Shown here: piece after piece, positions 1 to 64,000 of the stretch
Layout: every line of letters begins with the position of its first letter
Position numbering within the stretch: position 1 is the first letter of the stretch
Origin: a virus
Virus record (IMG/VR): IMGVR_UViG_3300002460_000024
Span: 1 to 64,000 of that record
Strand: one strand, 5' to 3'
DNA: 64,000 bases
The notes under the pieces: model-generated
Told to the model about the DNA's origin: nothing
Seen by the model: the letters and a program-made list of their open reading frames with translations, nothing else
Databases searched by the model: none
Program-made: the position numbers and the translations under genes

Positions 1-135
1 GGAGCCGTCGCCGTAGCCGTCGCCGTAGCCGTAGCCGTAGCCGTCGCCGGAACCCTCGCCGTCGCCGTAGCCGTAGCCGGAGCCGGAGCCGTAGCCGTAG
101 CCGTCGCCGTTATGAATATCTCCTACATCTGCCAT
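1..135 (-). CDS. Gly-rich GDGY/GSG repeat protein (runs off the window start)
   Basis: ATG at 135 overlaps the stop of the upstream ORF; reads MADVGDIHNGDGYGYGSGSGYGYGDGEGSGDG... with no stop to base 1; built from 6-bp repeat units. Confidence 0.7.
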   Translation of the reverse strand, partial: MADVGDIHNGDGYGYGSGSGYGYGDGEGSGDGYGYGYGDGYGDGS

Positions 136-503
136 ATCTTCACGTTTTGAATTGATTCCTTTGCCTTTTGAGTACATAGAATAACCTCAATAGCTTGCAT
201 AAGTTCAATTCTTGAAACCTCACAAGGAAATTTGCATTCATCCGGATTTTTAGTTCCTTCTTCGGCCAACTGACTTAATGAAGCAGCTCCTTTCCAATAC
301 CACAATCTTCTAGCGTGTAAAAGCTCAACTTCTTGCCCCACCCTCTTTTTTAAAAACCCTGCGTGGACACCAGCTGATTCAGTTCTTATAATTACATATG
401 GCATCCCATCCAAAGATTCTGCCACTTGGTTTTGAGAGATGGAGTCTTTTCTTACATACTTGACGCCATTTAGCTCAACTTCATTTACATCTAATTTTTC
501 CAT
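123..503 (-). CDS. Conserved phage protein (DUF6948-like), usually linked to GDGYG tails
   Basis: AGVHAGFL...ARRLWYWKGAASLSQLA motif; adjacent Gly-rich ORF. Confidence 0.65.
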   Translation of the reverse strand: MEKLDVNEVELNGVKYVRKDSISQNQVAESLDGMPYVIIRTESAGVHAGFLKKRVGQEVELLHARRLWYWKGAASLSQLAEEGTKNPDECKFPCEVSRIELMQAIEVILCTQKAKESIQNVKIWQM

Positions 504-971
504 TTATGTTTTGTTTTTATTTGTTACGTGATTAATGTGGCGGCTGTACTATTGTTATATCCTTGAAATCTTTTACAAAAATTGGTTCAAAATGACATTT
601 TACCTTCATATCAATAGAAACAACCTGTGTAAACCTATCGGTGGATTCAAGTTTAAAAAGATCGTTAGTTAAAATAACCTTATGGGTGTGATTTTTAAAT
701 TCAAACCACCTTAAAATTCTAGGTCTCCGAGATATGATATTAATTGTACAATCCATTTTTATTTTTTTTTCTGATTTGATGACGAAATTAATAGGGTGGT
801 AGTTTTAACTTTAACAAGGATTTGGCCGCTTACAAGTCTTTCGATTTGGCATCCATTATGCCCACATTAATCTCGTCACAAAAAAACTCCCCCAAAACTC
901 TCACATAAAGGGGGAATATAACATAACATTTTTAAAGAACCTACATATCCTTAAACACAAATATTATCCTT

Positions 972-1358
972 TTATTGTGGAATCGCAAGTTTTATTTTTT
1001 CCTGGTATTCCTCCCCCATCGCTTTTATCTCCCACGGAGCCCATTTTTTAATGGATCTAGCTGCTAAAATAATCCCATCCACCACTTCATCCCCAAGCTC
1101 TAATCGAAGGTTTTTTTCGAAAATTTTCTGCTTTTCACCCCCATCAGAACAATTCAAATTACACCCAGGGCACTGCACCCGGCAATTATTCAACATAAAT
1201 CGCGTCGCCATAAAGCGCCTACTCATAAAGTGACCACACTGAGCATCCTCCCACCTTAATACTACAGGACAGGTATAACACTTAACCCTTCCTCCCTTAT
1301 CGGACCACAACAACCGCACGTACTTCGAAAAAATTCGATCCAGATTAATTACGTTCAA
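972..1358 (-). CDS. NinG/Rap-like recombination endonuclease
   Basis: LDRIFSKYVR, CYTC, QCGHFMSR, QCPGCN. Confidence 0.8.
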   Translation of the reverse strand: MNVINLDRIFSKYVRLLWSDKGGRVKCYTCPVVLRWEDAQCGHFMSRRFMATRFMLNNCRVQCPGCNLNCSDGGEKQKIFEKNLRLELGDEVVDGIILAARSIKKWAPWEIKAMGEEYQEKIKLAIPQ

Positions 1359-1604
1359 AATGGCGGTTTTTCCTCCTTAAATGTCTTTAAATCAAAACTA
1401 TCCAATTCATATTCCTTATCTTCTATCCGGTCCCATACATAGTTATAGTCTGATAATGAATTCCATACCCCTTTCTCGTCTATTAAAAGCCAATCGGTTA
1501 TTTCCTGAATACTATCAGCCGAAAACCTAACATCTCCCAGGCCTCCAGACGGGTAGTAGTCCGAAAAACAAAATAATAAATATCGTTTCATATTAATCTC
1601 GTTA

Positions 1605-1973
1605 TCAATATTTAAAACCTGTCCAGTAGATTATCTTTCCTACAAATGGCTTATCAAACCACAGCCAAAAATCCTCAACCGAATCAAACCCGTCATTTTT
1701 AGCCAATGCGTCCAAACCAACCTTATTAAACTTTAAAGTCTCACAACCATTCACCGTAATTGAAACCACCCTGTCTTCCGGATTAATCTCGATCCTCCTA
1801 TTTCCAGTACAGACCCCCTCCTTAAAACATTTATAGTTCTTTGTTCTAACCCCAGTAGCAAAGTGAATCTTTTTCCCTTCCTGCCACCTATGTTTCCAAT
1901 CCCCACGGATCGTGTGGATCTTCGTACCATTCAATATTTTCTCCACAAACTGTGGCTTAAACCCTAATACCAT
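1605..1973 (-). CDS. ASCH-domain protein
   Basis: FKPQFVEKILNGTKIHTIR (GxKxxxxR) and LAKNDGF motifs. Confidence 0.75.
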   Translation of the reverse strand: MVLGFKPQFVEKILNGTKIHTIRGDWKHRWQEGKKIHFATGVRTKNYKCFKEGVCTGNRRIEINPEDRVVSITVNGCETLKFNKVGLDALAKNDGFDSVEDFWLWFDKPFVGKIIYWTGFKY

Positions 1974-2375
1974 TACTCCCTATATTTAAGTTTATATTTT
2001 TTATAATACTTATCCCACAACACTTTATCTTCTTTTTCTTTAATAATAGCTTTTTGTTTATAAGCCTCTTCCAAATCAAAAATATCCTGCAAAATATCTA
2101 AATGGCTTTTTGACATATCTTGAGCAGTCAACACAATTGGAGCACCATAAATAGAAGATTGCCTACTAAAATCCAACGGCTTATCCCATCCAGGGTTCTT
2201 TTCCCTAAAATAAGCATCATGAACTTCATTTGGAATAGATTTGTATTTATGCTCCCATGGAAAAAAGACTGGATAACTATCAATAATCATATCTATCTCA
2301 TCAAAAAGTTTTCGACCAACAGGTTGTTTAAGTTGCTGCATTACCCAAACCCACTTAACCTCTACCGGAATACTC

Positions 2376-2759
2376 TCAACCATTTTCTTTTAATTTTTTT
2401 TCTAACTCAGCCAAACTTATATCCCGATCCTTGCAATATGCCGCCTTCTCCAAATACGAAGAACTTAAACTAACATCTCCAGCAGGCACCGACACTTCCG
2501 GAATCTTTCTCTTAACTTTCTTTTCCTCTATCTTATTGTGTATCGGTCGATATTTATTTACCATAGCCCTTTTCAACCCAACCAAATCTTTTATTTCTAT
2601 TTCATTTATAACCAGTCCATTAAATTTAATATTCTTTAATTTATCCAAACTCCGACTATTAAAACTCCTACCTATACCTATATAAACCAATGTCCGATTT
2701 AAATAGTACAAGAAAATATACCCAACCTTACTATTATGCCTTATATTCATTCGGAGCAA
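2376..2759 (-). CDS. GIY-YIG-like hypothetical protein
   Basis: GYIFLYY...LVYIG...YRPIHN; start is uncertain. Confidence 0.4.
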   Translation of the reverse strand: MLRMNIRHNSKVGYIFLYYLNRTLVYIGIGRSFNSRSLDKLKNIKFNGLVINEIEIKDLVGLKRAMVNKYRPIHNKIEEKKVKRKIPEVSVPAGDVSLSSSYLEKAAYCKDRDISLAELEKKLKENG

Positions 2760-3640
2760 AATTACGGATATTATCTGACAATCACAACTTTATAAAGCAA
2801 AACAATAACTACACTGATAATCAAATAGATGAATCCATTCCCATATACGTCATTTAAAAAGAATTACTTAACTGTTTCTGTGAGGTTACTATAGGCAACC
2901 CGCCGGCCCCCCTTGCTCAGGGAAAAAAATCCCGAAACCCACCCCCCTCTCTTGAAACCATTGAAAACACTAAGGCATAAGAGCAAAGCACTCTGTAATC
3001 ATGGGCAAATCAGTAAAGATAAAGCACAAAGCTATTCTATTACACTACAAGAACATTAGTTCCAATAGTGTATTGGCGCTGAGCCTACAAGATAAAGCAT
3101 TATGATAAACTCAATTAGTCTGAAAGCCTTGATAACAAAGGGAAAGCTGTTGTTCTTCCTTCCTTCTAGCGAATTACCTTTTTATTTTTTTCAATTTAAA
3201 ATCTTTTAGTTTAGGCATTTCGTTGTGGAAATTGTTTACGCTTCTCTCTTTATGGTAGTCTCTGTGTACTGTTCTTATGGGTGGTTAGGGGTTTATATGA
3301 GACGCGATTAATATCAACCCCTTTGTTTTCGCCATTTTATCCTTTGATCTTAATTTAAGCGCCAGGCTATCTTGGTTTAATCTATCTCTCTAGCGGTGTT
3401 GGGAGGGTGATTACTTAGTATTGGTTCTTATTGGCGACGAAACTAATCTATAACTATCTGATTATCAACACTAATCTTCGTAACTTATTGATTATTAGTA
3501 TAGTTATAAGGACTTCAACCTCTCAACTTTAGTTAATAATGTGTTAAAGTAGGTATTTATTGGCGTTTTATTACTGTTTTTTGCAACATTTGATGTAAAT
3601 TAGCGTTAAATTAGATATAACAACTATAAAAACTCTCATA
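2760..3640. promoter_or_regulatory. Divergent intergenic control region at the strand switch
   Basis: About 0.9 kb without a long ORF between a leftward and a rightward gene block; compositional switch from A/C-rich to T/G-rich. Confidence 0.5.
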
Positions 3641-4425
3641 AAATGAAAGCAATCAAATCAAACGGAGTATTATTTCTAATTGGAATGATCTTCACAGGCC
3701 TAATAGCGTTCACTGCCTTAAATGGTATTCCTTTCCCTAGTTTTTAGGGGCGACGCAATTAATGTCAAGCGGCTACCTTAATCGGAGCCGCTTTTCTAGG
3801 TACAAACCATTAAATAAACTCACCATAACAGCTATGGAAAAGAAGATAATACAGACAACAGTCGGAGAGAATATTACAGTTGATAGACGTGAAATATTAA
3901 TCGACGACTTATTACAATGGATTGAAAAGGCGAAAGCTGAGAAAGCAACTCATCTCGAATTATATGCCACCTATGACTGGGATGATATGGATATAGATAT
4001 ATGGGCGTATTATAAATATGAAGAAACCGAAACTCAATGCGCAGAACGGTTACAGCGTGAACAAGATTATAAAAAGCAGCAGATATTAGAAAAGCTTGCT
4101 AAAGAAAAAATATTGTATGAAGAATTAAAGAAAAAATTTGAAGCATAACCCCTAAAATCCCGTCGCCCCATGAAAAACTTCTTTTATATAGTCAAAGTAA
4201 TAGAGTCATGCAATCTGCCCATTCAATTGGAGGCCTGCAGAACTATTATAAGCTGGTACAAAGAGCCTCAAGGTCGTAAATTATTAATGAGCCGGTGGGA
4301 AGATAAACTACATAGGCTAGAGAATTATGATTTAAGGCAGAGAGTAGTTTAATTTGTGACGGGATTAATCTCGTCACCCCAAAAATAGTATACGTTCATT
4401 TATAGGCTGAGTAGTTTAACAATTG

Positions 4426-4460
4426 ACCCCTTAACTCTATTCCTGGAGTTGAGGGGTTTT
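4426..4460 (+). terminator. Intrinsic terminator
   Basis: accccttaactc-loop-gagttgaggggt followed by a T run. Confidence 0.6.
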
Positions 4461-4486
4461 ATTAACGACGTAATTAATCTGAAAAT

Positions 4487-5197
4487 ATGCAGTATATAGC
4501 GTACAGGCGAGTTTCAACGGGCAAGCAAGCTAAATCCGGTCTGGGTTTGGAAGCTCAAGAGGCTGCAATTCAACAAATAATTAAACCGGATGACGAGATT
4601 CTATTTTCATTCACAGAGGCCGAAAGCGGAAAGAATGATAAAAGACCAGAGCTATTGAAGGCTATTGCAGCCTGTAAATTACATGGGGCGACGTTATTAA
4701 TCGCAAAACTGGACAGGTTGAGCCGCAATGCATCCTTTTTATTCACATTAAGAGACTCCGGACTTAAACTGTGTATAGCCGATATGCCCCAGGCCGACGA
4801 ATTCATGATAGGTATCATGGCTGTTATTGCTGACTGGGAAGGGAAAAGAATAAGAACCAGGATAAAAGAGGCCCTGAATGCCAAGAGGTCCAGGGGAGAG
4901 TCAATGGGCACCGTCGCAAACCTAACAGGCCGGACTATGGGTAACGTCGCCAATAAACAAAAATTCATTGAGCGCCTAAAGCCTTATAAATCTACCATTC
5001 TATACTTTATTAAGGAGGGCTGGACAAACGACCTGATCTTCAAAAGAATGCCCGAATTCCACCCAGATTTTAAAAGGCCCTTTTTGGATCGTGCGGTTAA
5101 GCATGTTAGAAAGGAATATGATGAGACGCAATTATTGTTGAAAACACCACAACATACAACACCACATATATGGGATTTTTCCCAAAAGGCTGAATAA
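4487..5197 (+). CDS. Serine recombinase (resolvase family)
   Basis: YRRVST catalytic Ser motif, ESGK..KRPEL, AKLDRLSRN. Confidence 0.92.
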   Translation: MQYIAYRRVSTGKQAKSGLGLEAQEAAIQQIIKPDDEILFSFTEAESGKNDKRPELLKAIAACKLHGATLLIAKLDRLSRNASFLFTLRDSGLKLCIADMPQADEFMIGIMAVIADWEGKRIRTRIKEALNAKRSRGESMGTVANLTGRTMGNVANKQKFIERLKPYKSTILYFIKEGWTNDLIFKRMPEFHPDFKRPFLDRAVKHVRKEYDETQLLLKTPQHTTPHIWDFSQKAE

Positions 5198-5383
5198 CAT
5201 TGAATATTACGCATAAATCCTATGACCGAGAGGTGTAATTCCAATTTAAGGCCCAATAAAAAAGCACTTGAAAATAAAAGCACTTTGGATATTTAGGGGA
5301 AAAAGCCCTGAGATTAATTTCGTCACCCCAAAAGAAAAACGGGTACAAAGACAATATCTAAAATAAAATATAGTTTAATAAAA

Positions 5384-6298
5384 ATGAATAGTACATTAAA
5401 TAAATATCGGAACTTTCTCGGTGGTACATTTGAAAGACATTCAAAATATGGTATTACAAAAGGTATTATTGCCGATATAATATATAATCCCGAAAACTCC
5501 ACGGATACTATTTTTATAAAAAGCACAAATGGAGTGATCTATAAATTGGACGAAATAGCATATATGCTGCCTAACTTTAAAACCATGAAAACCTACATTT
5601 TAATTAAGGATTTACCAGAATGCAAGGCCGGTACAGAGTATCTAAAATGCGAACAACCAATAGGCGACCATTATTATATTCCGAGAGACGAGAATAATCC
5701 AACCCTAGCGGGGAAGGGTAAGATTTACGTAGCCGAAATAGTTGAAAACAACCCGGAATGGTTCAAAGAGAAGAAAGATTTCAATAATATTGACATAGAT
5801 CTTCTAGACGGATGCCAGCTAAAAAACATTATTGATAAAACCCAATTAACGGCCAGCGAAGCAATACAGGAATCAATTAAAGCCAATCAAAAGGAACTTG
5901 AAAGCGTTTTACAAGATGTTAAAAGAGAATCGGCTCGGGGTAAATATCATTTTGAAACCTATGGCTATTTATCTGATTACGCAATAAATGAGCTAATTAA
6001 ATTAGGATATGAAGCTAAGAATTTTAGAGATGAATTGCTTGGAAGTCCGCCAATATTTGGATGCTTTACTGGAATAGCTGAAATATTACGCTCTGATCCA
6101 ATGTATATAATTCGCTGGAAAGAAGATAAAGCCATTAAGCCGCCATTAGGAATAAAACCAATGTATCTTTGGAACGAAGAAAGGCTAAACGATTTAAGGG
6201 AGGCTATGAGAAAATATAAAGAGGCCGGATTGGAGCCAAGTCCAGAGTGGATGGCTGAAAAACAATCACTTGAAGCCTATTTTCAACTTCAACATTAA
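5384..6298 (+). CDS. Hypothetical phage protein (mosaic)
   Basis: 304-aa ORF with no recognisable catalytic motif. Confidence 0.55.
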   Translation: MNSTLNKYRNFLGGTFERHSKYGITKGIIADIIYNPENSTDTIFIKSTNGVIYKLDEIAYMLPNFKTMKTYILIKDLPECKAGTEYLKCEQPIGDHYYIPRDENNPTLAGKGKIYVAEIVENNPEWFKEKKDFNNIDIDLLDGCQLKNIIDKTQLTASEAIQESIKANQKELESVLQDVKRESARGKYHFETYGYLSDYAINELIKLGYEAKNFRDELLGSPPIFGCFTGIAEILRSDPMYIIRWKEDKAIKPPLGIKPMYLWNEERLNDLREAMRKYKEAGLEPSPEWMAEKQSLEAYFQLQH

Positions 6299-6363
6299 TT
6301 TCGTTGCCCACAATATCTAAAATAAATTTACGTTAGGGTATTGTATATCTCAAAAACCTGACT

Positions 6364-6450
6364 TACATTTGTATCGTTGAGTTAGGTATAAAATACAAAA
6401 ATTTTATATTATCTGCCCCCGGCCTGACTCAACATCAAATGGGGGCTTTT
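6364..6450 (+). promoter_or_regulatory. Bacteroidota promoter plus leader attenuator
   Basis: TACATTTG at 6364-6371; gttgagttagg (6376-6386) is complementary to cctgactcaac (6423-6433) in the loop of a gccccc/gggggc-TTTT terminator. Confidence 0.7.
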
Positions 6451-6484
6451 AATTTATGGGTATTTCAACATGATAATAATACAG

Positions 6485-6551
6485 AACCGGACAGGCGCCA
6501 CACTGTTCGTTAATCGGCTAAACTTGTCTATGGGCTTGGATCGGATAAATA
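6485..6551 (+). ncRNA. Candidate structured ncRNA, copy 1
   Basis: 49/67 identical by manual alignment to the reverse complement of 47822-47887; coding frame not conserved. Confidence 0.5.
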
Positions 6552-6683
6552 CCCCTTGTGGGGTGCGAGCTTATAAAGTTCTTTTTTCTACGTTTTTTCT
6601 TTTTCTCTTTTGTTTGTTTTGTTCTCGTTACTTCTTTTCTTTCTTTTCTCTTTTTCTTTTTAAGCCCTCAACCCTACGGTAGA

Positions 6684-6905
6684 ATGGGACAGTCAAAAGA
6701 GGAACAAAGAGCCCGGTTGATAGCTAAAGGACAAGGCGCAACGCTATTTCAAGGCAAACCGCCTAGAAAACAAACTATTAAAAAGAAAAAGAAGCAGAAA
6801 AATAAAAAATCAAAGCATAAAAAGAAGTTTAAATATAAAAAGGCAGCTAGGCCCAATCCCCTGGATGCAGAATTAAAGAGAATTCAAAAAAGGCCTGTGG
6901 ATTAA
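6684..6905 (+). CDS. Small Lys-rich basic protein
   Basis: ATG at 6684 (MGQSKEEQ...), poly-K stretch. Confidence 0.5.
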   Translation: MGQSKEEQRARLIAKGQGATLFQGKPPRKQTIKKKKKQKNKKSKHKKKFKYKKAARPNPLDAELKRIQKRPVD

Positions 6906-7344
6906 TCTCGTCTCAAATAAAAATCTTATATTTGGCTTATGGTATTGATATCTTACTTTACACTCCTTATTGGAAACGTCATTAATCCCAAGGCTTGTAG
7001 GAATATTAAGGGCCATAAAATCTAAAATTGATTATTATGGATGATAAAAAAATACAGCTATTAAAGCCAAAAACAATTGAAGGCACTATAAACCCAATTG
7101 TAAATGGGCATATAAGCTATACCCTTCCCCAAGACATTTTAGAACAAAAAACAATTGATATATTAAACCACTTACAAGGGATGCGGGGAGATCAAGTAAA
7201 ATTAATTCTTGAAAATGTAGAAAGGCAAATTACCTTTCTAACCCTAGAATTTCCATATCATCCTCAAAAAGATTAACATACATCATTAAGGATCAAATAT
7301 TTAATGCTTTTGAGATAAATTTCATGCGAATCAAGCAAAGAAGT

Positions 7345-7497
7345 GGAAAGGCTGTCAATATGCACTTCGATAAAAAGGAATTTAACGCAGACGGCAACTA
7401 TGTACCGAAGAAAACTCCGGTTCTCGGTATGCGCCAAAGAGAGGGCCATGTTATTGCTAAAGGCATTGATACCCAATCTACACAAGAAATTAACTAA
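7345..7497 (+). pseudogene. IS1595-family (ISXO2-like) transposase fragment
   Basis: Reads GKAVNMHFDKK...KKTPVLGMRQREGHVIAK, resembling the GGKxxNxH...KTPVxGMxxRxG segment of IS1595 DDE transposases. Confidence 0.6.
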
Positions 7498-7630
7498 ATA
7501 ATTTAGATTATGAATACAGATGTAAAAACAGTAGAATTAAGACAGGGATGTAAAGAGATTGAATACGGCATTGAAACCCAATTTACACTAAATAAAAGCT
7601 AAATAATTTAGATTATGAATACAGATGTAA
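7462..7630 (+). repeat. Two copies (7462-7525, 7567-7630) of a ~64-bp repeat; third copy at 17412-17475
   Basis: GGCATTGAWACCCAATYTACAC...AAATAATTTAGATTATGAATACAGATGTAA. Confidence 0.9.
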
Positions 7631-8849
7631 CAGACCCCGAAATAACCAACTTTGATTGGTTCGATATGAGTTCTATTGAGGCCACGACCGGTGAGCCGTT
7701 AACAGACAAACAAAAGTGGAAAATTATAACTTCTTTGGAAGCAATTGCCCTCCTTCCTCACCTCTTAACCAAAGAAGAGCAGATATTAGACCTTAAAAGA
7801 TTTTTATGGGCGTTCGGCCTTGTTGAGGGCGACTTTACCATTGAGGGGGTGCTCAAGGTAAATAATCCACTTTGAAGTATCAAAGTTTTTAAACTCGCAT
7901 TTTTGATTATTAATCTGTAGATAGACCTTTCCCTTTTCTTCAAAGGGATGGCCGCTGAGAAACTTTTTGGTATGGCGTAGAATAGCCCTTTTTTTCAAAG
8001 TCATTTAAAGCATCCCTAAAATTCCACTCTCCTCCCGTAATGGTGGTTCCGTCTGAAAATGTTATTCTATAATACTCATCCTTTAGGGTAATTTCGTGCG
8101 GTCTTAAAGCATCCCCTCTTTTTGTCCTCTTTCCAAAAAATCTTTTAAACCAGCCAAACTTAGCGTCTCCCCCAGTTGGTGTAGACTCATATATTGATAC
8201 CATAGTAATAATATTTACCCCAAATATAACCCTTTTATACTAAAATCTCGTCACCAATAAACAATAATACTACATTTGATACGTTTTTAGGGGTAACGCA
8301 ATTAATCTGAAATAATGAAACGTTCAATAAAATTCTGGATATTAATATTTATAGTTTTTAATATTCTTGTTACCGCCTTTGGATGGTATAAGATTCCCAC
8401 ATGGTTTAATGGACCCATTACGGCTGATAGTATTATGATTAGCCTTATGTATGTTTGTTTATACGCAATTGATGGTATGCTCCTATGTGTTTTACTTATG
8501 AATATTATTCCTAAATTTAATAAGTGGATAGATAAAAACAAAGCCCCAAAACATTAATCTCGTAGCATGATAGACTCTCCTCTCCCTCCTCATATAGAAG
8601 CCATGATGAACTGGCTCCTTGAATTATACTCTTCCAGGTCCCAGCTATATGGAGAATTAATACACCTGTGCGATCAGAAATTCGGGGAACCGTGTGAGTT
8701 TGCAAAAGCATTCCAAGATCAAGAAGAAGAAAAGGCAGCATTACAATGGTGGTCTTGCATTGAGTCGCTTTATGATTTAGAAAAGGCTCACATATTGGTG
8801 AGTAATTTAATTGGCAACGCCATTAATGTGAAAAAATGAGAATATTTAC

Positions 8850-8967
8850 TATATTTGCTGTGATTACTAATATTAACTATGCAAATACAAACTTTAAAAC
8901 CCCTTTGGCAAGATGCAGTAACATCCAAACGGTTGATATTGGTAATCCTTCTTGTCAGGGGGCTTTT
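8850..8967 (+). promoter_or_regulatory. Bacteroidota promoter plus leader attenuator upstream of the HNH gene
   Basis: TATATTTG at 8850-8857; 8862-8877 pairs with 8932-8947 inside the cccctttggcaaga/tcttgtcagggg-TTTT terminator. Confidence 0.7.
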
Positions 8968-8973
8968 AATTTT

Positions 8974-9531
8974 ATGAAGCCACACGAAAATTTTAGTTTA
9001 AAAGATATTCCCGGAGAAATTTGGAAAGATATTCCAGAATGGGAGGGCTTTTATCAAGTAAGTAATTTGGGACGAATTAAATCTTTAAAAAGAGTGGTGC
9101 CACACACACATACTGTATATTCTACACAAAAAGAAAAAATACTTAAACCGGCATCAGACAGGAAAGGATATAAATATATATGCTTATATCGAAACCATAT
9201 TAGTAAAATTAAGAAGGTCCACCGTTTAGTATTACTGGCATTTAAGCACGACTCCCCCTTAACAGTTAATCATATAAACGGTGTTGTAGATGACAATTCC
9301 TTAATAAACTTAGAATATTTATCTGCTATAGAAAACAGCAGGGCCTATCGTAGTTTAAGCAGAGAGTTACCTATGGGAGTTTATAAATATTTCAACAAAT
9401 ACATAGCAAAAATAAAAAGAAACAACAAAAATATTCATTTAGGAAGTTTTAATACAATACCAGAAGCTAAAAGCGCCTACGAAAAAGCCCGTACCCATGA
9501 ACCCACATCGCCAACAATCCATAGTAAATAA
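8974..9531 (+). CDS. NUMOD4-HNH-AP2 homing endonuclease
   Basis: EIWKDIPEWEGFYQVSNLGRIKS, VHRLV...VNHING..DDN..NLEY, HLGSFNT..EA..AY; start moved to the ATG at 8974 after the attenuator. Confidence 0.9.
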   Translation: MKPHENFSLKDIPGEIWKDIPEWEGFYQVSNLGRIKSLKRVVPHTHTVYSTQKEKILKPASDRKGYKYICLYRNHISKIKKVHRLVLLAFKHDSPLTVNHINGVVDDNSLINLEYLSAIENSRAYRSLSRELPMGVYKYFNKYIAKIKRNNKNIHLGSFNTIPEAKSAYEKARTHEPTSPTIHSK

Positions 9532-10024
9532 GCTCGGTTACGACCCTACGGTTAAGCCCAAAGTTGCCGTCGCATATCAGCTTTACAACACCAGAGTAAA
9601 CAAACTAATAATAACAGGATCTTACCCATTATGCAAGGCAATGATGAAGAAAGAGCAGCAACTAAACCCCCTGAGCACATACAGAATCCTACCCGTTTAT
9701 ACGTAGCCCATTTAGAAGGCCATTCATTTCGTTGCATAAAAGCCTTAGCCCCCTATGATACTGATATGCCAAAAGGAATGGCTGATAAGATTTGCGACGC
9801 AAACGTAAGATCCGACATTTTAGTTACTCCAGCCGTCAAAACCTACCTCATAAAGCACTTTGAAATCGAGAATGAAAAAGAACTGAACCACCTGGCAAAG
9901 AAATCAATCCAAAAAGCACTTTTATTTTTGTATAATATATAATAAATTTAATGGGCAATCGTTAACTTTATATGAGATTAATTACGTCGCCCATACGATT
10001 TGTTGCCTGTTGTGGTGGCATTCG

Positions 10025-10118
10025 GGCTAATGGATTGGGGCTTAACGAAGTTTGCTTTATACCAAAATTAAAAAATAGAAAAATGATAAAGCAAATTTTG
10101 TTTAAGCCCGTGTTAGCC
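10025..10118. repeat. attC-like hairpin 1
   Basis: ggctaat...gggcttaacgaagtttgcttta / taaagcaaattttgtttaagccc...gttagcc; one extra base in the right arm. Confidence 0.8.
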
Positions 10119-10188
10119 GTCTGTTTTTGTTTTATTATTTTTTGAGAGGGGAGAAAAAAAGTTTAAAAATTTTATTTAAAAAATACTT

Positions 10189-10911
10189 ATGAAAAACAAT
10201 TTAGAAAAGTGGAATTACTACTTGGAGTTACTGAATGAAAAGGCAAGTGCTTTTATGGACACGATAAATCCATTAGTGCCAAGCATTTTTTACAAAGTAG
10301 AGTTGAACGGCAAAATAAATGACTGCACCGTTTTAAACAGGCACTATTCATTTGGATTATACTTTAACGGCAAGAAGCCAACGAATAAGGACATTGAAAA
10401 AATTGAAGCCGTTTTTAATAGCGAAATAGTTTTTACACCGAAGATGGCTTACTTTGATTACTCCTATGTATGGGGCATTTATGAAGGCAAAGAAAGTATA
10501 TCTAAAACGGCTATACACGTAAAAGATGTTTTTGAAAATAGGATTGCGTTTTTATCTTTTGCAGAGGCGGAAATAAAGGCGAAAGAAATTATAGAAAAAA
10601 ATGCAGAGGAAAAACTATTTAAAGAAACGCACAAGAAGGATGCTAATTATAAATATACTGAAAATGGATACAAGTTTTTAGGATGGCAAAATGGATGGAA
10701 GCACGTTTACTTTGATGCTGATGGAAATGTAACAGATGACAAAACGAAGCAAAAAACATTTGGCTACCTGACTGCCGATTATCCTGAATATGGAAAATGC
10801 AGAGAGCAAAAGCATAGAACAATTGAAGTAAGCCACAACCAAAGAGGAAGTGAGAATACAGTTAGTTGCCCGATTTGTATGATATACTGGAAATATGATT
10901 GCAGCGACTAA
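10189..10911 (+). CDS. Cassette cargo, hypothetical protein with C-terminal Cys/His cluster
   Basis: 240-aa ORF; C..H...CPIC. Confidence 0.7.
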   Translation: MKNNLEKWNYYLELLNEKASAFMDTINPLVPSIFYKVELNGKINDCTVLNRHYSFGLYFNGKKPTNKDIEKIEAVFNSEIVFTPKMAYFDYSYVWGIYEGKESISKTAIHVKDVFENRIAFLSFAEAEIKAKEIIEKNAEEKLFKETHKKDANYKYTENGYKFLGWQNGWKHVYFDADGNVTDDKTKQKTFGYLTADYPEYGKCREQKHRTIEVSHNQRGSENTVSCPICMIYWKYDCSD

Positions 10912-11224
10912 CCTCTTAATTTTTTAAAAATAGGTGAGGGCCAAAAACTATGGGCGGCCTTTAGCGCCAAAGCCTGTGTTGCCCATAGCCTTAAATCACG
11001 AAAAAATTGAGTATGAAACTAAATAGGAAAGTAACATTAGAGCCAAAGACCATTAACCTAAGAGTTGAAGATAGAATGCTTAGTATTAATTATCGAATAC
11101 GGGATGACATTACAGGAATTGGATTTGGTGATACTTGGGTTAATTTTACTCCTAGCGATAAGTTGATTGAAATATTAAAAACAGAAGTAAACGAAGCAAT
11201 TAAAAACTATAAAAAATAAACACA

Positions 11225-11578
11225 ATGGGAAATTTAATTAAACACGCAAAGTTTGAACTTGAACTAGCTGATATGTTCAATGAAAAAGGAGATTTTTACG
11301 GAGGCATGACCGCTGGTGCAGTTATGGAATTGATTAAGGTTTTTGAGAAACAAGGACATTCTGGTGGTTCGGCTCCAGGAGTAATTGCTTTGTTTTCAAA
11401 ACTAGCAAACTATGAAATAATATTTAATAGGATGAAATCAGAAATTGAAAAACAATTTGGAGTTAAAATAACAGAAGCTCCATTTACATATTTAAGTAAT
11501 GTAAAAGAAAACGAACTTATTTTATCATGCCAAAAAGATTACAATAATATGATAATGGCTGTATTGACCCCAAATTAA
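11225..11578 (+). CDS. Cassette cargo, phage hypothetical protein (QGHSGGSA motif)
   Basis: HAKFELE...ELIKVFEKQGHSGGSA; flanked by ORFs 11007-11219 and 11585-11794. Confidence 0.6.
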   Translation: MGNLIKHAKFELELADMFNEKGDFYGGMTAGAVMELIKVFEKQGHSGGSAPGVIALFSKLANYEIIFNRMKSEIEKQFGVKITEAPFTYLSNVKENELILSCQKDYNNMIMAVLTPN

Positions 11579-11882
11579 ATTTATATGAGCTTGATAGAAT
11601 CAACTATTTTTCACGGAACTAAATACTCATTTGATAAGAGTAAATTAATCTTCGTTGGCTTTTCAGAAAACGGTCTTAACCTTGTTTTTGAAACAGCAGA
11701 AGTTGAAATTACTATTACCGATATGAAAGACAGAGAGAGGCAGTACAAGGATATTATTAATGTATGGAAAAGCTACAAAGGTGATTTATTTTAATTTTTA
11801 AAAAGCGTGCAGGCCAAATTAAAAAAAGTACTAAAGAAACGAGAGGGTGAGTTTAGCTCCTACCGAAATTGCTGGTTATTCG

Positions 11883-11976
11883 GGCTAACCTCCGAGGCTT
11901 TGCGTCAGTTTTAAAAATACCAATGAAAAAAAACAGAAAAGACATTTTTAAAATTGCGTTAAAGCCGATGTTATGC
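11883..11976. repeat. attC-like hairpin 2
   Basis: ggctaac...ggctttgcgtcagttttaaaaat / atttttaaaattgcgttaaagcc...gttatgc. Confidence 0.8.
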
Positions 11977-12023
11977 TTAGTATTTTTTATCATTTTTTGT
12001 GCGAGGGCTTTACCTAACTAACT

Positions 12024-12461
12024 ATGAAAGACAGAAACTTACCACATTCGGACAATTGGGCGACACCGCCTTATGTTTACGATAAACTTAATGAGGAATA
12101 CAATTTCAATTTCGACCCATGCCCTTTGAAGCATGATATCACGAAATGGGACGGATTGGAAATTGAATGGAAGGAACGGAATTTTATTAACCCGCCTTAT
12201 TCAAAGGATCTAAAACCAAAATTCATTTTAAAGGCGGTTGATGAAATGAAGAAAGGAAAACTTTGCGTGTTATTACTGCCCGTTTCGACAAGCACAAAAC
12301 TATTCCATGATATCATCTTGGCGAACGCAACAGAGCCAGTAAAGTTTTTCAAGGGCAGAATTAAGTTTATTGGACATAATACGAAGGGAGAATTGGTAAG
12401 TAACAAAAGCCCGATGCACGATAGTATGTTAGTTGTATTCGATGGGCGGGAAAAAAAATGA
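12024..12461 (+). CDS. Phage DNA N6-adenine methyltransferase (Dam-type), cassette cargo
   Basis: WATP, FDPCP, NPPY, LLLPVSTST..FH, GRIKF. Confidence 0.88.
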   Translation: MKDRNLPHSDNWATPPYVYDKLNEEYNFNFDPCPLKHDITKWDGLEIEWKERNFINPPYSKDLKPKFILKAVDEMKKGKLCVLLLPVSTSTKLFHDIILANATEPVKFFKGRIKFIGHNTKGELVSNKSPMHDSMLVVFDGREKK

Positions 12462-12474
12462 TAAAAAATATTGA

Positions 12475-12641
12475 GCATAACTCCGAGGCTTTGCGCTGAA
12501 TTTCCTCCCTGCGGGAGATTCCGCTTACCAAGGGATGTGCGAAGGACGGAAGATTGAAAGCAGGGAGGAAATTCATTTTTTAAAAATAGGTGAGGGCCAA
12601 AAACTATGGGCGGGCCTTTAGCGCCAAAGCCTGTGTTGCCC
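12475..12641. repeat. attC-like hairpin 3 (long frame C)
   Basis: gcataac...aggctttgcgct / agcgccaaagcct...gttgccc; inner stem tgaatttcctccctgc/gcagggaggaaattca. Confidence 0.8.
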
Positions 12642-12683
12642 ATAGCCTTAAATGCTAGATAAATAAATTTAAATAACGATAAT

Positions 12684-13537
12684 ATGCAGTATAGTCCAAA
12701 ATTGAAAAAAGCAGCAGAAGAAATAAAAGCAATACTTACGAAGTATGATATTGCTGGTGTTGTATTATTACATACTCCGGGGCATAGTGAATACTTATTA
12801 CGATTAGACCCGTCTTATTCATGTGCTAATATGAATGAGAAAACAGGCGAAGTAAGATTAAAAGCTACCGAGGCATTGCATGGTAAAAAGAAACGTGACC
12901 AAATGTTAGAAGATACTACAAATATGATTGTTTGTTTATCGGACGTAACCGCTATGCAGGCCATGAATCTTATTGAACTTCGTAAATTACTTGAAACTAA
13001 ATTTGAAATAATAACACAGGATAACGGGCATACCACCCATGATACACAAAACAATTAAAACAAAAATTATGAATGAAAAACAAATGCTACAGTCCGCAGT
13101 AAATGAACTTCGTGGATTAAGAAAACAAAACGAAATTATGAAAGCTCGTTTAGATATGTTCGATACTATGACAGCAATATTGCACACAGATATTGCAAGG
13201 CAAAACGGAGATGCAATGCACCCTGATATTGTTTATGAAATTGATAAATATTTAACTAACTTAGAAAAAGAAGCCACCAATGAAACCAATTAAATTTCCA
13301 GAGGTTAATAAAACCTACGCAGAAAATCAACCTGAATATTTGCCGTTGCCAGTATTTAAAGCAGATACCCCACAAGGCGAATGTGTTTCTTGCTGGAAAC
13401 TTTCTTTTCGTGAAAGGATTAGAATATTATTTACAGGCAAGTTGTGGGTAAGTCTGCTTACATTTAATAAGCCACTTACTCCTTCTTATTTTACAACGAA
13501 GAAATCGGAAGTATTAACCTTTTCAAAAAATGAGTAG
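12684..13537 (+). CDS. Three-gene cassette cargo (124, 84 and 85 aa hypothetical phage proteins)
   Basis: Overlapping ORFs 12684-13058, 13039-13293, 13280-13537. Confidence 0.65.
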
Positions 13538-13657
13538 CATTTTTAAGGGGATTTTTAAAAAAAGCATAGCCTCGGAGGTTGCCCACAAAGGCGTATGGCC
13601 AAGCACAGTAAAGCAAACGTTTTTCAGTTTGCGATGTGGTTGCCGTTTTAAGGTTGT

Positions 13658-13809
13658 GGGCAACGGTTTCGTGTTGCCGAAGTTGATGGCGAGAAGAAGG
13701 AATAAAGGGGCCTTTAGCGCCAAAGGCAATGCGGGTTTATTCGTTCTTTAAAAGCCAGAAACAAGGTCAAACTTTCATCCCATCAATTTTGAGCAACACA
13801 TTGATAGGC
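13658..13809. repeat. attC-like hairpin 4 (long frame A), GAT core
   Basis: gggcaac...gtgttgccgaagttgatgg / ccatcaattttgagcaacac...gataggc. Confidence 0.82.
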
Positions 13810-13950
13810 TAAGTTTACCGGGGGAGTTGCAGATACCTTTAGAAAGTTTGTCACGAAACCGATAGGCTAAATTTAGGATGAGAGGTTTGAAAATTAATTG
13901 GCGAAATTTTGTAAAAATTTAAAAAGTAAACTAATAAATAAACGAAAAGT

Positions 13951-14250
13951 ATGGGATTATTCAGTAAAACACCTAAAGTAGAATTGCTACCGTTAGGCCA
14001 TAAAGTAGAATTAGGTACTCGATTTTGGAAAGTTTTTGAAAGCAAAGTTTATGAATGTCATGTTGCAAGACTTTCAATAAGCCGTTCTGATGAATTATTT
14101 TTATCGCAGAACCCAAGTAGTAATTATGATGAAACAAAGTATTTAATTCATACTATTTGCGACAAGCATGTTGGTTGGTTTCACGAAGAGGAAGTGGTTA
14201 AGATGATAAAGTTTAAAACAAAAAAAGAACTTTATGAAAGTGATAACTAA
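13951..14250 (+). CDS. Cassette cargo, hypothetical protein
   Basis: 99-aa ORF inside frame A. Confidence 0.65.
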   Translation: MGLFSKTPKVELLPLGHKVELGTRFWKVFESKVYECHVARLSISRSDELFLSQNPSSNYDETKYLIHTICDKHVGWFHEEEVVKMIKFKTKKELYESDN

Positions 14251-14336
14251 ACCTTTTAGCAGCTATGCTGCCCCGCCAATTCTTTTTTTAAACAGAGCAG
14301 CCGTGTGCGGTTTTGGGTTGTGGAGAGGTAAATTTA

Positions 14337-14415
14337 GCCTATCGTTGACGGGTATGCGTTCGGTTTTGCTCCAAAAAATAACACGGCAAAACTGACGACA
14401 TACCCGATGTTACAG
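14337..14415. repeat. attC-like hairpin 5
   Basis: gcctatc...cgggtatgcgttcggttttgc / gcaaaactgacgacatacccg...gttacag. Confidence 0.82.
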
Positions 14416-14469
14416 GCAGTTAAAAATGGCTAAACGAAAATTAATATAAACAACTAAAACAAAACAACT

Positions 14470-14754
14470 ATGTGTACAGTATCAATGATTGGAGACCACT
14501 TCAATGACAAATGGAAACAACCATTTTATCAGCAAACTTTTACCAACATTCCCGAAATTACGAAGGCGGAATTTGATGCACTCAAAAAGGAAGTTGAAGA
14601 AATGAAAGCATTGCTAAAGAGAGCAAAGTTATATGACGAAAAGAATGGAGAACCGAATTGCGAAATGGATGAGAAGATGACAATGCTTAGAAAATTTGCC
14701 GAAGCAGTTGGTATAAGTTTGGACGACATCATTAAGAAACCAGATGCCAAATAG
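14470..14754 (+). CDS. Cassette cargo, phage hypothetical protein (MCTVSMIGD start)
   Basis: 94 aa; the stop codon lies in the terminal inverted arm of the cassette. Confidence 0.75.
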   Translation: MCTVSMIGDHFNDKWKQPFYQQTFTNIPEITKAEFDALKKEVEEMKALLKRAKLYDEKNGEPNCEMDEKMTMLRKFAEAVGISLDDIIKKPDAK

Positions 14755-14768
14755 CCATTTTTTATTGC

Positions 14769-14898
14769 CTGTAACCGGACAAGCCTTTATTTAGTGCGGG
14801 CTTAAAAGCACTAAGCAACAATTAAAGATAAAAGATTATGGAAAGCACAAAAGTTGATAATAGCACAGAACCCGCATTGAATAAAGGCATTGTTAGCA
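14769..14898. repeat. attC-like hairpin 6
   Basis: ctgtaac...gcctttatttagtgcggg / cccgcattgaataaaggc...gttagca. Confidence 0.85.
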
Positions 14899-15074
14899 GC
14901 AGTACGGCATTAGAACCGAAAGTTGTTAATCACGGGAATGTGTTTGGAACAAAGAACTGGTACACATTTTATTGCCCACATTGTGGAAGCCAAATAACAA
15001 ACAGAAGTGCAAATTGCGAAGGAAGTTATCCAATTAAAGGATGTAATGGGGCAATAAAATGGAACGAGAAGTAG
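14838..15074 (+). CDS. Cassette cargo, small Zn-ribbon protein starting inside the hairpin loop
   Basis: CPHC...C...C; ATG at 14838 lies between the arms of hairpin 6. Confidence 0.7.
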   Translation: MESTKVDNSTEPALNKGIVSSSTALEPKVVNHGNVFGTKNWYTFYCPHCGSQITNRSANCEGSYPIKGCNGAIKWNEK

Positions 15075-15080
15075 TATTGC

Positions 15081-15915
15081 TGCTAACGGCTGCGGAATAA
15101 CAGCAGTTTCTTTAGTACGTTTTAATTTTAAGGTGGGATTTTAAAAATAAATTATATGAATGGAAAAAGTTTAAAAGTTCAGAAAGCTGAAAAGTTTGTA
15201 GATGATTTTATTAAATCAGAAGGGCATACGCCCACCTACAATGATGTAAAAGAATACATGGGCTTTAAGAGCAATGCTCAAGCCTATGGTATTTGTGCAA
15301 AATTCAGAGATAAAATGAAGGCAATTACTAAAAACGAAAAGAGAATACATATTGAGATTGATGATGAAAACCAAATTATGGTTAGCCGAAAAGGATTTAA
15401 CAACTACGAGGCACTTGGAGTTTTAGAGGCTACCGTTTTGATGGTTAAAAATGAAATATTAATAAGTATAAACAAGGGTAAATAATTATGAATCAGTTAG
15501 ACATAATAAAAGAAGAACTCGAAGATTGCTATGATTTATGGAGTAGATTTAGTTGTGACTGCCTTCATTATTATATGCTATATCTTGAAAAAAGGAAACG
15601 TCAATTAGAAATCATAAACAATTAAATGTATGTACTACCATAACACTACTAAAAACCTATTAAACGAATCAGAGTTTGAAGATTTCTACTGGAACTACGA
15701 GGAAGGGGATTCAATCTTTAAAACGGAACGTGGAAATGCAATACTTATACCAATGACCTACGAGGAGGTAATTGAAAAGGCAAAGCATGATAATATAGTC
15801 GAAGAATAGTTCTTTTAATTTTTAAAAAGCGGGATGGCCAAATTAAAAAAAGTACTAAAGAAACGAGAGGGTGAGTTTAGCTACTACCGAAATTGCTGGT
15901 TATTCAGTGTTAGCC
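15081..15915. repeat. attC-like hairpin 7 (long frame B) with a gene-containing loop
   Basis: tgctaac...gaataacagcagtttc (15095-15110) / gaaattgctggttattc (15889-15905)...gttagcc. Confidence 0.75.
15156..15485 (+). CDS. LexA-N-like winged-helix DNA-binding protein (cassette cargo)
   Basis: FIKSEGHTPTYNDVKEYMGFKS; followed by small ORFs 15488-15625 and 15630-15809. Confidence 0.6.
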   Translation: MNGKSLKVQKAEKFVDDFIKSEGHTPTYNDVKEYMGFKSNAQAYGICAKFRDKMKAITKNEKRIHIEIDDENQIMVSRKGFNNYEALGVLEATVLMVKNEILISINKGK

Positions 15916-16060
15916 TGAGTGCCATGCTAATAGGTGAACGCAAAGCTAAACGAACAAGGAGTTGGCTTATTCCGCAGCCGTTAGCCCGAATCGGGTTGGC
16001 GCAACAAAGTAAAGTCCTCCATTTTAGAGGACGATTTGTTGCCTGTTGTGGTGGCATTCG

Positions 16061-16211
16061 GGCTAACGGTTTCGTGTTGCCGAAGTTGATGGCGAGAAGA
16101 AGGAATAAAGGGGGCTGTGCGGCCAAAGGCTTGCGGGTTTATTCGTTCTTTAAAAGCCAGAAACAAGGTCAAACTTTCATCCCATCAATTTTGTGCAACA
16201 CATTGATAGGC
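16061..16211. repeat. attC-like hairpin 8 (second copy of frame A)
   Basis: Near-identical to 13664-13809 starting exactly at AAC. Confidence 0.85.
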
Positions 16212-16335
16212 GAAGTTTACCGGGGCCGTTGCAGATACCTAAAGAAAGTTTGTCACGAAACCGATAGGCTAAATTTAGGATGCGAGGTTTAAAAATTAAT
16301 TGGCGAAATTTTGAAAAAATTTAAAATTTAAATAT

Positions 16336-16871
16336 ATGAGTACAGAAAACATAGAACAATGCCCAGAGTTTCCATACTTCGGAGCCTCTTATCCTGATGC
16401 AAGATGTGTAAGTGGATATTTACACGATATGGATAGCTGTGATGAACATGGTAATTTATATGTAATGAGTGAAAGTCACCCATGCCCATTTTGTAATACA
16501 AAAGAATTTTTAAAAAACCAACGGGACAATGAGGCTGATATGACCAAAGTGAAAAAATGGATGGAAAATATTAAAAACGAATATAGCTATAAATAATTAT
16601 GAAAGACTTATTAAAGCTCCTATGGGAAAAGAAATGGGAAGCCGATGAAGAATATACTAAAAATGCAAATAGATATTCAGAAGGCAAAAGTGATGCTTTT
16701 TTATTTTGCATAAATGAAATTCAACATCCAAAATGTAAAGCGGATATTAAAGTTTTGGTGAATGGAAGGGTGGGTTATACTACCTCTGTTGTGGCTCATT
16801 CGGGGGGTATATACCCAGTATGGTTTGATGGTGGCGTGGAGTTTGTAAATGCTAAAGACGTAACCTTTTAA
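16336..16871 (+). CDS. Two-gene cassette cargo (86-aa Cys-rich and 90-aa hypothetical proteins)
   Basis: ORFs 16336-16596 and 16599-16871. Confidence 0.65.
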
Positions 16872-16948
16872 CAGCTATGCTGTACCGCCAATTCTTTTTT
16901 TTAACAGAGCAGCCGTGTGTGACTTTGGGTTGTGGGGAGGTAAATTTA

Positions 16949-17040
16949 GCCTATCATATATCTGTATTTATCACAATGCAACATATTTAAAAACAGTACG
17001 TTAAATACGGTATATTTCAAACAATGAAAAAACGATTGTA
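16949..17040. other. attI-like junction
   Basis: The last core site, gcctat^c, is followed by AT-rich DNA with no hairpin and then the recombinase ATG. Confidence 0.55.
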
Positions 17041-17436
17041 ATGAATATAGATAGATGGTCAGAGCAATTCGAGAAGGATATGCAAGTAATTCGTAATAGC
17101 CAAAGCACCCGTGATAATTATGGGTGCCAGGTTAAAATGTTTTTGGCATACTTTGAAAAACTCAACTACACTTCTCCTGAAAGAATTAATGCGGAAAAGA
17201 TAAAAGATTATTTGCTTACAAAAATTAGCAATAACAATCAGCGTCACGCCCATTCTGCTATAAAACATTTCTATAAAATTACAGTTCACCAGGAGCTTAA
17301 GTTTAGATTTATTCAATATGCGGAAAAAGAGAAGAGGCATCCCATAATTTTAAGCAGGGAGGAAACTAAAAGATGGTTTGAGGCGTGTACTAATGTAAAG
17401 CATAAGTGCATGGCATTGAAACCCAATTTACACTAA
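17041..17436 (+). pseudogene. Truncated tyrosine recombinase (integron-integrase/Xer-like N-terminal SAM domain)
   Basis: RNSQSTRDNY, IKDYL, SAIKHFYK, KRHPIILSREE, NVKHK; cut at 17412 by the 64-bp repeat before the catalytic R-H-R-Y residues. Confidence 0.85.
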
Positions 17437-17475
17437 ACAAAAAGCAAATAATTTAGATTATGAATACAGATGTAA
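17412..17475 (+). repeat. Third copy of the 64-bp GGCATTG repeat
   Basis: Matches 7567-7630; supplies the MNTDV start of ORF 17460-17708. Confidence 0.9.
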
Positions 17476-18084
17476 AAAAAGAGGTTAAAACAATAGAAGT
17501 GATTATACCACCAGACACAGACGAGGCAGTTCATATAATAAGATTAATTTTCCCCAATGGGTATAATGTTGCAATGACCCCAAATGCTTTAAAGGAGGTT
17601 ATAAATGAGCATTCCGAGAAATATGGGGTTATAATTGATGATGATATGAATAGAGAGAAATTTGATATGATTTTAAAAGAAAGACGCCTCTCCGCTTCTA
17701 AGGATTAGTCCTGTCTATTTCTTATTATTTCAATTCCATCGTATAGCTCTTGAAAGAATAATTCGGGGAGGATATGCACATACTTAAATATAATTTTTAC
17801 GTCATCTCCCTTCTCCTCTATCAAATCCGCATATTACATATTCAGCCGTGCCAATATCTATTTTATCCTCCTCAGAAATAAATAGAATATCCTCGTAAGG
17901 ATATGAGTATATGAATTCATGGAGAAGAGTTTTTGTAATCGTGTTGTAGTCGGGCCTCTCTTCAATAATTTTTAGATTATTAAAACGAATATTATGACTT
18001 TTACTTACAGAATCGAACGAATACTCGACAATGCTATCTGGGAATAAATTGCATATATTCTTTAAATAATTGTATATCAGTAAT

Positions 18085-18695
18085 TTACTCGTCATCATGG
18101 TCATCGTAGGCGTCAAACTTTTTACGAGCCCGTAACTTGTCCTGGATAGTTACCACTCCGGCAGTAATTCCAACAACCAGAGAGACAAAAGAAAGTAAAT
18201 GAAGCCCCACAACCACCCAGGAGTCAAAATTACCAAGCCATCCGAATAATTGTGTCACCCCATAAATCCCTGCTGATATTACCCAAACAAGCAATCCATT
18301 TCCTCCTGGGGGAGTATGATTAACATGATCTATTACATTCATTTTCTTTCGTAGATTTTACCCTGTGGACTTTTTACTTTTGTGGGCTGCATCCACCCTA
18401 AGGCATCTTTAAGCAACGCAGTTATAGCGTCAGGGCATAACCCTATTACAACAGAATATATTGAAAACCATTCATATTTTATCAACTTGGTAGTCAGTTC
18501 TGGCCTTATATTAAACAAGATGCATAGAGCAACAGCCAGTGGAACAGAATGCAAAAGCCTAATCCAATTGTCCTTTAAATAGAACCAAAGGCTTCCTTTT
18601 ACTGGTGAAGCATGACTTTCTCGTTTTCGGGTCTTATAGTAGCCCCAATTAGCTATGAAAATTCCTAAGAATAGATAAATGAAACTGTAAAGCAT
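18085..18695 (-). CDS. Two membrane proteins, holin candidates (18085-18342, 18339-18695)
   Basis: Two to three hydrophobic helices each, basic C-termini, next to a lipoprotein. Confidence 0.5.
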
Positions 18696-18791
18696 AATTT
18701 CTAAGTTTAGATCAAATTTAATAAAAAAAAATCAAATTACTCTTAAGACGCTCTGCTCCTACTGCGCTAGTTATATTATAGGTATAAATGC

Positions 18792-19361
18792 TCATTTTGG
18801 GGCGACGCGATTAATGCTGATGTATGGTGGAATTAGGCCGAGTCCTATCTTAAGTCGTAGTTTTTTAAAAATAAATATCGTCAAAACGAATACACCAATC
18901 CCAATACATACCCAACTTTGCCAGAAGGAGAGCCACTTTTTCTTAATAACTACCGGAGGCGAATATTCAGAATGCCAATGTTCTTTTATTTCTTGGTAGT
19001 GATGCTCAAACCATTGAAGTTTTATTTTTACTTCGGCACACTCTCCGTCAACGGTTAAATGCCCATCTTTTACTTCTACTGTAGCTTTATTTCCTCTTTT
19101 GTCTATTTCTGTAACCTTAAAATCCTTACACGGTACTGAATCTTTAAAATGAATCTCAAATGAATCTCTTGGGATTAAAACAACACTATCCCGTGGAACA
19201 ATCGAGTCTTTTTTAATCACTATTATACTATCCTTAATTATTTTTGAGCAATGGGTAGAGCACCATTTGGCCGTATTGCAGCTACCAAGAAAAAAAATAG
19301 CAACTACTACCAATATAATTTTTATTATCACTAACTCTAAAACTACTTTTTTTGCTCTCAT
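18792..19361 (-). CDS. Lipoprotein with C-terminal TM helix (spanin-like)
   Basis: Lipobox FLGSC, repeated KDS motifs, C-terminal TM segment. Confidence 0.55.
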   Translation of the reverse strand: MRAKKVVLELVIIKIILVVVAIFFLGSCNTAKWCSTHCSKIIKDSIIVIKKDSIVPRDSVVLIPRDSFEIHFKDSVPCKDFKVTEIDKRGNKATVEVKDGHLTVDGECAEVKIKLQWFEHHYQEIKEHWHSEYSPPVVIKKKWLSFWQSWVCIGIGVFVLTIFIFKKLRLKIGLGLIPPYISINRVAPK

Positions 19362-19580
19362 ATCAGGGTATTTCTATTTGTACTAAATCTTCTTTAGTCT
19401 TTTGAATTTTAGGTTGTTTTTTTAAGTACACATTTGCATCTTCCCAACCCCTTGCGCCTATTAAATCAGCATTCACAACCCATTTGCCATCTTTGGTTTC
19501 AAAGTATGGAATTTGTCGATGCTTTAATTTAAGCATTTCGTTAATATTATCTATTTCTGTTTTATCTATTTCTACAAATG

Positions 19581-20729
19581 TCATAGGCCCATTGCTGTTA
19601 AAAGTGTTTCAAAATCAGATTTAAAATTAGCATAATCTGTATCGTTAAACGTTCCAGTAGTAATCATTTGCAGGTACTGTTCTCTAGCGGTAAGTATAAT
19701 CACTGATCCTGGCCCAATTCCTAATCCATGTCCGGTTATCTCTATGCCATTTTCGCTCGAGGAGGGCTTGGCTGTTGGTGTAACGGTGTCATTACTATAA
19801 ACATTTGTTGATGCTGCGCCAGTTCTTACTGCGCCAAATAATCCTGTAGTAATAACCGGGCCATCGTTAGTGCCAGAATCATTTACACAACTGTTATTAT
19901 CACCAGCACTATTCATTATAAGTCCTAGATAAGATGTGGCTAAATCAGTACAACCAATATCCCAGCCAACTGCATCATTTGTATTGCTCCATATAAAAAC
20001 TCCAACACTATTTAAAGATATTTCAGCAACAGCATTTGGTATAATTCCAGTTCTTGTAAATTTAGTTAAAGCATTTCCTATCCTACCACCACCCTCCAAA
20101 CAATTAGCATCCACAAAACCAACATTAGTAATTGGGTAATTACCTATAACCGTTACAGAACCATCTAAATTAAAATAAAAAGGAACCATTTTGGCCGCTG
20201 CATCTGCACCAAATACACAAATCTCTAAATGCACTATTTTTGATCTATATGAGTTAGTTACCGCTGCGTCACGATCAAACCTATTGGCGATATTTTCTAT
20301 CTGAGCCTGCGTATAAATTACGTCCACTAATAAACCCCCATTATCAAAAACCCCCTCAACGTATGTTTTTACTTCGGGCCGATTCGCAACAGCAATAAAA
20401 TTTATTTTTGTTTCAGTATCAAATCCACCATCGTTTGTAGCCGTCAACGCTATTGTCCAATCGCCAACTTTTTCAACCAATAATGTAGGATTTTGAGCAG
20501 TTGAAAAAACAACAACAACACTATCAGGATCAGTATATGACCAACTCCATGAAGTAGGTGTATTTGTTGAGGTGTCTGTAAATGTTACGGTTTCACCCCA
20601 TTCGGGAATTAGATCATTAACAGTAAAGTCAGCTACCGGCGGATCAACCGCATTAACCAATCGTCTACGCTGCCTTGTTTTAAGGGGCTTATCCTTACGG
20701 ACAAATCGTAAATTCTTTATTCCCCACAT
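19581..20729 (-). CDS. PKD-domain virion protein
   Basis: PPVADF...VTFTDTSTNTPTSWSW...QNP...LTATN. Confidence 0.75.
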   Translation of the reverse strand: MWGIKNLRFVRKDKPLKTRQRRRLVNAVDPPVADFTVNDLIPEWGETVTFTDTSTNTPTSWSWSYTDPDSVVVVFSTAQNPTLLVEKVGDWTIALTATNDGGFDTETKINFIAVANRPEVKTYVEGVFDNGGLLVDVIYTQAQIENIANRFDRDAAVTNSYRSKIVHLEICVFGADAAAKMVPFYFNLDGSVTVIGNYPITNVGFVDANCLEGGGRIGNALTKFTRTGIIPNAVAEISLNSVGVFIWSNTNDAVGWDIGCTDLATSYLGLIMNSAGDNNSCVNDSGTNDGPVITTGLFGAVRTGAASTNVYSNDTVTPTAKPSSSENGIEITGHGLGIGPGSVIILTAREQYLQMITTGTFNDTDYANFKSDFETLLTAMGL

Positions 20730-21424
20730 TACCCTACATAAATTTCATACCTAACGGTAGCTGGATCAGCCCCATTTACTTCAATAATACGAGCATTTGT
20801 AATATTTGCCTTTCCAACAATATCAAAAGGATTCTCATCCACCACTAAAATACCAGTTGTGGTAGTAACGGCCACACCTGTTTCAAGGTAATTTATATCC
20901 CCACCTACCGTAGTGCCCATTAAAATCGGAGTTCTTGGATCTGTTGCCATATTATACCCTGGTCGTGTTTTTGTTATTGTGCATCTAGCCAAAGACGAAA
21001 ACTCAATTACCACATAAGGAACATCGGCAGTTACCGTGAAGGCTCCGGAACCAGTACTGGCTCCAGTAACTAAATCCTTCAATAATATCGCCGTGGCAGT
21101 TTGCAAGGATGAGTTAACCTGATACTCACTTGTATTAAGTTGGGCCATTAAAGCTGCTGCAGTATTGGTTTGGGTCGTTACCCAGTCCTGATTAAAATAT
21201 ACAAAGTCTCCAGGTTGTCCCGGTAGTCCATATAGTTGTTGAGCCTCAAGTGAAGTAGCATATACCCTTATTCCCAATGCGGTAACCTGAGAAGCCACTG
21301 CAATTACAGCACCGGTCCATAGTTCGTTTTGGGTTGTTGTAAAGGCAGTTGAAGTTGTAGGGGTTAGTGATCCACTAAGGATTGCGTCTCCTAAAGATGC
21401 GCTTGATTTATCAATGAAGGCCAT
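20729..21424 (-). CDS. Putative virion structural protein
   Basis: Thr/Ala/Gly-rich; preceded by a TATATTTG box at 21441-21448. Confidence 0.45.
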   Translation of the reverse strand: MAFIDKSSASLGDAILSGSLTPTTSTAFTTTQNELWTGAVIAVASQVTALGIRVYATSLEAQQLYGLPGQPGDFVYFNQDWVTTQTNTAAALMAQLNTSEYQVNSSLQTATAILLKDLVTGASTGSGAFTVTADVPYVVIEFSSLARCTITKTRPGYNMATDPRTPILMGTTVGGDINYLETGVAVTTTTGILVVDENPFDIVGKANITNARIIEVNGADPATVRYEIYVG

Positions 21425-21759
21425 ATTCGAATAATTTTATCAAATATAGGAAAATTTGGGGCGACGCAATTAAAGTATTATAATTTCTTTGCCCTGTGCA
21501 TCAAAAATATGACATGCATCATCCTTTTTTAGCCATTTCACCTCATAAAACTCCTTAATACTATTGATCGGAATAACCCCATACTTAACCATCAGTGACG
21601 AATAAATGATATAATCTGTGTTAAATTGAAGGGGAATTGTTTGGTTTTCGACCTTTATCATCTCATAGCTTACCCTTGTGGCCTTAATCACCAATTTCTT
21701 ACCACCATCATTAAAATCAATCAAGTATCCCTTTTTGTAATAAACTCTTTTCATATTAA

Positions 21760-22458
21760 TTACGTCGCCCTATAAAACTCAAAATCCCCTAAAGGGCTTC
21801 TACCCTCTTTTATAGCATAAGCTATATCTTCCGGCCTGAGCCCTAAGCCTTCCTCTTCTATTTTCATTACTAATGACGCATTTAATGGCTTTGATTTATC
21901 CCCGGACAAAAATTCTTGCTCCATTTTTTGTAGGATATCGGCTGTTTCCTTCCACTTCATAATATCTGTGGTGGTGGCATCCTTATTGTTTCGGAGCTTC
22001 TTCATACCTTCGTAGTATTTTTCTCGTAACGTAACTATTGCTGAAAACATATCAGAATAACTATGTCTTAAGAACTCTACGATCATGTAATTCACTACCT
22101 CATTCTCTCCATCCATCATTTTCTCCACTAAATCCCCAAATTTTCCATTATCCGGGTCATAGTCAAATCCAGCTTGAATAGCACAGGCCACTTTTCTTTT
22201 GTCGTACTCTGGATAAGCGGCCTTTATGCAGTCCAACTCCATTGAATACATAAAATTTATATACCTGATAATCTTGTTTCTGGCGATTATCCTGGAATCG
22301 TCCGTTGATCCCCACGCAAAGAACCCGTAAGCAAAACCCCCAAGTCTGGTTAGTTCCGGCCTCTCTACTAAATAGTCATAATGGAGGGGAATCTCATGTA
22401 TTCCCACTCCATCCTTTTTTATCCTGACCTTGTTTAGTTCTTCTTTAGTAAATTCCAT
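21760..22458 (-). CDS. Conserved hypothetical phage protein
   Basis: 232-aa ORF. Confidence 0.55.
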   Translation of the reverse strand: MEFTKEELNKVRIKKDGVGIHEIPLHYDYLVERPELTRLGGFAYGFFAWGSTDDSRIIARNKIIRYINFMYSMELDCIKAAYPEYDKRKVACAIQAGFDYDPDNGKFGDLVEKMMDGENEVVNYMIVEFLRHSYSDMFSAIVTLREKYYEGMKKLRNNKDATTTDIMKWKETADILQKMEQEFLSGDKSKPLNASLVMKIEEEGLGLRPEDIAYAIKEGRSPLGDFEFYRAT

Positions 22459-22742
22459 GGTGGGGCGACGAGATTAATGTTACCTAAACTCTACTTTAAA
22501 ATATTTATTTAACTCTTTACAAATATCCTCATTGCTGATTTTAGGCACTCCGGGTTTTCCCCAATTTGGTTTTATTTGAACCTCCCACCATCTATAAACC
22601 TGACTGATACAATATAACTCAATAGACTCTGGCCGTGTAAAATGACCCTCGTCTTGTTTTTTTCGCATACCATCCACAATGGTTTTAACAGCATATTCAA
22701 CGGAATAGTCTATTTTTTCATTTCCTTTAATTTCGTCACCCA

Positions 22743-23936
22743 TTATCCAGCCGATTTAGCAATTTTAATCATTTCCGTTATCTGTAATTCAGAAGCCTTT
22801 GCTAAGAACTCTAATATCATTGCATCGTCTCCTTTTGTAGTGTCCATCTCTGGTTTTAATGTCATTTTGCCAAAGGCGTAGATTATAGCCACAGGCACTA
22901 CTCCCATCTTTCTGAGATTGTCCAATAACTGTAAACAAATTTCTTCATCCCTGTCGGTTCCCATGTGTTCTGGGATATTAAAGTCTAAGTTCAACTTGTG
23001 GATGACGGGTAATATTTCTTCCTCTTGTGGTATTACCGGTGGGGGCGACGTAATTAATGCTATCGCCGCTTCCTTTTCTAATTGAGTTTCCACCTTAATT
23101 TGGGCCCAAAACGCCTCTTCCCCAAATACCCTAAATTGAATAATACATCTCCTGATCTTTAAATTGGATCTCCGAGGAAATTTATCAATTACTTTATATG
23201 GGTTAATTGGGCATAAATCGTTGTCTGCTGATCCATAAATTTGAGTGGATGTTGAGGCGTAGATTTTGTCTAACGCTTCCACCACTTTCACTTCGCTCAA
23301 ACAGGCATTTAAAGGGACCTTGATTTCCCAATCACCGGCATTTATTTTGTCACATAAAATCTGACTTGGTTCTGGTTCTTCTTTTGCTGGTTTTTCAAGT
23401 GGCAAATCAACTAAGTTTTGCTCTTTTACTACTTCGGCTATGGCGGCCGCTAAATCGTCTTTAGGAGCCAACATCATTCCTTCGGGTGGTGCCATATCTT
23501 CTATTTTTACAGTAGGTTTAGGCTGTATAACGGCATCCGGATGCTCTGAACTAAACGCCTTATCCCTTACCTGCTCTTTTGTCAACGAATTTCCACCCTC
23601 TTCGCCAGTATAAATCTTAAACAGCATCTTATAAAGATATTTTTCTGCCAAAGTTGCCGTCGCCCCAAAATGATAATCTCTACTACTTATAGGAAACGAC
23701 ATATTCGCTACACACCTACTATCATCTTCGGTATCTACAAATTCCATTTCTAATAGAAAGGTGTCCCCAATAATTTGTCCATGTGGAATTGTGATGACTC
23801 CGTGGGTATTTAAAAGTGGAACCAATGCTTGATTCATTTGCTCATCCGAAATAATTTTTACTCCATCTACCTCTCTATCCTTTTTAAAGTCTGGAAGGGA
23901 TTGTCTTATTAAAAGTATTTTTTTATATATGCTCAT
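22743..23936 (-). CDS. ERF-family ssDNA annealing protein with long C-terminal extension
   Basis: MSIYKKIL..., GATATLAEKYLYKMLFKIYTGE; adjacent to SSB-like and YqaJ genes. Confidence 0.7.
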   Translation of the reverse strand: MSIYKKILLIRQSLPDFKKDREVDGVKIISDEQMNQALVPLLNTHGVITIPHGQIIGDTFLLEMEFVDTEDDSRCVANMSFPISSRDYHFGATATLAEKYLYKMLFKIYTGEEGGNSLTKEQVRDKAFSSEHPDAVIQPKPTVKIEDMAPPEGMMLAPKDDLAAAIAEVVKEQNLVDLPLEKPAKEEPEPSQILCDKINAGDWEIKVPLNACLSEVKVVEALDKIYASTSTQIYGSADNDLCPINPYKVIDKFPRRSNLKIRRCIIQFRVFGEEAFWAQIKVETQLEKEAAIALITSPPPVIPQEEEILPVIHKLNLDFNIPEHMGTDRDEEICLQLLDNLRKMGVVPVAIIYAFGKMTLKPEMDTTKGDDAMILEFLAKASELQITEMIKIAKSAG

Positions 23937-23965
23937 TTTAGTATTTTAAAAGTGTTTCTGAATAT

Positions 23966-24670
23966 CTAAAAAGGTAAATCATCCTTCCATGTTTTATCGG
24001 CATCCGTTCCTCCACTTGTAGTTGCTGGTGCTGCATCTTCCTCTACATGCTGATCCTCATTCAAATCTTTTACCGTAGTGCCAATAGAGGTGGAAGTGGT
24101 AGGTGCCTTTACCATTTCATACTTAGATAACACCTTATCAATTAAGGCATCGAAAAAATCATCCACGCCGGTATAATCATTAAGAGTTTTACCCTGATAC
24201 TCCACTTTCTTCATCCGAGGCTCCAAATGCTCTTTGTACCCATACTTCATATCTACCTTCTCAGCGCCTCCCGAAGTAATAACCTTCACCGAAGCTCCAG
24301 CAAATCCCTTGTCTCCCCTATAAAAAGATATTTTTAATTGGTCTTTGAATGACGGCAAAGATGCTAGGCGATTAATTAATTCTCTCACCGGACCTGAGTA
24401 TAACAGATCAAATACATACTTCTCATTCGCATCTGTATCGGTTAAAGTAAACCTGCACCCCCTCATTCTACCGTACTTCTCTACTATTTTATCCACCTTA
24501 GTAATCTCGGTGATATACCCCGTTAGGAAAGATACCGTCTCCACCACCTCATACACCTCTCCCTTTTTTTGTTGCAGGTCCATGCAAGGGTAATCCTTTA
24601 CATCTGCTTTTAAATTTTTAGGCTTTACATAAAAGTAAGTGCCTCCTGATTCTGTTGTACCTCTAGCCAT
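23966..24670 (-). CDS. Single-stranded DNA-binding protein
   Basis: Acidic tail ending DDLPF. Confidence 0.65.
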   Translation of the reverse strand: MARGTTESGGTYFYVKPKNLKADVKDYPCMDLQQKKGEVYEVVETVSFLTGYITEITKVDKIVEKYGRMRGCRFTLTDTDANEKYVFDLLYSGPVRELINRLASLPSFKDQLKISFYRGDKGFAGASVKVITSGGAEKVDMKYGYKEHLEPRMKKVEYQGKTLNDYTGVDDFFDALIDKVLSKYEMVKAPTTSTSIGTTVKDLNEDQHVEEDAAPATTSGGTDADKTWKDDLPF

Positions 24671-24671
24671 T

Positions 24672-25724
24672 TTAGTTTAATTTATTTATTTCGTTTCGTA
24701 TTAATTCTGCTGTCATTTCCTTACCACTTACTACATGTTTTTTATTCATGGAGCTACGGCACCCATCCCCTAATATCAATGTTATTCCGTTGTGCTCATG
24801 GACTCTTAATAGGGTGTTTTTGATAAGAACTTGCTTCTTTTTGATCTCCTTTTGAATGTCGTTGTAATACTGGTAAGTATGCATTAAAGTTTCCATTGGG
24901 GGCGACGCAATTATTCTGCGATCAGGATTATCCTGGTTCTGAAAACGAGCCGACAAAAACGCTCTGTAAGCATCACTATCGTCCGGTAACGGCTCCAACT
25001 CCATAATATCCTTTTGTATAGCTTCCTTATCAGCTTTCTTGGATGTTAGTTTTAGTCTCTTTGCCAATGGTCGTGCTGGTAGCACCCTCTCATACCAAAA
25101 ATGACTACATATAGCCATAATAGATTTTGAAAACTCTTCAACATAAGGAACCTGGTTAATATGAAGCTCATTGCCTCCTTTTAAACAAGCCAATTCAGCA
25201 TACTCAGTTCCAAAAACCATCATTTCTCCGTGGACTTGCTCATGGTGCTCTGGAATATAACCGTCCATAGAGTCCCATTTTAAGGAGTCAATATTCTTAA
25301 CCTGCAATGGTGCGTCTTTCTCCAACTCATACCCATCTAATCTTTTTTCTCCTTTTGGAATTGTTCCGTCTGGGGTGCAGGAAAGAAATGGGATATCTTC
25401 ATTGACTAAAATATATCCATCGTTCTTTATAAAAGATCGGATTCTTTTTTTTTCCATGTAATTCTCTACGTATTTTTCTTTGCCCTCTTCCCAATACTGC
25501 CACAGATCCAAAATAATCGGTTCGTGAATATGCCCCATAAAAGGGCGCTCAGCCATCCTATGCTGACCGCTACCTAATCCTATTTTTTGATAAAACACAT
25601 CAATAGGGCTCCCGTAATTCCTGTTTGAGCCAGTAAGAATGGGAATATCACTACACCCTATATAGTTTGTTCGCAATTCTAACCACTCAGGAGTATTAAC
25701 CTCTATTGGTATCTTTTGTAACAT
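24672..25724 (-). CDS. YqaJ/lambda-type exonuclease
   Basis: EWLELR..YIGCSD, GHIHEP, SCTPDG, LQVK, QVHGEM. Confidence 0.88.
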   Translation of the reverse strand: MLQKIPIEVNTPEWLELRTNYIGCSDIPILTGSNRNYGSPIDVFYQKIGLGSGQHRMAERPFMGHIHEPIILDLWQYWEEGKEKYVENYMEKKRIRSFIKNDGYILVNEDIPFLSCTPDGTIPKGEKRLDGYELEKDAPLQVKNIDSLKWDSMDGYIPEHHEQVHGEMMVFGTEYAELACLKGGNELHINQVPYVEEFSKSIMAICSHFWYERVLPARPLAKRLKLTSKKADKEAIQKDIMELEPLPDDSDAYRAFLSARFQNQDNPDRRIIASPPMETLMHTYQYYNDIQKEIKKKQVLIKNTLLRVHEHNGITLILGDGCRSSMNKKHVVSGKEMTAELIRNEINKLN

Positions 25725-26822
25725 AAAAATCTGTTTTTATTTTGATTAGCAACGGCAACTTTACGGTTAAAACATAGATTGCGTCGCCACACTCCCTACA
25801 AAACAACTGTATTTTAAAACTATCAACTAATGGACTAGCCCCTCTTGATATCTTCAAATACTCAAAAGGCCCTATATAGGAGTGATCCTTTATTTTTATG
25901 ATATGCCCATCTTTTTGTAATCGGCAAATAACCTTACCCCAAATATTTTTTATTTCAATATATGTTCCTTCTCTAAAATAAGAAGGTAGTTCGGGTGAAA
26001 ATTTATATTTGTTAGGCTTCCAGGTTATCATCGACTATTCTTTTACTGATTAATATTGCTAGTTCTTGGGCTGTCCAGTTATGTAGGGTGACGCGATTAT
26101 TATAGGATTTGGTACTTTTTAAACCCAAAACATTACAAAATTTAGGAAGGTGCCCTAACTCCTCCATCCAGACTACTACTTGTTTTGTAATTTCTTCTGA
26201 GTCCTTAAGTCGCCCCCTTACTTGCCTTCGCTGCTGAAATGAAATAAGACCAGCATTGGTCATAGCCTTCACCTTCTTTTTATCCCAATTCTGTTTTTTT
26301 ATTAAGTCCAGAAGTTTTTTCTTCGTTTTTATTTTCATAGCGGACATAAGGGCTTCGTGAGTACCCCCATTTTTGATATACTCTGCCACCTTTAAGGTTG
26401 TGTCGTATGAATTTTTGACGATCATTTGATAGTTATTTCTTCTCCGGTTAATATAAAGTATAGGTTTTGTAGTTGGTGAAGCTTAACATCAATTATTGCG
26501 TGAAGCGTTACTCCGTTGACCCAATACGGGGTGTATAGATTCCATGTACCCATATGTTCATAAACAACAAAACGTAAAATTTTATTTACAACCATTTCGC
26601 CAGCATCCTCGATAAATTTTGACTCGCTAAACCCATTTATTGTAAATAAGCGTTCTTTATTAATATAAATTGGTTTAAAAACCATAGCAATATGATCCGA
26701 ATCAACCTCGGCCCCATCAGCATTATGATAAATTTGAACAATATCAGAGGCCTCACACTTTACGATAGTGCCCCATTTGGTCGATTCATAATAATTACCA
26801 ATTCTTAATTCACTCGGTTTTA

Positions 26823-27020
26823 TCATTTGAAAATAATTTTATCAACTTTAATTTCGTACACCGCCAAAATCTCATCCAGTTTTTTAAGGCTAACATCTCC
26901 TTTACTCAACCACTTTGAAATAGTAGATGTGCTTTTACAGAGGCGAGAGGCTATATCATTCTGGGTTATTCCCCTTCTCTTTAATTCTGCGTTTATATGA
27001 GCTAGTATAAGGTTTTTCAT
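26823..27020 (-). CDS. XRE/Cro HTH regulator
   Basis: GITQNDIASRLCKSTSTISKWL. Confidence 0.85.
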   Translation of the reverse strand: MKNLILAHINAELKRRGITQNDIASRLCKSTSTISKWLSKGDVSLKKLDEILAVYEIKVDKIIFK

Positions 27021-27475
27021 GGTGCGACGTCAACTTTAGTTTCTACTCCGTATTTTAATTTCCATAAATCATCTCCCATCTGAGAAATGTTTATTGCTGT
27101 ATATCGCAATACTTTATATCCTAGTATTTGCGCCAAATTTGTTTTCTCACAATCCTTAGAAAACCCGGTTACGCCCGTATGTCTTGACTTGTCCGAAAAC
27201 ACACCATCGTACTCTATGCCTGTATTGATTTCAGGACAGTAAAAGTCAAACATAAATCTCCGAGTTTCGCAAAATTTATATTCCTTTTTGTAGTCAGGAA
27301 ATAAGGCTTTGATAATAAATTCCATTTCTCCTTTTGTCTTATCACCATTACCTTTTTTCTTATGAATAATAACCGTAGCCTCTTTTACGTATGGTTTCAT
27401 GACAATATTCCCATGACCCTTAATGGCTCCCTTATTAACATTCTCCTGCAATCTTGTTGCTTCCTCTGGGCTCAT
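27017..27475 (-). CDS. DUF559/Vsr-like endonuclease
   Basis: EYKF..RRFMFDF..IEYDG..RH..DCEK.N.AQ..GYKVLRYT. Confidence 0.8.
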   Translation of the reverse strand: MSPEEATRLQENVNKGAIKGHGNIVMKPYVKEATVIIHKKKGNGDKTKGEMEFIIKALFPDYKKEYKFCETRRFMFDFYCPEINTGIEYDGVFSDKSRHTGVTGFSKDCEKTNLAQILGYKVLRYTAINISQMGDDLWKLKYGVETKVDVAP

Positions 27476-28068
27476 TTTAAAAAGTTTACGTAGATTTTAT
27501 ACTCCCTATACTTATCCCCCTTATACCACTCCGTTCTAAAATATTTTTTCCCGGATGTTGCCTGACAAGGTGTTCTTTTTAATCCTTCTTTTAAACAAAA
27601 TTCTTTGCTGTGGGGTATTACCATTGTCATTTGGCCGGCATGGTTGATATTTTTGGACAACGCAACTATTGTTACTACGTGCCCAACATCGGCCAACTCC
27701 TGAGCTTGTTGCAAGTCTGCCACCAATTTCCACCCAAACTCCCCTCCAAAATTTGCCAACCAATTAAATAATCCTCTGGAATCCATAGGGAAAACCTTTT
27801 CAGGGTTCGGATTAATTACGTCGCTATACCAAACCCTCGGTAAATAAGCTCCAGCTAAGTAACAAAAGTCATACGCAAATAGGTGGCACATAACTTTACT
27901 TTTCTCATATCGTGGTGAATTTTCTGGATCTAAGTACCTCACTATCTCCAATAAGTCTTGTGGAAGCCCCGTTCCTTTGGGCATATCCTCCTCTGATAAG
28001 GCATACATTTTTGTTGTTACCTGATTCCGACTTACGGGATTATGAAAGTGTAGATGGATGGGCTGCAT
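27472..28068 (-). CDS. Papain/NlpC-P60-like cell-wall hydrolase homologue
   Basis: RY...CHLFAYDFC.LAGAYLPRVW, GW...AQELADVG; next to the endolysin. Confidence 0.4.
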   Translation of the reverse strand: MQPIHLHFHNPVSRNQVTTKMYALSEEDMPKGTGLPQDLLEIVRYLDPENSPRYEKSKVMCHLFAYDFCYLAGAYLPRVWYSDVINPNPEKVFPMDSRGLFNWLANFGGEFGWKLVADLQQAQELADVGHVVTIVALSKNINHAGQMTMVIPHSKEFCLKEGLKRTPCQATSGKKYFRTEWYKGDKYREYKIYVNFLK

Positions 28069-28658
28069 TATTTAAAAAGTGACTGATTAAATTTCTTAAA
28101 AGCCTCCAATCGATTTAACCACCCTTTTTGGAATTTGGCGTTTTTAGTTCCTGGTCCCGAAATACTAATGAAGAAATCTTTTCTAGCCTCACAAAGTTGA
28201 AGGAAAAGTCCCGGCTGATTAGGAAATGTATTTAATGCCGTAGGGATTGCACTCCAAGTTTGAGGGTATGGATGATCGGCAAGATCAATAAAGTTTTTTA
28301 TTTGCTTAAAAGCGCCCTGTACCCCACTTCCCCAAACCCACGAAGCCATACAGTTTGCTATGTAAAGATTAGTATAAACATCCCCATAAACCTTATCCCA
28401 ATATAGAATCTTAAACACATCAGATTGATCTGCTTTTGTCATATTAAAGAACCTTTCAGCCATCACAGCAATAGAGGTAATACCTTTAGCTTTACAATAG
28501 GCCATCCACGTAATCCACGTAATTCCCATATTGGTATGCCACCCATTCATTCCTTTAAACGCTGAGGGACAAGGCTTGGCGCTAGCAGCGTCATTAACGT
28601 CCCTACTAAGTCCACCCTCCCATTTACAAATAAATGGCATTATAAATTCATGCTTCAT
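28068..28658 (-). CDS. Endolysin, glycoside hydrolase family 108
   Basis: WEGG, TNMGIT, YWD, KFQKGWLNRL. Confidence 0.88.
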   Translation of the reverse strand: MKHEFIMPFICKWEGGLSRDVNDAASAKPCPSAFKGMNGWHTNMGITWITWMAYCKAKGITSIAVMAERFFNMTKADQSDVFKILYWDKVYGDVYTNLYIANCMASWVWGSGVQGAFKQIKNFIDLADHPYPQTWSAIPTALNTFPNQPGLFLQLCEARKDFFISISGPGTKNAKFQKGWLNRLEAFKKFNQSLFK

Positions 28659-28891
28659 ATAACTGCGTATAATTGTTCTTCCCTAATTATTTTATAGTCC
28701 CCTCGTTCAGCGTGAGCACCCTTTCCAAATATTACCCTATCCCCTTCTTTTACCTCTAATCCCTCCCTACAACAACCGGGACCTATGCTATAAACTACTC
28801 CTATTTGGGGTTCTTTTTCTTGCAACGGCAACTTTGGGTCCTGAATTATAAGTATTCTGTCACTTATTGCCGTTATTTCAACGTTTTTCAT
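28655..28891 (-). CDS. groES: Short GroES-like co-chaperonin
   Basis: DRILI...GVVYSIGPG...VKEGDRVIFGK...IIREEQLYAVI; mobile loop shortened. Confidence 0.75.
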   Translation of the reverse strand: MKNVEITAISDRILIIQDPKLPLQEKEPQIGVVYSIGPGCCREGLEVKEGDRVIFGKGAHAERGDYKIIREEQLYAVI

Positions 28892-29593
28892 GCTTTTTTA
28901 AGGTAATTTTATAGTGACTTCCTTTAAGTTCATTGCGTAAATATACACGTTTTCTCGTAATAAATAAAGTTTATTTACTAAGTTCTTCTAAAAGACTATC
29001 GGCCATTTCAGCCGCATTTCGACCATGTGCTATTAATTCCATCCCTTTGGGATTTGAAATCATAGCTGCCATAGCTAAGCCAGCAAAATGTTCTCGCTTA
29101 GATAAACCTATATGCACATCTGTTTCTACAATTCGCCCATTCTTATCATATTTAAGCGGAACTATTAAGGGAAACGCTAAATTATATTTTTTTGGTTCCA
29201 TTATTTAAAATCTGTTTGGTTTAATAGTTTCTTGATTACCTCCTGTTCATGTTCTGAGAAGGTGCGACGTAATTTATCTGCCAACTTTACCCAATCCTCT
29301 GTTGAGTGAGTAACCCACCAGTTCATTAAATCCGTTTGACCATTTTTGGCCGCTCTGGTTATTACCTCGTTTGCTATTCCCAACTTTTCAAGTTCAGTTA
29401 TTATAGCGCACAAATGCCCCTCCAACTTTACCTTGTCATTTTGAAGTAAAATAATAGATTCTTTGTCGTCGGGGTGATGGATGGCTTTTCCTTTTGATCC
29501 TTCCCTAAACCCTACATCATATCCACAATTATAATCACTTTGTCCTGAATCACCACACGGCATAATATTTTGTTTTAGTTAATCTTTAAAACG

Positions 29594-29621
29594 AAAACCC
29601 CTACGTTTTATTGTAGGGGCT
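29594..29621 (-). terminator. Intrinsic terminator
   Basis: cccctac/gtagggg stem with a T run on the minus strand. Confidence 0.55.
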
Positions 29622-29668
29622 CCCAGAGAAATAAGTAAAAAAGCTATAGATGGGATCAAATATAACAT

Positions 29669-31348
29669 TTATTTCATTGCTTTTGTTTTTTCTATCACTT
29701 CATCTACCGTAATAGAATGAAGTGGCTTTTTAAATATCCAGCTATTGTTTGTTCGATCGTAGACCTTCTCTGGATCTAACCACGCGCTTAAAACTAAAGT
29801 TGGGGTATCGAATAATCCCGCCATGTGAGCGCCCCCTGATTCATTACAGATCACCAATCCCGCTCCTTTAATCAACCGTAACACATCAAATAATGATATA
29901 GGCAAATGCTCTCCGGGTATGTTCTTACAACGGGCTACAAATTGGTCACAGATTATTACTCTTTGGCCTGACGCTATTAATCTTGTCGCCAACTCAATCC
30001 AATACTTCAAAGGCCAAGCCCTTATACTATCTATTGGCCCCACAAATGGGAATAATACCGTCACCCCCTCATATCCTTCTAATGAGGTAATATGTTTAAC
30101 CGGAATATTATATGGTATTGTTTTTAATTTCTTGCAATACCAATCTTTTAAAGAACCTTTTATTTTCTCTGCATATTCTTTTCTCTGATCTTCCGGCAAA
30201 CTGTCCTCATTTGAAGTTAGGTCTATATCTATTGGGTCGCCGTGGTAGCTACATATTTTAACTCCCGGAAGTTTTAAGACGCTTGCTAGTTGTAGATTTA
30301 CGGTGACGTAAAGCTTGATCCCACGCCCCGGATTTTCCATCATCCATCCCATGAGGGCGTAGGCCATACATATAAAATCACCTACGCCCCTATCTTTCAT
30401 GAGAATTCTAATCGGTGCCGTATATTTGAATTCGTGTTTATTTAGTTCTGCAGTTACTTCTTTTCGGTCGAGTTCTATTAAAACCGAGTGAGAGTCGGCT
30501 TCACCAGCGTATACTTCCAACATTAATGGCGTCGCCACTAAGCCAGACACATACAATACATCCGGTCTATTCCCTTCTAACCCTCCTCCTTGTAATACTG
30601 GTGGAGTGAAATAATCAATCTTAAAAGTTTTCATGTTTAAAATAAACATCCCCTGAACGTAAATCCATCCCTGTACCTCATCTTCAAATCGAACGTGCCA
30701 CATCCCAATATAATGTTCATTCTCGAAGTGGGTAATGGCTGATAAGGAGAGGAAGGAGCTTCCTGGGAGCATCTTTTTTACATGATCTGCTAATCCGGTT
30801 TCGTGGAAGGTGTGTTCTCGCCAAGACCATCCTTCGAGTTTAAATATCCTGAGTGGATCTAAACTGTATAAAATATAAAGCTCGTCATTATGGACTATTG
30901 GGAGCCAGTTTTTCTCTCCAATTTTTCTGTTTACGTATGGAAGCTCACAATAATCTACAAATTCGATTGTGCTGCGGGTTACTTTGGAAATAACAGGTTT
31001 TATGAAAGTCGAGTCCTCCCAGCCCCGTTTTGTTATACACATCGTATGGATTGCGTATAGCTCTCCTTTGTATCTAAAAAGGCGAAAATCCTCTATTTTT
31101 GAGTGAGGTGGATAGCCTTTTTTTTCGAGGTGATAAATATTATCTATCTCTCCGGCCCTCATTTTATCAATCTTTTCTACGATTAAAGAAACCGTAGAAT
31201 CGTTGGTATAATAATGTGAAATCGGCTCTACCCGAACGATAAATTCCCTTACCCATGTATCGTGAGAAACACAGGACGGATTAAATACACCACCATCACT
31301 GTTTGGTAGGGAGCCTTGAGAAAGGAGTCTATGCTTTTTTAGTATCAT
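29669..31348 (-). CDS. Beta-propeller glycosidase-like domain fused to a GT9-like glycosyltransferase
   Basis: FNPS, EDFRL, EKNWLP; then GVGDFI, RAWP, NESGGAHMAGLFDTPTLVL. Confidence 0.75.
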   Translation of the reverse strand: MILKKHRLLSQGSLPNSDGGVFNPSCVSHDTWVREFIVRVEPISHYYTNDSTVSLIVEKIDKMRAGEIDNIYHLEKKGYPPHSKIEDFRLFRYKGELYAIHTMCITKRGWEDSTFIKPVISKVTRSTIEFVDYCELPYVNRKIGEKNWLPIVHNDELYILYSLDPLRIFKLEGWSWREHTFHETGLADHVKKMLPGSSFLSLSAITHFENEHYIGMWHVRFEDEVQGWIYVQGMFILNMKTFKIDYFTPPVLQGGGLEGNRPDVLYVSGLVATPLMLEVYAGEADSHSVLIELDRKEVTAELNKHEFKYTAPIRILMKDRGVGDFICMAYALMGWMMENPGRGIKLYVTVNLQLASVLKLPGVKICSYHGDPIDIDLTSNEDSLPEDQRKEYAEKIKGSLKDWYCKKLKTIPYNIPVKHITSLEGYEGVTVLFPFVGPIDSIRAWPLKYWIELATRLIASGQRVIICDQFVARCKNIPGEHLPISLFDVLRLIKGAGLVICNESGGAHMAGLFDTPTLVLSAWLDPEKVYDRTNNSWIFKKPLHSITVDEVIEKTKAMK

Positions 31349-31997
31349 AAAGCTCCATCTCCATTTACTTTTTTTATCTCACCACCACAAACCGGACAAT
31401 TAACCGACCCATATATTAAACCATAACGAGCCGTCCAGTCCTCTGGATTAACTAGAATTTCAGAACTGCACGTAAAACATTTTTTCTTAACTGGTCTTTC
31501 AACCTTCGGTGTCCAATTGGATCTTTTAATTATTTCCATACAAAATCTTTTACTGGTACAAAGCCTCCGTTGGCCTCTATTTCCGAATCATAATACCCAT
31601 GAGCCACTAACGTCATTGGGTCTAAGTGATATTTCCCCTTTTCTGCCAACGGTAATCCTTTTGGAATAAAGAACTCAATCAAATAATATTCCCCGTTCTC
31701 ACAAATAATATCTCGCCAATCATCCGTTTCCTTTTCACAGGTTCCATATCTTACTATACCTATTCCTGGTATGCTGATTGAAAAACGTTTCTTTCCGTGA
31801 GTGGTGAGCATATTATGCGACGGAATTAATGTGATTTTCTAAAACTCTAATAGCCTCTGTAAGTTCTATTATATATGGATCGGTTATTGGCTTATTAAAA
31901 TTAATAAGTGGTATAAATCCATTTATTTCTGGGCCTGCATTCTCTTGCATTCTGTCCAAAATAGCTTTTTGTAAAATAGTAATTGCGTCTCTCATAA

Positions 31998-32612
31998 TTA
32001 ATCTTTAAAAACATCTGAATTTTTATTTCCTTCTGCCAGCCATCTATTTTCTGCTGCCTGTGCTAGATGCAAATTTAACTCATGGCACTCAACGGCCTTT
32101 GCTGCCGGCACAAACCCAAACTCTATAGGCTTCCTAACATAAGCGGCGTCCCCCACAATCGTTTCAACTAAATCGTGCTGTTTTACAAATTTAGCCCATG
32201 CATTATGCCCTCCCCAAGTACGGTCATCCGACCACAAGTACCCTCCAGGCTTAAGGCATTGCCATCCAAATTCATATTCATAGGTTTGACACTTTATATC
32301 ATGATCCGAATCGTGCAAAAACAAATCAAATGGGCCTATCTTTTGGTAAAGATCAATCAGGGCAACTTCACTTTTTTGCTCAATTAATTTATGATTCCGA
32401 TGTTCAAATCGATGAGGAAACCAAGCGTTTTTATCAATGGAAAATAACCTGTAGTCTAAATTATATTTATCCATTGCGTCCAATATAAAAACTGAGCTTA
32501 CACCAAATCCACTTTCAACCACAGTTAAAAGTTTGTGTTCGATTATAAAGTCGGCTAATGCTTTTTGGAATCTTGATCCATCACATTCTGGCAATAATTC
32601 TTTTACTGTCAT
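31998..32612 (-). CDS. Class I SAM methyltransferase (Methyltransf_24-like)
   Basis: VESGFGVSS, DLFLHDSDH, LKPGGYLWSDD. Confidence 0.85.
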   Translation of the reverse strand: MTVKELLPECDGSRFQKALADFIIEHKLLTVVESGFGVSSVFILDAMDKYNLDYRLFSIDKNAWFPHRFEHRNHKLIEQKSEVALIDLYQKIGPFDLFLHDSDHDIKCQTYEYEFGWQCLKPGGYLWSDDRTWGGHNAWAKFVKQHDLVETIVGDAAYVRKPIEFGFVPAAKAVECHELNLHLAQAAENRWLAEGNKNSDVFKD

Positions 32613-34747
32613 ATCGGAAGGTCATTGTTATACTGTGTTGCTAATCTAGGAAAAATTCCGTAGGTCTTGAGATGGGGAAAAGTGTGAAATACCAAACTCA
32701 AATCACTACTTGCATAACAATCTCTCTGTGTCTGAATTATAAATGGTAATGCTTTCCTGGCAACCAAATATGCGTGGCCGCAAAATGGATAGCCAGTACG
32801 AGGTGTAAACTCATAAACATTTCCTTTAACGTGTCTAGTTGTTTTACCTTCATTACAACAGCTTCCTACCCACAACCAATCAAAATCAGCCGGAACATTC
32901 TCAAGTTCTTTTGCTAAATGATGTAGTGCGTCTGGAATAAACTCAGCATCACACTCTAAAAATAAAAAGTGATCAAACGGTAAAACATTAGCAATTGAAT
33001 ATAGAAGATAAACGGAAAGAAATTGAGCCGTATAACCTGGACCAATATTATACCCTGTGCCAGGATTATCCTTGTCGTAAGTGTGATTTCCTAAGATGCC
33101 GAAACTTTGACCATGTATTCCAGCAACCTCAATAATATTTTTTATCCCTACCTCTTCAAAATGAGCCATACCTCTTTTCCATCTGTCTATCCAATATTTA
33201 TTTCCAGAAGGATCGTCAGGAATATATAAAAGCATCGGCTGCACTTTTAATGGGCCAATTTGCATACCTCCACGCAAAGCAATATCAAAGGGGGTGATGG
33301 GTATTTCGGCACAAGGTGGTTTTAATGACGGATCATAAATTGGAAATGATTTTCCCTCTTCTTTAATTAAGGTATCTTCAATGGGGGCGGTATCATTCAT
33401 AGGTTTGGGATTTATAACTGTTACTGTTAATTTTTCTTCTACTTTGTTTTTTGATTCGGCTAATATTTTAGACACATCAACCTTCTCTCCATCTTCGGAT
33501 AACTTGCGATATATTTTCCAATCCCTACCATCACCCTCTTCTATAAATAAAATTTCTTCAAACCCGTAATTTAAAATAAGCTCTTGCGCTTTTTGGGTAG
33601 TAGGCCAGTTGGCATCGTCAAAGTGTATGTAGCCACCGGGCCTTACAAGGGGGGCGTAAGTAGCAACGTCCTGACAACTAATTTCCTCACTATGGTTTCC
33701 ATCTATACTGCAAATGTCTATTTGAGTAAACAGCGCAAATGCCTCAGAAGATTTAAAACGAATTATATTAGAATAGTCGGTTAAGTCCTCACTAATCATT
33801 AATTCGACTACGTCCTTGTGTAACTTTTTAAAATCAACCTTATCTGGATCAGTCCACCAATCGTCATTCTCTTTATCGTTTGTTCCTTCGGTACACGGTG
33901 CCCCTTCCCACGGATCTATACCAAAACATTTTCCTTCTCCGTTTGATTTGTGAGCCATAGCCATTGCGTACAAAAACCTTCCCCCAAACACACCAATATC
34001 TACACTCACTTTGGCTTTTGATTCGATTACGAGGTTATATAGGGCCTTACATTGCTTTGCTGTTCCCCATCCTGGTAGGCTCATTACTTTTTCTTCTAGT
34101 GGATCTGTGGCGACGGCATCTTTAGATACCAAAGTTGATTTTGTATCTGTCTTTTGGTAAACAGTCCACTCACATTTATCAGAATCCACCTCTTTTAAAA
34201 ACTCTACAAAGCCATGTTCTAAAATTTTCCTTTTAGCTTTTGGCTTCGTTCCCCAATCGGAATTGTTAAATACCAAATACCCTTCGGCTTTAACTAAAGG
34301 AGCGTAATTGTTTACATCTTCCATTGTTACTTCTGGTGATGGATTGCCATCGATATACAATACGTCAATATCTTTAAACTGACCAAACGCATCCTGTGAT
34401 CTTTTCTTTACCAGTTCCACGCAATCCATAAGACCCGCTTCCGTCAATCCTAAAATCATCTGATCATAAACCGTATCAAAATCCATTGAGGTCCAGTATT
34501 CGTCGTGGTCTTTATTTACGTTTCCCTCTAGTGAGGCTTGGTAATCATAAGGATCAATGCCATAATATTTTCCACCTGTCTCTTTACAGGCGCTTGCGAG
34601 TGCTATAGCTGCTCTACCACCAAATGTTCCAATCTCCACCACAACCTTAGCGTCGCACCTCTTAACCAACTCATGTAATGTGTTAGCTTTTTTTATGGAG
34701 CACCAGCCGGGGAGCGACGAAATTAATGTTTCAAGTTTTTCTGTCAT
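32609..34747 (-). CDS. Tandem Methyltransf_24 domains plus GT25-like glycosyltransferase
   Basis: VEIGTFGG and VDIGVFGG domains, IDGNH, GGYIHFDD; C-terminal LECDAEF...DWLWVG...GHAYLV. Confidence 0.85.
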   Translation of the reverse strand: MTEKLETLISSLPGWCSIKKANTLHELVKRCDAKVVVEIGTFGGRAAIALASACKETGGKYYGIDPYDYQASLEGNVNKDHDEYWTSMDFDTVYDQMILGLTEAGLMDCVELVKKRSQDAFGQFKDIDVLYIDGNPSPEVTMEDVNNYAPLVKAEGYLVFNNSDWGTKPKAKRKILEHGFVEFLKEVDSDKCEWTVYQKTDTKSTLVSKDAVATDPLEEKVMSLPGWGTAKQCKALYNLVIESKAKVSVDIGVFGGRFLYAMAMAHKSNGEGKCFGIDPWEGAPCTEGTNDKENDDWWTDPDKVDFKKLHKDVVELMISEDLTDYSNIIRFKSSEAFALFTQIDICSIDGNHSEEISCQDVATYAPLVRPGGYIHFDDANWPTTQKAQELILNYGFEEILFIEEGDGRDWKIYRKLSEDGEKVDVSKILAESKNKVEEKLTVTVINPKPMNDTAPIEDTLIKEEGKSFPIYDPSLKPPCAEIPITPFDIALRGGMQIGPLKVQPMLLYIPDDPSGNKYWIDRWKRGMAHFEEVGIKNIIEVAGIHGQSFGILGNHTYDKDNPGTGYNIGPGYTAQFLSVYLLYSIANVLPFDHFLFLECDAEFIPDALHHLAKELENVPADFDWLWVGSCCNEGKTTRHVKGNVYEFTPRTGYPFCGHAYLVARKALPFIIQTQRDCYASSDLSLVFHTFPHLKTYGIFPRLATQYNNDLPI

Positions 34748-34968
34748 GTGACGTAATTAATCTTTTATTTCTTTTATTTGTATTGCGGCATCATGTGGAA
34801 CAACGGCCACAATGGTAGCGCCCCTTTTAATAACAACATTTCCTGAAATTAATATAGGATTTCCCCGTGGGGTTTTACTCTCCAAAACATCTCCCTCTAC
34901 TGTAAATGTAGGTATTGATGGCATAACATTAGGATTGCCATATCCAGCTAAAAATATATGGTATTTTT

Positions 34969-35370
34969 TCATATCACTGCGAATATATCTGTTTGACTCA
35001 TTAATAAAAGATCTTTACCTTCTAAAGTAACCTCTACTCCAGCGTGTTTAGCGTATAAAACTACATCTCCTACTTCTAGGGGGGCGACGCCACCTTTCCC
35101 AGGACCCACAGCAACTACAAGCCCTTTCATTGGTTTTTCTCTTGCACTTTCTGGTAAGACTAACCCATTTCCGAGAGCTATTTCTCCTTCAATTGGTTCA
35201 ATAACTATCTTGTCGAATAAAGGTCGGGTTACGCCGGATGATTGACGTCGCCAATTCTCAGCAAACTCGTCTAACCCTAATGCGCCAACCTCAAACGTCG
35301 TTCCTGGTGCGCAGAGTACACTTAAATATTCTTCAAACTTCATTCTAATATTCTTTAGGTTTAGGATCAC
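34969..35370 (-). CDS. groES: GroES co-chaperonin with N-terminal extension
   Basis: RPLFDKIVIEP...GLVLPESAREKP..G.VVAVGPG...GDVVLYAKHAG. Confidence 0.92.
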   Translation of the reverse strand: MILNLKNIRMKFEEYLSVLCAPGTTFEVGALGLDEFAENWRRQSSGVTRPLFDKIVIEPIEGEIALGNGLVLPESAREKPMKGLVVAVGPGKGGVAPLEVGDVVLYAKHAGVEVTLEGKDLLLMSQTDIFAVI

Positions 35371-36934
35371 TTACAACACACTCCGTAGTTAAGAAAATAG
35401 CTGCAATAGATGAAGCATTCTCAAGGGCGCACCGACATACTTTTGTTGGGTCGATTACTCCGGCATCAAAAAGATTTTCGATCTTATCAGACTTTACATT
35501 AAAACCAATACCGTAATCGCCTTCAATAATTTCTTTTGCTATGGAATCAATTTGCTCTTTAGACTTTCCAGCATTGCGAAGTATCTGGTCAAACGGTTCT
35601 ATAATTGAACTTCGAACAATCAGGGCTCCGGTTAATTCGTCTCCAGTAATACCTAGTGTTGTGAAAAAATCTAAACTTTTCATAAATGCCGTACCACCTC
35701 CAGACAAATATCCTTCCTCATTCGCCGCCCTGGTAGCACACAAAGCGTCATCAATACGATCTTTTTTCTCTGTAGCTTCTGTTTGGGTGATGGCTCCTAC
35801 TTTTAGCGACGCGATCTTTCCTATCATCTTTGCTAGTCTACTTTTTAACTTAGCTGCCTGGACCTCGTTAGCCCCCTCAATTTCGGTACGGATCTCGTCG
35901 CACCTCTCGGTAACAGATAGCCCATCACCGGCCCCATTCACAAATAATGTTGAATGAGCATCCACAATAACTTTCTCCGCACTACCACAATCTTTTAAAG
36001 TTGCCTTTTCAATTGTTCGTCCTGCGGCATCAGAGATAAAAGTAGCTCCAGTTAAAACACAAATATCTTCAAGTGCCCGTTGGCGATCATCCCCGTATTC
36101 GGGAGCTAGCACCACGCATAAATTAATTTTGGCTTCCTTCATATTACCGTAAATTAACTGCAAAGCCTCGCCCTCAATCCGATCTACAATCAATAAAATA
36201 GGCTTTGGTTGGTTTACCGCTTTTTCTAAAAACGGCAATAACTCTTTATATGTAGATAGTTTTTTATCGGTGACGAGAATAATCGGGTGTTCAAATTCAC
36301 AGGTACGTCTTTTTGTGTTGATATAAATAGGATGCATTAATCCACGATCAATCTTCATTCCATTCACTATCTCTACGTAGGTTTCATGGGTTTTTGAATC
36401 GGTGACGTTAATTTCCCCTTCTTTACCTACCTGAGTGAAGGCGTCGGCAATAAGTTTTCCTATTTCGGGATCGTTATTGGCCGATATGGTAGCAATTTGT
36501 ATTAATGTTTCCTGGCTGTCTACATCTTTTGATAATTCTTTTAGCCTTTTTACGACGGCATCTGTAGCCTTCTCAATTCCTTTTTTAAGGTCCACTGGAT
36601 TGGCGCCTTCGTCGATAGCCTTTAGTCCAGCGGTGATGATGGCTTGAGCAAGAACAGTGCTACAAGTGGTCCCATCTCCGGCATCGGCTAATGTTTTAAA
36701 GGCCACCTCCTTAATTAGGGTGGCTCCCATATTTTGAATTGGCTCTACTAAAGTGATTCCTTTTGCTACAGTAGCTCCATCTTTTGAGATGTGAACAGGT
36801 CCGTAACCGTTGCCTATTAAGACATTCCGACCACCAAATCCCATTGTAACTTTAATTGCGTCGGCCACAATATCCACTCCTATTTTTACTTTGTCTCTAC
36901 CTTCCTTGTTTTGAGTAACGTTTTTAAATGACAT
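35345..36934 (-). CDS. groEL: GroEL chaperonin
   Basis: KDGATVAK, AGDGTTCS, GVIDPTKV; lacks the GGM tail. Confidence 0.97.
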   Translation of the reverse strand: MSFKNVTQNKEGRDKVKIGVDIVADAIKVTMGFGGRNVLIGNGYGPVHISKDGATVAKGITLVEPIQNMGATLIKEVAFKTLADAGDGTTCSTVLAQAIITAGLKAIDEGANPVDLKKGIEKATDAVVKRLKELSKDVDSQETLIQIATISANNDPEIGKLIADAFTQVGKEGEINVTDSKTHETYVEIVNGMKIDRGLMHPIYINTKRRTCEFEHPIILVTDKKLSTYKELLPFLEKAVNQPKPILLIVDRIEGEALQLIYGNMKEAKINLCVVLAPEYGDDRQRALEDICVLTGATFISDAAGRTIEKATLKDCGSAEKVIVDAHSTLFVNGAGDGLSVTERCDEIRTEIEGANEVQAAKLKSRLAKMIGKIASLKVGAITQTEATEKKDRIDDALCATRAANEEGYLSGGGTAFMKSLDFFTTLGITGDELTGALIVRSSIIEPFDQILRNAGKSKEQIDSIAKEIIEGDYGIGFNVKSDKIENLFDAGVIDPTKVCRCALENASSIAAIFLTTECVVSDPKPKEY

Positions 36935-37006
36935 GCTTTTTATTTTATTTAAGTTAAAACGACATTTTTACCGATTATTGTGTAAAAGTATAAGTTTTTC
37001 TCAAAT

Positions 37007-37037
37007 AAAAAACCCGACCTCTAACAAGATCGGGTTT
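37007..37037 (-). terminator. Intrinsic terminator
   Basis: aaacccga/tcgggttt stem with an A run on the plus strand, downstream of 37063-38076. Confidence 0.65.
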
Positions 37038-37062
37038 CAAAATAAACATTAACAGAAAAAAA

Positions 37063-38076
37063 CTAGGTTGCTACAAAGGTGTACACCGCAGACCAGTCTG
37101 TAGTTCCAGATGCATTACGCACCCTTGCGTACCACGTACCAGCCGTAATCTCTGGCAACGAAAGTATTGTACTAACGGTTTCAATGTCAAATACAATCTT
37201 ATCTGTTGCGAAATCAGAATTAGATGCCACCTGAATATTATAGCCTGTTGTGCAGGTCGCTCCGACCCCAAGCTCTTTATCGGTGTCATCCCAAACCGAA
37301 TCAAAGTAAGCGTACTCAGTACAATCTCCTTGTGTTCCGCTACCAGAAGCACTTCCACCAGTACAAGTAAATAACTGACTAACGATAGGAATAATAGTTC
37401 CATCAGACTTAGTAGCGATTACTCGAATAGCGTCGTTCAACACCACATCCGCAGTTTGGAACTGGAAGGTGATAGCAGCAGTACCCGCAGCAACGCTAAT
37501 AACGTTGGTGTTGATAGAATGCCATGCATCTCCAGTTTGAACTTGAAGGTTTAGAGTAACAGCCTGGTTCACGTTGTAAGTGAATGCCTGGGTGTTGTTA
37601 CTACATGCTCCGAATGTTCCTGTGAAGTCAATGTTGTCAGAAATGTTGTTTAGAAATACCATTTGAGCCTCTAGATCAGTAGAGTTAATCTGGTACTTGA
37701 ATTTAACTAAAGCGTTTAGTCCGTTGATAACGAATAAAAGTACGTTACCTCCGTCCTCAATGCCGTACAGAATGTCACCTGTCCGAACAGATACTTGAGC
37801 CGTGTTAGCGACGTCATTAATCTTGTCTGGAGTAAAGTTATAAACTGCGTTAGGATCAGTGGAACCAGCAATAGAGGCTTGAATAGTCTCAACATTGCCG
37901 CTTACCTGAATACCTTGTTTAGGGGTAGCGAGGTTAGTTCCATTGTACAATAATTGCGTGACGTTGTCAGAGACTCTGGAAGCCCCCGAAAGGCGACTTA
38001 CATTGTACATCTGCTTACGTGGTGGATCAAAGCTTTGTGTGCTTTTTCTCAACACCGAAAATATATTGACAATCAT
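37063..38076 (-). CDS. Virion surface/auxiliary capsid protein with C-terminal FN3/Ig-like domain
   Basis: YNIQVAS..DF...GTWYARVR...DWS; own TATATTTG box and terminator. Confidence 0.6.
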   Translation of the reverse strand: MIVNIFSVLRKSTQSFDPPRKQMYNVSRLSGASRVSDNVTQLLYNGTNLATPKQGIQVSGNVETIQASIAGSTDPNAVYNFTPDKINDVANTAQVSVRTGDILYGIEDGGNVLLFVINGLNALVKFKYQINSTDLEAQMVFLNNISDNIDFTGTFGACSNNTQAFTYNVNQAVTLNLQVQTGDAWHSINTNVISVAAGTAAITFQFQTADVVLNDAIRVIATKSDGTIIPIVSQLFTCTGGSASGSGTQGDCTEYAYFDSVWDDTDKELGVGATCTTGYNIQVASNSDFATDKIVFDIETVSTILSLPEITAGTWYARVRNASGTTDWSAVYTFVAT

Positions 38077-38287
38077 ATAATGATATAAGCCTCAAATATA
38101 GAAATTTACATCACTTATACAATAAAATGTTGTTAGTATCGTTGGCGACGAGATTAATCCCGTAACCCAAACCAATATAACCTCTTTTCTGTCTCTCTTA
38201 TTTCTTTAACAGAGTTCCTTCTTATTCGCTGGAGTTTTAACCAATCAAAATACTCTTTGAAGCTGCCGAAGGATTGGGTTTGCTTCG

Positions 38288-41200
38288 TCATTCTTCGATA
38301 TCTTCTAATTCAATTTCAGGGACATATTTAATCCAATCCATATCTTTCACATTGTATTTTATACCGTATTCGCTGCTAATTCGGTAATAAGAAATAGTGG
38401 CCGCATCCTTTTTGGTGATCTTAATTACCTTCTCCCTTTCGTCATCCCCAATTTCTTCATATTCTACCTCATGGTAATCTAATAGATCCTCTATTTTTTC
38501 GTCATCATTTAAAGTCTCGTTTAGCATTTTATACCACTCTCTACCGGCCATTGCTTTATAGACATACTGCTGATTCTCTGTTGTAGGTAGGGCGACGCCA
38601 TTTTCGTCATATAATTTTAAGTCCGAAAACTGACCTATTTTCTTAGTCAAATTTAAACTGGCAAGCTTTTTCCATACCGGATCGCCGCCCTGTAGCCCAA
38701 ACCAATGTTTAAGCGGTAAAAATTGCTCACCCGGATATGTTTTTATGGGAAATCCAAATACATCTAATTTCGGTTTATCCAGGTTCCATCCATTATAAGC
38801 GGCATACTTCATAATATCTTCGAAAGTATCTACCTTATATTCATACTTCGAGAAAATATCATCAATTTGGGTAACTAAAGTAGTATTTTGAGGTAATGGC
38901 TTAGTCATATAGCCCAGGGCTGTCTTTAAGAACTCCATTCCCTTTTTCTCTACCCCATTAATCCGATCATCAAAAACAGTTGTTACTAATTTATTAACAC
39001 CCTGTACAAATGATTTTTCAAGAAAAGTATTTTTAGAAGATAGTACCGACATAAATAATTTCTCATTTGCCCCTTTGCCCTCCTTCCATCTATGCAAGTC
39101 CATATAATTACCAACAATAGTCAGAGGAATATCTAGAGCAGGAATTAGTCTATATGGCAGCCAATGACCACCAATTCTAATATTTCCTTTAGGATAGGTG
39201 TTTTCCATATTGGCCGACTGCTCATAATTTAATCCTGCGTGACTGCCGACAATTATAATCTTATCCTGATCATCATCATCCATATCCATTTGAGACATCA
39301 TAATCGCTGCCAGAGTAGTAAAGGCGCCCATACCAACCCACGCCCTACCCATTTGATCATAATATGCTTTTGATCCCCTTTCTCCCATTTGAGTTGATCT
39401 AATATCCTTATGCATATATGATAACGGCCCCTTAATTTTCTCAGCAAGTCCGGTTATTCCCAATCCATTAGCCCGAAGCATTCCATAAACCGGTGTATAA
39501 TCCACCATGTAATTAAACACGTTCGAAACAATCTTGGTAAATGGAACATATAACCTAGATACTACTCCAATTGGGTTTTTAGACTGAGTAACGGTTGATA
39601 ACATGTAAGCAGCCATTCCAATACCTCCGCGATAATCCCCGCGATATACCATTGTTTCTGCTGATTCCTTTGCTTCTGCCACAGCCTCTTCATTCCTTCC
39701 GGCCCTTAATATTTCTATTAATCGGATCGTTTTTTGCGACACGGTTAATGTATTGCCGGTAATCTTTTCATACACCTCGGCTTCTTTTAGCATCTGTGTT
39801 GTAGCTGCCCCACGATCATTACCCCCTATAATCTCGTTATAAACAGCCTCGTAAAGATCCTTTCCGGTTAATCCCTTTTCTACAAACTGCCTTCTAACAG
39901 AGGAAATAAACTCCGATTCCTCATTAGTCCTAAAAAATAAGGCATCTTGGGCCTGGAGCATTCTGCCTACATATTTATAAAACTCCACATATTTCAGGAC
40001 TGGAATATTAGCTATCCTTTTATCCTCTAGGGGAGACATTTCAACTTTTGAGCCTCCTTGAAATTGTCGATCGGCAAACTTATCGTCTAACATTCCATGT
40101 TGTAGAATATCCAAAATCTCATTAAAAGTCATTTGCCGGTTATTCTTTATGCCCTTGAAATAATAAATGGGCTTCATAATGGTTTCGGCTAATGGGCTCC
40201 CATACAAAAATACTTTCGGATCTTTATTTTTAATGGCATCTTTTAATGCTTTGAAGTAAAGTGATGGGTTTAGTGGATTCTCAATATACTTCGCTGCTAC
40301 GTTAGCTGCATTATTGGTGATGTTTATAGTAGAGGTCGATAATCCAGATAGCATCGATGAATACCAAAGCGCCCAATATATTTCCATACCGGAGGCTCCA
40401 TACATACCTGATATGCTCTGTACTAGTTGTTGAATAGCTCTTTCCTTAAATTTACCCTCTGTTTTTTGTACCGCCTCTGAGTACTTTAAAATATTCTCAA
40501 TTTGCCTCTCGCTCAAAGACTTTACCCCAAATCTTTCTCCAAAATACTCTAATAAAACCTTCTCGTCTACTAAACCATTTAGATTCAAAGTCTCATTAAT
40601 CTTGCTGATTACAGAGTTTTTATCTCGCTTTGCTTCCTTCATTTCTTCGGTAACTTTACCCCTCTCTTCCAGTTTACCAAAATACTTTTCAACCAGCTTT
40701 ATAGCGCCCCCTTTGGTTATTTTATTAAACTCCTCTTCAATAGCAATAGCAAGCTCATTAGCTGTTTGCCCTGTTACGCCGGCATCCTTTACTAATCGAT
40801 CGATTAGCTCCTGCTTTGTTTCGTTTCTTTCTGTGAAATGCGACGTAATTATCCCATCAATCTTTTTACTTCTCTCACGCAAGGCTTGTTTTACAGAACT
40901 TTCAACATCTTCAATCGGATTCTTAACTTCAACGGTAATAAATTCCTGAACCTTATCATATACGCCCTCGAAGTGCTTTGCTAATTTATCCTCATCAAAA
41001 GAAACATTTCCCATTTGGGCTTTTACATAAGCAATTGCTTTTTGAACAGAAGCACTTAACTTAACCCCCTCTTTAATGGCTTTAATCATTATTTTCACTG
41101 CGCCCTGAATAATCCCTGGTGGAATAAACGTAGCCGCCATAAACCCCTCCATGCCACCGAGATTCTTGTCAGCCCATTTATCTATAGCTGCAAGTTTCCT

Positions 41201-44200
41201 GCGGGTTTGCTCGTCAATATCTTTTTGAGTATCGCTTAAAACCTTCTCTCCTTTAATTTTCTTTATCCTTTCTGAACCGATTACCTGTTTGGCTGCACCC
41301 CTTTGAGCTCCCTTATATCCTTGGGTGGCTCTGGTGAATTTGCGACGTCGTTTTTGGCCTTTTGGAGATTCATTATATCTTTTTATGGCTCTTTGTACTG
41401 ATAATAACACCGCTTCTGGTGTCATTTTATTCCAAAGTGCCATTATCTGACCACCCTGGCCCGATAAACTCATCCTTTCTCCCACCGCTTCGGATAACTT
41501 TACCACCTTATCTAAAAGTTTAGCCCTATCCTTTCCTTCGGTCTTGGCCGCTTCCTGACCATAATAATCCATCAAGACTAATCCTAATGTATTCGCCATT
41601 AAATTATCTTGAATTGATACATTTCGGTCCATGGCTAATTCTTCTGCCTCTTCAACTCCATATTCGTCAATAAACCCCTGAGCTAATTGAACTGATTCTT
41701 TATTAGTTACCTCTTGGTAAAATAATGGGTCTTTATCCAAAAGGGCTTTTACTTCTTTCTTTCCTTCGTTTTTACGGGCAGTCTTACTTAACCCACGCTC
41801 CTTTTTCTTAAATTTCTTTCCACTGGCCTCTTTAATCTGAACCGCCATTTGTTTTTCAACCAACTTTTTATTTTCATCGGAGAGGTCCTTGTACTGTTTT
41901 GGGCCCTTATCTGAATTAAGCCATTTAATTGCATCAGCAATGCCATCGATCACTTTACCTCCGGCCTCTACGGTTTGGGCTGCTATCTCTATTGCTGCTG
42001 CATACCAATCGTTTGTGGTAATATCTATTTCTACATCATTACCATTCTCATCCTTAATGGTAAGGGTTTTCTTTTTAGGTGCCAGCTTCCTGATATTATC
42101 AGCTATCTCCTTTGTGGCTTTAGTGGCGACGCCAACTTTGGGCTCCTTTGTTTCACGTGAAACCTCCTTAACCGGCTCTTTTGTCTTCTTTACTGGTTCA
42201 CTTTTCTTGCTTTTAATATTTACACCCGTAACCTTTTTATACTGATCCTCTAGCGCCCTTAATGTAAGTTCGCGCTGCTTCTTGTACTGGTGGGGTCCAC
42301 CGCCATATTTTTCTATAAAGGCAATAATTTCCTTTACTTTAACACCCGCTTGTTGTGCTATGGTATCTAATGGAAGGGCTTTCGAAGAAAACCACCCAAC
42401 AGCCGACACAGATCCGTCTTTTACTTTGTTTGGCTCTCCCTCCTGGTTATAATCTTTCGCCTGCACTCCGTTTTGAGAAACAGCCTCAAATATTTTATTT
42501 TCTGTATCCACTTCATCCCGAATTCTTACTTTCTCGTTCTCCCAGGCCTCTTTAATTTGGGTAGGGTTGGTAGAAGTTTCGGCTATCTCGTCAGCCTTGT
42601 CGGTTTCAGCCATTGGGCCTTCTTCCACACCCGCCTCCAATCTTTCCTGATCGTACTTTTTAATCTTCGAAGATTCAAGATAAACCGTTCCTTTTGGGGG
42701 TGTTTTTTTAGTTTTGACGCGATTTTTGGTAACAAACTTTTGAGTTTCTACCTTATTGCCGGCAGCATCACGCCTAACAATCTCGTCGCCCTCCCGAACA
42801 TACCTTACTTTACTATCAGAAGATTCGAACACTGTACCTTGTTTAAGTTCAGCAAACTTGGCCGATACCTCATCCATGGTAATATCCTCACCGTCATAAT
42901 CCTTCATTTGCCCCTGTTCGTCAACATAGAACACAGAGTTTAATAACTCCCTTTCTTCTGGAGTGGGTAATGGGTCACCCCTATCAGTAAAATGGGTATC
43001 TATTAATTCCGCTTCTTTTTGGTTCCTTTCGGATTCGGACAATACCTCTTCCTCTGAAAGAGTGGTTTCCGGATAATCTATTTCTTCCGGGAGAACCACT
43101 CCACTTGGCTCAGTCGTTTCTCCGCTTGTTCCTTCGTTAAGTTTGGCTGGCTCAAGGCTTTGTTCGTTTTGGACATCACTTGATATCCCTGTTTTGTTTT
43201 CACTATCATATAATTCGGTTATTTGTTTTAATACTGTTTCATCATTGATGACGCTAAAGTTGGTGCCTCCCGATCTAATATCGGCCATCACTTCCGGCTT
43301 TGCCATCTCAGCCATAAATATCTCTTTTGGATAAGAATTCTTACCTATAAAATACATAGGCGCCTTACCAGCCACCACTTCCTGAACATTCTTCTCCATA
43401 TCCTTAATCTGGATATCATAAGTTTTCAACAGGGTTAGGTCCGTGGTATTAGCCTTTAATTTCTCCAGAGCATTAATATCGTCGAGCTTACTCATAATAA
43501 CATGCTTCTGAGGGGCACTTAAATTTGCTGGTATCTCTCTGCCCTTCAAAAATGCAAACTCCAATATCCCCATAGCTTCCAAATACCCTGGTTCATCTAT
43601 ATCTCCCCTACTCTTCAAAAGCTCAAGCCCCGCTTTGTTTTGCTTATAGGTTTTTTCCATATCGGGACCCTCCATTAGCATATCATACATGGTGGCCAAT
43701 TGATACTTTGATTCTGTGCCGGTATTCTTTGCGGTGAGGTCTGGTGCTGCCATTCCGAAAGACATTGCAAACCCTACCATAAATTCATTGGTTCCCGTAG
43801 GACTGTTTAATCTATCAAGGAAGGTTTGGTATGGGTTATGCGACGCGATTCTTCCCTGGTCCACTTCCTGCAGACCCTCCGTTATACCCTCTCCGGGTGC
43901 CTTAATCAGTGCAGATTTGAACCCTCTGGCCTTACCTAATTTCGTAAAGGCAAACATCATCTGCCCTATATTTATTGCTAAATAATTTAGATTTTGGGTA
44001 AAGGTGTCGGCAGTGTTTTTGGCGGCAACCTCTACGGCTACCCCATTTTGAAGTTGTGAATTAAAATCAGAACCCGCTTCAATAGTGGCATCAAACACCG
44101 TATTTACAACACCTGCAGTAATTCCAGAAGCTACCGTTCCTTCTATCCCTGCACCAACCACTCCGCCAGCCGCACCACCAGTTACTAGTGATCCACCTAT

Positions 44201-47107
44201 CATAGCTATCATCATTGGCGCCGAAGGAACCATATTGGTTATATACCAATCCGGATCTGTAAAACTCCTCCATCCGGAATATTCAACCTGAGATTGTGGG
44301 TTGGCTGAATTATAAGCTGCCATCAGGTCTCCCCATTTATTTTGAGCTTCAAAATCTCCCAAATAACCCATAGCGCCCCCAAAAGAATCGAACATATTTA
44401 AAATACCTCGTCCAAATTCAGTACTTATCTTTCCTGAATTGGGAATTGTATAGGCTCCAAACTGGTAGTCCGGCTGGTTCTGGTAAACTTGATTCGCCAA
44501 CTGGTTTACTTTGACATATCCTTCCGTTAGGTCCTGATCAAGCTGGTTGGTCATTATAGCATTCCACGCATCGATTGATTTTTTTACCGCTTCCTGGTCC
44601 GTGGGGTCTATATTTTTATAAAGTTCGTTCTTGAATATTGCCTCCTTATCCTTTACATATGCGGCATCCACGGTTTTAACTATACCCTGCAGGTGGGCTT
44701 GAAGTTTTTTGTTGGCTTTGGTAAACATCTCGGACTCGTCGGCTTGGATAGCTGCAGTCGTTTGATCAAGTAATGTTTGCCCATCAGCCAAGCTCATTTC
44801 TCCTTGAAATATCTTTTGCTGGATGGATTTTTGGGCCTCTTCTAATATAGGTATGGTAGATCCAATAAAATCAGCATGTTCTTTTTTGAATGCCAGGTTA
44901 AAAGAATCGCTTTCTAGTTTTAAAGTGGAGTTTAGGTTATTATAGATGACGGCATATTTCTGGTTTACCCCCTCAATTTCTTTCATGGCACTATTAAAGG
45001 AGGCTTCGAATGCTTTTGGGTTAGTTGGCACTACCCCTTGATCTATGGATGTTTTAAGGTTTTGATAGAGGGGTGACGAGATTATTGGTATGCTCTTATA
45101 TCCCGTTTGGGCGCCTGTAATCGGGTCGTACTCCCTTACAATTACCTCTTTATCACCATTAATGATACCCTTGGTTACTGTTTCGGCCTCAATGGTTCTT
45201 TCCTGTAAATTTCGATATGCCTGATACCCGTTTTTAACATAAGCGTCAATTTCCCGAAGTTGTGATGGTGTAATATCCTTGGTATTCACAACCGTACCGT
45301 CCTCCATGGTAAAGGATTTGTTCTGATTTTGGGTAATATAATCTTCTACCGTTATGTCGAATCCTGGCGAGTCTTGGATGTTCCATTTGGTTACGGTTCT
45401 TTGATCTTGCTTACCTTCCTGAAAGTCTTGTTCTGCCACGCTTAAAATAGCATCTTGTGTTTTATAAAGCTCTCCCAACAGCTTATTCCCAAGAAAGGAA
45501 TTTACCTCATCTCTAGAAATACGGGCACCGGCCAATAAAACCTTCTCATATTCAGGGCCGTTTTGGGCTATGAGCTCCTTAAACTTGTCATTATATTCAA
45601 TGGGAGCTTTGTTTTTATCATGAAGATCTCCTAAAAAGGTATCTCCAAACAACATGCCGGTTGGGTCAGAACCCTCCTTTCGATCGTACTCCAATCTGGG
45701 CTCAATTAAATCATTATAATCTGATTTTGTAATTGTGACGGCATCTTTGACGATTTTTTTATGCTCATCCATATAAAGATTTCCGATATCTGGATCGGTT
45801 AATATCTTGGTTTGAGAAAAATCTACGTCTAATTCAGGCAATCCTCCTTTTACTAAATTCCAATCTGATTTTATGGTTGAAGTTGAAACGTCGGGATCGG
45901 GGGTCGTTTCGCCAGTAGATCCCGTACTCGCGGGTTTATTTTTTTTTTGCCCTACTTGACCAAGTGGGGTTTCGAGTTCAACAAATTCTTGTCCTTTCCT
46001 GACAAATTCCTTTGCATCTGGATTCTTAGATTGGAATACTTTTATTTTGGCAATGTCGTCCGAGGCATACCTTACCTTCTTATCTCCTACCATAAAAAAT
46101 CTCCATGGTTCAGTTGTGGGTGGCGTAGCTTCTCCTTCGGGTATTACTGTTCCATCTTGGGCGACGAGATTATTGGCTTGCCCATTATTGTTTTGTTGAT
46201 GATCAAATATTTTATCCTTTAAAGCCTCATTGTGGGCTATAATATTCTTTACGTGGGGCCGATTATCACCTTTAAATTTATCAATTTTTGCCTGCACTAA
46301 TTTATAGGCTTTGGCCGGAACCATCCCATGCATATCTGCCGGAAAGTCTTTAGTGGCTGGTATTTTGATGGCTTCATTATCTTCGTTATCAGAATAAACA
46401 CGACCCTCTTTATTGGTCATATCTACTATTTCCCCCTTCTCTGCCTCTAATTTTTTACCGTTGGCAACTATATCTTCCCCTCCCTTTTCGTGGGTATCAC
46501 CTTTAATTTCAACTACTTCGTCTCCAACCTTATCAATAGCGCCGCCATCCTCCATATAATAAGCCCCAAACCTACGAGCATCTGTATAAAAAGATTCCCC
46601 TTGATTAAAGCTCTTAGGTACCTGTAAAACCTTATTTGTGCTCTTACTTAGTGGGCCGGTTTCCATTGGCAGGTACATATTTCTACTTACCGTACCAACC
46701 CACCCTTCATTATTACTTTTATCTGTAGCTGTTTTTACAGGATTCCATGTTTTTGGATCGTTTCCTTGACTACTTACCATAAAATCAAGATGTTTTTTAT
46801 ACTCTGGTTCGGCTTGTCCAGCGGTATAAATGTCCTGATAAAGTGTTTGAATAACTGGAAAATCGGCTTCCGTTAAATCGTCAGAGGCTGTTAAGTTTTC
46901 ACTAGCAACAAATTCGGCAAATTTTTTCTTATAAAAATCCTGGCCACTTGAGTAATTTCCGAACGAATCATTTTTATCTAGTAATTCCCATTTTGAAGCT
47001 CCCTTATCATCTTTTGGAAGCTCTGATACCGCTCTATCATTAAAATAAACTAAAAATTTATTCCACTGCTCGGCCTTTTTATTAGAAATTGGAATGGGTC
47101 TTGCCAT
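38288..47107 (-). CDS. Giant (2939 aa) virion cargo/ejection-type polyvalent protein
   Basis: GDTHEKGG...EAEKGE motif, Gly/Ala hydrophobic segment, helical C-terminus resembling large polyvalent proteins; lies in the structural module. Confidence 0.65.
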   Translation of the reverse strand: MARPIPISNKKAEQWNKFLVYFNDRAVSELPKDDKGASKWELLDKNDSFGNYSSGQDFYKKKFAEFVASENLTASDDLTEADFPVIQTLYQDIYTAGQAEPEYKKHLDFMVSSQGNDPKTWNPVKTATDKSNNEGWVGTVSRNMYLPMETGPLSKSTNKVLQVPKSFNQGESFYTDARRFGAYYMEDGGAIDKVGDEVVEIKGDTHEKGGEDIVANGKKLEAEKGEIVDMTNKEGRVYSDNEDNEAIKIPATKDFPADMHGMVPAKAYKLVQAKIDKFKGDNRPHVKNIIAHNEALKDKIFDHQQNNNGQANNLVAQDGTVIPEGEATPPTTEPWRFFMVGDKKVRYASDDIAKIKVFQSKNPDAKEFVRKGQEFVELETPLGQVGQKKNKPASTGSTGETTPDPDVSTSTIKSDWNLVKGGLPELDVDFSQTKILTDPDIGNLYMDEHKKIVKDAVTITKSDYNDLIEPRLEYDRKEGSDPTGMLFGDTFLGDLHDKNKAPIEYNDKFKELIAQNGPEYEKVLLAGARISRDEVNSFLGNKLLGELYKTQDAILSVAEQDFQEGKQDQRTVTKWNIQDSPGFDITVEDYITQNQNKSFTMEDGTVVNTKDITPSQLREIDAYVKNGYQAYRNLQERTIEAETVTKGIINGDKEVIVREYDPITGAQTGYKSIPIISSPLYQNLKTSIDQGVVPTNPKAFEASFNSAMKEIEGVNQKYAVIYNNLNSTLKLESDSFNLAFKKEHADFIGSTIPILEEAQKSIQQKIFQGEMSLADGQTLLDQTTAAIQADESEMFTKANKKLQAHLQGIVKTVDAAYVKDKEAIFKNELYKNIDPTDQEAVKKSIDAWNAIMTNQLDQDLTEGYVKVNQLANQVYQNQPDYQFGAYTIPNSGKISTEFGRGILNMFDSFGGAMGYLGDFEAQNKWGDLMAAYNSANPQSQVEYSGWRSFTDPDWYITNMVPSAPMMIAMIGGSLVTGGAAGGVVGAGIEGTVASGITAGVVNTVFDATIEAGSDFNSQLQNGVAVEVAAKNTADTFTQNLNYLAINIGQMMFAFTKLGKARGFKSALIKAPGEGITEGLQEVDQGRIASHNPYQTFLDRLNSPTGTNEFMVGFAMSFGMAAPDLTAKNTGTESKYQLATMYDMLMEGPDMEKTYKQNKAGLELLKSRGDIDEPGYLEAMGILEFAFLKGREIPANLSAPQKHVIMSKLDDINALEKLKANTTDLTLLKTYDIQIKDMEKNVQEVVAGKAPMYFIGKNSYPKEIFMAEMAKPEVMADIRSGGTNFSVINDETVLKQITELYDSENKTGISSDVQNEQSLEPAKLNEGTSGETTEPSGVVLPEEIDYPETTLSEEEVLSESERNQKEAELIDTHFTDRGDPLPTPEERELLNSVFYVDEQGQMKDYDGEDITMDEVSAKFAELKQGTVFESSDSKVRYVREGDEIVRRDAAGNKVETQKFVTKNRVKTKKTPPKGTVYLESSKIKKYDQERLEAGVEEGPMAETDKADEIAETSTNPTQIKEAWENEKVRIRDEVDTENKIFEAVSQNGVQAKDYNQEGEPNKVKDGSVSAVGWFSSKALPLDTIAQQAGVKVKEIIAFIEKYGGGPHQYKKQRELTLRALEDQYKKVTGVNIKSKKSEPVKKTKEPVKEVSRETKEPKVGVATKATKEIADNIRKLAPKKKTLTIKDENGNDVEIDITTNDWYAAAIEIAAQTVEAGGKVIDGIADAIKWLNSDKGPKQYKDLSDENKKLVEKQMAVQIKEASGKKFKKKERGLSKTARKNEGKKEVKALLDKDPLFYQEVTNKESVQLAQGFIDEYGVEEAEELAMDRNVSIQDNLMANTLGLVLMDYYGQEAAKTEGKDRAKLLDKVVKLSEAVGERMSLSGQGGQIMALWNKMTPEAVLLSVQRAIKRYNESPKGQKRRRKFTRATQGYKGAQRGAAKQVIGSERIKKIKGEKVLSDTQKDIDEQTRRKLAAIDKWADKNLGGMEGFMAATFIPPGIIQGAVKIMIKAIKEGVKLSASVQKAIAYVKAQMGNVSFDEDKLAKHFEGVYDKVQEFITVEVKNPIEDVESSVKQALRERSKKIDGIITSHFTERNETKQELIDRLVKDAGVTGQTANELAIAIEEEFNKITKGGAIKLVEKYFGKLEERGKVTEEMKEAKRDKNSVISKINETLNLNGLVDEKVLLEYFGERFGVKSLSERQIENILKYSEAVQKTEGKFKERAIQQLVQSISGMYGASGMEIYWALWYSSMLSGLSTSTINITNNAANVAAKYIENPLNPSLYFKALKDAIKNKDPKVFLYGSPLAETIMKPIYYFKGIKNNRQMTFNEILDILQHGMLDDKFADRQFQGGSKVEMSPLEDKRIANIPVLKYVEFYKYVGRMLQAQDALFFRTNEESEFISSVRRQFVEKGLTGKDLYEAVYNEIIGGNDRGAATTQMLKEAEVYEKITGNTLTVSQKTIRLIEILRAGRNEEAVAEAKESAETMVYRGDYRGGIGMAAYMLSTVTQSKNPIGVVSRLYVPFTKIVSNVFNYMVDYTPVYGMLRANGLGITGLAEKIKGPLSYMHKDIRSTQMGERGSKAYYDQMGRAWVGMGAFTTLAAIMMSQMDMDDDDQDKIIIVGSHAGLNYEQSANMENTYPKGNIRIGGHWLPYRLIPALDIPLTIVGNYMDLHRWKEGKGANEKLFMSVLSSKNTFLEKSFVQGVNKLVTTVFDDRINGVEKKGMEFLKTALGYMTKPLPQNTTLVTQIDDIFSKYEYKVDTFEDIMKYAAYNGWNLDKPKLDVFGFPIKTYPGEQFLPLKHWFGLQGGDPVWKKLASLNLTKKIGQFSDLKLYDENGVALPTTENQQYVYKAMAGREWYKMLNETLNDDEKIEDLLDYHEVEYEEIGDDEREKVIKITKKDAATISYYRISSEYGIKYNVKDMDWIKYVPEIELEDIEE

Positions 47108-47821
47108 GTTGCTATACTTTTTTCAAAGATAGTAACTTTTTAGAACTTTATAACTCGGTGTGGGTGATAGTAAAACACGGTATCATACATATCATAAGGG
47201 GGAAAATGAAAAGGCTGTGAAACAACTTGCCCAGTTCCATCAAGTACAGCATCATAAAATGTAGGGTTCCATTTTCCATAAATCTTTTTAGATGGATAAG
47301 ACTCTAACCAGATAGCATCTTCGGAACAGCTTAAAATATGCCCACCTTGCAAGTAATAGGTGTATATCATTTGCCGATTAATGGTTATTTCAACAGAGGA
47401 GTCGGTTTTATAAGCTTCTATTATTGACCCATAATTAATAAATATACTGTCATATTTTAATATGCACCTTATATTCTCACTTTTAAAGGACTGGGCCTGA
47501 ATTAAATTAAATCCAAGAATCAGTAAAAAAATCAATTTTTTCATTCTTCTGTTTTTAGTATAACGCTATTGTAGTATTGGTTATTGTTGGGACGACGCAA
47601 TTAATCTCATTTTTTTTCGTATAAACGGTCTCAGGTCTGACTATTCAGAGAAGGAGATAGATTAGGAGGAAAGGTCTTCAAAAAGAGCTTACAAAAAACA
47701 ATGTAAAAAATAAGCCCTTTTTGAAGACCAGACTATTCGTCGCTATCGATGAGTTTATCGGATGAGGCTGTTACCGGAAAGAGCTTTCCAGTCCTGCGTA
47801 ACATTTAACTTCAAGGAACTT

Positions 47822-47887
47822 TATTTATCTGATCCAAACCCGTAGGTAAGTGTGGCCGCTAAAGGATAATGTGGCTTATATCCAGTT
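47822..47887 (-). ncRNA. Candidate structured ncRNA, copy 2
   Basis: Homologous to 6485-6551; acc-TACG-ggt tetraloop. Confidence 0.5.
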
Positions 47888-47918
47888 TCGGCAAGTCTTA
47901 GCTGCTATTAAAAATCGA

Positions 47919-48014
47919 AGCCCCCGTAGAAAAACTTGTGAAAGTTACGCCGGGGGCTATGGATTTTATTCCAATATTATATATGGGTAACGTAACTTTC
48001 ACGAAACAAATATA
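47919..48014 (-). promoter_or_regulatory. Bacteroidota promoter plus leader attenuator
   Basis: TATATTTG (48007-48014, minus); 47991-48002 is the exact reverse complement of 47938-47949 in the loop of the agcccccg/cgggggct stem. Confidence 0.7.
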
Positions 48015-48132
48015 CGCTTTTTATTAAATAACACAATAAATCAAATATTTTTAGGTTATTTACTACGCACTCCGTTCTAGGGGTGTTTTAAGCTAACGGA
48101 ATAGAGGTCGGCAGGCCCCTATTTATTTTAAA

Positions 48133-48930
48133 ATGGAAAAAATGAAATGTTGCTCAAAATGTAAAATAGAAAAGGACGAGTCTGAGTTTAAGGCTTATAC
48201 ATATAAGCACAAAAGAACAAGGGAGGTGATGCATAGTGTCTTGGGGCAGTGCGGCTCATGTATAAGATTAGGACATGTTAAGTGGACAAGAAAAAAAGGA
48301 ACTAAGCCTCGCGTTTATAGAGGGGTTCATAATTGCTTGGATGTATTGCCTTGTTCAAAATGTCACAAAAACAAACCAAAGGGTGAATTTAGGATAAGGG
48401 GTGATAAAAAGATGAAACATGATTATTATAATCCTGACTGTAAAACTTGCGAAAAAGAAAGAGCCAACAATTACTATGCTTCTATAAAAGATAATCCTGT
48501 TTTTAAGAGAAAAAACATAGAAAGAGTAAGGGCTTACGGAGAAAAGCATATAAGCGAAATTAAAATAAGGAAAAACACCCCTGAATATAAAAAGAAGAAG
48601 GCTGAATGGGAGATGGGCCGATATAAAAGAAAAAAGGATGAAATAAATGCAAAACAGAGAGAGAAAAGAAAGAACCCAAAACATAAGAAAATGGTTAGAG
48701 CTTATAGGTGTAAAAACAAAGATAAAATTTACAAACAAGAAGTTATTACAAAAAAAAGGTATGCACACAAGCATAGAGATAACCTAACCGATAAATATAT
48801 CAGCCGTCTATTAATATCGCAAGATATAGCAACAAAAGAAACCCTTAAGCAACATCCTGAAATTATTGAAGCTAAAAGATTACAAATACAAATAATAAGA
48901 GAAACAAAAACAAGTAAAAATGGAAATTAA
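48133..48930 (+). CDS. Basic protein with repeated CxxC motifs (homing-endonuclease-associated type)
   Basis: KCCSKCK, CGSC, CSKC, CKTC; Lys/Arg-rich; followed by 48920-49126. Confidence 0.55.
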   Translation: MEKMKCCSKCKIEKDESEFKAYTYKHKRTREVMHSVLGQCGSCIRLGHVKWTRKKGTKPRVYRGVHNCLDVLPCSKCHKNKPKGEFRIRGDKKMKHDYYNPDCKTCEKERANNYYASIKDNPVFKRKNIERVRAYGEKHISEIKIRKNTPEYKKKKAEWEMGRYKRKKDEINAKQREKRKNPKHKKMVRAYRCKNKDKIYKQEVITKKRYAHKHRDNLTDKYISRLLISQDIATKETLKQHPEIIEAKRLQIQIIRETKTSKNGN

Positions 48931-49483
48931 CACAATGAGCGATTTAATCGCAGATCTTTCTAAGGCTTATGAGAGTCTTAGGGAAAACAAACTTGGGCTT
49001 AATGAAGCCAAGGAAATTTCAAATATTGCAGGTAAGCTAATAAAAGGAGCTTCTGTGCAATTAAAGTACAACCAATACATGAAGGTGGCGGATGAAATTC
49101 CTTTTCTAAATTCAAAAAAGGAATAATCTACAAGTATTTGGTAGCGGCGATATTTAATGGTTGCCGCTACCAAATTTAACTAAAAACAAATTGATGAAAA
49201 AAGGTGATAAATACAAATTAATAAAAGACCTTCCAAGTCCAACCGACCCCTATTATATAAAACACTTTAAGGGAGATACCTTATTTATTATAAAAGATAT
49301 TTCTAAAAGAATTGTTTTGGTTAGTAAAAAACAAAACCTAACAAAAGGATTTAAAATAAATAAATCAAACTTAATATTTAACTCTTTTAGCCATTTAAAT
49401 AAGCCAACTCGCTTAAACAATTGGGACTATTTGGTTGATTCGAAGCACTTGGACCTTATCTTAGACTGAACAAAAAAACAATT

Positions 49484-50269
49484 ATGAAATTCGACATTTG
49501 TATTCCAGTAAACAATAATCTTGACTGCCTCAGAGTAGCAATATATGGGTGGGCTACATATATACAAGATAGAAAGTCTATCCGAAAATTTATCCTCCAC
49601 ATTCAAAACCCGAGCGAGGAGCTTGATGCGGTCACCATTATAAAAGAATACGGATTTGACGTCGAGGTTGTTTCTTTGGGAACCCCACAAGAAAATATGG
49701 TTCATCCTATGAATCGAATGTTTAATGCCTGTCAAGCTAAATGGGTAGTGATGGCAGAGCAGGATGTTTTTATATGCGACGCGATTGATCGCATAGTTTA
49801 TGATATGGAAACCCAAGGCTTTATTGCCGCTGGCCCTATTGATACCTTCTATTACGACAACATTAATGCCCGAAACCAAACCGCCTACGGAAGATACGCA
49901 AGGCTATCTGGTGAGCCTGGACATTACCATTCATCTTTAGTTATTTTGAACAAAGATTTCGTCCCACCAAATCCTTTCACAATCCCCGAAGGATATACCA
50001 TGCATGGTGTTGGGCTTTTTGGAGGGGAGCTATACCACGGCCTCAGAATAAACATCGATAAAGATAAATCCAAACTGGCCTTTTTTAGACAACAACACGC
50101 AGCCTATGGATATGGGGCCGATATACTTTGGGGCGATTTAAAACTTGCCACTCATTTGTATTACTCCTCCCATCAAAAAGTTTATACCGATCCTGGGGGA
50201 CACTTAAATCACGATGAAGCGGCGTGGTTGAGAAATGAAGAAATTAGATTTTTGAAGGATTATGATTAA
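49484..50269 (+). CDS. GT-A/GT2-like glycosyltransferase
   Basis: FDICIPV, VVMAEQDVFI (ExD). Confidence 0.6.
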   Translation: MKFDICIPVNNNLDCLRVAIYGWATYIQDRKSIRKFILHIQNPSEELDAVTIIKEYGFDVEVVSLGTPQENMVHPMNRMFNACQAKWVVMAEQDVFICDAIDRIVYDMETQGFIAAGPIDTFYYDNINARNQTAYGRYARLSGEPGHYHSSLVILNKDFVPPNPFTIPEGYTMHGVGLFGGELYHGLRINIDKDKSKLAFFRQQHAAYGYGADILWGDLKLATHLYYSSHQKVYTDPGGHLNHDEAAWLRNEEIRFLKDYD

Positions 50270-50280
50270 TCTCGTCGCCC

Positions 50281-52065
50281 CTACTGTTCTTCCCATTCAT
50301 TAATATCTGGGGTGACGGCAACTTTAGTTTTCTTTGATTTGATATTTTCAAAATCATTTACATTCCCCTCGTATTTCTCCTTATAAATATCCAAGGCCTT
50401 ATTAAAGTCAATTCCCGTAGCTTGGTCTATTTCTCCATTAACAAAAGAAAGTGGTATAATCGCTGACGGTTCATAAACCTTTTTATTCTTATCATCTAAA
50501 TAAGAAAGTTCACCGGAAACAAACTTACCACCCGCAATCATATTTTTTAAACCTATATTCTTTAAAAAAGTTTGTTCTTTTTTAGTAAGAATCATTCCCT
50601 GTAAACTTCCTGTTTTTTCAGCCGACCCATAACTTTTACCAAAATTTAATAAGAATTCATCATAGGCATTATCAATAACTTCTCCATTTGGCCCATATAC
50701 GGGCTTATCATAAGTCATTTTTGATAGGGTGTTTTTAAAATCATCAAACGTAAGATCAGCCCTAAAAGTGGGTGCCATAAATGGTTTTATGCCTGCTAAA
50801 GAAAACCTTGTGGCTCCCGCTGGAACTCTGTTTTGAGTATTGTCGTTTGCTTTTAAATAAAATGGAATTTCAACCACCTTATCTAAATTAAGTTGATTTT
50901 CTCCCTTACTAACCCCAAAACCATCTACATCCGTATCGCCCCAAATCTTATTAGCTGTATCTCTGGTTGAGGTAATTGTTGATGTTAACGGTTTCGCATC
51001 CCAATCCGTTTTTGCTGAGTATGATCCAAAATTGGTTACGCCTCCCGTGGTTTTTTTGCGGGTAGTATTTGTTTCCGACGCCTGTACCCCAAACTTAGAT
51101 AAATTATCAGCATTCCAGTTTTTTGCGGCGTCATCCCCATACTGGTCTATATAATCCTGTTTGGTTTCGTCGTCCAGTTTTTTAAATCTATTATCTGCTG
51201 ACTTTTTAATCATAGGAGAATCGTCATACCTTTCCAATTCCGCAGTTTTCGTTCCTATTATAGTTATTTCTTCTCCATCACTTGTTGTTACTGTCGTATC
51301 ATAAGGGAGGGTATATGTATATTGCTCGTCAATATAGGTTCCATCTGAAAGTGTTTTTCCAAAGTGCTGTTTGTTTTTTTCTGCAACCAGTGGTAATACA
51401 TTTTTTGTATAATCTTCTAACAATGAAGCATCATTTAAAATAGGTTCTGAAACATACTCTCTCCCATATTGATTTCTCCACTCTGTTCTGGCAGCGCCAA
51501 GGGCTTTTTCTGGATCTTGACCATAAACCGGATCTTCCAAAAAATGCTCATAAATTGGGGTGAACGTTTCGGCAATATCGGGGTCACTATCTACGTACAT
51601 ATCCGGCTGAGTAAATTTACCAGCATTCTCCATCATTGCATCCGTATCAAGATTTTTGGCTCCGTTTTTAATCAAACCCATATAAGGGTCAAGCATTCCC
51701 TTATGCTGTTGTAGGGAGGCTTTATGTTGATCGAATTCTGTTTTATAACGAAAACCATCCTGCATATCTTGTGTGGTAGGGTTGCCTGTAATCGTTTTAG
51801 CCTTCCAATTCATAAACTGATCCTCATATCCATTCAGATAATTTTGATCTGTTTCTAAAACTTTCCCTGCGGTAATGGATAAACCCTTATATAAATCGTC
51901 AAGTTTTTTTTGCTTTGCGTCTGTTTTAGCTTTATCCTTTGCGGCTGCCAATGCATTCGAATACTTTGCCAATTGAACCGGATCAAAAGAAGATTGTCCA
52001 AACATTACGGCAGCGCCGGTTCCGGCCTGTCTTTGATATACGGTAGAGGCTCCTGTTGCTGGCAT
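50281..52065 (-). CDS. Putative virion cargo/ejection protein
   Basis: 594 aa; position between the tail gene and the giant protein. Confidence 0.5.
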   Translation of the reverse strand: MPATGASTVYQRQAGTGAAVMFGQSSFDPVQLAKYSNALAAAKDKAKTDAKQKKLDDLYKGLSITAGKVLETDQNYLNGYEDQFMNWKAKTITGNPTTQDMQDGFRYKTEFDQHKASLQQHKGMLDPYMGLIKNGAKNLDTDAMMENAGKFTQPDMYVDSDPDIAETFTPIYEHFLEDPVYGQDPEKALGAARTEWRNQYGREYVSEPILNDASLLEDYTKNVLPLVAEKNKQHFGKTLSDGTYIDEQYTYTLPYDTTVTTSDGEEITIIGTKTAELERYDDSPMIKKSADNRFKKLDDETKQDYIDQYGDDAAKNWNADNLSKFGVQASETNTTRKKTTGGVTNFGSYSAKTDWDAKPLTSTITSTRDTANKIWGDTDVDGFGVSKGENQLNLDKVVEIPFYLKANDNTQNRVPAGATRFSLAGIKPFMAPTFRADLTFDDFKNTLSKMTYDKPVYGPNGEVIDNAYDEFLLNFGKSYGSAEKTGSLQGMILTKKEQTFLKNIGLKNMIAGGKFVSGELSYLDDKNKKVYEPSAIIPLSFVNGEIDQATGIDFNKALDIYKEKYEGNVNDFENIKSKKTKVAVTPDINEWEEQ

Positions 52066-52727
52066 TATCTAAACCTTAGGTATTTAGAATTATCACTCAA
52101 ACTTTTTAAATACTTTAAAAATTGCGGATTAATCCCGTCGCCATTCCAATCACCCGTCGCTGGTGGAGCGCCTCCACCACCCGTTGCACCACCTCCGGCA
52201 CCACCATAAGAGTAATACCCTGCAATATCTCCAACGCCCTTCATTACATTGCTTGCTCCTGCTTGAATCAGTGCGCTTGAGGCTGCATTTTCAGAATCTA
52301 TTACATCATTCTCTCCAGCTTGCTTCATGTTCTGCTGGCCTGAATACCATTTTTGGGTATTGATTAAATTTTGTTGATTACTTGCGTAATACCTGGCAGC
52401 ATCCACCGCCAAATTCCTTTTAGCGCCTGCCTCTGCTCCGTAAATATTTGCCAAGGCCCCTATCCCGGCCCCTCCAGCCCCTAACTTCTCCAAAACCTTT
52501 GTGCTGTTGGCTGTTCTTTCTCCTAACTGGGTTTCGTAAATATCCTGACCCGGAAGCTTCCTTTGACCGGCTAAATTTTTAGCAGCATTAAGGGCGTCAG
52601 TAGCAGCACTCGGAATTTCATTTTTTTTCTTTTGGGCATCACCGGCCTTTACTGCTCCGGCTACCGCTTGGCCTACTCCAACTCCAGCAGCGATTAGTGC
52701 TGGTAACATTGCAAGAAATGCTGCCAT
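52065..52727 (-). CDS. Putative ejection/pilot protein
   Basis: Ala/Gly-rich hydrophobic N-terminus and Gln-rich coil. Confidence 0.55.
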   Translation of the reverse strand: MAAFLAMLPALIAAGVGVGQAVAGAVKAGDAQKKKNEIPSAATDALNAAKNLAGQRKLPGQDIYETQLGERTANSTKVLEKLGAGGAGIGALANIYGAEAGAKRNLAVDAARYYASNQQNLINTQKWYSGQQNMKQAGENDVIDSENAASSALIQAGASNVMKGVGDIAGYYSYGGAGGGATGGGGAPPATGDWNGDGINPQFLKYLKSLSDNSKYLRFR

Positions 52728-52770
52728 AATTAATATATTTGTCCAAAGTTATAAATTATTTTCATACTAT

Positions 52771-53133
52771 ATGGCTGCGTTTTTGGGTTTAATTAAGGAT
52801 GACGCGATCTATCCTTGTTCTGGTTGTGGTGCCTGTTGCAAAAGAATCGATAAAGTTGAAGTCTTTTTAAAGTTAGTAAATGATCCTAAAAACGAGCTTT
52901 CCTTTCCCTATACGTGGGACGAAACCGGAAGATGTGAAAAACTTACCGATGATAATAAATGCTCTGTATACGAGGATCGCCCTTTGGTTTGTAATATGGA
53001 CAGATTAATGACGTTTCTCCACATCCCCAAACAAGAATTCTACGAAAAAAACATCAAGAATTGTAATTCAATGATGGATCAGGATGGGATAGCTAAAGAA
53101 TTTAGGATTAAATTGTCTCCTCCGAAGGGGTAA
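52771..53133 (+). CDS. YkgJ-family CxxCxxCC Fe-S/Zn cluster protein
   Basis: CSGCGACC...C..L...CSVYEDRPLVC. Confidence 0.85.
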   Translation: MAAFLGLIKDDAIYPCSGCGACCKRIDKVEVFLKLVNDPKNELSFPYTWDETGRCEKLTDDNKCSVYEDRPLVCNMDRLMTFLHIPKQEFYEKNIKNCNSMMDQDGIAKEFRIKLSPPKG

Positions 53134-56100
53134 CATAAATATTCAGAGCCTTAAAATATACCAAACCAGTCTCGGTATTGGTCATCACAAGCTCTATTGT
53201 TTCACCACGTAGCCTACGTCCGTTTAACAACGCAATGATTGCTGAATTAGAGTATTTTGGATCATTCTTATCTCTTAAAAACGGAGCATGCCATACCCCT
53301 TCTTTAGCAACGAATCGGGCCGCAGGAATGCTTGACAGCATACCATTGGGATAGTTGGCGGTAGCCGGAATATTTATCGTAGGTATCTCCCATGCAATGT
53401 TCGAATAAACATCAAGATTCTGAAAGACCTTAATGGTATTGCGACCAATGTTTGCCACCACCCTAATTTCCTGACCATACTGTACCCCAAAGAAGTTATT
53501 TCTAAGTGCATTTGTATAGTGCAAATAAGGCTGTCCCGCTTTAAACGCAACCATTGATTTTCCTAATGTTTCATACCACTCAGGGACATAAGACATAAAA
53601 GACTTCCACCTATTTGTGGGCTCATGAAAAACAATGGTTTGTGACAATAACGGCGTCTCCCTCAAATCCTCCACAGTAAAGGTGTATAAAGATGAAAACT
53701 CATCCCAACAAGAAATAATACTAAAGTTCTCCTCGCCAGCAGTTCTAATAGCTTTACAAAGATCCCTAAAGTATTTTGCCATTTTAAACGGGTCCTGGGC
53801 ATTATCATCATCACCAGATATTGGGAGGGGCTTGTTACCTGCATCCCTTATCACCACTCCATTTAATAGGTCTAAAAAATATCCGGTTCGTATGGCTTGA
53901 GAATCGGAGCCTGGGGATGACGTTCCATAGAACTCCTCATAAATATTGGGGGCGCTCAAAAACTCATCACTTTGCCCTACATTATCAGACCCCTTATTTA
54001 CATTCAACATCTCCTTGTCTATATAGAAGGAGGTTAGTTTATTTTTCTGTCTCACCTTGAGGGTGTCACCCACTTCGCGGATCTTATGAATGTTATTGTA
54101 CTTCTCAGATAGGTTGACATAGGATACGGCCAACACTGTTGATAACTCATTAATAAGTGTGTTTTCAAACAGTTTTCCAGACCAGCGAATACGAGAAATG
54201 TATTGTTTTCTCCCTAGTATTTCTAGGTTCGAGTTCACTCTTCCATCATTATAGGTTGTAGAGGGATAATCATCTGAAAAATCATCACACTCTATCCACG
54301 GGTAAACTGTTTGGTTGGCTCTAAAAAAAATACCCCAAAAATCAATAAAGGTATTATTCGGCAAATTAGGTACAAATGACCCTCCATTTTGTTTTAAATA
54401 AGAATATTGATTATTCTGAAAAAGAGTAAATGGTAGATAGTTTACTTGCGAAGAAAAATTATTAACACTATCATACATAATAATATTAATGTTATTAAGG
54501 TCGGCACCATTAAAAGCAGGAAGATATGTTTCTATAAACGATATGTAGGCGCCCGAGGCAACCGTATATATGTCTGATTTTCCATAAAGAGGAGTAAAAA
54601 TAATATTTTGTAAAAAAATTATTTTATTATCTAATACGCTTTTCTTTCTGCGCAAATAACAATCAAACCCATAAACATCAACTATTGCAGGAAGTGAGCC
54701 AATTACCTGATCTTGAAAAGGAGCTTTATGGTATCTCGCAGCAAGGTTAGGGTTGCCAATTTCAAACTTTTCTCCAATCTCAAAAAATACTTTATTTTCT
54801 GTTGTGTCTCTGTTTACGTTATAAATTTCTAGAATAAACCAATGCTGAGACCACGCTATTTCATGAGAAAATGGAACATTTTGAAGCGGATCTGTTACCG
54901 CAAAAGCGGCAGCATGGGCTACATAATTTTGCATATCTATCGCGTCCTCTGGGCTTATCTTTATGTTTCCAGCTACAAAGTCTTGTATTTTGTAATTAAA
55001 CCCACATACAGCTTGGGTGTACATTGTACTAATTGAATCTGTAAAAGGAAGGTTAAAGTCTTGACTCAACATTTCATTATGCGAAAATATACCGGCATTG
55101 CTTACAGAATTAAAAAAGCTAAGAAGGCCAACCGGACCACTACCATCCTCTTGAGATTTTGTTCCAGATATAAGTCTTATGTAATCTCCATCATCTAAAC
55201 TATAATTTACTTCTGGAGGTAATTTTATATTTCCTGCAACTACATCAAACTCTTGTGTTGTAACAACAAATTGTTTCTTTTTTATATATCGTAGGTCCTT
55301 GGTAATAACGGGTGCCCAATGAGTAGCCCATGATGGAGGGGCACTATCTATTGATAACCTCATTTTTAATGGATCACCTAACATACCAGCCATAGGATTA
55401 GCTATATCCTGGTCGATAGATGGCGCCAATAATAAATACTCATCTTTAGTATTAACAACACCAGATCGCCCAGCTCTATCATAATATACAAAGCCATACT
55501 GATATAAACCTAACTGTTTGAATGTCGGTATAGGATATTGATTATCTACGGATGTTCCCCATGGTATGTTGTTGGGATTTAGTGGACTTATAACATCAGG
55601 GCTAGTGGTTCTTATACTAAGGGTTTTGTCGTAACGAATATATTCTCCCGTAGCAATAGTGTCTACATTATCATAATCCTCCACAATATCCGCATCTGTT
55701 ATTCTTCCACCAACAATATCTTGGCATTTTGATATTTGAGGTACATAGTCAAACGGACGTAAAAAATCTACAGAGGGTAAATTTTCTTTATATGCTAGAC
55801 CATTATAAATGAACTCATAAGACGAATTATCTGGAATGCTTAATTCTGCTTTATTTAACCTACTTATTATAAAATAAGATTGAGCTCCATCCACGTTTTG
55901 AATTGCCCCCCTTACCGCAATTTCAATTTCTGTTACAATTTCAGAACCGCTTTGTAATGTTACGCCAACGGTATTTTCAAATAACTCAAATGGATTATTG
56001 TTCTTGTAAGAATAAATAGGCAAAAGAACTTGTGATAATGTAGCCCACGTAGAAACCTCTTTATCATCAAAAATATATCTATAGGTAACCTGAACCATCT

Positions 56101-56710
56101 TTCCATATAGATAATTTTCAATTTGTGCAGGGTCATATATGTAACGTAATGTTGCGGGTGTATTTGGTTGGTATTTAATTCTATCTAAATCCTCAAAAGT
56201 TAATGGTGTATAGCCTCCTGTTCTGGCCTTCTCAATATTTATTTTACGCGGGGGATTAAACTGCAATAGGTTATTAATATCGTATTCATAGCTCTCAAAC
56301 CATCCGTCAGTCCAATATAAAAGGCCATTAATTACGTTGGCCCCATAAATCCTCTGATTTTCTTGAAAGTTTAAAAGTGGATCTTCTAAAATAAGTTGAT
56401 CTACTCCTGTATCTGGAAAGAATCTTCTAATTTGATGAAACCCATTTACGTTGTAGTTGAAATAAATTATAGCGTTGTTTTCTATATCCTTACAACTTCC
56501 AATACAGAATGTTTTACCTGTAGGCGGTGTGTGTGAATACAACGTATTGCCCTTTATGTTTTGAATATCCCCAAGTAACCCGTCATCTGTAGAGTCATTA
56601 ATGCAATTCAATCGATACCTAGAATCACCGGGAGCCATCAATCTCTGATCGCTATCCTGATCCAGGCCCGTAAACTTGAATTCTATGGTCTGTTGGCGGT
56701 TATCCTGCAT
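53108..56710 (-). CDS. Tail stabilisation/muzzle protein (crAss-like)
   Basis: GLDQDSD, IQNIKGN, LYWTDG..NPPRKINI, YGFVYYDRAGR, WKSFMSYVPE, NNFFGVQY, KEG. Confidence 0.8.
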   Translation of the reverse strand: MQDNRQQTIEFKFTGLDQDSDQRLMAPGDSRYRLNCINDSTDDGLLGDIQNIKGNTLYSHTPPTGKTFCIGSCKDIENNAIIYFNYNVNGFHQIRRFFPDTGVDQLILEDPLLNFQENQRIYGANVINGLLYWTDGWFESYEYDINNLLQFNPPRKINIEKARTGGYTPLTFEDLDRIKYQPNTPATLRYIYDPAQIENYLYGKMVQVTYRYIFDDKEVSTWATLSQVLLPIYSYKNNNPFELFENTVGVTLQSGSEIVTEIEIAVRGAIQNVDGAQSYFIISRLNKAELSIPDNSSYEFIYNGLAYKENLPSVDFLRPFDYVPQISKCQDIVGGRITDADIVEDYDNVDTIATGEYIRYDKTLSIRTTSPDVISPLNPNNIPWGTSVDNQYPIPTFKQLGLYQYGFVYYDRAGRSGVVNTKDEYLLLAPSIDQDIANPMAGMLGDPLKMRLSIDSAPPSWATHWAPVITKDLRYIKKKQFVVTTQEFDVVAGNIKLPPEVNYSLDDGDYIRLISGTKSQEDGSGPVGLLSFFNSVSNAGIFSHNEMLSQDFNLPFTDSISTMYTQAVCGFNYKIQDFVAGNIKISPEDAIDMQNYVAHAAAFAVTDPLQNVPFSHEIAWSQHWFILEIYNVNRDTTENKVFFEIGEKFEIGNPNLAARYHKAPFQDQVIGSLPAIVDVYGFDCYLRRKKSVLDNKIIFLQNIIFTPLYGKSDIYTVASGAYISFIETYLPAFNGADLNNINIIMYDSVNNFSSQVNYLPFTLFQNNQYSYLKQNGGSFVPNLPNNTFIDFWGIFFRANQTVYPWIECDDFSDDYPSTTYNDGRVNSNLEILGRKQYISRIRWSGKLFENTLINELSTVLAVSYVNLSEKYNNIHKIREVGDTLKVRQKNKLTSFYIDKEMLNVNKGSDNVGQSDEFLSAPNIYEEFYGTSSPGSDSQAIRTGYFLDLLNGVVIRDAGNKPLPISGDDDNAQDPFKMAKYFRDLCKAIRTAGEENFSIISCWDEFSSLYTFTVEDLRETPLLSQTIVFHEPTNRWKSFMSYVPEWYETLGKSMVAFKAGQPYLHYTNALRNNFFGVQYGQEIRVVANIGRNTIKVFQNLDVYSNIAWEIPTINIPATANYPNGMLSSIPAARFVAKEGVWHAPFLRDKNDPKYSNSAIIALLNGRRLRGETIELVMTNTETGLVYFKALNIYVTPSEETI

Positions 56711-57036
56711 TATAATTTATCCAAAAATTCAAAGTATTTGCTTTTTAATATAGTTATTTCAGCATCATTAAAGGTAGGTTTCCATCTTGGCTCTGAGCCT
56801 ATAATATAATTATCTAAATCCAAAGAAACAGACTCAATAGCATATCTAATAAATGCGATTTTATCAAGATTAATCTTTTGTTCTTCAATTATTAGCCTTT
56901 TAGGTTCGCTCTCAAATACAAATTGAAATTCTTTCTTTATTTGTAGCTTTTTAAGCTCATTGTCTAATTCAAATTGAGAATTATTTACAGGTGCTGTCGT
57001 AGTGTCTTTCTTTTTTCTATTAAAAATCTTCATATT

Positions 57037-57789
57037 TTATCTCTTAGGGCTTTGTTTCCAAGTTCCGTAAAGAATATCTTTGAACTCATCCATTGTAATA
57101 GCTTGGTCTAAAGATTCCAATTCATTCTCATCACCAAAATAAACAGAGGCCCAATTGGTTTGAGATTGGATTACTCCATACTTCTGAGCTTCCATCATAC
57201 ACCAGCTTAATAAGGCCTCATTCATTTGTTGTCTTATCATTGTGACGCCATTAATCCTAACACCACTCGTTTTATACTCCACAACAACTGCCGTTCCTTG
57301 AGGAAGGCCTGAAACCAACAGCCGATTATTTTGACGATCTATATTGTAATAACCCACATTATATCCTCCGGTTAAGTTATAAGGAGTACTTAAATACCCT
57401 CCCCATAACACAAACGAAGAACCATATCCAAAGAGGGTTGGTGTAGCTGCGTTCTCTGCCGTTAATACTGCTGAATCATCGGCCCCACAAGTCTCGTGCG
57501 GATATGGCATTATGTTGGAATCTAAGGTCAATGAATGAAAAACACCTTGATTATTCACCACTCCAACTTGTACGTAATCAATATAATCGGATGGCAACTC
57601 AATAATATTTGTGCTTCCAACTTCCAAATAAGCAACATTGGAAGTTCGAAGATTAAAAATATTCATTTTTGTAATTCCCTTTGTAACCATGTGGAACCAG
57701 TAATCATAATTGGTTAATGAGTAATCCTGGCCCCTATATTGGAGGTCCATTACTACTTCGTCGATGGTTAAAAATCCGTTGGTATACAT
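57037..57789 (-). CDS. Tail ring/adaptor protein
   Basis: LPSDYIDYVQVG motif; position in the module. Confidence 0.65.
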   Translation of the reverse strand: MYTNGFLTIDEVVMDLQYRGQDYSLTNYDYWFHMVTKGITKMNIFNLRTSNVAYLEVGSTNIIELPSDYIDYVQVGVVNNQGVFHSLTLDSNIMPYPHETCGADDSAVLTAENAATPTLFGYGSSFVLWGGYLSTPYNLTGGYNVGYYNIDRQNNRLLVSGLPQGTAVVVEYKTSGVRINGVTMIRQQMNEALLSWCMMEAQKYGVIQSQTNWASVYFGDENELESLDQAITMDEFKDILYGTWKQSPKR

Positions 57790-58445
57790 TATACTACAGT
57801 ATTGTCTTCTGTTTGTTTTGTTGGTGGCATTGGAATAAGGTTCTGCTTTACGTAATCATAGATGGTAAATAATCCGTTTTTAGTCATCATAGAGGGCTCG
57901 TCCACTTCATCCACATCACTCAATGCATCAAAAGTAGGGATGAGTCTCATTATCAAATCTTCAATAACCACTATAGGAAACTCAAACCAAACTCTTTTTG
58001 TTCCTTCTAATCGATAAGTAAATCTTGTGTTTATTTGACTTACGGTTAAAGATGATCTTATTACACTAGCAACACTAGTTACCAGAACACCGGCGCCAGC
58101 CTCATTGGTTAGTGGAGTAATTAGCCTTATTCCGGAATTATCTTTTAAAACAATAATGTCAGCAGGTAAATCACAATAGTATTTTTGTCTCTCAGTGTTA
58201 TATTGCACCACTACAGGGTTGTCTGTAGAGGGTGTATATGTGACGCTATAGTTGTCAAGCAAAAATTCATCTTTCTTGGTCATTCCGGTTCTAGACTGCT
58301 CAAAAGCAGAAGCAATTAAAGAGTCATATCCCCTAGCTAATACGTTTCTTACTAACCATCTGGGATAACGGGATTTTTGGTCGGCTGTCATTACGCCGCC
58401 AGCAAGCATAGCTTCTGCTGTTTCAAGTATCTCAATCTTTTTCAT
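57789..58445 (-). CDS. Tail ring/adaptor protein
   Basis: YCDLPADII.L...GIR; position in the module. Confidence 0.55.
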   Translation of the reverse strand: MKKIEILETAEAMLAGGVMTADQKSRYPRWLVRNVLARGYDSLIASAFEQSRTGMTKKDEFLLDNYSVTYTPSTDNPVVVQYNTERQKYYCDLPADIIVLKDNSGIRLITPLTNEAGAGVLVTSVASVIRSSLTVSQINTRFTYRLEGTKRVWFEFPIVVIEDLIMRLIPTFDALSDVDEVDEPSMMTKNGLFTIYDYVKQNLIPMPPTKQTEDNTVV

Positions 58446-59248
58446 GCATCCTTGCCCTCCCTTGCAGCAGCCATTCCTTTCATAAATTGGGATCTTAAAT
58501 TTTCACTCATTAAATCAACTATTGCGTTGGCAAAATCTCCCCATAAATATTCTTTTACAATAAGCTCTTGAGATAAAGATGGGAAAGTGCCAGTGATTGC
58601 ACCAGTTCTATACACGTTAGCAGCCGTGGCCGTAAAATTTGTATCTGGTGGAATATAAACTTCGGTAGCCGTAGCCACAACTATATAATAATCATAAAAA
58701 GGCTGTGGAGGTGTTTTAAGGTACGCAAATCTTGCGCCCCCTATATCCTTTGGCCTAAACTCAATAACTCCGTTCTGGAAGTTGCAGTAAGGTTCAGCGG
58801 CCCCATTTTTATTCCTTGAGTAGTGGGTAAGGTATTCGCTAAATTGTTGGTCGGTGCAAACTTCGACTGCAGGCATTTTATCGTCATCACATCCTGGTTG
58901 TGCAAAAAATCCATTTAAGGCTGAGTAATGGAAGTAATCTGTCGGCAGCGTCGCAATGCCATTACTGTTAACACTTAATACACCAGGATCGTCCGGTCCA
59001 TTTCCTCCCATTACTACCTTTAAAGGTGATAAATCATCTGTCATTAATTGCGTCGTCTCAAATGCAAAATTTGGCATTTTTGTACCAGGAAGCCAGTTTG
59101 TTGGTATTCCGTATCGCTTATTAAGAAAAGTATAGAAGAAAAAAGGTAGATCAATATTAAGTTGATCAAGCCCATACACGCCTCCAGATTGCTCCTTGTT
59201 TAACCTTGAATAGGCGTGTTGCAATATGGAATCTAATGTCATTGCCAT
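58442..59248 (-). CDS. Tail ring/adaptor protein
   Basis: LNKEQSGG, LPTDY, YLKTP. Confidence 0.65.
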   Translation of the reverse strand: MAMTLDSILQHAYSRLNKEQSGGVYGLDQLNIDLPFFFYTFLNKRYGIPTNWLPGTKMPNFAFETTQLMTDDLSPLKVVMGGNGPDDPGVLSVNSNGIATLPTDYFHYSALNGFFAQPGCDDDKMPAVEVCTDQQFSEYLTHYSRNKNGAAEPYCNFQNGVIEFRPKDIGGARFAYLKTPPQPFYDYYIVVATATEVYIPPDTNFTATAANVYRTGAITGTFPSLSQELIVKEYLWGDFANAIVDLMSENLRSQFMKGMAAAREGKDA

Positions 59249-61407
59249 TACGCTATTCTAACAAATCTTGCGGAAACGTTACCTAATGTTATTGCTTGAC
59301 CTACTGGCGTTACCCTTAGTTTTACCACATCTGCGTCTACAAGAGCCTCTAGTGTTGTAATTGCATATAAATAATATTCTGTAGCGGATAAAGCTGCGTT
59401 ATATTGGTTTTCTGCATTTACATTAATAATGGTTCCGTTTTTAATAATCTGAATAACAACACTTGTGGGAGCTACCGTAGTTGCAAATTGGCCCGTTACG
59501 TCAATCATATAAGTTCCAACCGTTCCTGCCGTGGTTGTAAACAGGGTAGTGTCGGTGCTTGATCCAGCGGGACATGAAATTCCATCTGTGGGCTCTACCA
59601 AAGAACTTTTAATAAACTGCCACCCTTTTGCTCCTAAATAATCCGTTCCATAAAATCTAATTGCCCCTGGGGAAGCAGAGTCACCCACCAATTGCAATGA
59701 CTTCGTTGTTCCGTCTATTGTAATTGATTCTTCGTACTGTGTTGTTCCTTCCCAAAAATAACTGGTTATTGCCCCAACCACTCTTTTATATTTCTTAAAG
59801 GCCATTCCTTCTGCTGTAGAAACAATATTATAACTGTCTGTTAACGCTGTTCCTGTAGCATTTTGGGATAATGTGATAGTACCTACTCCGATTGTTTGAA
59901 TATGAGTGTTTAAAGGAAAGTTTGTAGCATTAATTGGGTCCCCTTGAGCAAGATCAGCTAAGGCGCCTCCCGTAAACGAAATATTTGTCAAAATAGGAGA
60001 TCCACTAGCACAGTCAGCGGTAAACTGAATTCCAGTATCAAATGAAGTTGAAACCGCACCTACCGATATTCCCAATTTCATTGCATTTACCAAATTGGTT
60101 ACAACTGTTGGGTTTGCCGCAATATATGTCGCAATTAAGTTACCTACTTGTGTAGTGTCAAGTGTAAATGTGGCTGTAGTGGTTGATCCTACAGTTACTT
60201 GTCCAATATTTATATAAACATCACCCTCAACAAGAACGAGATTGTCACCAGAAACAATGATATTGTAAAGGGCTACGATTTGCGTAGATACACCTGTGTC
60301 ACTACAGTTATTACAACAATTTTCGTCAGCTAAATATGTTTTCATGTTAGCTACAGCAGTATCAATTACCGTAGTGTCTCCACATTTTACACCTAAAGAA
60401 TACATCATGAAGGCCCCCAATACCTTGTTATAAGTAACCAGGGCATTAATCATGGTGTTTAAATTACCTCCAGCCGCCGGAGTTGCTGCTAAAAATCTAT
60501 TTGTAGCGGCGGTTAAGCAGCTTGACATACAGCATAAAGAATCGTCACAGTTTACATCAATCGATTTCGATCCCGTAACTGAGGTTTCAATAAACAGCCC
60601 AGATGGTAACTCATAAAGTAATGTTGAAACAACACTTGCTACCCACGTTTGAGTCCATAATTCAGTTGTAGAAAATGGCGCCGTTGTGCTGGTTGTTGTA
60701 GCATATACCGGACTTCCACCAGAGTTGTTTGGAGAGATTAATGTATAAAGGTGAGTGTTTGTGGTTGGTTGTATTGACTGCCCCTCACAGGTAATTGAGT
60801 AATCAGTATCTTCATCTACCTCTAAATTTGCCGTTGCACATTCTGCAGTTAAAATTAATGAAGGTGTTGGTGCCGTATAGCAATAAGTAAAGGTTCCTAT
60901 CGTTATTATTTCTTCATCAAAGGTTATAGTTCCCGTTACGGTTGTATCTACTAGTGATTGAGTTAAAACAAGTACAGTGGCCGCTCCAGAAGATATTGAG
61001 GCTATTGTATAAGTTCCTGCATTTGCCCCACCGGTCCAAGTTAATGTTTGTCCTACGGTGAAATTATCCAACAAGGACAATGGCATTGTAATTTGATTTG
61101 GGGATAAACTTGCGGTTAGCGCTGATAATGCTTTTGTTACCCTGGTTGTGGTGGTTAAAATATAACTTCCCTGAGGAATAGCCCCACCCACCAAAGGAAT
61201 TGTAATATCTTTCTCTAGGGTCGAAGGGTAATTAAAGTCTGGGGATGCAAAACTTGTATTGTTATAAATGGTTGCAGATGGACCTTCCAGCTTTAAAACA
61301 CTTTTCGAATCAGAGAAATATGTAATTGCCGAATAATCTGTTTCGTCCTCTGCCTGAAAATTGTTTGTTGCTGTTTGTATCGTTGACTTTATTGAGATAG
61401 TATCCAT
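59248..61407 (-). CDS. Tail fibre/hub-like structural protein
   Basis: Thr-rich beta segments, central Cys cluster, LQLVGDSASPG...YGTD..G.KGW. Confidence 0.55.
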   Translation of the reverse strand: MDTISIKSTIQTATNNFQAEDETDYSAITYFSDSKSVLKLEGPSATIYNNTSFASPDFNYPSTLEKDITIPLVGGAIPQGSYILTTTTRVTKALSALTASLSPNQITMPLSLLDNFTVGQTLTWTGGANAGTYTIASISSGAATVLVLTQSLVDTTVTGTITFDEEIITIGTFTYCYTAPTPSLILTAECATANLEVDEDTDYSITCEGQSIQPTTNTHLYTLISPNNSGGSPVYATTTSTTAPFSTTELWTQTWVASVVSTLLYELPSGLFIETSVTGSKSIDVNCDDSLCCMSSCLTAATNRFLAATPAAGGNLNTMINALVTYNKVLGAFMMYSLGVKCGDTTVIDTAVANMKTYLADENCCNNCSDTGVSTQIVALYNIIVSGDNLVLVEGDVYINIGQVTVGSTTTATFTLDTTQVGNLIATYIAANPTVVTNLVNAMKLGISVGAVSTSFDTGIQFTADCASGSPILTNISFTGGALADLAQGDPINATNFPLNTHIQTIGVGTITLSQNATGTALTDSYNIVSTAEGMAFKKYKRVVGAITSYFWEGTTQYEESITIDGTTKSLQLVGDSASPGAIRFYGTDYLGAKGWQFIKSSLVEPTDGISCPAGSSTDTTLFTTTAGTVGTYMIDVTGQFATTVAPTSVVIQIIKNGTIINVNAENQYNAALSATEYYLYAITTLEALVDADVVKLRVTPVGQAITLGNVSARFVRIA

Positions 61408-61446
61408 CTTGGAATAATTTTCTCAAATGTAATGAAATGGTTTTAA

Positions 61447-61478
61447 ATAATAAAGGGGCTGTTAAGCCCCTTTATTAT
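61447..61478. terminator. Bidirectional terminator
   Basis: ataataaaggggct/agcccctttattat perfect stem. Confidence 0.85.
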
Positions 61479-61479
61479 C

Positions 61480-62622
61480 TTATTTTTCTTTCTTTGGCCT
61501 ACCCTTTGGTTTGGTTGCTTTTGGCGACGCAATTAATGTGGTAGTATCTGCCGGAGGTGTGCTAGATGCCACTAATTCCGTTGTGGACTCCTCATTAGTT
61601 TCGTCACCCCAACCCATTAAGCCCTCTAATCTTTCTCTAGCTTCAATATCTAATTTAAGGAATGATATTAAGGCATTAACTTTAATAGGGGCAGCGTCAT
61701 CTACTGGGCAGAAATTGGCAATAATATTACCATTGCTCTTAATAACCCACTGTTTACGGCTGGTATCATGCTCAAGGATTCCTTTATCCACGGCCTCTGT
61801 AATCAGTTCCCGAAGTTCCTGGTCTGGGCCCTTTTTCTGACCAAGCAAAACAATATACTCGTAACCTTTGATCAACGGGTCTCCAGAAAGTACTCTAGCA
61901 CTTTCATCCTTGGCCGCCTCAAGCAAAATAGCTTTCCTTAATTGGTCGTTATTACGGTATTGCTTTAAAGGAAGGTTTAAAAATCTACCAATACTTTCAA
62001 GCTGTTCGATAGTAAAGCCACCGTCTCCAGCCTCTTCATTCACCAAAAACTCAGCTTTTCTTTTGAATCTTCCACCCATTCTTTCTGCTGTAGCATCTTT
62101 TTCTGGGGTGGTAATTTCAAAAATAAAATCTTTTGTTGTATTGGCGTGGGCATTTAAAGAGTTTTTCACTTTGCGGCAAATTACGCTCAAGAACCAATAT
62201 TTCTCATAATCCTGTTGTTCTAAAATAGCTGTGTTTTGTTTGTTGGTGCCCCCTATAGAAAAATAGGGCGGTTTAAAATTTTCCAATGTATCAATGGTAC
62301 GAGTGCTTTGGGTGGCCGTTTCGTAATACCTTACCTTGTGATGATCGGCTGATCGAGCATTCTTATTAAAATCAATACCGGCGATCATTCCCTTAAACTC
62401 ATCATCTTTTTCTGAGCGAAGGATGGTCCCATAAAATGTATCGCTAAACTCCACGTTTCCCATGTGGGGACCTACCGTAATTACTACATTTTCATCCTTG
62501 GTTTTGAGTTGAGAAAGAAGCTCTTTAGGGCTTTGAATATACCTTCCGTCACCGATTTCATCTTTTTGTTTTCTTGCATAGTCTGGATGCAGTGCATCTT
62601 TTTTACCATCTACTAATAACAT
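61480..62622 (-). CDS. Conserved protein downstream of the capsid gene
   Basis: Likely start MLLVDG at 62622, after a terminator and a TATATTTG box (62657-62664). Confidence 0.6.
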   Translation of the reverse strand: MLLVDGKKDALHPDYARKQKDEIGDGRYIQSPKELLSQLKTKDENVVITVGPHMGNVEFSDTFYGTILRSEKDDEFKGMIAGIDFNKNARSADHHKVRYYETATQSTRTIDTLENFKPPYFSIGGTNKQNTAILEQQDYEKYWFLSVICRKVKNSLNAHANTTKDFIFEITTPEKDATAERMGGRFKRKAEFLVNEEAGDGGFTIEQLESIGRFLNLPLKQYRNNDQLRKAILLEAAKDESARVLSGDPLIKGYEYIVLLGQKKGPDQELRELITEAVDKGILEHDTSRKQWVIKSNGNIIANFCPVDDAAPIKVNALISFLKLDIEARERLEGLMGWGDETNEESTTELVASSTPPADTTTLIASPKATKPKGRPKKEK

Positions 62623-62680
62623 ATAAATAAAGTTTAAATTTTTACCACTTATAGGGCAAATATAGCAGTTTTTCGCAAAC

Positions 62681-62713
62681 AAAAAAGCCCCGATATACAC
62701 CGGGGCTTTTTTT
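62681..62713 (-). terminator. Terminator after the major capsid gene
   Basis: aaaaaagccccg/cggggctttttt. Confidence 0.85.
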
Positions 62714-62732
62714 ATATGGAAAAAATGGGTAC

Positions 62733-64000
62733 TTATGATCCTTGAACCTGAATAAACCTCTGTGCTCCCCACCACTCGTAACCTACGTTGGCTTGCATGT
62801 TTACTTCATATTGATCCAAATTGGTAATGGCTTGGTTTCTAATCCAAGTATTGTAGGCTCTATTGATGCCTCCCAATGCCTTGTATCTCAAGATAACCGA
62901 ATCTTTAGGAACCTTGTTTGATGGATCTGCTGTTGTTGCCAACGGAACCATAAACCCTAAGTTCGGAGTATCATAACCAGTACCACCCATATTGTTTGGA
63001 TCGGTAAATCCAGGCTCTCTCATTGAGATATACTTGTAATTACCAATATTCAAACCTATGAATGAGAAGTTATACTTCTTACCTTCTGCTGCCATAGCGT
63101 CGCCGTACACATAAGGTAGAGCGGTATCTTTGTCATAACGAATAGCTGTATTGTAGCTATTTGTAGTCATCAATTGCTCAAACTCTGTGTATTGTTTACG
63201 CCCTTGTAGCCAAAGGATAGCTCTGTTTGGATTAACATAATTCGAATCCAAAGAGTCTCCAGACTGATCAAATATTCCAATTGTTGCTGATCCAGCAGTA
63301 TAAGGAATTGGTGTACCATAAAGGGTTGTAGTTCTTTTTAACCCGATAGCGGCACGTATTGTTCCATATCCTGTAGCTAAACCAGTTTCCGTAACGGCTG
63401 TGTTACTGTTTGGTTCTGCCCAGTAATACAGATTATTATGCTGCATCATCATACGAAACTCCATTTCTTTACAGTCCCTAACAACGTATGTGTTACCAAG
63501 TCCTGCTGGCATTTCTACATTCAGTTTAGAATATAATTCTCCTAAACTGTCAGCCCTAACATCCACAGATGCTTCGTTTGTAGCCGCTGTTCCGGTAAAG
63601 TTCAAACCTGCTTTTAAGATTTGAAGGTTAAAATCTCTACGAATAATAGGCACAACGAAACCTCCAGGCTGTCCACCACCTTCACCACCTGCGTAAGCTC
63701 CAATAGCTAACAAAATTCCACCTGCAATTGAGATGGTAAGTGAAATATCTAATGGACGAAGTGTGATTGATGGGGTAACGGCACTATTGGTAACGGTAAC
63801 AACTTCATAAACCCTATTGTTGTTATTTGGGTCGATGATTGTTGAGTACTGTACAATTGGCAATGTTCCGGTTAATGAAGAGTTGTTTGATGTGTCAAGA
63901 TTTACTGTTACTGGTAAACCGGCACCAGCCGCAGTATATGGACCACCAGCCGCAGTCAAAAGATTTTGATTGATCGGCTGATCTTCGAAGTGATAAAACG
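62733..64000 (-). CDS. Major capsid protein (5' end outside the window)
   Basis: Frame stays open to the window end (FYHFED...); GEGGGQP, LQILK..FTG; strong terminator; heads the structural module. Confidence 0.75.
   Translation of the reverse strand, partial: FYHFEDQPINQNLLTAAGGPYTAAGAGLPVTVNLDTSNNSSLTGTLPIVQYSTIIDPNNNNRVYEVVTVTNSAVTPSITLRPLDISLTISIAGGILLAIGAYAGGEGGGQPGGFVVPIIRRDFNLQILKAGLNFTGTAATNEASVDVRADSLGELYSKLNVEMPAGLGNTYVVRDCKEMEFRMMMQHNNLYYWAEPNSNTAVTETGLATGYGTIRAAIGLKRTTTLYGTPIPYTAGSATIGIFDQSGDSLDSNYVNPNRAILWLQGRKQYTEFEQLMTTNSYNTAIRYDKDTALPYVYGDAMAAEGKKYNFSFIGLNIGNYKYISMREPGFTDPNNMGGTGYDTPNLGFMVPLATTADPSNKVPKDSVILRYKALGGINRAYNTWIRNQAITNLDQYEVNMQANVGYEWWGAQRFIQVQGS

Follow-up and report, generated by a model that had tools for sequence, protein, structure and literature searches.

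An uncultured groundwater phage of 75 kb carries a genome-wide DNA word that recurs about once per kilobase, on both strands, within genes and at gene junctions, and that probably provides a phage protein with an array of docking sites, selected at the level of the DNA. The whole phage contig measures 74,834 bp; the window, that is, the whole stretch of DNA analysed here, covers 64,000 nt. The full word is about 21 nt long and asymmetric (tttTGGGGYGACGmrATTAATs in the position matrix), continuing beyond the first-described core into a T-run plus GG on its 5' side and into an S on its 3' side. The window contains 14 exact copies of GGYGACGNNATTAAT, where 100 dinucleotide shuffles predict 0.00, and 63 copies when up to two mismatches are allowed, against 2.83 expected and a shuffle maximum of 7. 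In the whole contig it is found 46 times with at most one mismatch and 72 times with at most two, compared with 7 for the control read backwards. With a 29-nt matrix and a threshold of 12 bits, 77 sites are recovered where third-order Markov sequences give 1.2, and 47 sites reach at least 20 bits. The first-pass annotation had estimated about 50 copies in both orientations by eye, and its observation is confirmed by these counts.

The word is bipartite. Its outer block, GGYGACG, occurs 50 times (8.2 expected) and is followed by an ATTAAT-like hexamer in 32 cases, with an A at +9 opening all listed tails. The neighbours of ATTAAT are asymmetric (it is preceded by R and followed by S, never by T), and the T-run plus GG carry the word 13-20 bp away from the ATTAAT centre. 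Two overlapping copies (25.6 and 33.1 bits) form the dyad GACGGGATTAATCTCGTC at 4355-4378, which has no mismatch and is the only perfect one. Near-dyads are found at 38144-38167 (28.7 and 25.2 bits, one mismatch, at the junction upstream of gene 37063-38076), at 29967-29990 (16.8 and 20.8 bits, within gene 29669-31348) and at 37807-37830, where the coding copy 37807-37821 (+, 23.4 bits) pairs with 37816-37830. The first-pass annotation had described the first two of these four structures as full dyads; 4355-4378 is perfect and 38144-38167 departs from a dyad by one mismatch. The contig ends carry a hexamer tandem repeat containing GGCGAC.

Distribution along the genome

The 45 copies on the plus strand and the 32 on the minus strand are intermixed, without polarity along the genome. 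Coding copies follow transcription in 26 cases and oppose it in 27, junction copies are mixed in roughly even proportions, and the spacing is random (CV 0.95), which rules out an even arrangement. Spacing and orientation, which the first-pass annotation proposed to check, show neither regularity nor bias. Non-coding DNA holds 24 of the 77 sites, against 6.4 expected, an enrichment of about 3.8 times in non-coding or boundary DNA; another 10 lie within 30 nt of a gene end and 43 lie deep in coding sequences. A reading of the word as a promoter for the host or phage RNA polymerase was rejected given the lack of orientation bias and of a fixed spacing to TAnnTTTG boxes.

Towards the left end, two non-coding copies (778-792, +, 20.8 bits; 866-880, -, 26.3 bits) precede one within a NinG-like gene (1195-1209, -, 25.2 bits) and one in a 1-kb divergent intergenic region (3433-3447, +, 24.8 bits). 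The best copy of the genome (3749-3763, +, 34.8 bits) supplies, through its ATTAATG, the codon at which gene 3762-4148 starts. A small serine recombinase gene (4487-5197, +) has the perfect dyad 110 bp ahead of its ATG, another copy 9 nt ahead of that ATG (4464-4478, +, 22.6 bits) and a further one within its coding sequence (4687-4701, +, 25.7 bits), where it is written in codons synonymous (ATLL) with those of the relative G406. Copies follow at 5313-5327 (-, 31.7 bits), at 6294-6308 (-, 28.2 bits), whose TAA is the stop codon of gene 5384-6298, at 8292-8306 (+, 29.6 bits), located 13 nt after a TAnnTTTG box, and at 8813-8827 (+, 25.8 bits), 8 nt upstream of the start of an HNH endonuclease gene (8836-9531, +). 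The copy at 9977-9991 (-, 30.9 bits) is the last one before a cassette region of 8.3 kb (9992-18244) with zero copies, even at up to two mismatches; this region coincides with the largest copy-to-copy gap (8268 bp, P=0.009). A hairpin with the 9977 copy in its loop was not supported (z = -1.0).

Copies resume at 18245-18259 (-, 22.4 bits). Gene boundaries are occupied at 21460-21474 (+, 25.4 bits) and 21755-21769 (-, 27.2 bits, with an ATG directly after), intergenic DNA at 22464-22478 (+, 29.0 bits), a divergent intergenic region at 47591-47605 (+, 29.7 bits) and a start/stop junction at 34747-34761 (+, 19.4 bits), whereas the TAA of 50265-50279 (-, 28.5 bits) is the stop codon of gene 49484-50269. 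Other copies sit just inside genes: 3 nt into a gene start (22726-22740, -, 20.9 bits), 20 nt into another (34713-34727, +, 20.9 bits, encoding LISSL) or 3 nt from a gene end (31816-31830, +, 22.8 bits, INSVA). Coding copies include 18801-18815 (+, 31.9 bits, INRVA), 23044-23058 in an Erf-like gene (+, 29.0 bits, LITSP), 24901-24915 in a YqaJ-like gene (+, 27.8 bits, IIASP), 26087-26101 (+, 23.2 bits), 27811-27825 (-, 23.7 bits), 30051-30065 (-, 21.3 bits), 30522-30536 (-, 29.9 bits), 36269-36283 in the GroEL gene (+, 22.8 bits), 45072-45086 and 46160-46174 in a gene encoding 2939 aa (both +, 22.4 and 24.9 bits), 49775-49789 (+, 21.4 bits), 52128-52142 (-, 25.5 bits), 59043-59057 (-, 23.7 bits), 61523-61537 (+, 30.0 bits, LIASP) and 61594-61608 (-, 24.4 bits). 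The positions named in the first-pass annotation (3749, 9977, 21460, 21755, 22464, 34747 and 50265) are all genuine copies, and the six peptides given above are those it had read.

Probable selection on the DNA word

To separate DNA from protein signals, we shuffled codons while keeping the proteins and the codon use of each gene, and left non-coding DNA as is. Such shuffles retain less than half of the sites (34.6 +/- 2.6 at 12 bits or more, against 77 real ones; 18.6 with at most one mismatch, against 46), so that the enrichment reported earlier stands against this background as it does against the Markov one. Since the 24 non-coding sites remain unchanged in every shuffle, about 10 coding sites are expected where 53 are seen. 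Coding copies use two reading frames per orientation, which makes four peptide contexts, and they concentrate rare codons: GTC accounts for 12 of the 24 valine codons in sites, compared with 7% genome-wide. The flanks of the copies are unrelated, their pairwise identity (27%) being equal to random. The four peptide contexts, the rare codons and the codon shuffle support the maintenance of the word at the DNA level and not via protein sequence, in agreement with the selection proposed in the first-pass annotation.

Origin, relatives and host

Comparison with a relative whose TerL is 55% identical shows that the copies came about through point substitutions, some synonymous and some non-synonymous, and not through insertions. 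Neither TerL nor 12 orthologous comparisons revealed indels at the sites, and an origin from MITE/REP-type elements or other insertions was discarded on the basis of the unshared flanks and the absence of indels relative to homologues. Among the relatives, the word is enriched only in G406 and G407, which both possess an orthologue of the recombinase (58% identity). G408 and G410 have neither word enrichment nor recombinase, and G409 shares the catalytic domain only. G406 has 15 sites, against 4 for its control, and no dyad upstream of its recombinase gene; 59043-59057 is the sole alignable coding copy matched at the same place in that genome. As G406 has the orthologue together with few sites and no dyad, the co-occurrence of recombinase and word counts as one phylogenetic event, and the recombinase alone does not account for the burst of copies in this phage.

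By protein, the closest relatives have a TerL 71-78% identical (P0002-P0007) and a recombinase 75% identical (P0060). A megablast search against deposited phages gave no match, neither the putative capsid protein nor the recombinase, each scanned singly against IMG/VR, brought up a relative, the matches listed in a scan of IMG/VR for the motif were single chance occurrences, and scans of JGI metagenomes and of GTDB yielded relatives only at TerL identities of up to 35% and up to 31%, respectively, the latter in MAG bins of mixed phyla. Of 326 strain differences, the 40 listed include none in the copy 26087-26101, while 26069 and 26102 differ, a pattern that is not significant. In 401 evenly sampled Bacteroidota genomes the word has at most five exact copies each, equal to the reversed control, and it has 0 copies in five MAGs with distant kin; this negative is weak evidence because the true host is probably absent from the sample. 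To the extent that these 401 genomes and five MAGs can tell, the word appears to belong to the phage and not to a host chromosome.

A proposed docking array and its candidate reader

We propose that a sequence-specific DNA-binding protein encoded by the phage docks on the full word, that selection on the DNA itself would maintain about one copy per kilobase over the core genome, and that the array would serve to occupy the core DNA, with a recombinase as reader. Taken as a whole, this proposal seems to us plausible, although we hold it with some doubt. The small serine recombinase P0055 (4487-5197) is a tentative candidate for the reader, and it is the most likely one because the only perfect dyad precedes its gene. 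It bears the catalytic motifs YRRVST and DRLSR, has a long helix E and ends in a C-terminal domain of three helices, matches the Resolvase domain PF00239 (Pfam, E=6e-24) and has catalytic residues (R8, S10, D76, R77 and R80) invariant across 25 homologues. Its AlphaFold model (pLDDT 82.7) aligns over its full length with the DNA-bound Sin, gamma-delta and Tn3 resolvases (2r0q, 1gdt, 5cy1). Structure-atlas leads for its C-terminus and for P0058 are weak and point to small helical or HTH folds. The domain, the nearby dyad, the orthologues in G406 and G407 and the predicted structure make the serine recombinase suggested in the first-pass annotation a reasonable candidate.

Resolvases read an outer motif by their DNA-binding domain and the central minor groove by an AT-hook and helix E, with a sequence preference within the spacer (PMC9943657). 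The layout of the word would suit such a subunit: its C-terminal helical domain would read the 7-bp GC-rich outer block and, past two free base pairs, its linker and helix E would lie in the minor groove of the AT-rich palindromic centre. Sites of small serine recombinases (res site I of Tn3/gamma-delta, Sin, hix/gix; PMC9943657, PMC2428073) share this succession of specific outer block, free base pairs and AT-rich centre, and the phage likewise has, a short way upstream of a resolvase-type gene, two perfectly matched inverted half-sites of 12 bp with TA at their centre. They differ in comprising 2-6 dimer sites per replicon instead of some 70 lone half-sites across coding DNA, and in having half-sites that extend less far out than the phage word. 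A dimer could occupy each of the three or four dyads, where it might recombine the DNA or autoregulate its gene. The approximately 70 lone half-sites have no partner site; there, docking may involve a single subunit or a dimer that makes one of its contacts non-specifically, and we therefore propose that such a site acts only as an occupancy mark. The role that we favour is a genome-wide occupancy of the core DNA, which would work in either orientation as a roadblock or silencer, or would label the DNA as self, with the mobile cassette region staying unoccupied.

Several points count against the recombinase. The T-run plus GG reach further than the usual contacts of a resolvase subunit, the asymmetric neighbours of ATTAAT argue for a multi-module monomer and not a dimer, and some 70 potentially recombinogenic sites would, if active, endanger the genome. 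Known small serine recombinases have a handful of sites each, compared with the 50-77 found here. Any of the other early proteins without Pfam or PHROG match could be the true reader. In a bolder version, to which we give little credence, a resolvase-type recombinase has been recruited to read a genome-wide mark of self: lone half-sites load single subunits, which shield the core from insertion and rearrangement or guide modular exchange between co-infecting relatives, and only the unmarked 8-kb cassette region is open to gene traffic.

A ParB-type reader was rejected as far as Pfam detects, since a search of the genome for ParB_N (PF02195) returned nothing although its controls matched; KorB/ParB-type operator arrays resemble the phage array as genome-wide, partly intragenic docking words, but their 13-16-bp site is palindromic whereas the word is asymmetric and randomly spaced. 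The XRE protein put forward in the first-pass annotation found no counterpart by Pfam or PHROGs among the proteins scanned.

Alternative explanations

A different reader might be a small phage repressor, binding the asymmetric word as a monomer and silencing the genome in a temperate or plasmid-prophage state, with the cassette region free for expression. The array does resemble the operators and stoperators of Cluster A mycobacteriophages (L5 gp71-type repressor; PMC9283540), or the dispersed P1 C1 operators, in its asymmetric word, its dozens of dispersed copies with an excess at junctions (3.8 times over chance) and, presumably, its single phage-encoded reader; copies also adjoin TAnnTTTG boxes at 8241/8292, 18245, 21460 and 38144, the rightward early operon opens with a gene whose start is overlapped by the best copy, and the gene set is lambdoid in look (NinG, Erf, YqaJ, DnaB, Lin1244-type initiator, resolvase). 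Yet reversal of the L5 site abolishes its function (PMC9283540), whereas the phage word ignores transcription (26 same, 27 opposite in coding DNA), lies mostly deep in genes (43 of 77) rather than in promoters and short intergenic spaces, is about 21 instead of 13 bp long and is two to three times more numerous. Pfam and PHROG scans of about 50 proteins, in which most early proteins match nothing, revealed neither a gp71-like nor another repressor-like protein, and no integrase was found. Overall, we regard a repressor as unlikely. The remark in the first-pass annotation that the word is too frequent and too often intragenic for a simple operator can be extended, its indifference to orientation being too marked even for a stoperator set. 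We find it distinctly improbable that the copies are recognised by a nicking enzyme of the phage, such as the HNH-NUMOD4 protein with a weak AP2 match (8836-9531), which would be a second candidate reader or nickase and would leave localized single-strand interruptions in packaged DNA. A long asymmetric word of several parts suits modular HNH endonucleases, the HNH gene is missing from the five relatives searched and present only in the phage with the burst, and the nick motifs of T5, phiKMV-like phages and Pseudomonas phage tf are likewise conserved words of 7-20 nt repeated through genes (PMC3517423). The described systems, however, all nick a single strand (PMC3517423) at 4-14 sites, against 45 plus and 32 minus copies (50-77 sites) here, and the AP2 match falls under the Pfam cut-off.

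The word might also belong to the host, as a chromosome-wide signal (uptake-sequence-like, Chi-like or a nucleoid-protein site) mimicked by the phage or gained by amelioration. The array shares with the DUS/USS of Neisseriaceae and Pasteurellaceae a density of about one per kilobase in both orientations, a mixture of coding copies in tolerated frames and an intergenic excess, random spacing, occasional inverted pairs and a lack of copies in newly acquired DNA, and the different dispersed 8-mer of G408 (see below) is what host-specific words would look like. But DUS/USS are words of bacterial chromosomes tied to competence, the phage word is far longer than any Chi, and it was not enriched in the bacterial genomes searched (at most five copies in any of 401 Bacteroidota, 0 in five MAGs), a sample probably without the host; on balance, a host word seems improbable. 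A sequence-biased repair or conversion process with no functional reader is highly improbable. Acting on recombination heteroduplexes, a Vsr-like DUF559 protein (27017-27475), for example, would pull near-matches to the consensus, in line with the origin of the copies from partial matches by point changes, the lineage-specific burst and the recombination module that the phage carries. Very-short-patch repair does bias oligonucleotide content in E. coli, but the known systems read about 5 bp with small effects and, to our knowledge, a 15-21-bp context is unprecedented; the DUF559 match itself is borderline (20.0 bits, below the cut-off of 20.6). Finally, an artefact of composition, of a protein repeat or of a short mobile repeat (MITE/REP-like), in whose favour there is only the tandem repeat at the contig ends, is practically excluded by the controls: dinucleotide, Markov and codon shuffles all fall short, the copies occupy four peptide contexts, their flanks are unrelated and no indels separate them from homologues.

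Dispersed words in phage genomes

Dispersed protein-docking words in phages are known from few models, such as the L5 stoperators and the P1 C1 operators, and these sit between genes and are oriented with transcription. The present word is longer and asymmetric, and within a short evolutionary time it has spread through coding DNA to a density of about one per kilobase, at the cost of rare codons and of amino-acid changes in conserved proteins. As strand and position are irrelevant, the benefit must depend only on the presence of the word in the DNA, a kind of constraint more familiar in bacterial uptake sequences than in viruses. Finding the reader would show what the phage gains from marking its whole core genome and why the cassette region is exempt. 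If it were the resolvase, that enzyme family would have a non-recombination role, and the self-mark reading, if true, would imply that a site-specific recombinase has been put to a new use and that a viral genome is partitioned in a new way. Such words constrain phage protein evolution and could help to link metagenomic phage fragments of one lineage. Among the over-represented 8-mers of other relatives, most were tandem coding repeats (L204, L206 and L176) or RBS- or promoter-like words in one orientation (L145 and L177), and they do not amount to comparable arrays. In G408, whose TerL is 41% identical, a different dispersed 8-mer, TTGGCGTT, occurs 18 times in 22 kb, mostly in coding sequences and on both strands.

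A dense, asymmetric word in the phage genome

The phage contig, a single sequence of 74,834 bp with 37.9% G+C whose first 64 kb form the window, carries many dispersed copies of one word. The 64-kb window contains 14 exact copies of its core pattern GGYGACGNNATTAAT, as against none in dinucleotide shuffles, and 63 copies at ≤2 mismatches, where 2.8 would be expected. In the whole contig, we counted 46 copies at ≤1 mismatch and 72 at ≤2 mismatches, compared with 7 for GGYGACGNNATTAAT read backwards, used as a control. A 29-nt matrix made from the copies retrieved 77 sites at a score of at least 12 bits, 63 at 16 bits or more and 47 at 20 bits or more, whereas third-order Markov sequences gave 1.2, 0.1 and fewer at the same cut-offs. 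The genome-wide motif claimed in the first-pass annotation is thus enriched over a Markov background, and all the coordinates, peptides and dyads reported there were found in the sequence. Its consensus, GGYGACGnnATTAAT, is present but too short, since the true conserved stretch in the matrix, tttTGGGGYGACGmrATTAATs, spans about 21 nt.

The word is asymmetric: the left neighbour of ATTAAT is R and the right one is S, never T, and the mirror image of GGYGACG is not present in the right flank. GGYGACG itself occurs 50 times, against 8.2 expected, and 32 of these occurrences have ATTAAT, or a hexamer one change away from it (ATTATT, ATTAAA, ACTAAT), at a fixed distance downstream, with an A at +9 opening every listed tail. 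The two blocks are one unit. The 40-nt flanks of the copies have pairwise likenesses of 0.27 and 0.28, as unlike as random 40-mers (0.26); the word is therefore not a transposed repeat and this origin was rejected.

Placement of the copies

A rough gene prediction (109 ORFs, 93% coding) assigns 53 of the 77 sites to genes, 12 to positions across a gene boundary and 12 to intergenic sequence. The 24 sites found outside genes are more than in any of 2000 trials of random placement, where 6.4 would be expected. At 6294, 8553 and 50265, the TAA within ATTAAT is the stop codon of a gene, and genes start at or shortly after the word at 3749, 1592, 21755, 4464 and 8292. Copies within genes run along transcription in 26 cases and opposite to it in 27, use in each orientation the two frames that avoid TAA, and produce four unrelated peptide contexts (GDxIN, ATxLI, INxVA and LIxSP). 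The 45 copies on the plus strand and the 32 on the minus strand are mixed along the genome, polarity being absent, and their spacing is random like that of a Poisson process (CV 0.95). Copies are densest in the early region, with 2.3 per kb between 1 and 10 kb, and sparser in the gene encoding a 2939-aa protein and in the late genes. The stretch 9992-18244 contains zero copies even at ≤2 mismatches, the chance of a gap of this length anywhere being 0.009; it harbors small plus-strand genes and has a slightly reduced G+C content (0.34-0.36). Almost 900 bp of non-coding sequence (2760-3640) separate the divergent early operons and contain three plus-oriented copies, and a 34-aa hydrophobic ORF (3643-3747) terminates just 5' of the best copy in the genome (3749-3763, plus strand).

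Probable selection on DNA and origin of the copies

The first-pass annotation considered the motif to be selected, and a codon-preserving shuffle agrees with this. When synonymous codons were permuted within each gene, keeping the proteins and the per-gene codon use, 34.6 ± 2.6 sites remained; since this procedure leaves the 24 non-CDS sites unchanged, protein sequence and codon use explain about 10 coding sites versus the 53 seen. In addition, the copies contain codons that the phage avoids elsewhere (GTC, TCG, GCG, ACG and CGC). The force on the word acts on DNA.

Both copies in the terminase gene are in alignable sequence where indels are absent, and one of them corresponds to a Leu-to-Val change (NYGL to NYGVA) seen in 0 of 21 homologues. 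For 12 coding copies, we compared the aligned orthologous sequence in G406, the closest relative with readable DNA (TerL 55% identical). A single copy, at 59043, is common to both phages and the others occur in this phage only. A synonymous origin can be recognized for the peptide ATLL, encoded by GCG ACG TTA TTA here and by GCT ACT CTT CTA in G406, and some other copies came by amino-acid changes. Copies made by both kinds of change with respect to G406 indicate that the word was gathered by point substitution in this lineage. Shuffles, peptide contexts, flanks and alignments rule out chance, protein repeats and mobile repeats as the origin of the copies.

Among the relatives retrieved from IMG/VR, G406 and G407 show a weak enrichment (15 sites at ≤2 mismatches versus 4 for the control) with a looser outer block, and the word is at background in the more distant G408, G409, G410 and about 50 other loci. 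G408 (locus L122; TerL 41%) has its own dispersed 8-mer, TTGGCGTT, with 18 copies in 22 kb versus 0.5-0.7 expected, mostly in genes, on both strands and in preferred frames, which may be the same phenomenon. The G408 record, 70% complete, yielded no homologue of the recombinase.

Candidate readers of the word

Only two recognizable sequence-specific DNA-binding proteins are encoded by the phage, a serine recombinase and an HNH-NUMOD4 endonuclease; a ParB_N domain was not detectable in the genome and most early proteins had no match in Pfam and PHROGs scans. The endonuclease (8836-9531, plus strand), with a sub-threshold AP2 match, is found in this phage and in none of the five relatives searched. 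The 236-aa recombinase (4487-5197, plus strand), identified by domain match, is our first candidate for the reader. Its catalytic motifs are present and conserved in 25 homologues, and its structural model, a confident one (pLDDT 82.7), shows the catalytic domain, a long helix E and, at the C terminus, a domain of three helices, and aligns full-length with the DNA-bound Sin, gamma-delta and Tn3 resolvases. The sole perfect dyad of the word, GTGACGGGATT joined to AATCTCGTCAC (4355-4378), is located 110 bp upstream of the recombinase start codon, and a lone copy 9 nt upstream of it. Resolvases usually have their own site at such a position. The layout of the word also agrees with the way resolvase subunits read DNA, with the outer motif contacted by the DNA-binding domain, an AT-hook and helix E in the central minor groove, and sequence preference at the centre (PMC9943657). 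Recombinase orthologues are present in G406 and G407, the two relatives with some enrichment, and absent, or unlike in the C-terminal half, in three relatives without it, a co-occurrence that counts as one event only because the relatives share descent. Against this candidate, the word, counted from its centre, is longer than a resolvase half-site, the flanks of that centre are not symmetric, and G406 has the enzyme yet lacks the burst of copies. We know of no resolvase with such an array.

Probable docking sites and alternative explanations

We infer binding, role and reader as follows: the copies are most likely docking sites, kept by selection so that the core DNA of the phage itself is occupied. 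Such occupancy would be useful wherever it falls, which would account for the lack of preference as to strand, frame, direction and spacing; selection for it would also explain the excess of copies where bases can be altered at little cost and their absence from DNA that is readily gained and lost. The candidate recombinase would occupy dyads as a dimer and bind half-sites alone or half-specifically. We favour a putative role as a roadblock or silencer independent of orientation, or as a self mark sparing the putative cassette region (9992-18244). Phages are already known to carry dispersed asymmetric docking words; this one differs in its density, its length, its mostly intragenic position and its disregard of orientation, as well as in its recent expansion by substitution, as indicated by the alignments, and in its possible link to a resolvase.

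The excess of copies at gene junctions and the lambdoid gene set would agree with a stoperator-like repressor as the reader, but the word breaks the orientation rule that defines stoperators (PMC9283540). The copies might instead be nick sites, in agreement with a long, asymmetric and intragenic word and with the lineage-specific HNH gene, although every known system of this type is confined to a single strand and counts many fewer sites (PMC3517423). The copies could also stem from a drive through repair or conversion, helped by a 152-aa protein (27017-27475) that has a borderline match to the Vsr-like DUF559 (20.0 bits, cut-off 20.6), but such a drive would need a 15-21-bp context, which is unprecedented. 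Finally, the population signature of the copies would be expected if the word belonged to the host. This reading is weakened by 401 evenly drawn Bacteroidota genomes, none of which has more than 5 copies of the exact pattern, a count not above that of the reversed control, and by five MAGs holding distant kin of the phage, where the pattern is absent.

Phage genome and likely host

The contig is a phage genome, and the phage occurs in metagenomes of groundwater and soil that belong to six studies. It encodes virion proteins, the 2939-aa protein, Erf, a YqaJ-type exonuclease, a NinG-like protein, DnaB, a Lin1244-type initiator and a GH108 lysozyme, together with adjoining GroES (Cpn10, E=4e-20) and GroEL (phrog_5725, E=1e-141) at 34969-36934. 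The same hexamer tandem repeat (GGCTAC/GGCGAC), coding for a G-Y-G-D repeat on the minus strand, is found at both contig ends (window 1-110; whole contig 74740-74834), which suggests that the assembly is circularly closed, probably with one gene across the ends. The terminase and portal have a distant likeness to those of Cellulophaga and Flavobacterium podoviruses. TAnnTTTG, the -7 element of Bacteroidota promoters, precedes 23 gene starts by ≤120 nt, among them those of the 2939-aa gene, the portal gene and the putative capsid gene (for example, at 67785, 65361, 61424, 52744, 47124 and 38093). A Bacteroidota host is likely because the phage's kin infect that phylum, because these boxes precede many genes, late ones included, and because the named homologues of the recombinase come almost all from it.

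At 22410-22446, 23914-23950 and 25001-25037, contigs of several sequencing runs match about 36 bp only and continue in unlike sequence that differs on each side; they probably derive from diverged relatives rather than from CRISPR spacers. In run X6, one contig links position 26420 directly to 26822, the two sides overlapping by 9 nt, which points to a strain variant without exactly the gene 26422-26826. The cluster at 29669-34747 encodes a GT9-like glycosyltransferase (559 aa), a Methyltransf_24 protein (204 aa) and a 712-aa protein with two Methyltransf_24 domains, the latter assigned to DNA methyltransferases by PHROGs and to O-methyltransferases by Pfam.

Follow-up and report, generated by a model that had tools for sequence, protein, structure and literature searches.

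Organization of the array

What kind of genetic element is formed by a run of small ORFs that are separated by hairpins and that ends beside a tyrosine recombinase gene? The locus lies in a 64,000-nucleotide stretch of viral DNA (IMGVR_UViG_3300002460_000024:1-64000; hereafter, the window), for which a sequence-only reading had proposed an integron-like gene-shuffling platform. Our comparative analysis indicates that the region is probably a set of nine mobile gene cassettes, belonging to a family of integron-like platforms that is almost confined to viral contigs.

Positions 9995-16955 are divided into nine units (U1-U9), each made of a hairpin site, a GTT or GAT arm, one or more ORFs, and a complementary arm ending in AAC or ATC. 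Folding and hairpin listing recovered the eight junction hairpins that had been read from the sequence (J0-J7, with J6 split), as well as one half site, and 7 of the 12 strongest hairpins of the 74.8-kb genome fall within 10-16 kb. All the parts of the array described below are on the + strand.

The distal array edge (9995-10031) is a 37-nt leftover of a cassette 3' end whose last element is the R'' box GGGCTAAT. According to self-BLAST, it is a direct-repeat copy of 16031-16067 (95%), and a copy of a genome-wide motif adjoins it at 9977-9991. This motif, GGYGACGNNATTAAT, occurs 41 times in the genome (0.26 expected) and was not found in 9992-18800, suggesting that the array had an origin separate from the backbone. 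Site J0 (10020-10123), detected by folding, by hairpin listing, and by a covariance model (34.9 bits, E 1.7e-5), consists of R'' (AAT variant), a 5-nt spacer, a 24-bp stem, a 25-nt loop, the returning stem, GT, and GTTAGCC. U1 (10032-10912) comprises a hairpin and the ORF 10189-10911 (240 aa), for which a family search gave no match, and terminates in GCGACTAAC. U2 (10913-11889) starts with a degenerate half site (10913-10996) that lacks the left stem and whose positions 10916-10996 reproduce the 3' half of J2 with 97.6% identity; it carries the ORFs 11007-11219, 11225-11578, and 11585-11794, the second being Tad3-like (Pfam Tad3, E 8.5e-15). Because its arms mismatch, U2 is probably composite.

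Site J1 (11878-11981) was matched by the covariance model (E 0.005) and shares 84% identity by BLAST with a site of another contig (L081, 7482-7560). U3 (11890-12481) is a Dam methyltransferase cassette (ORF 12024-12461; Pfam Dam, E 1.1e-17; PHROG methyltransferase, E 2.3e-34) whose arms, 11970-11998 and 12453-12481, are complementary over 29 nt (93%). Site J2 (~12470-12650) reads GCATAAC, spacer, GGCTTTGCGC ... GCGCCAAAGCC, TGT, GTTGCCC, and its loop holds a nested perfect 16-bp hairpin (12497-12575). U4 (12482-13664) contains three ORFs (12684-13058, 13039-13293, and 13280-13537), none of them matched in the family search, between the arm GTTGCCCATAGCC and a complement ending in GGGCAAC, which match at 10/12 positions. 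Site J3 (~13653-13815), found by folding, is composed of GGGCAAC, GGTTTC, a 19-bp stem, a ~93-nt loop, the returning stem, ATT, and GATAGGC (GAT variant). It is duplicated with 93% identity as J7 (16056-16216), which was recognized by folding and, weakly, by the covariance model (E 0.56). U5 (13665-14343; ORF 13951-14250) has the arms GATAGGC... (13803-13819) and ...GCCTATC (14327-14343), complementary over 17 nt (94%; 11/12 in the anchored arm test), and they show a compensated change, AAC>ATC with GTT>GAT. The first 273 nt and the last 94 nt of U5 recur in U9 (16068-16955; ORFs 16336-16596 and 16599-16871), which also terminates in GCCTATC, while the ORFs are different.

Site J4 (14332-14420) is a hairpin matched by the covariance model (E 0.016). 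U6 (14344-14775) carries the ORF 14470-14754 (PHROG 10166, function unknown) and has arms (14409-14432 and 14752-14775) complementary over 24 nt (92%). Site J5 (14764-14903) is the best family match (81.9 bits, E 1.4e-15); its arms ATTGCCTGTAAC and GTTAGCAGCAGT are both perfect to the consensus, it is homologous by BLAST to sites in two other contigs (L059 and L063), and the ATG of the next ORF is inside its 70-nt loop. U7 (14776-15087) encodes a small zinc-ribbon-like protein (ORF 14838-15074). In U8 (15088-16067), the three ORFs (15156-15485, 15488-15625, and 15630-15809) sit within the "loop" of the split site J6, whose left stem is at 15092-15110, right stem at 15889-15905, and R' at 15909. 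Within the 3' tail of U8, 15968-15991 is an antisense copy of the predicted circle junction of this unit at 24/24 positions.

The array ends with a terminal R'' box and an attI-like junction (16943-17040), reading ...AGCCTATC|ATATATCTGTATTTATCACA in the alignment of recombinase upstream regions, where the family consensus is ATTGCnnnTAAC|ATAAAATATGTATTACA. As had been claimed, no hairpin follows the last core (GCCTATC, 16949-16955), and 85 nt separate this core from the ATG at 17041.

Complementarity between the ends of each cassette

The seven pairs of complementary unit ends that had been listed were all present where the sequence-only reading had placed them, as judged by a repeat search and an anchored arm test. 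In this test, the ends of 7/9 units are complementary at 10-11 of the 12 positions beyond the GTT/GAT triplet, vs means of 4.6/12 for non-own pairs and 4.75 for arm pairs taken from the same junction; none of 100,000 permutations reached the observed sum (p<1e-5). The two units that break the rule are U2 and U1, the latter with only weak complementarity between its ends. These exceptions, the junction that lacks the left stem, and the large intergenic duplications show that ordinary recombination, homologous or illegitimate, contributes to the shape of the array as well. In the family, the arms include a variable 3-nt barcode, and that of the arm after GTT matches that of the arm before the next AAC in 38/48 consecutive site pairs, vs 4.5% of 5320 random pairs and 5/76 same-site pairs. 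On circle closure, such complementary arms would extend the cassette hairpin into one long stem.

Inverted repeats of 12-29 nt bordering each unit would also be expected if each ORF were an inverton flipped by a recombinase, such as the serine invertase-like gene located 5 kb upstream (4487-5197). We consider this very improbable, since every pair of repeats bears a barcode of its own, 95/100 array ORFs at 20 loci are co-oriented (95 + vs 5 -), and relatives differ through replacement and not through inversion. It is equally improbable that the units are transposons or MITE-like elements inserting into hairpin targets: their terminal inverted repeats do start with GTT and finish with AAC, but transposase and target-site duplications are absent, the units invariably adjoin one another via a conserved site, and the arrays finish at a conserved junction by a tyrosine recombinase gene.

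A family of hairpin sites

To describe the sites as a family, we have built a covariance model, as the sequence-only reading had advised, from 16 sites of other contigs, with none from the window. The model matched four window sites (E 1.4e-15 to 0.016), all of them on the + strand and inside the region, and beyond these nothing scored under E 0.5 on either strand of the 64 kb. The family comprises about 80 sites in 25 contigs, and its core consensus, ATTGCnnnTAAC ... GTTAnnnGCAGT, departs from the classical RYYYAAC/GTTRRRY, in agreement with the earlier proposal. On the coding strand, a cassette reads G plus a 4-nt spacer, an imperfect stem of ~20 bp, loop, stem, and T, then the GTTAnnnGCAGT arm, the ORF(s), and the ATTGCnnnTAAC arm. 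Across 81 sites, 91.8% of cells are paired vs 65.3% after shuffling, the covariation score is 0.619 vs 0.161 (0/500 shuffles) and 0.06-0.11 for slid partners, and 18/23 pairs show changes on both sides. The initial site filter included AAC and GTT, flanks that the unfiltered hairpin list had shown already.

Conserved G.T wobbles point to the coding strand as the strand selected to fold. Loops of ~71 nt enclose the codon at which the downstream ORF begins, so the site probably has a second role in translation initiation. An RNA-level function would account equally well for this placement of start codons and for the G.T bias.

We have thus to weigh the possibility that the hairpins work at the RNA level or in regulation within a phage operon (presenting translation starts, or in processing or termination), and that homologous recombination between repeated modules alone reshuffles them, as with PeSLs (PMC2839356, PMC4122927), with the recombinase uninvolved. 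Besides this precedent, such a reading accommodates the start codons in loops (31/73 sites), the G.U pairs conserved in the mRNA-sense strand, the long duplicated intergenic modules with differing cargo, one junction resembling a homologous or illegitimate event, and the survival of the window array without an intact recombinase. Nevertheless, it leaves unexplained why barcodes match at ends 150-1300 nt apart and covary between orthologous cassettes, why homology breaks exactly at the invariant AAC, and why one-sided, one-strand sites accompany a recombinase gene in otherwise unrelated phages. We regard it as unlikely, although an RNA role and recombination are compatible.

The recombinase gene and its homologues

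The gene at 17041-17436 (+) had been read as a tyrosine recombinase. It encodes a truncated Xer-like protein of 131 aa, and the assignment holds for the N-terminal SAM-like domain only: the PF00589 catalytic domain was not found anywhere in the 74.8-kb record, nor was any other tyrosine recombinase. The gene is broken at ~17412, where a 64-70-nt repeat begins; further copies of this repeat occur at 7462-7531 and 7567-7630. The fragment is certainly non-catalytic, so the window copy is a recombinase-less array, and activity here is unlikely without a helper.

Full-length Xer-like homologues (~280 aa) were found in 28 other viral contigs, and a narrow search pattern recovered the recombinase from just 2 of roughly 185,000 genomes of prokaryote species. 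The sequence-only reading had set in advance, as the test against it, whether full-length homologues accompany such hairpins. The outcome speaks for the reading: over 20 loci, the 167 kb upstream of the recombinase genes contain 72 same-strand site matches and the 265 kb downstream contain 1, and these loci otherwise have only the recombinase gene in common. In relatives, the array reaches the conserved junction TAAC|ATAAAATATGTATTACA, followed after ~55 nt by the same-strand recombinase gene, and the homology of the recombinase module begins 3-12 nt upstream of the terminal TAAC. No site was found at 10/30 recombinase loci, 6 of which have <1.3 kb of upstream sequence; the others include L054, L058, L071, and L078, with 6-10 kb upstream. 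The metagenome locus L085, with 10 kb upstream, also gave no site, and at L086 sites flank the recombinase gene on both sides.

The insertion specific to IntI is absent from these recombinases, which are about 43 residues short relative to IntI4 176-247 and score 115-178 bits against TIGR02249, under its cut-off of 265. Their best matches are XerA proteins (PDB 5hxy, 176 bits; NCBIfam NF040815, 160-204 bits), with Xer-family scores under the equivalog cut-offs (220, 330, 335). As an Xer-like enzyme without the IntI insertion, it places the system outside the integron family proper. The platform originally proposed is largely upheld, with the linkage of sites to a recombinase and the exchange at boundaries; this copy is recombinase-less and not a true integron.

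The sites might also be ordinary attC sites, i.e., a CALIN captured out of a host integron or acted on by the IntI of one, next to an unrelated Xer-like phage integrase. The R''-L''...L'-R' layout with AAC and GTT agrees with attC, CALINs were described in 17 phages including Polaribacter phage P12002L, and P12002L_attC2 was recombined by IntI1 at G|TTAGGC (Qi et al., 2023; PMC9892861). Even so, we find this explanation improbable. The sites show a tight, directional link with the Xer-like gene and with the conserved junction beside it, and the narrow-pattern search met that gene in only 2 of the prokaryote genomes; ORF polarity and crossover side are the reverse of those of integron cassettes; and the spacer is asymmetric, 5 nt on one side vs 1 nt on the other. 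Moreover, P12002L_attC1 is a hairpin site of the present type and the sole site on which IntI1 failed (PMC9892861).

Exchange between related phages and cargo

Changes of content at AAC in related genomes, which the cassette reading had predicted, were observed in two cases. Two phages that are 92-96% identical (L064 and L069) differ fully only between GGATAAC|G and TAAC|AATAATATG, where one stretch of 757 nt is replaced by another of 1081 nt. One methylase cassette (~72% identity) occurs in two unrelated arrays (L059, ~6617-7404; L068, ~8211-9010), its homology having an AAC| border at both ends and two positions of its arms covarying (C:G vs T:A and G:C vs C:G).

Among 123 cassette proteins, 106 are singletons. 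The cargo across arrays includes at least 14 DNA methylases, plus Mom, Tad6, and Lar, and with the Tad3-like Thoeris inhibitor and the Dam methylase of the window it appears to be chiefly counter-defence. We infer a Bacteroidota host, since Shine-Dalgarno-like motifs are scarce (4/57 ORFs), a contig of a Flavobacterium MAG carries one array, and Polaribacter phage P12002L has a cassette of this type.

Proposed mechanism and comparison with known systems

In the cassette model that we favor, a full-length Xer-like recombinase would excise cassettes as circles and insert them at the junction. Crossover would take place at or within AAC of the coding strand, and the hairpin would thus move with the downstream ORF. 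If a classical integron is read along its bottom strand, its order (array, attI, intI in sense) appears collinear with the present one. The difference is that here the cassette ORFs are on that strand too, so that transcription would run towards the recombinase gene. In this phage, a rearrangement at the repeat has probably removed the catalytic domain; this loss, together with the degeneration or duplication of several window sites, leaves a frozen array or one needing a recombinase in trans.

Compared with integrons (PMC8946536), the family shares an array of mostly single-gene, promoterless-looking cassettes with hyper-diverse content, sites that are imperfect palindromes, built from outer R and inner L boxes around a variable loop, with invariant AAC/GTT and a spacer left unpaired, cassette starts complementary to the ends of the same cassettes (a signature of circular intermediates), and a junction site that is not a hairpin and adjoins the gene of a tyrosine recombinase from the Xer/IntI neighbourhood. 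Unlike integrons, besides its enzyme, it has R arms of about 12 nt with a barcode (vs 7 nt), a spacer of 5 nt (vs 1 nt), a crossover on the AAC side that puts the hairpin ahead of its ORF, ORFs on the folding strand that point towards the recombinase, start codons in loops, and a phage-borne distribution.

The phage CALINs are similar: in a phage with a host from the Bacteroidota, attC-like sites without a recombinase surround genes for DNA methyltransferases (PMC9892861). In fact, P12002L gp35 is a cassette of our type, with a hairpin site, the arm GTTAGGCAC, and the complementary end GTGCCTAAC; the site recombined by IntI1 maps to the R'' box of such a cassette, and the window, like P12002L, is without a functional recombinase. 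With integron tools, Qi et al. (2023; PMC9892861) detected 2-3 sites per phage and read those of P12002L as divergent, and did not report a dedicated recombinase, the arm barcode, the junction site, or the family; here, in contrast, there are nine units in one window and a linked recombinase family. PeSL cassettes of T4-type phages also present repeated stem-loop intergenic motifs around small variable ORFs in plastic regions, tied to the gain, loss, and replacement of genes among closely related phages, but these are promoter-terminator motifs thought to act by homologous recombination, without a site-specific recombinase (PMC2839356, PMC4122927). They also lack AAC/GTT cores, cassette-specific complementary ends, and a terminal junction by a recombinase gene. 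Kinship of the enzyme with XerA recalls the Xer systems (XerA, XerC/D; IMEX) with dif-type sites, and the R'' arm (e.g., TTGCGCATAAC) may resemble a half-site of E. coli dif. Xer systems act on a single double-stranded site, where they resolve dimers or insert entire elements, and they are not known to keep arrays of hairpin-bounded cassettes.

Earlier reports of attC-like sites in phages concerned only scattered ones (CALINs). The family described here, as deduced from sequence comparison, probably represents the phage counterpart of the bacterial integron, which would swap anti-defence genes in related phages.

Organization of the array

The window comprises the leading 64 kb of a 74.8-kb IMG/VR virus record, and its backbone consists of phage genes, among them a RecE-like exonuclease, an Erf-like annealing protein, a virion protein and an HNH endonuclease. 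Between 9995 and 17436 every sizeable ORF lies on the + strand, and two ORFs of this region received clear family assignments: a Thoeris inhibitor of the Tad3 type (11225-11578, + strand; E 8.5e-15) and a Dam-type DNA methyltransferase (12024-12461, + strand; family match). Long, imperfect hairpins occur in the intergenic stretches of this region, and seven of the genome's 12 strongest hairpins fall within 10-16 kb; several duplicated modules are present as well. The junctions between units are built as AAC (AAT once, ATC twice), a 5-7-nt spacer, stem, loop, stem, 1-3 nt and GTT (GAT twice).

The sequence-only reading had claimed that the two ends of each unit are complementary, and the comparison of arms bears this out: the arm after GTT is the reverse complement of the arm before the next AAC. 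In seven of the nine units (U1-U9, 9995-16955) the match with the unit's own end covers 10-11 of 12 positions beyond the triplet, against a mean of 4.6/12 in non-own combinations and 4.75/12 between the two arms of one junction. None of 100,000 permutations equalled the arm-match sum observed over the nine units, and the longest complementary arms span 29 nt (93%) and 24 nt (92%). The terminal core, GCCTATC at 16949-16955, has no hairpin, as had been stated, and the ATG at 17041 follows 85 nt downstream. Readings of the units as invertons or as TIR transposons were considered and rejected.

An Rfam search of the region returned no family and a tRNA search found none. The cassettes are unique to the window, except for a 50%-identical Dam elsewhere in the IMG/VR locus L081. 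Megablast of the region plus 25 kb of backbone against 50,697 phage records gave zero matches, the neighbouring 382-aa gene had no relatives in viral contigs, and a 30-nt pattern taken from a 273-nt duplicated module had zero matches; a 16-nt repeat pattern gave 50 single matches, which equals the chance expectation and is uninformative. The 12 listed DNA runs with sequence of the region, all as contigs, come from groundwater or soil, with no RNA run among those listed; some contain no more than 17-35% of the words of the region and may include array variants.

A family of Xer-like recombinases

The tyrosine recombinase previously assigned to 17041-17436 stands only in part: this 131-aa ORF does have the N-terminal SAM-like domain of a recombinase, but it is not a whole gene. 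Its full-length homologues (P0001-P0008) have about 280 aa, are 41-62% identical to the fragment and possess the catalytic residues. A profile of these homologues retrieved 28 loci on viral contigs and 17 on metagenome contigs, the latter including the duplicates L095 (of L073), L096 (of L081) and L098 (of L078). Among about 185,000 prokaryotic species genomes a narrow search pattern, whose result is indicative only, found two loci, both on MAG contigs. The loci are nearly devoid of mutual nucleotide similarity outside the recombinase gene.

None of the XerA, XerC or XerD equivalog cut-offs was reached by the homologues, which scored 160-204 bits with NF040815 (cut-off 220), 126-181 bits with TIGR02225 (cut-off 330) and 118-175 bits with TIGR02224 (cut-off 335); their best matches are to XerA, namely NF040815 and PDB 5hxy. 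The integron-integrase model TIGR02249 matched them in two stretches with 115-178 bits, below its cut-off of 265. In the alignment to IntI4 (2a3v), residues 176-247 of IntI4 are skipped against 29 residues of the phage protein, so that about 43 residues are missing; this region of IntI4 contains the IntI-specific helix that reads extrahelical bases. The two-piece match below the cut-off, together with the missing residues, indicates that the recombinases are not IntI; on sequence grounds they are members of the Xer/IntI neighbourhood.

The hairpin sites and their covariation

A filter for ungapped AAC/GTT stems found no sites because the stems are bulged, and a sliding local-fold scan over the entire genome lacked specificity. 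A hairpin search with no sequence filter showed that at least 13 of the 28 viral loci have, upstream of the recombinase, hairpins with common flanks that follow the pattern yTAAC, G plus 4 nt, stem, loop, stem, T, GTTA. Sixteen sites, none from the window, were aligned to build the covariance model R1, whose consensus fold comprises 23 pairs, with compensatory changes in 16. Applied to the window with all filters disabled, R1 matched the + strand at 14764-14903 (81.9 bits, E 1.4e-15), 10020-10123 (E 1.7e-5), 11878-11981 (E 0.005), 14332-14420 (E 0.016) and, weakly, 16056-16216; no other match with E < 0.5 was found in the 64 kb. With four + strand matches at E ≤ 0.016 and an array that ends at a junction before an Xer-like gene, the window belongs to this site family.

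Over the other loci, R1 gave 72 same-strand matches (the 16 training sites included) in 167 kb upstream of recombinase genes versus a single one in 265 kb downstream, in 20 loci. The full-length homologues are thus tied to such hairpins, an association on which the sequence-only reading had made its proposal depend. On L086 (1-2483), the contig whose recombinase is closest to the window fragment, a cassette and a junction lie upstream of the gene and two further same-strand sites (1833-1951 and 2336-2475) lie downstream, and arrays can thus flank the recombinase gene on both sides.

In an alignment of 81 sites, fitted to the model and thus somewhat favouring structure, 91.8% of the cells are paired versus 65.3% after shuffling, and the covariation score is 0.619 versus 0.161 in shuffled alignments (0/500) and 0.06-0.11 with the partners slid. 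Conserved G.T wobbles occur at several positions on the + strand; where the base following AAC pairs with the one preceding GTT, the pair is G.T in 77 of the 81 sites, and A.C mismatches are nearly missing. This asymmetry indicates that the coding strand is the strand selected to fold.

Cassette ends, boundary exchange and the recombinase-side junction

The 16-site alignment showed that the arms exceed 7 nt, with ATTGCnnnTAAC before the hairpin and GTTAnnnGCAGT after it, and that they include a free 3-nt barcode. The barcode after GTT equals that before the AAC of the next site in 38 of 48 consecutive site pairs, and in 38/44 when the sites are less than 1.3 kb apart; the controls gave 4.5% of 5320 between-locus pairs and 5/76 same-site pairs. 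These matches indicate that the two ends of one cassette belong together and that the two arms of one junction do not. Matching ends are the signature that would be expected if cassettes pass through a circular form and, as in integrons, in the predicted circles the 5' core remnant of a cassette is complementary to its own 3' site. Often the unit closest to the recombinase is very short, its GTTA...TAAC arms enclosing no more than about 70 nt (L059 9840-9949, L075 9834-9948, L081 9841-9949, L069 about 5293-5333). Such short terminal units sometimes code for a small CxxC peptide whose stop codon lies within the R'' arm, the outer arm ending in AAC, and L069 has one "empty" unit of 41 nt.

Related phages had been proposed as the place to look for changes at the unit boundaries, and exchange after AAC was found in two comparisons. 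The phages of loci L064 and L069 are 92-96% identical; their similarity ends directly after GGATAAC, before a G, and returns where TAAC is followed by AATAATATG, about 60 nt upstream of the recombinase start, the differing segment consisting of unrelated cassettes of 757 and 1081 nt. Loci L059 (about 6617-7404) and L068 (about 8211-9010) have a methylase cassette in common (about 72% identity) between unrelated neighbours. The similarity starts just past one AAC, takes in the hairpin and stops at the next AAC, and the two positions at which the arms differ are both compensated on the partner arm. Taken together, the two comparisons locate the crossover at AAC or within it, on the coding strand, and indicate that the hairpin moves with the downstream ORF. 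A homologue of this methylase lies outside any array and without sites in L062 (14588-15283), and it may be a source gene or a decayed cassette.

At most loci the last cassette ends in ATTGCnnnTAAC and is followed by a ATAAAATATGTATTACA-like sequence, the recombinase ATG lying about 55 nt further on. Similarity between the recombinase modules of different phages starts 3-12 nt before the junction of TAAC with ATAAAATATGTATTACA and never further upstream. In the window the junction at 16955/16956 is a diverged copy, with AGCCTATC on its left and ATATATCTGTATTTATCACA on its right. Judged from its position beside the recombinase gene, where integrons have their own junction site, the junction of TAAC and ATAAAATATGTATTACA would take the role of attI.

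Gene polarity, translation start and cargo

Ninety-five array ORFs lie on the + strand versus five on the - strand. Since the ORFs are on the folding strand, the cassettes are transcribed towards the recombinase, and each site stands before, not after, its own ORF. The downstream ORF starts within the loop in 31 of 73 sites, chiefly those with loops of about 71 nt; in the window this is the case at J5, where the ATG at 14838 is inside the loop. It is therefore probable that the site also acts as a translation-start module. A Shine-Dalgarno-like motif was present in 4 of 57 ORFs, and start codons in loops would suit a host without Shine-Dalgarno pairing, as in Bacteroidota.

A Pfam analysis of 106 cassette ORFs of the other loci identified at least 14 DNA methyltransferases, as well as Mom, Tad6, Lar, a PAPS-reductase-type protein and a radical-SAM protein. 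When the window's own are included, 106 of 123 cassette proteins have no relative within the set. The theme of the cargo is counter-defence.

Comparison with integrons and other arrays

The sites have in common with the attC of integrons the imperfect palindrome R''-L''...L'-R', the AAC...GTT ends, an unpaired spacer and a variable loop; they differ from classical attC sites in an asymmetric spacer (5 versus 1 nt) and in longer stems. The cores deviate from the classical consensus, as had been noticed: instead of RYYYAAC/GTTRRRY the family has nnnTAAC/GTTAnnn with a free barcode, and the window adds AAT, ATC and GAT. Integrons encode an integrase of the IntI clade with its specific additional domain, whereas the phage recombinases lack this domain and the window copy is without a catalytic domain. 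In integrons the crossover falls between the G and the TT of R' (the outer arm starting with GTT) and attC stands behind the ORF, while the phage arrays break after AAC, the hairpin accompanying the downstream ORF. Integron cassettes are transcribed away from a divergent intI, whereas the phage array ORFs and the recombinase are co-oriented. The phage order (array, junction and recombinase in sense) corresponds to that of a classical integron viewed along its bottom strand, the one that in integrons undergoes folding and recombination (PMC8946536). The label "integron-like" is apt in that the system would function like an integron by its layout and site signature; on the IntI domain, core consensus, crossover side and gene polarity it falls outside the integrons proper.

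Two other known arrangements were weighed. Compared with a CALIN, a cluster of two or more attC sites that has no functional integrase close by, the window has eight sites and only a truncated recombinase, and the status of these sites as attC hangs on the attC model. Among phage systems that have no recombinase, the nearest analogue is offered by the PeSL motifs of T4-type phages: a PeSL combines an early promoter with a terminator stem-loop and is shuffled by homologous recombination. Membership in this class is argued against by the linkage of the phage sites to a recombinase and by their cassette-specific arms.

The nearest paper in our literature search, which found no description of the recombinase-site system, reports attC clusters without an integrase in 17 phages, including Polaribacter phage P12002L with methylase genes (Qi et al., 2023; PMC9892861). 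Mapping the published primers showed that P12002L_attC1 is a hairpin site of the window type, and the methylase gp35 that follows it forms a cassette with the matching arms GTTAGGCAC ... GTGCCTAAC (about 29250-30080 in L082, the P12002L locus). A second site with a "mini-unit" (GTTAGGTG...CACGCTAAC) lies at 32692-32915. The mapped primers also identify attC2 as a terminal R'' box read on the opposite strand. IntI1 recombined attC2 between the G and the TTAGGC of its GTTAGGC and failed on attC1 (PMC9892861). No homologue of the recombinase was found in P12002L at E 1e-20. Thus, the family had been glimpsed earlier and had not been recognised as a system with its own recombinase.

State of the window copy

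Seven units of the window are regular, and decay or reshaping is seen in the others. The arms of U1 match poorly; U2 opens with a half site without a left stem, and its arms are unmatched; J2 contains a nested hairpin; and U8 has three ORFs within its "loop". U5 and U9 have a common non-coding frame around different ORFs, both with a compensated ATC/GAT core. The 273-nt module that begins directly after GGGCAAC (13665) is repeated directly after GGCTAAC (16068), and its start after AAC in both copies fits the same boundary as in the relatives.

No catalytic domain of a tyrosine recombinase is present in the entire 74.8-kb record. The frame of the fragment departs from the recombinase alignment after a KHK motif, exactly at the start of a 64-70-nt repeat (17412-17475) with other copies at 7462-7531 and 7567-7630. 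This coincidence indicates that the gene was broken by a rearrangement. The repeat extends across the end of a small ORF and into the start of the next (ATGAATACAGATG). Since the recombinase gene is disrupted, the array is likely to be frozen, or to change only through general recombination or a recombinase acting in trans.

The motif GGYGACGNNATTAAT (at most one mismatch) occurs in 41 copies on both strands of the window between 778 and 61608, with 0.26 expected, and is absent from 9992-18800, where about six would be expected; one copy at 9977-9991 abuts the array. This gap suggests that the history of the array differs from that of the rest of the genome. U8 contains an antisense copy (15968-15991, 24/24) of its own predicted circle junction, that is, of its own R'' end joined to its own hairpin start, and U5 (13849-13872) and U9 (16251-16274) contain such copies of their own junctions at 21/24. 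The feature is peculiar to the window, as a search of 50 cassettes from other loci found no such copy.

The ends of the record (3-110 and 74738-74834) share a repetitive stretch of about 97 nt, 88-90% identical and made of a GTCGCCGTAGCC-like tandem, and the record may be circularly closed or a terminally redundant genome rather than 66% of one. Upstream of the array lie a serine recombinase/invertase-like gene and an HNH endonuclease gene (4487-5197 and 8836-9531), and no link between the array and these genes was found. The - strand encodes a GroEL-type chaperonin (35345-36934; PHROG 5725, E 1e-141) and a 2939-aa ORF (38288-47107), and PHROG scans of the large backbone ORFs gave no pointer to host or lineage.

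Significance

Gene capture by a dedicated machine has its textbook case in the integron, which has been linked to a single integrase clade (IntI) and to bacteria. The finding described here is real and unusual: the logic of the integron (folded sites, circular cassettes and a recombinase-side junction) appears with a different and smaller recombinase, a reversed gene polarity, a phage-only distribution and a cargo largely directed against host defences. We are inclined, with a confidence only a little better than even, to view it as a virus-restricted integron analogue without IntI, in which a small Xer-like recombinase acts on coding-strand hairpins, each cassette brings its own site doubling as a translation-start module, and counter-defence genes (DNA methylases, Thoeris inhibitors and restriction-alleviation proteins) are moved between otherwise unrelated phages. 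If true, this system would be the phage mirror image of the bacterial chromosomal integrons that store defence genes.

If recombination is confirmed, the published "CALIN" of Polaribacter phage P12002L would have to be reinterpreted, and R1 together with the arm barcode would provide a signature for harvesting unknown counter-defence genes from viromes. The system would also represent a second solution to single-strand hairpin recombination, independent or early-diverged, that could be compared with IntI, and it would offer phages a mechanism for the rapid turnover of anti-defence genes in their accessory regions.

Follow-up and report, generated by a model that had tools for sequence, protein, structure and literature searches.

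Classical integron cassettes carry the recombination site attC (59-base element). Its left half, R''-L'' (RYYYAAC...), repeats the right half, L'-R' (...GTTRRRY), in inverted orientation, and strands cross over between the first and second base of R' (PMC3053210, PMC12901181, PMC5027507). Because of this arrangement of halves and crossover, R' spans the junction in a circular classical cassette and R''-L'' is an internal antisense copy of it. The attP of CTX-phi comprises two inverted dif-like sites in single-stranded phage DNA on which XerCD acts; a single strand is swapped, and the product is then resolved by replication. IS110-family bridge RNAs and IS200/IS605 guides are sequences that an element carries and that complement its circle junction or its cleavage site; each of these elements has a DEDD or HUH transposase, and the guides are RNA or short 4-nt guides. 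The PeSL cassettes of T4-type phages, reported by Arbiol et al. 2010, are small accessory genes in a plastic region, bounded by repeated stem-loops that mediate shuffling, and their exchange reportedly proceeds by homologous recombination between conserved repeats.

We analysed a stretch of 64,000 nucleotides (the window; positions 1 to 64,000 of IMG/VR virus record IMGVR_UViG_3300002460_000024), for whose source sequence 12 DNA sequencing runs, from groundwater and soil, are listed. The window contains an integron-like cassette array at 10031-16954 on the + strand; every ORF lies on that strand, and all cassette ORFs run toward the attI-like site and recombinase gene. A first-pass annotation had flagged, in four units of this array, an internal antisense copy of the unit's own circle junction, and knew of no equivalent in classical integron cassettes. 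R''-L'', already antisense to the junction-spanning R', is such an equivalent. The features are as follows, with a caret marking the crossover.

After 10030, 11888, 12480, 13663, 14342, 14774, 15086, 16066 and 16954, + strand: array junctions, in the context ..(T/C)A(A/T)^C..
11889-12480, + strand: unit 2, with Dam methyltransferase cargo and one inverse copy of its own junction at 11961-11988.
12481-13663, + strand: unit 3, with three ORFs, a family-typical inverse copy (I-1) at 12620-12652 and the flagged, near-perfect copy (I-2) at 13564-13588.
13664-14342, + strand: unit 4, with an ORF at 13951-14250, I-1 at 13793-13819 (bulge and G.T wobble) and the perfect flagged I-2 at 13852-13875.
14343-14774, + strand: unit 5, with one inverse copy at 14395-14427.
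14775-15086, + strand: unit 6, with one inverse copy at 14880-14905, within the ORF 14838-15074.
15087-16066, + strand: unit 7, with three ORFs within the loop, I-1 at 15895-15924 and the perfect flagged I-2 at 15967-15991.
16067-16954, + strand: unit 8, with I-1 at 16195-16221 and the perfect flagged I-2 at 16254-16277.
16955-17040, + strand: constant attI-like region (CATATATCTGTA...) that separates the last cassette from the start of the recombinase gene, common to the window and a variant contig (L005) although their last cassettes differ.
17041-17436, + strand: truncated tyrosine recombinase, which keeps the N-terminal SAM-like domain plus the first part of the catalytic domain and is cut off at repeat D4.

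The unit boundaries are also backed by homology break-points between repeats D2, D5, D6, D10 and D13. The bases to the right of the crossover vary among junctions (CGGTTT, CGTTGA, CTCCGA, CATATA). Unit 8 has the frame of unit 4 with different cargo. Pfam and PHROG scans of the cassette ORFs recovered Dam, a Tad3-like protein and unknowns. Since the cargo includes a Tad3-like Thoeris inhibitor and a Dam methylase, the array looks like the phage's swappable store of counter-defence genes. Rfam gave nothing relevant, a tRNA search found none, promoter and terminator scans stayed at background level, and AT-rich noise dominated a generic scan for inverted repeats that abut. As for close relatives, the phage collection gave no match, and the viral contigs contained neither an exact 21-mer match nor close protein relatives for two anchor genes.

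All four matches seen in the first pass reproduce when the sequence is re-checked. The segments 15967-15991 (25 nt) and 13852-13875 (24 nt) are exact reverse complements of 16056-16066 joined to 15087-15100 and of 14329-14342 joined to 13664-13673, respectively, and 16254-16277 is likewise exact against 16941-16954 joined to 16067-16076. The fourth, 13564-13588, differs from 13654-13663 joined to 12481-12494 by one mismatch and one indel; judging from the permutation test and the sequence, it fits the end of unit 3 joined to the start of unit 2 better, with one mismatch and no indels. For the 25-mer 15967-15991, 100 shuffles give an expectation of 0 matches at three or fewer mismatches. When composites were permuted, a unit's own end and start scored 26-50 within that unit, and composites of the ends and starts of other units averaged 14-19. 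Chance origin of the four matches is excluded. They represent three independent cases rather than four, however, because the copies at 13852 and 16254 share one homologous frame.

A junction-spanning inverse copy is present in every unit of the array and not in those four alone. The three short units, which had been described as lacking it, carry it at 11961-11988, 14395-14427 and 14880-14905, with gaps of 2-4 nt beside the crossover. In unit 2 this gap is 3 nt, at G^TTA (11970^11971); in unit 5 the copy forms a 66-nt hairpin with GTTGA unpaired on the 5' side. It had also been held that the target exists only after a unit's end is joined to its start. However, both halves of the copy have partners within the linear unit, and the junction in its array form, 15076-15100, is already complementary to 15967-15991 at 22 of 25 positions.

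From the patterns of pairing and exchange described below, the internal copy is probably one arm of an attC-like, single-strand-folding recombination site carried by every cassette. The site would consist of S'^E', which is the internal copy, and of E^S, the arm in which the + strand reads 5'-..(T/C)A(A/T)^C..-3' at the crossover. Because the crossover lies inside E^S, this arm would become whole solely on excision as a circle; as long as the cassette sits in the array, the upstream neighbour would provide the E half. A recombinase of this family would cut the folded + strand at AA^C, as IntI does on the attC bottom strand, and circles would reinsert at the attI-like site beside the recombinase gene. 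Integration of the circle would require a fully paired R box, and for this reason complementarity to the cassette's own arm would persist. The rule for this family of arrays is that a cassette's 5' arm matches its own 3' end over ~13 nt, cassette-specific core included. This rule pins cassette boundaries to the base, constitutes indirect evidence for circular intermediates, and predicts an R box that is fully paired in the circle (integration) and partly paired in the array (excision).

The same array layout occurs upstream of intact recombinase homologues in viral and bacterial contigs. At ~10 related loci that are independent of one another, cassettes each carry G^TTAnnnnGCAGT close to the 5' end and ATTGCnnnnTAA^CG(G/T) at the 3' end, and the variable core matches its own partner in the cassette, not the neighbour's. 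The family, found in Bacteroidota-type phages and bacteria and accompanied by a recombinase of Xer size, is apparently undescribed. Both the permutation test and the matching of arms to their own partners bear out the first-pass claim that the copy is complementary to the unit's own end and start, and the copy covaries with the junction from cassette to cassette. E' matches its own E at 11-13 of 13 nt in correctly registered rows and the upstream neighbour's E at a mean of 6, being closer to its own in 15 of 16 cases, and all four Watson-Crick pairs occur at R-box positions 4-7 among 33 cassettes; the related cassettes were chosen by complementarity, so that these 'own' scores (E'/E matches and R-box pairs) are inflated, whereas the neighbour scores and the permutation test in the window are free of that selection. 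In 25 of the 33 cassettes the + strand shows a G.T wobble at R-box position 10, and the strand asymmetry of the sites depends almost wholly on this conserved position. Two different protein-binding half-sites in duplex DNA could equally be the cause of the asymmetry.

Sites with short loops, folded as single-stranded DNA, form an R-box stem of 13-15 bp, followed by an asymmetric internal loop with 4-5 unpaired nt, then by another stem and, last, a large loop. In all, 17 folded sites from the window and five related loci conform to ..TAA^C-(4-5 nt unpaired)-stem..loop..stem-(0-3 nt)-G^TTA... The mean energy of folded sites is -27.9 kcal/mol in the circle form and -19.4 kcal/mol in the array form. 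Units 3 and 7 would need stems that close gene-holding loops of ~0.9-1.1 kb, which goes against the attC-like explanation. Strand choice was considered as the cause of the cassettes with genes in the loop and was rejected by reasoning, as an inverted palindromic site retains the same layout.

The variant contig L005 carries another cassette in place of 16067-16954 and is otherwise 99-100% identical to the window. On comparison of the two sequences, the replacement begins within 16066-16068 (..GGGCTAA^CG) and stops exactly at 16954^16955 (..T^CATATATC versus ..A^CATATATC). The copies had been said to predict unit boundaries, and the swap at the predicted points agrees with this. We infer that the crossover lies within the core triplet, at AA^C of the folding strand and G^TT of the other. 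This alignment of variants shows that the units are real cassettes and that exchange takes place at the junction points. The sole cassette that differs between the window and the variant is the one adjoining the attI-like region. At five related loci (L007, L024, L027, L028 and L029), AT-rich sequences like this region come after the last junction, which lies 51-67 nt ahead of the start of the recombinase gene; with the window included, this distance is 51-87 nt.

The recombinase remnant matches Pfam families PF13495 and PF02899. Its best NCBIfam model is TIGR02249 (6e-11, under its cut-off). On the C-terminal piece, TIGR02249 covers no more than residues 45-121, whereas the alignment of the XerA model is end-to-end. 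Full-length homologues have 267-312 aa and keep the residues R-K-HxxR-H-Y. The spacing in one of them (P0001) is R134-K159-H223-R226-H249-Y259, and that in IntI1 is R146-K171-H277-R280-H303-Y312 (PMC3053210), which gives a distance from Lys to His of 64 aa versus 106 aa. The IntI-specific extra domain, the I2 helix between the catalytic Lys and HxxR, is absent from the homologues; a passage of PMC4792948 cites Messier & Roy 2001 for its being necessary for attC recombination, and its absence counts against the attC-like explanation. If that explanation holds, attC-like logic can exist without this domain, which bears on the origin of integrons from Xer-like enzymes (PMC4792948). The recombinase gene is broken in both the window and the variant contig, and present-day activity is therefore doubtful.

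Units 3, 4, 7 and 8 have two inverse copies each. I-1 has a bulge and a G.T wobble, whereas I-2 has neither and is exact in three of the units, the exception being unit 3 with its mismatch and indel. I-2 sits 58-943 nt downstream of the family-typical arm. In units 3 and 7, both of them three-gene cassettes, it locally closes a short 3'-terminal hairpin: a structured hairpin of 65 nt (13589-13653) lies between I-2 and the end of unit 3, and one of 64 nt (15992-16055) precedes the end arm 16056-16066 of unit 7. Second copies are confined to this phage among ~20 further cassettes examined, and their rarity rests on that number because, at the 17 more viral loci found by a pattern scan, the strict caller chained few cassettes.

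I-2 may serve as a second arm or a switch, or it may be no more than a templated scar. Functional alternative arms are more likely than neutral scars, and this is the weakest step of our explanation. It is somewhat unlikely that I-2 is a non-functional relic, either a junction copy templated by quasi-palindrome template switching or the remains of an inverted duplication or insertion, with I-1 alone at work. Such an origin would suit a segment that lacks the bulge and wobble typical of arms, is sharply bounded at 24-25 nt with no flanking homology, and was seen in this phage only, whose recombinase is dead and whose array has decayed in other ways (orphan repeats, and the loss of 154 nt from unit 1 by a microhomology deletion). 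However, the frames of units 4 and 8 are 90% identical, yet S, I-2 and E, 48 nt in total, do not differ between them at any position (P = 0.005; for I-2 alone the conservation is weak, P = 0.07). A related perfect-armed 3' hairpin module also adjoins an intact recombinase in L029 (135-219). Two versions of a scar were tried and rejected: against a nested inverted cassette, the 943 nt that separate I-1 from I-2 in unit 3 contain no inverse copy of their own ends above chance, and a simple inverted insertion would not give the observed arrangement of typical and perfect halves.

That I-2 is a functional alternative arm competing with I-1 for the junction is unlikely in its specific forms. As a lock or switch, I-2 would pull the junction into a helix of 24-25 bp without bulge or wobble and so set recombination competence; as a substrate, it would provide a duplex-like site usable by a Xer-type enzyme that lacks the IntI domain.

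The first-pass annotation interpreted the copy as a guide or splint for circularisation, or as an anti-attC switch, and as a whole this interpretation is partly supported. A splint acting on the linear strand, in which the copy pairs start and end in the array and aligns both cleavage points on one helix for excision in one assembly, is improbable. Whole-unit ssDNA folds do form S/S' and E'/E stems in linear as in circular units, with similar energies, and the partners of both copy halves lie within the unit. However, in a dsDNA phage such stems would have to span loops of 0.2-1.1 kb, and shorter, local hairpins (66-198 nt) exist, which are what relatives conserve.

Still less probable is an element acting at the RNA level, such as a terminator, an RNase III site, an mRNA-stabilising stem or a junction guide RNA like the IS110 bridge RNAs. 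Because the folding strand is the mRNA strand, the stems around each ORF could function at the transcript level; the + strand carries both the ORFs and the AA^C sites, the wobbles are compatible with G.U, and in units 3 and 7 the T-rich start of the next unit comes after the 3' hairpin. One segment, 16014-16032, was called terminator-like by scan. Against this, Rfam gave no match, DNA exchange boundaries coincide with the helix, conserved AAC/GTT cores and the recombinase gene accompany the sites in all relatives, and no DEDD or HUH/Y1 transposase was found in the Pfam and PHROG scans, which covered all but a few small cassette ORFs. RNA roles could coexist with a DNA role of the stems.

Duplex inverted sites of the shufflon or invertase type, at which recombination with the boundary site would flip a gene segment, are highly improbable: inverted repeats do flank every array segment and the recombinase resembles Xer enzymes, which normally act on duplex sites, but the variable cores covary between arms although one enzyme serves all, which fits pairing rather than sequence recognition, the sole variant observed is a cassette replacement and not an inversion, and the shared 6-8-bp overlap for two-strand exchange is lacking because post-crossover sequences differ among junctions.

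The attC-like folding site that we favour has partial counterparts in several systems. It resembles the folded attP of CTX-phi in that an internal inverted copy of the site folds with its partner into a duplex-like substrate for a Xer-type enzyme (background in PMC4792948). However, CTX-phi inserts a whole ssDNA phage at a host dif site and lacks cassette-specific covarying arms, whereas here a cassette array resides in a dsDNA phage. Unlike IS110 and IS200/IS605 elements, the sites described here have integron-type cores and share one tyrosine recombinase. Compared with PeSL cassettes as these are generally described, the boundaries are base-precise and have almost no common sequence.

The likeness to integron attC extends to the imperfect palindrome with its AAC...GTT core pair and a left half that inversely repeats the right; the crossover 5'-AA^C-3' of one strand, inside one arm; the arm past the crossover, which is the neighbour's in the array and the cassette's own in the circle; the unpaired spacer between two stems and the large variable loop; and the putative insertion site adjoining the recombinase start, with cargo of counter-defence or defence type (PMC3053210, PMC5027507, PMC12901181). 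In contrast to attC, the arm extends ~13 nt past the crossover rather than 6 and includes a cassette-specific core of 4-5 nt, the R box has 13 bp rather than 7, and position 10 is a conserved G.T wobble. The ORFs are on the folding strand, which places the hairpin upstream of its gene, and some sites hold genes within the loop. The recombinase is of Xer size without the IntI extra domain, four cassettes have a second inverse arm without bulge or wobble, and, unlike those of integrons sensu stricto, the cassette ORFs are not oriented for reading from a promoter at the attI/intI end. The second copies in four cassettes aside, the junction copy is best read as a longer, cassette-specific form of a known integron feature.

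When each unit's own junction was reverse-complemented and aligned to that unit's interior, we found a junction-spanning inverse copy in every unit of the cassette array from 11889 to 16954 (plus strand). Junctions J, where a unit end (E) meets a unit start (S) (E/S, ..TAA/CGG..; the slash marks the crossover), alternate with inverse sites I (S'/E', ..CCG/TTA..), and each unit has the formula S-x-S'/E'-y-E. The first-pass annotation, made from sequence alone, had flagged antisense copies of the circle junction in units 3, 4, 7 and 8. We read 12300-17200 directly and verified the four matches by script: three match the reverse complement of unit end plus unit start without any difference (25, 24 and 24 nt), and the fourth (13564-13588) departs from it by one indel and one mismatch, in line with the original description. 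The three short units had been thought to lack a copy. However, theirs lie at 11961-11988, 14395-14427 and 14880-14905, with 2-4 nt missing directly next to the crossover. The flagged observation is confirmed and generalisable.

For the 25-mer copy the chance expectation is zero with up to 3 mismatches allowed. In a permutation test, internal inverse matches to a unit's own end-plus-start composite score 26-50, compared with means of 14-19 for the ends and starts of other units. All four flagged matches stand, but not as four independent cases: the copies at 13852 and 16254 share one duplicated frame (repeats D2, D6 and D10), and the independent cases are therefore three. The unit 3 copy fits the end of unit 3 joined to the start of unit 2 better than the composite first proposed. 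Units 2 and 3 have identical first 15 nt (11889-11904 and 12481-12495; CTCCGAGGCTTTGCG), which looks like a start-arm duplication upon insertion of unit 2 or else a crossover that was shifted into these 15 nt.

The source is an IMG/VR phage record of 74.8 kb, in which genes for GroEL, Erf and virion proteins are present. Immediately 3' of the array is a truncated tyrosine recombinase gene (17041-17436), whose product has a SAM-like N-terminal domain and, as its top NCBIfam model, an integron-integrase model at a fragment-level score. A variant metagenome contig of the same phage, L005 (99-100% identity), has three differences: another last cassette, swapped exactly from ..GGGCTAA/CG.. (16066/16067) to ../CATATATCTG (16954/16955); an extra GIY-YIG ORF ahead of the recombinase gene; and a recombinase lesion unlike that of the window, with loss of the stretch carrying the first catalytic Arg (Arg-I region). 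The variable cassette is the one adjoining the recombinase gene. The array units are therefore real cassettes, and the swap points show that the unit boundaries predicted earlier were right to the base.

The extra ORF (206 aa; L005 574-1188 compared with window 17007-17035) is an insertion that separates the attI-like region from the recombinase gene, and encodes a GIY-YIG nuclease domain and a second integrase-type SAM-like domain. In the window, the recombinase gene is cut off exactly at repeat D4, and the truncation suggests replacement via recombination with a paralogous gene module. D4 (17403-17475, 7453-7525 and 7558-7630) comprises the end of one small gene and the start of the next (..ATGAATACAGATGTAA). 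The following cargo makes the array look like a counter-defence gene store; genes upstream of it and a repeat at the window start are also listed.

11225-11578, Tad3-like protein, type I Thoeris inhibitor (Pfam PF25185, 8.5e-15, above the curated cut-off)
12024-12461, Dam-type N6-adenine methyltransferase, cassette cargo
4487-5197, serine recombinase (resolvase domain), upstream of the array
8836-9531, NUMOD4/HNH homing-endonuclease-like gene, upstream of the array
1-115, 12-nt periodic repeat GCCGTAGCCGTC, window start

The 3' end of unit 1 (11786-11888) is a copy of that of unit 7 (15810-16066) without 15906-16059. The absent stretch contains the hairpin as well as the two inverse copies, and was lost by deletion between short ATTC repeats; a microhomology deletion appears to have taken out the site. 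Repeat D8, a 77-nt structured module, occurs at 10920-10996 and 12577-12653. The latter copy provides unit 3 with its family-typical inverse arm. The former, in unit 1, is an orphan arm for which there is no matching end; unit 1 may therefore have formed by fusion of decayed cassettes.

Full-length homologues of the recombinase (267-312 aa) retain R, K, HxxR, H and Y. Their Lys-to-His spacing is 64 aa, compared with 106 in IntI1 (residue numbers from PMC3053210), and the IntI-specific extra domain (Messier and Roy 2001, as cited in PMC4792948) is therefore absent. Homologues are encoded in viral contigs (L006-L010) and bacterial MAGs (L024-L029; Ignavibacteriae, Flavobacterium and others). Despite unrelated sequences, these loci share the same architecture upstream of the recombinase gene, on the same strand: G/TTAnnnnGCAGT ... 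ATTGCnnnnTAA/CG(G or T) on either side of ORFs, a 66-130-nt hairpin after each junction, and a recombinase start 51-67 nt past the last junction.

Among cassettes, the copy covaries with the cassette's own junction. In correctly registered rows, E' (the arm after G/) matches the cassette's own E at 11-13 of 13 positions, values biased upwards by the selection of related cassettes for complementarity. With the E of the upstream neighbour, which is its partner in the array-form hairpin, E' shares on average 6 of 13 nt. The own E is the better match in 15 of 16 cases. Across 33 cassettes, all four Watson-Crick pairs are seen at positions 4-7, and most of the sequence at positions 1-3 and 8-11 is conserved. 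On the plus strand, 25 of the 33 have G.T at position 10, and the strand asymmetry depends on this single conserved position.

Folded as ssDNA, short-loop sites show, in order, a 13-15-bp R-box stem in which the AAC/GTT cores are paired, an internal loop that is asymmetric and leaves 4-5 nt unpaired on its 5' side, a second stem, and a large loop. Mean fold energy is -27.9 kcal/mol in the circle form (own E) versus -19.4 kcal/mol in the array form (neighbour's E). Judged from sequence, the internal copy is best explained as the complementary arm in a putative folded recombination site of integron type, one whose R box is long and specific to each cassette.

Units 3, 4, 7 and 8 each have two junction-spanning inverse copies. 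The first (I-1) is a family-typical arm with an unpaired spacer and G.T wobble(s); the second (I-2) is the flagged copy, without bulge or wobble, 58, 71 or 943 nt downstream.

12620-12652, I-1 of unit 3
13793-13819, I-1 of unit 4
15895-15924, I-1 of unit 7
16195-16221, I-1 of unit 8
13589-13653, 3' hairpin module between perfect R-box arms, multi-gene cassette end (unit 3)
15992-16055, the same (unit 7)
L029 148-206, the same, in a related locus

The circle junction can pair with either arm, more strongly with I-2 by 1-12 kcal/mol. The earlier idea of a switch that refolds the excised circle is left as a minority possibility for the second copies only. Among about 20 further delimitable cassettes in related loci we found no second copy; each had one copy or none above the score threshold. 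Units 3 and 7 each carry a conserved hairpin module of 64-65 nt, enclosed by I-2 and the unit end, where their three-gene block ends on the 3' side. The module (GGCGCAA..GTAAAG-small hairpin-GAT..TTGCC, with a bulged G) is terminator-like on the plus strand, and a similar one in L029 has a perfect 13-bp stem and adjoins an intact recombinase. The genes of units 3 and 7 are inside the loop: they are located between S and the S' of I-2 and, for unit 7, between S and the S' of I-1 as well. Units 4 and 8 (13664-14342 and 16067-16954) have a common non-coding frame around unrelated genes; it is 90% identical and comprises about 285 nt on the 5' side and 94 nt on the 3' side. Within it, S, I-2 and E are unchanged over 48 nt (P = 0.005), with a weak signal for I-2 alone (P = 0.07). 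A test of whether I-2 originated from a nested, inverted cassette insertion gave no support for this.

The copy had also been read as a built-in splint for circularisation, with a target that exists only in the circle. However, a 25-mer search recovered the linear junction 15076-15100 on the minus strand at 22/25, so the target is nearly present prior to any circularisation. In folds of whole units, linear and circular single strands alike form the S-S' and E'-E stems, at similar energies; circularisation therefore adds helix continuity rather than pairing. The splint and an RNA function are less likely readings.

Phages with canonical integrons have been reported (PMC9892861); no description of the present Xer-size family came up in the literature searched. 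In classical attC, the simple sites 1L-2L and 2R-1R lie in opposite orientation between RYYYAAC and GTTRRRY (PMC3053210), and cleavage occurs in the bottom-strand R box 5'-AAC-3', between bases one and two of R' (PMC5027507, PMC12901181). R' therefore spans the junction in the circular cassette, and R''-L'' is its internal antisense copy, so the claim that classical cassettes have no equivalent does not hold. What is new here is how long the arm is and that its core is specific to the cassette. If the minus strand is taken as the classical top strand, the array is integron-like, with a divergent recombinase gene, an attI-like site and then cassettes, which start TTA.. and finish ..G. It differs from integrons in having its ORFs on the folding strand and 13 nt, instead of 6, beyond the crossover.

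Follow-up and report, generated by a model that had tools for sequence, protein, structure and literature searches.

Two phage units with a common non-coding frame and unrelated genes, read as cassettes of an integron-like array

Two units that carry unrelated open reading frames (ORFs) in look-alike non-coding frames, K1 and K2, were analysed in a 64,000-nt stretch (the window) of a 74.8-kb virus record. With moderate confidence we read them as cassettes 4 and 9 of a nine-cassette integron-like array (~10025-16955) that an uncultured phage carries in its early region. The source phage comes from groundwater or soil and probably infects Bacteroidota. In this reading the frame serves one type of cassette as its non-coding chassis, made up of a 162-nt site, a leader of 110-130 nt and a 76-nt trailer. 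Because the two frames would be the hairpin recombination site plus flanks of two cassettes, the same frame around different cargo is normal for a cassette array; unrelated ORFs with one common family of recombination sites are the ordinary state of integron arrays. Gene capture of the integron type relies on the IntI integrase, and most of what is known of it concerns the chromosomes and plasmids of bacteria. The window adds a well-resolved phage-borne array that obeys the same box-and-hairpin logic. All features described below lie on the + strand.

Frames and cargo of K1 and K2

When the window was compared with itself by BLASTN, the left frame of K1 (13658-13930) matched that of K2 (16060-16332) over 274 nt at 93.1% identity (E 5e-112), and the right frames (14250-14343 and 16862-16955) matched over 94 nt at 91.5% (E 1e-31). 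Exactly two frame copies are present in the whole record. K1 holds a 99-aa ORF and K2 holds an 86-aa and a 90-aa ORF (16336-16596 and 16599-16871), and no similarity between the K1 and K2 ORFs was detected by BLASTP or by BLASTN. The two frames with unlike cargo described in the initial annotation are therefore real. On the left the homology ends at ~13930, ~20 nt 5' of the K1 cargo ATG, and on the right it runs from the K1 stop codon to 14343. The breakpoints between frame and cargo are thus ORF edges, not AAC/GTT boxes.

The K1 left frame begins with the site (13658-13819), which comprises the box GGGCAAC, a 130-nt hairpin (13671-13800) and GTTTACC within an arm at 13802-13819. The site's left box pairs with 12635-12652. 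The remainder of the left frame belongs to the leader (13820-13950), where a second, 16-nt arm copy (13860-13875) and AATTGGCG (13896-13903) are located. The cargo (13951-14250) has no family match, and the exact protein occurs on 15 contigs. The trailer, or right frame (14251-14344), contains CGCCAATT (14274-14281) and an arm with GGTAAAT (14327-14344) that pairs with both 13803-13819 and 13860-13875. In K2 the site (16061-16221) has the left box GGCTAAC, and the 40 nt preceding this box are common to the flank of site A (9995-10036). It is followed by a leader (16222-16335) with an arm copy at 16263-16277 and AATTGGCG at 16298-16305, the cargo (16336-16871), whose 86-aa ORF is zinc-ribbon-like (phrog_20542), and a trailer (16862-16955) with CGCCAATT at 16886-16893 and an arm at 16939-16955, of which 16941-16955 pairs with 16263-16277. 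The two K sites are 96% identical, and no covariation was found between the two K copies, which are 93% alike.

The K trailer therefore ends in an arm that pairs back to the K site, and this 16-17-nt inverted repeat is the significant K pairing. The complementary 8-mers AATTGGCG and CGCCAATT, which had been reported to surround the cargo, were located in both units, and taken alone they are weak evidence. A similar pair had been proposed for a further frame, C. It exists (12646-12657/13535-13548), but the choice of partner is doubtful: the left sequence belongs to a better 16/18 pairing (12635-12652/13647-13664), so the proposed partner is probably irrelevant.

Sites, links and the folding strand

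Ten sites punctuate the array. Each has a left xxxxAAC box, a short unpaired spacer, a long imperfect hairpin in most cases, a second short spacer and a right GTTxxxx box. In 9/9 links the right GTT box of one site, with the bases that follow it, can pair with the left AAC box of the next site and the bases that precede that box. The links span 7 to 29 nt, and six of them are 13-29 nt long. In array order the links score 7/7, 29/33, 16/18, 6/7, 22/24, 13/14, 17/18, 14/16 and 6/7. Each ORF group therefore forms the loop of a long-range stem on a single strand. In this general form, genes in loops closed by complementary arms, the earlier proposal stands. The A-to-C link and the two 6/7 links leaving the K sites are weak, because a 7-nt link is individually expected by chance (~14 pairs in 7 kb, by estimate). 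The strong 17-nt K arms, unlike the other links, lack GTT and AAC at their outer ends.

Long-range inverted repeats were defined as having at least 15 matches at a distance of 150-1500 nt. Seven were found in the 5 kb from 11.9 to 17.0 kb, compared with 54 in 1.34 Mb of other phage loci, a background density ~35-fold lower per kb. Of the five independent repeats, which were detected without regard to boxes, 3/5 start with GTT and finish with AAC.

Site A (10025-10118; GGCTAAT/GTTAGCC) has an A-rich loop with an ATG (fold -27.5 kcal/mol, z -4.9), and at 7/7 positions its right box can pair with the site C left box. Within cassette 1, module B (10916-10996) is an isolated right half of site D, consisting of the GTTGCCC box plus extension and 97.6% identical to 12572-12653; it is probably a relic half-site. 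The stem of site C (11883-11976; GGCTAAC ... GTTATGC) covaries with that of site A, and phage G404 has a site (L169:2693-2822) homologous to the right arm of C. The cassette 2 loop (11970-12481) is closed by 29-nt arms (11970-11998 and 12453-12481) that match at 93%, with both mismatches G.T on the + strand, and that enclose a Dam-type methylase ORF (12024-12461; Pfam PF05869). Site D (12475-12641; GCATAAC ... GTTGCCC) is 167 nt long with a branched top (-66.7 kcal/mol, z -5.1), and links to the K1 site at 16/18.

Beyond K1, the site F hairpin (14345-14415; right box GTTACAG; fold z -4.3) links at 22/24 to site G (14769-14898; CTGTAAC ... GTTAGCA), which has a 17-20-bp stem and the ATG (14838) of a 78-aa ORF within its loop. 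The cassette 6 loop follows (14889-15087). Site H (15081-15112; TGCTAAC ... GTTTCTT) is very short, and its halves pair far downstream (15082-15100 with 15967-15985, and 15106-15123 with 15847-15864). Site I1 (15858-15915; AAGAAAC ... GTTAGCC) folds weakly and precedes an ORF-less cassette that extends to 16060; the module at 15810-15905 is 95% identical to 11786-11881. Fold z scores at sites A, C, D, K, F and G were -2.6 to -5.3, and no significant fold was found at H, I1 or the last site. A form resembling attC, an imperfect hairpin with AAC/GTT boxes and spacers, is seen at A, C, D, F, G and both K sites; the other three lack the fold.

It is the coding strand that folds. Folding of the + strand is favoured by 56.9 kcal/mol over that of the - strand (shuffles 32.1 +/- 10.4; 0/100 shuffles reach the observed value), and on the coding strand the arm mismatches, read from the link alignments, are 9 G.T, 0 A.C and 2 other. 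Coding-strand folding is equally compatible with an RNA function. The hairpins and long-range stems could act in an early polycistronic mRNA, with each cistron looped and its start codon exposed in an A-rich hairpin loop, and would serve processing, stability or Shine-Dalgarno-independent initiation; the frames would be common UTR modules. The confinement of mismatches to the G.U type would suit this explanation. So would the start codons in A-rich loops at sites A, C and G and in phages L128, L037 and G404, and the lack of visible Shine-Dalgarno sequences upstream of the ORFs. We nevertheless consider it unlikely. AAC and GTT triplets are conserved at helix ends, and the arm sequences are preserved to the letter between phages with differing hairpins and cargo, which fits a protein-recognised DNA site better than a merely structural stem. 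The arrays also stop 50-59 nt short of a tyrosine recombinase gene in three or four phages, and no Rfam family matches. With Rfam 15 covariance models the 64-kb window gave 0 hits at the gathering score, and at E up to 5 the hits in 9000-18000 did not exceed chance level. A self-splicing intron, known ribozyme or other known structured RNA was rejected on this result and because the flanks are not a split ORF.

Recombinase gene and recurrence in other phages

The array is separated by a spacer (16956-17040) from a truncated tyrosine recombinase gene (17041-17436). The 131-aa product has only the N-terminal SAM-like domain (Pfam PF13495) and stops before the first catalytic Arg; the gene is inactive ("dead") here. 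It breaks off at the start of a repeat block (17412-17481) with further copies at 7462-7531 and 7567-7630. The best NCBIfam match of the fragment is the integron integrase TIGR02249, far under the cut-off. Full-length relatives are Xer-like proteins of 267-312 aa. They score 115-175 bits on TIGR02249, in two stretches, against a cut-off of 265, and their best model, the XerA-like NF040815, is likewise under cut-off.

The spacer carries an ATGCAAC box (16976-16982) 58 nt 5' of the recombinase ATG. Three other phages have the same box type 50-52 nt upstream of a full-length copy of the gene (50 in L128, 52 in G404), and by analogy with the geometry in L128 and G404 the spacer is possibly an attI-like junction. 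The recombinase gene is co-directional with the ORFs in the window, L128 and G404.

The arm pair of cassette 6 (14889-14907 and 15072-15087) encloses three unrelated genes in three phages: that of the window, L128 and L037. The L128 arms (3998-4016 and 4325-4340) are identical to those of the window, and the L037 arms (1360-1373 and 2031-2044) differ by one compensatory change from A.T to G.C. The L037 copy lies within a 1022-nt insertion that is absent from L039. Across the same phages, 9/23 pairs of the site G stem are changed on both sides with pairing kept. The same arms around different genes, as in K1 and K2, were thus found between phages as well, which points to the transfer of accessory genes, including methylases, from phage to phage in the form of cassettes. 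The chain of links also recurs: the related phage L011 has four AAC...GTT hairpins, and 3/3 consecutive links, read by eye, are 7/7 complementary. L128 has a homologue of the K2 86-aa ORF in a different frame.

In the integron-like reading, this recombinase family would act on the sites as folded single-stranded DNA, as IntI does with attC, and crossover would take place at the AAC box. K1 and K2 may have arisen when the chassis was duplicated and one ORF was then replaced, or else by homologous recombination, with the long flanks allowing an exchange with a related cassette. Either crossover model leaves one boundary unexplained, because the K homology extends 11 nt beyond the putative AA|T crossover.

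Origin of the K units and comparison with known systems

Homologous recombination might also account for the units without any site-specific step. The frames would then be duplicated intergenic DNA that gave the homology for gene replacement by the phage's own machinery, like T4 PeSLs. Among the phage's genes are those for a RecE-like exonuclease and an Erf-like annealing protein. The two parts of the frame, 274 and 94 nt long, recur in direct orientation 2.4 kb apart, and further intergenic modules are duplicated too. Cargo breakpoints at ORF edges are as in mosaic phages, and for PeSLs both shuffling of this kind and mini-circle formation are on record (PMC2839356). This origin is also unlikely, in our estimate, since it leaves the 9/9 box chain, the strand bias and the recombinase association unexplained. 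Promoter-like sites (31 vs 28.6 +/- 5.3 in shuffled sequence) and terminator-like sites (5 vs 5.5) are not enriched, and the Bacteroidota TAnnTTTG motif is absent from the spacers; identity with PeSLs was rejected on the same counts.

A composite reading of the K chassis was given an even smaller chance, and we judge it quite improbable. The chassis would be a ~370-nt recombination module whose circular cassette folds to one closed domain, with ORFs swapped at the AATTGGCG/CGCCAATT closing stem. When the chassis is joined as a circle, GGTAAAC is predicted to pair with GTTTACC around the site hairpin, and AATTGGCG/CGCCAATT closes the entire non-coding part (z -4.5 for K2, -2.6 for K1). The closed domain would contain the site hairpin, three 17-nt arm copies and the closing stem. 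If the composite reading were true, K1 and K2 would be snapshots of a phage integron-like system loading new genes into a ready-made cassette.

The initial annotation went further and took the long frame for a reusable scaffold that captures new genes into a loop and so generates cassettes. This is very improbable: unrelated ORFs do sit in one chassis with breakpoints tight to them, and in the circular form inside a stem that closes the non-coding part as one domain, but nothing here shows cassette making, since there are two filled copies, 0 empty frames and no further cargo, the breakpoints are ORF edges, the only associated enzyme is the dead recombinase, and a single duplication plus a single replacement would account equally well for two copies that differ by 7%. 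No further frame copy was found in cultured phages, IMG/VR (exact patterns), one metagenome pattern scan or 401 Flavobacteriaceae genomes. How an ORF comes by a recombination site is an old question, for which the two-copy chassis offers a small natural test case; with just two copies it raises the question without answering it.

Several mobile or structured elements resemble the array in part. A MITE- or IS-like element was rejected: the 17-nt repeat is terminal on the right only, with its left copies 145 and 203 nt in from the other end, the unit ends show no target duplication, and the record has two copies while the searches turned up no other. PeSLs are mobile regulatory cassettes of T4-type phages (Arbiol et al. 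2010, PMC2839356; Comeau et al. 2014, PMC4122927) that consist of a strong sigma-70-like promoter plus a terminator and act by homologous recombination. As in PeSLs, repeated stem-loop intergenic modules flank non-essential ORFs in a phage hyperplastic early region, where recombination between repeats can swap or excise ORFs; unlike PeSLs, the sites here show box complementarity and a recombinase link. The DUF1874 motif is a multi-stem structured element in consecutive intergenic regions, which, as its authors discussed, might be an attC site of unusual complexity (Weinberg et al. 2017, PMC5737381). The structured elements here likewise recur in successive intergenic regions, but they are associated with a recombinase, which was not reported for the DUF1874 motif (PMC5737381), and neither a sequence nor a covariance-model match to that motif was found in the window.

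Like integrons and integrase-free attC clusters (CALINs), the array places small accessory genes in a row between sites with AAC/GTT boxes, most of them imperfect hairpins. Each unit begins with a sequence that can pair with the far box of its own site (9/9 here, 3/3 in L011), a tyrosine recombinase gene lies at one end, methylase cassettes are present, and one site family is common to unrelated ORFs. Such integrase-free clusters have been described from virulent phages, one of them a Polaribacter phage, and methylase cassettes are frequent among them (Qi et al. 2023, PMC9892861). In IntI, a specific insertion in the catalytic domain has been described as essential (PMC8138268). An IntI-type integrase with that insertion was rejected here, as the window gene is a 131-aa N-terminal fragment and its relatives score under the TIGR02249 cut-off.

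Four features set the array apart from integrons. First, the recombinase is small (~280 aa), Xer-like, under every curated IntI cut-off and truncated in the window. Second, the ORFs lie on the folding strand and the recombinase gene points the same way, whereas in integrons the ORFs are on the top strand, the bottom strand folds, the integrase is divergent from the cassettes, and there is a Pc promoter. No promoter for the array was identified by the scan for promoter-like sites or by the TAnnTTTG scan of the spacers. Third, the complementary arms are 13-29 nt instead of 6-7 nt. Fourth, several ORFs start within a hairpin loop; the K sites, in addition, are 162 nt long with long conserved flanks.

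Sedentary chromosomal integrons, such as those with the Vibrio cholerae repeats, also have near-identical sites on unrelated ORFs in one array. Homogeneous attC arrays of this type are the classical case of the same frame with different cargo, and are the basis of the open question of cassette origin. Their common part is one ~120-nt attC after each ORF, in tens to hundreds of copies, whereas the common part of K1 and K2 flanks the ORF on both sides, totals ~370 nt and occurs only twice.

The shared frame of cassettes K1 and K2

The initial annotation described two units with the same non-coding frame and different cargo, and self-comparison of the window confirmed both repeats. The left repeat (13658-13930 versus 16060-16332) spans 274 nt with 93% identity and the right repeat (14250-14343 versus 16862-16955) spans 94 nt with 91% identity. 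Two copies of both were found in the whole record. The enclosed ORFs are unrelated, with a 99-aa ORF in unit 1 and ORFs of 86 aa and 90 aa in unit 2. The left homology ends 5′ of the start codon, by ∼20 nt in unit 1 and by 4 nt in unit 2, and homology of both units restarts at the stop codon. The frames are the chassis of two cassettes, K1 and K2 (cassettes 4 and 9 of the proposed integron-like array), and K2 adjoins a recombinase gene.

On the left, each frame is bounded by an AAC box (GGGCAAC at 13658 in K1, GGCTAAC at 16061 in K2). Together with 9–11 more upstream bases, each box pairs with the GTT arm that precedes it (16/18 and 14/16). The K site consists of the AAC box, a 130-nt hairpin and a 17-nt arm with GTTTACC, 162 nt in all, and is 96% identical between the units. 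The rest of the left frame is the leader, which holds a second copy of the arm plus AATTGGCG. The right frame, or trailer, contains CGCCAATT, then a terminal complementary arm with GGTAAAT. The complementary 8-mers noted initially around the cargo were found in both units. An inverted repeat of 16–17 nt is stronger than the 8-mers; its left-frame copies at 13803-13819 and 13860-13875 pair with the right-frame end at 14327-14344, and K2 has the corresponding pairing between its two frames. In a circular-cassette model, with the trailer joined to the site, GGTAAAC would pair with GTTTACC to enclose the site hairpin, and closure of the whole non-coding domain would fall to the 8-mers.

Further copies of the frame were sought in several collections. 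None were found by blastn in INPHARED or in 139-plus phage loci. Four exact patterns retrieved none from IMG/VR, where the two matches to one pattern were chance matches within coding DNA. The 401 Flavobacteriaceae genomes yielded only AT-rich low-complexity matches and no frame copies. Among the matches listed in one metagenome pattern scan there were no frame copies, but a 23-nt identity to two related bacterial contigs. The Dam methylase and a 240-aa protein led to relatives whose amino-acid identity does not exceed 79% and 58%, respectively, which is too distant for a comparison of non-coding DNA. The frames had been proposed to manufacture cassettes, and beyond the two copies we found nothing in support of this.

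Two other explanations of the frames were rejected. A group I or II intron with an ORF in its loop, or a known RNA family, was discarded as there was no Rfam match and the flanks do not form the two parts of an interrupted gene. A protein-coding role was also dropped; ORFs at 13530-13751 and 15834-16292 span the frames, but their common reading frame is disrupted by a 1-nt indel.

The 23-nt identity is between a stretch of the K hairpin stem (13672-13694 and 16075-16097) and a segment within a GNAT acetyltransferase gene of the two contigs (L149 and L150), which are low in GC. The chance expectation was estimated at ∼0.03. The K stem might descend from a piece of a host gene, or the identity might be coincidental.

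The site chain and its folding strand

The two-frame observation sits inside a larger structure than was initially seen. Long-range inverted repeats, searched for without bias, number seven in the 11.9–17.0 kb region, a density ∼35 times that of other phage loci (1.34 Mb). Each encloses one ORF or a tight ORF group, and the folded spacers form long imperfect hairpins. Exact location of the boxes gave ten sites, each with a left xxxxAAC box and a right GTTxxxx box. All consecutive sites are linked by complementarity between the right arm of one and the left arm of its successor, with scores, in order, of 7/7, 29/33, 16/18, 6/7, 22/24, 13/14, 17/18, 14/16 and 6/7. A single 7-nt link is expected by chance, with an estimated ∼14 such pairs per 7 kb. 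Because such links are individually expected, the case for the chain rests on other points, namely six links of 13–29 nt, the unbroken order, and the GTT start and AAC end of 3/5 repeats that were identified independently. Folding gave z scores of −2.6 to −5.3 for sites A, C, D, F, G and both K sites. No significant fold was obtained for sites H, I1 or the last site.

Arm alignments contain nine G.T, no A.C and two other mismatches on the + strand. Local folds of the + strand are more stable by 56.9 kcal/mol, compared with 32.1±10.4 in composition-matched shuffles, none of which (0/100) reached the observed value. Based on the G.T bias and this strand excess, the structured strand is the coding strand. 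Folding of single-stranded DNA and of RNA fit this equally well.

The crossover point could lie at AA|C or at G|TT. Crossover at AA|C is supported by homology breakpoints at the AAC boxes and by the strand bias, while crossover at G|TT is supported by the K arm, which extends past the box. Indel junctions among the related loci L013-L148 are at gene boundaries, not boxes, and favour neither position. Several features fit poorly. The K arms have the GTT and AAT triplets at their inner, not outer, end, and the links leaving the K sites score only 6/7. K homology runs 11 nt beyond the putative crossover. The breakpoints between chassis and cargo lie at ORF edges and not at boxes.

Smaller features were also observed in the array. 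In the loops of sites A and C (10083-10145 and 11925-12023) an ATG opens a short hydrophobic ORF of 20 and 32 aa, respectively. Both end in FIIF-like runs and each reads through the right arm of its hairpin; that of site C stops just 5′ of the methylase ATG at 12024. A 17-mer that forms a small hairpin, GGCCTTTAGCGCCAAAG, has three copies in three different spacer modules (10956-10972, 12613-12629 and 13709-13725), with an expectation of 0.18 matches when up to 3 mismatches are allowed. An exact search of IMG/VR did not find it. The palindromic TTTTTAAAAA, with GGCCAA 8–10 nt later, is repeated in the array at 10922, 11793, 12577, 13553 and 15817, directly 3′ of stop codons, and also occurs at 9080.

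The source phage, its recombinase and related phages

The window comprises the opening 64 kb of a linear IMG/VR virus record 74.8 kb long, and the same DNA is present in groundwater and soil metagenome runs. A run of small ORFs occupies 3.7–17.7 kb on the + strand. Outside it are larger genes on the − strand, including GroEL, a RecE-like exonuclease and an Erf-like annealing protein. No Shine-Dalgarno sequences were visible at the window ORFs. The closest recombinase relative in a named genome is in a Flavobacterium MAG, so a Bacteroidota host is plausible. The GroEL-like chaperonin lies at 35345-36934, and a single ORF of 2939 aa occupies 38288-47107 on the − strand. Just 5′ of the array, a 231-aa ORF (8836-9531) has HNH/NUMOD-like homing-endonuclease motifs as read from its translation. 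The left end of the record (1-110) carries short tandem or direct repeats spaced ∼21–60 nt apart (self-BLAST 4-49/64-109 and 1-26/85-110).

The ORF at 17041-17436, at the downstream end of the array, encodes part of a tyrosine recombinase, namely its N-terminal SAM-like domain. The curated model that it matches best is one for integron integrases, at a score far under the cut-off of that model. Full-length relatives are Xer-like proteins of 267–312 aa. They stay under the cut-offs of all curated models and match IntI in two separate stretches. The window copy ends just short of the first catalytic arginine, at a 64–70-nt repeat that includes the region where a small ORF starts. The repeat is found at 17412-17481, 7462-7531 and 7567-7630 with 86–94% identity. 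Since one copy marks the exact truncation point, the gene appears to have been cut by a deletion through recombination at this repeat, and it is dead. No close relatives of the fragment were found in IMG/VR, only two distant loci were found in GTDB genomes, and cultured phages plus 301 Flavobacteriaceae genomes gave only generic integrases (29–38%).

Other contigs encode nearly identical forms of proteins from the array, among them P0013 on one of 77,212 nt and P0033 on one of 60,690 nt. Similar sites occur in other phages. A locus found via the Dam methylase (L011) has four hairpins of the form TAAC-spacer-stem, stem-spacer-GTTA, with three consecutive links all 7/7. The complete 74.5-kb phage G404 shares methylase, GroEL and recombinase with the window phage at the protein level only. 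One of its sites is homologous to site C. Arms beginning GTTATGC and ending GCATAAC close an N6_N4 methylase, and the AAC box of the latter arm is 52 nt 5′ of an intact 277-aa recombinase gene. In L128 the window arms at 14889-14907 and 15072-15087 recur letter for letter, where they hold a homologue of the 86-aa ORF of K2 and not the 78-aa ORF of the window; the AAC box lies 50 nt 5′ of an intact 298-aa recombinase gene. The same arm pair is found in L037 with an A.T to G.C double change, enclosing a 245-aa TRM-like methyltransferase. These arms lie within a 1022-nt insertion (L037:1238-2259) that is absent from the close relative L039. The hairpins upstream of the shared arms in the window, L128 and L037 differ in sequence and keep their pairing, with 9/23 pairs changed on both sides. 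In all three, the ORF begins within the A-rich loop of the hairpin, and its first 20-odd codons run through the right arm. The L037 insertion contains a hairpin site, the methyltransferase cassette and a second small ORF; L040 has 965 nt instead.

Comparison with known systems

In chromosomal integrons, unrelated ORFs are typically joined to homogeneous sites. Scans for sigma-70 and Bacteroidota promoters or terminators showed no enrichment. The PeSL cassettes of T4-type phages are a functional analogue of the array, although their promoter-terminator make-up was not found in it (PMC2839356). Virulent phages, a Polaribacter phage among them, are reported to carry clusters of attC sites without an integrase, several of which have methylase cassettes; IntI1 recombined 5/6 of the tested sites from such clusters (PMC9892861). 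The window array differs from integrons and phage attC clusters in recombinase family, strand polarity, arm length and the size of the K chassis, and it has ORF starts inside the site loops.
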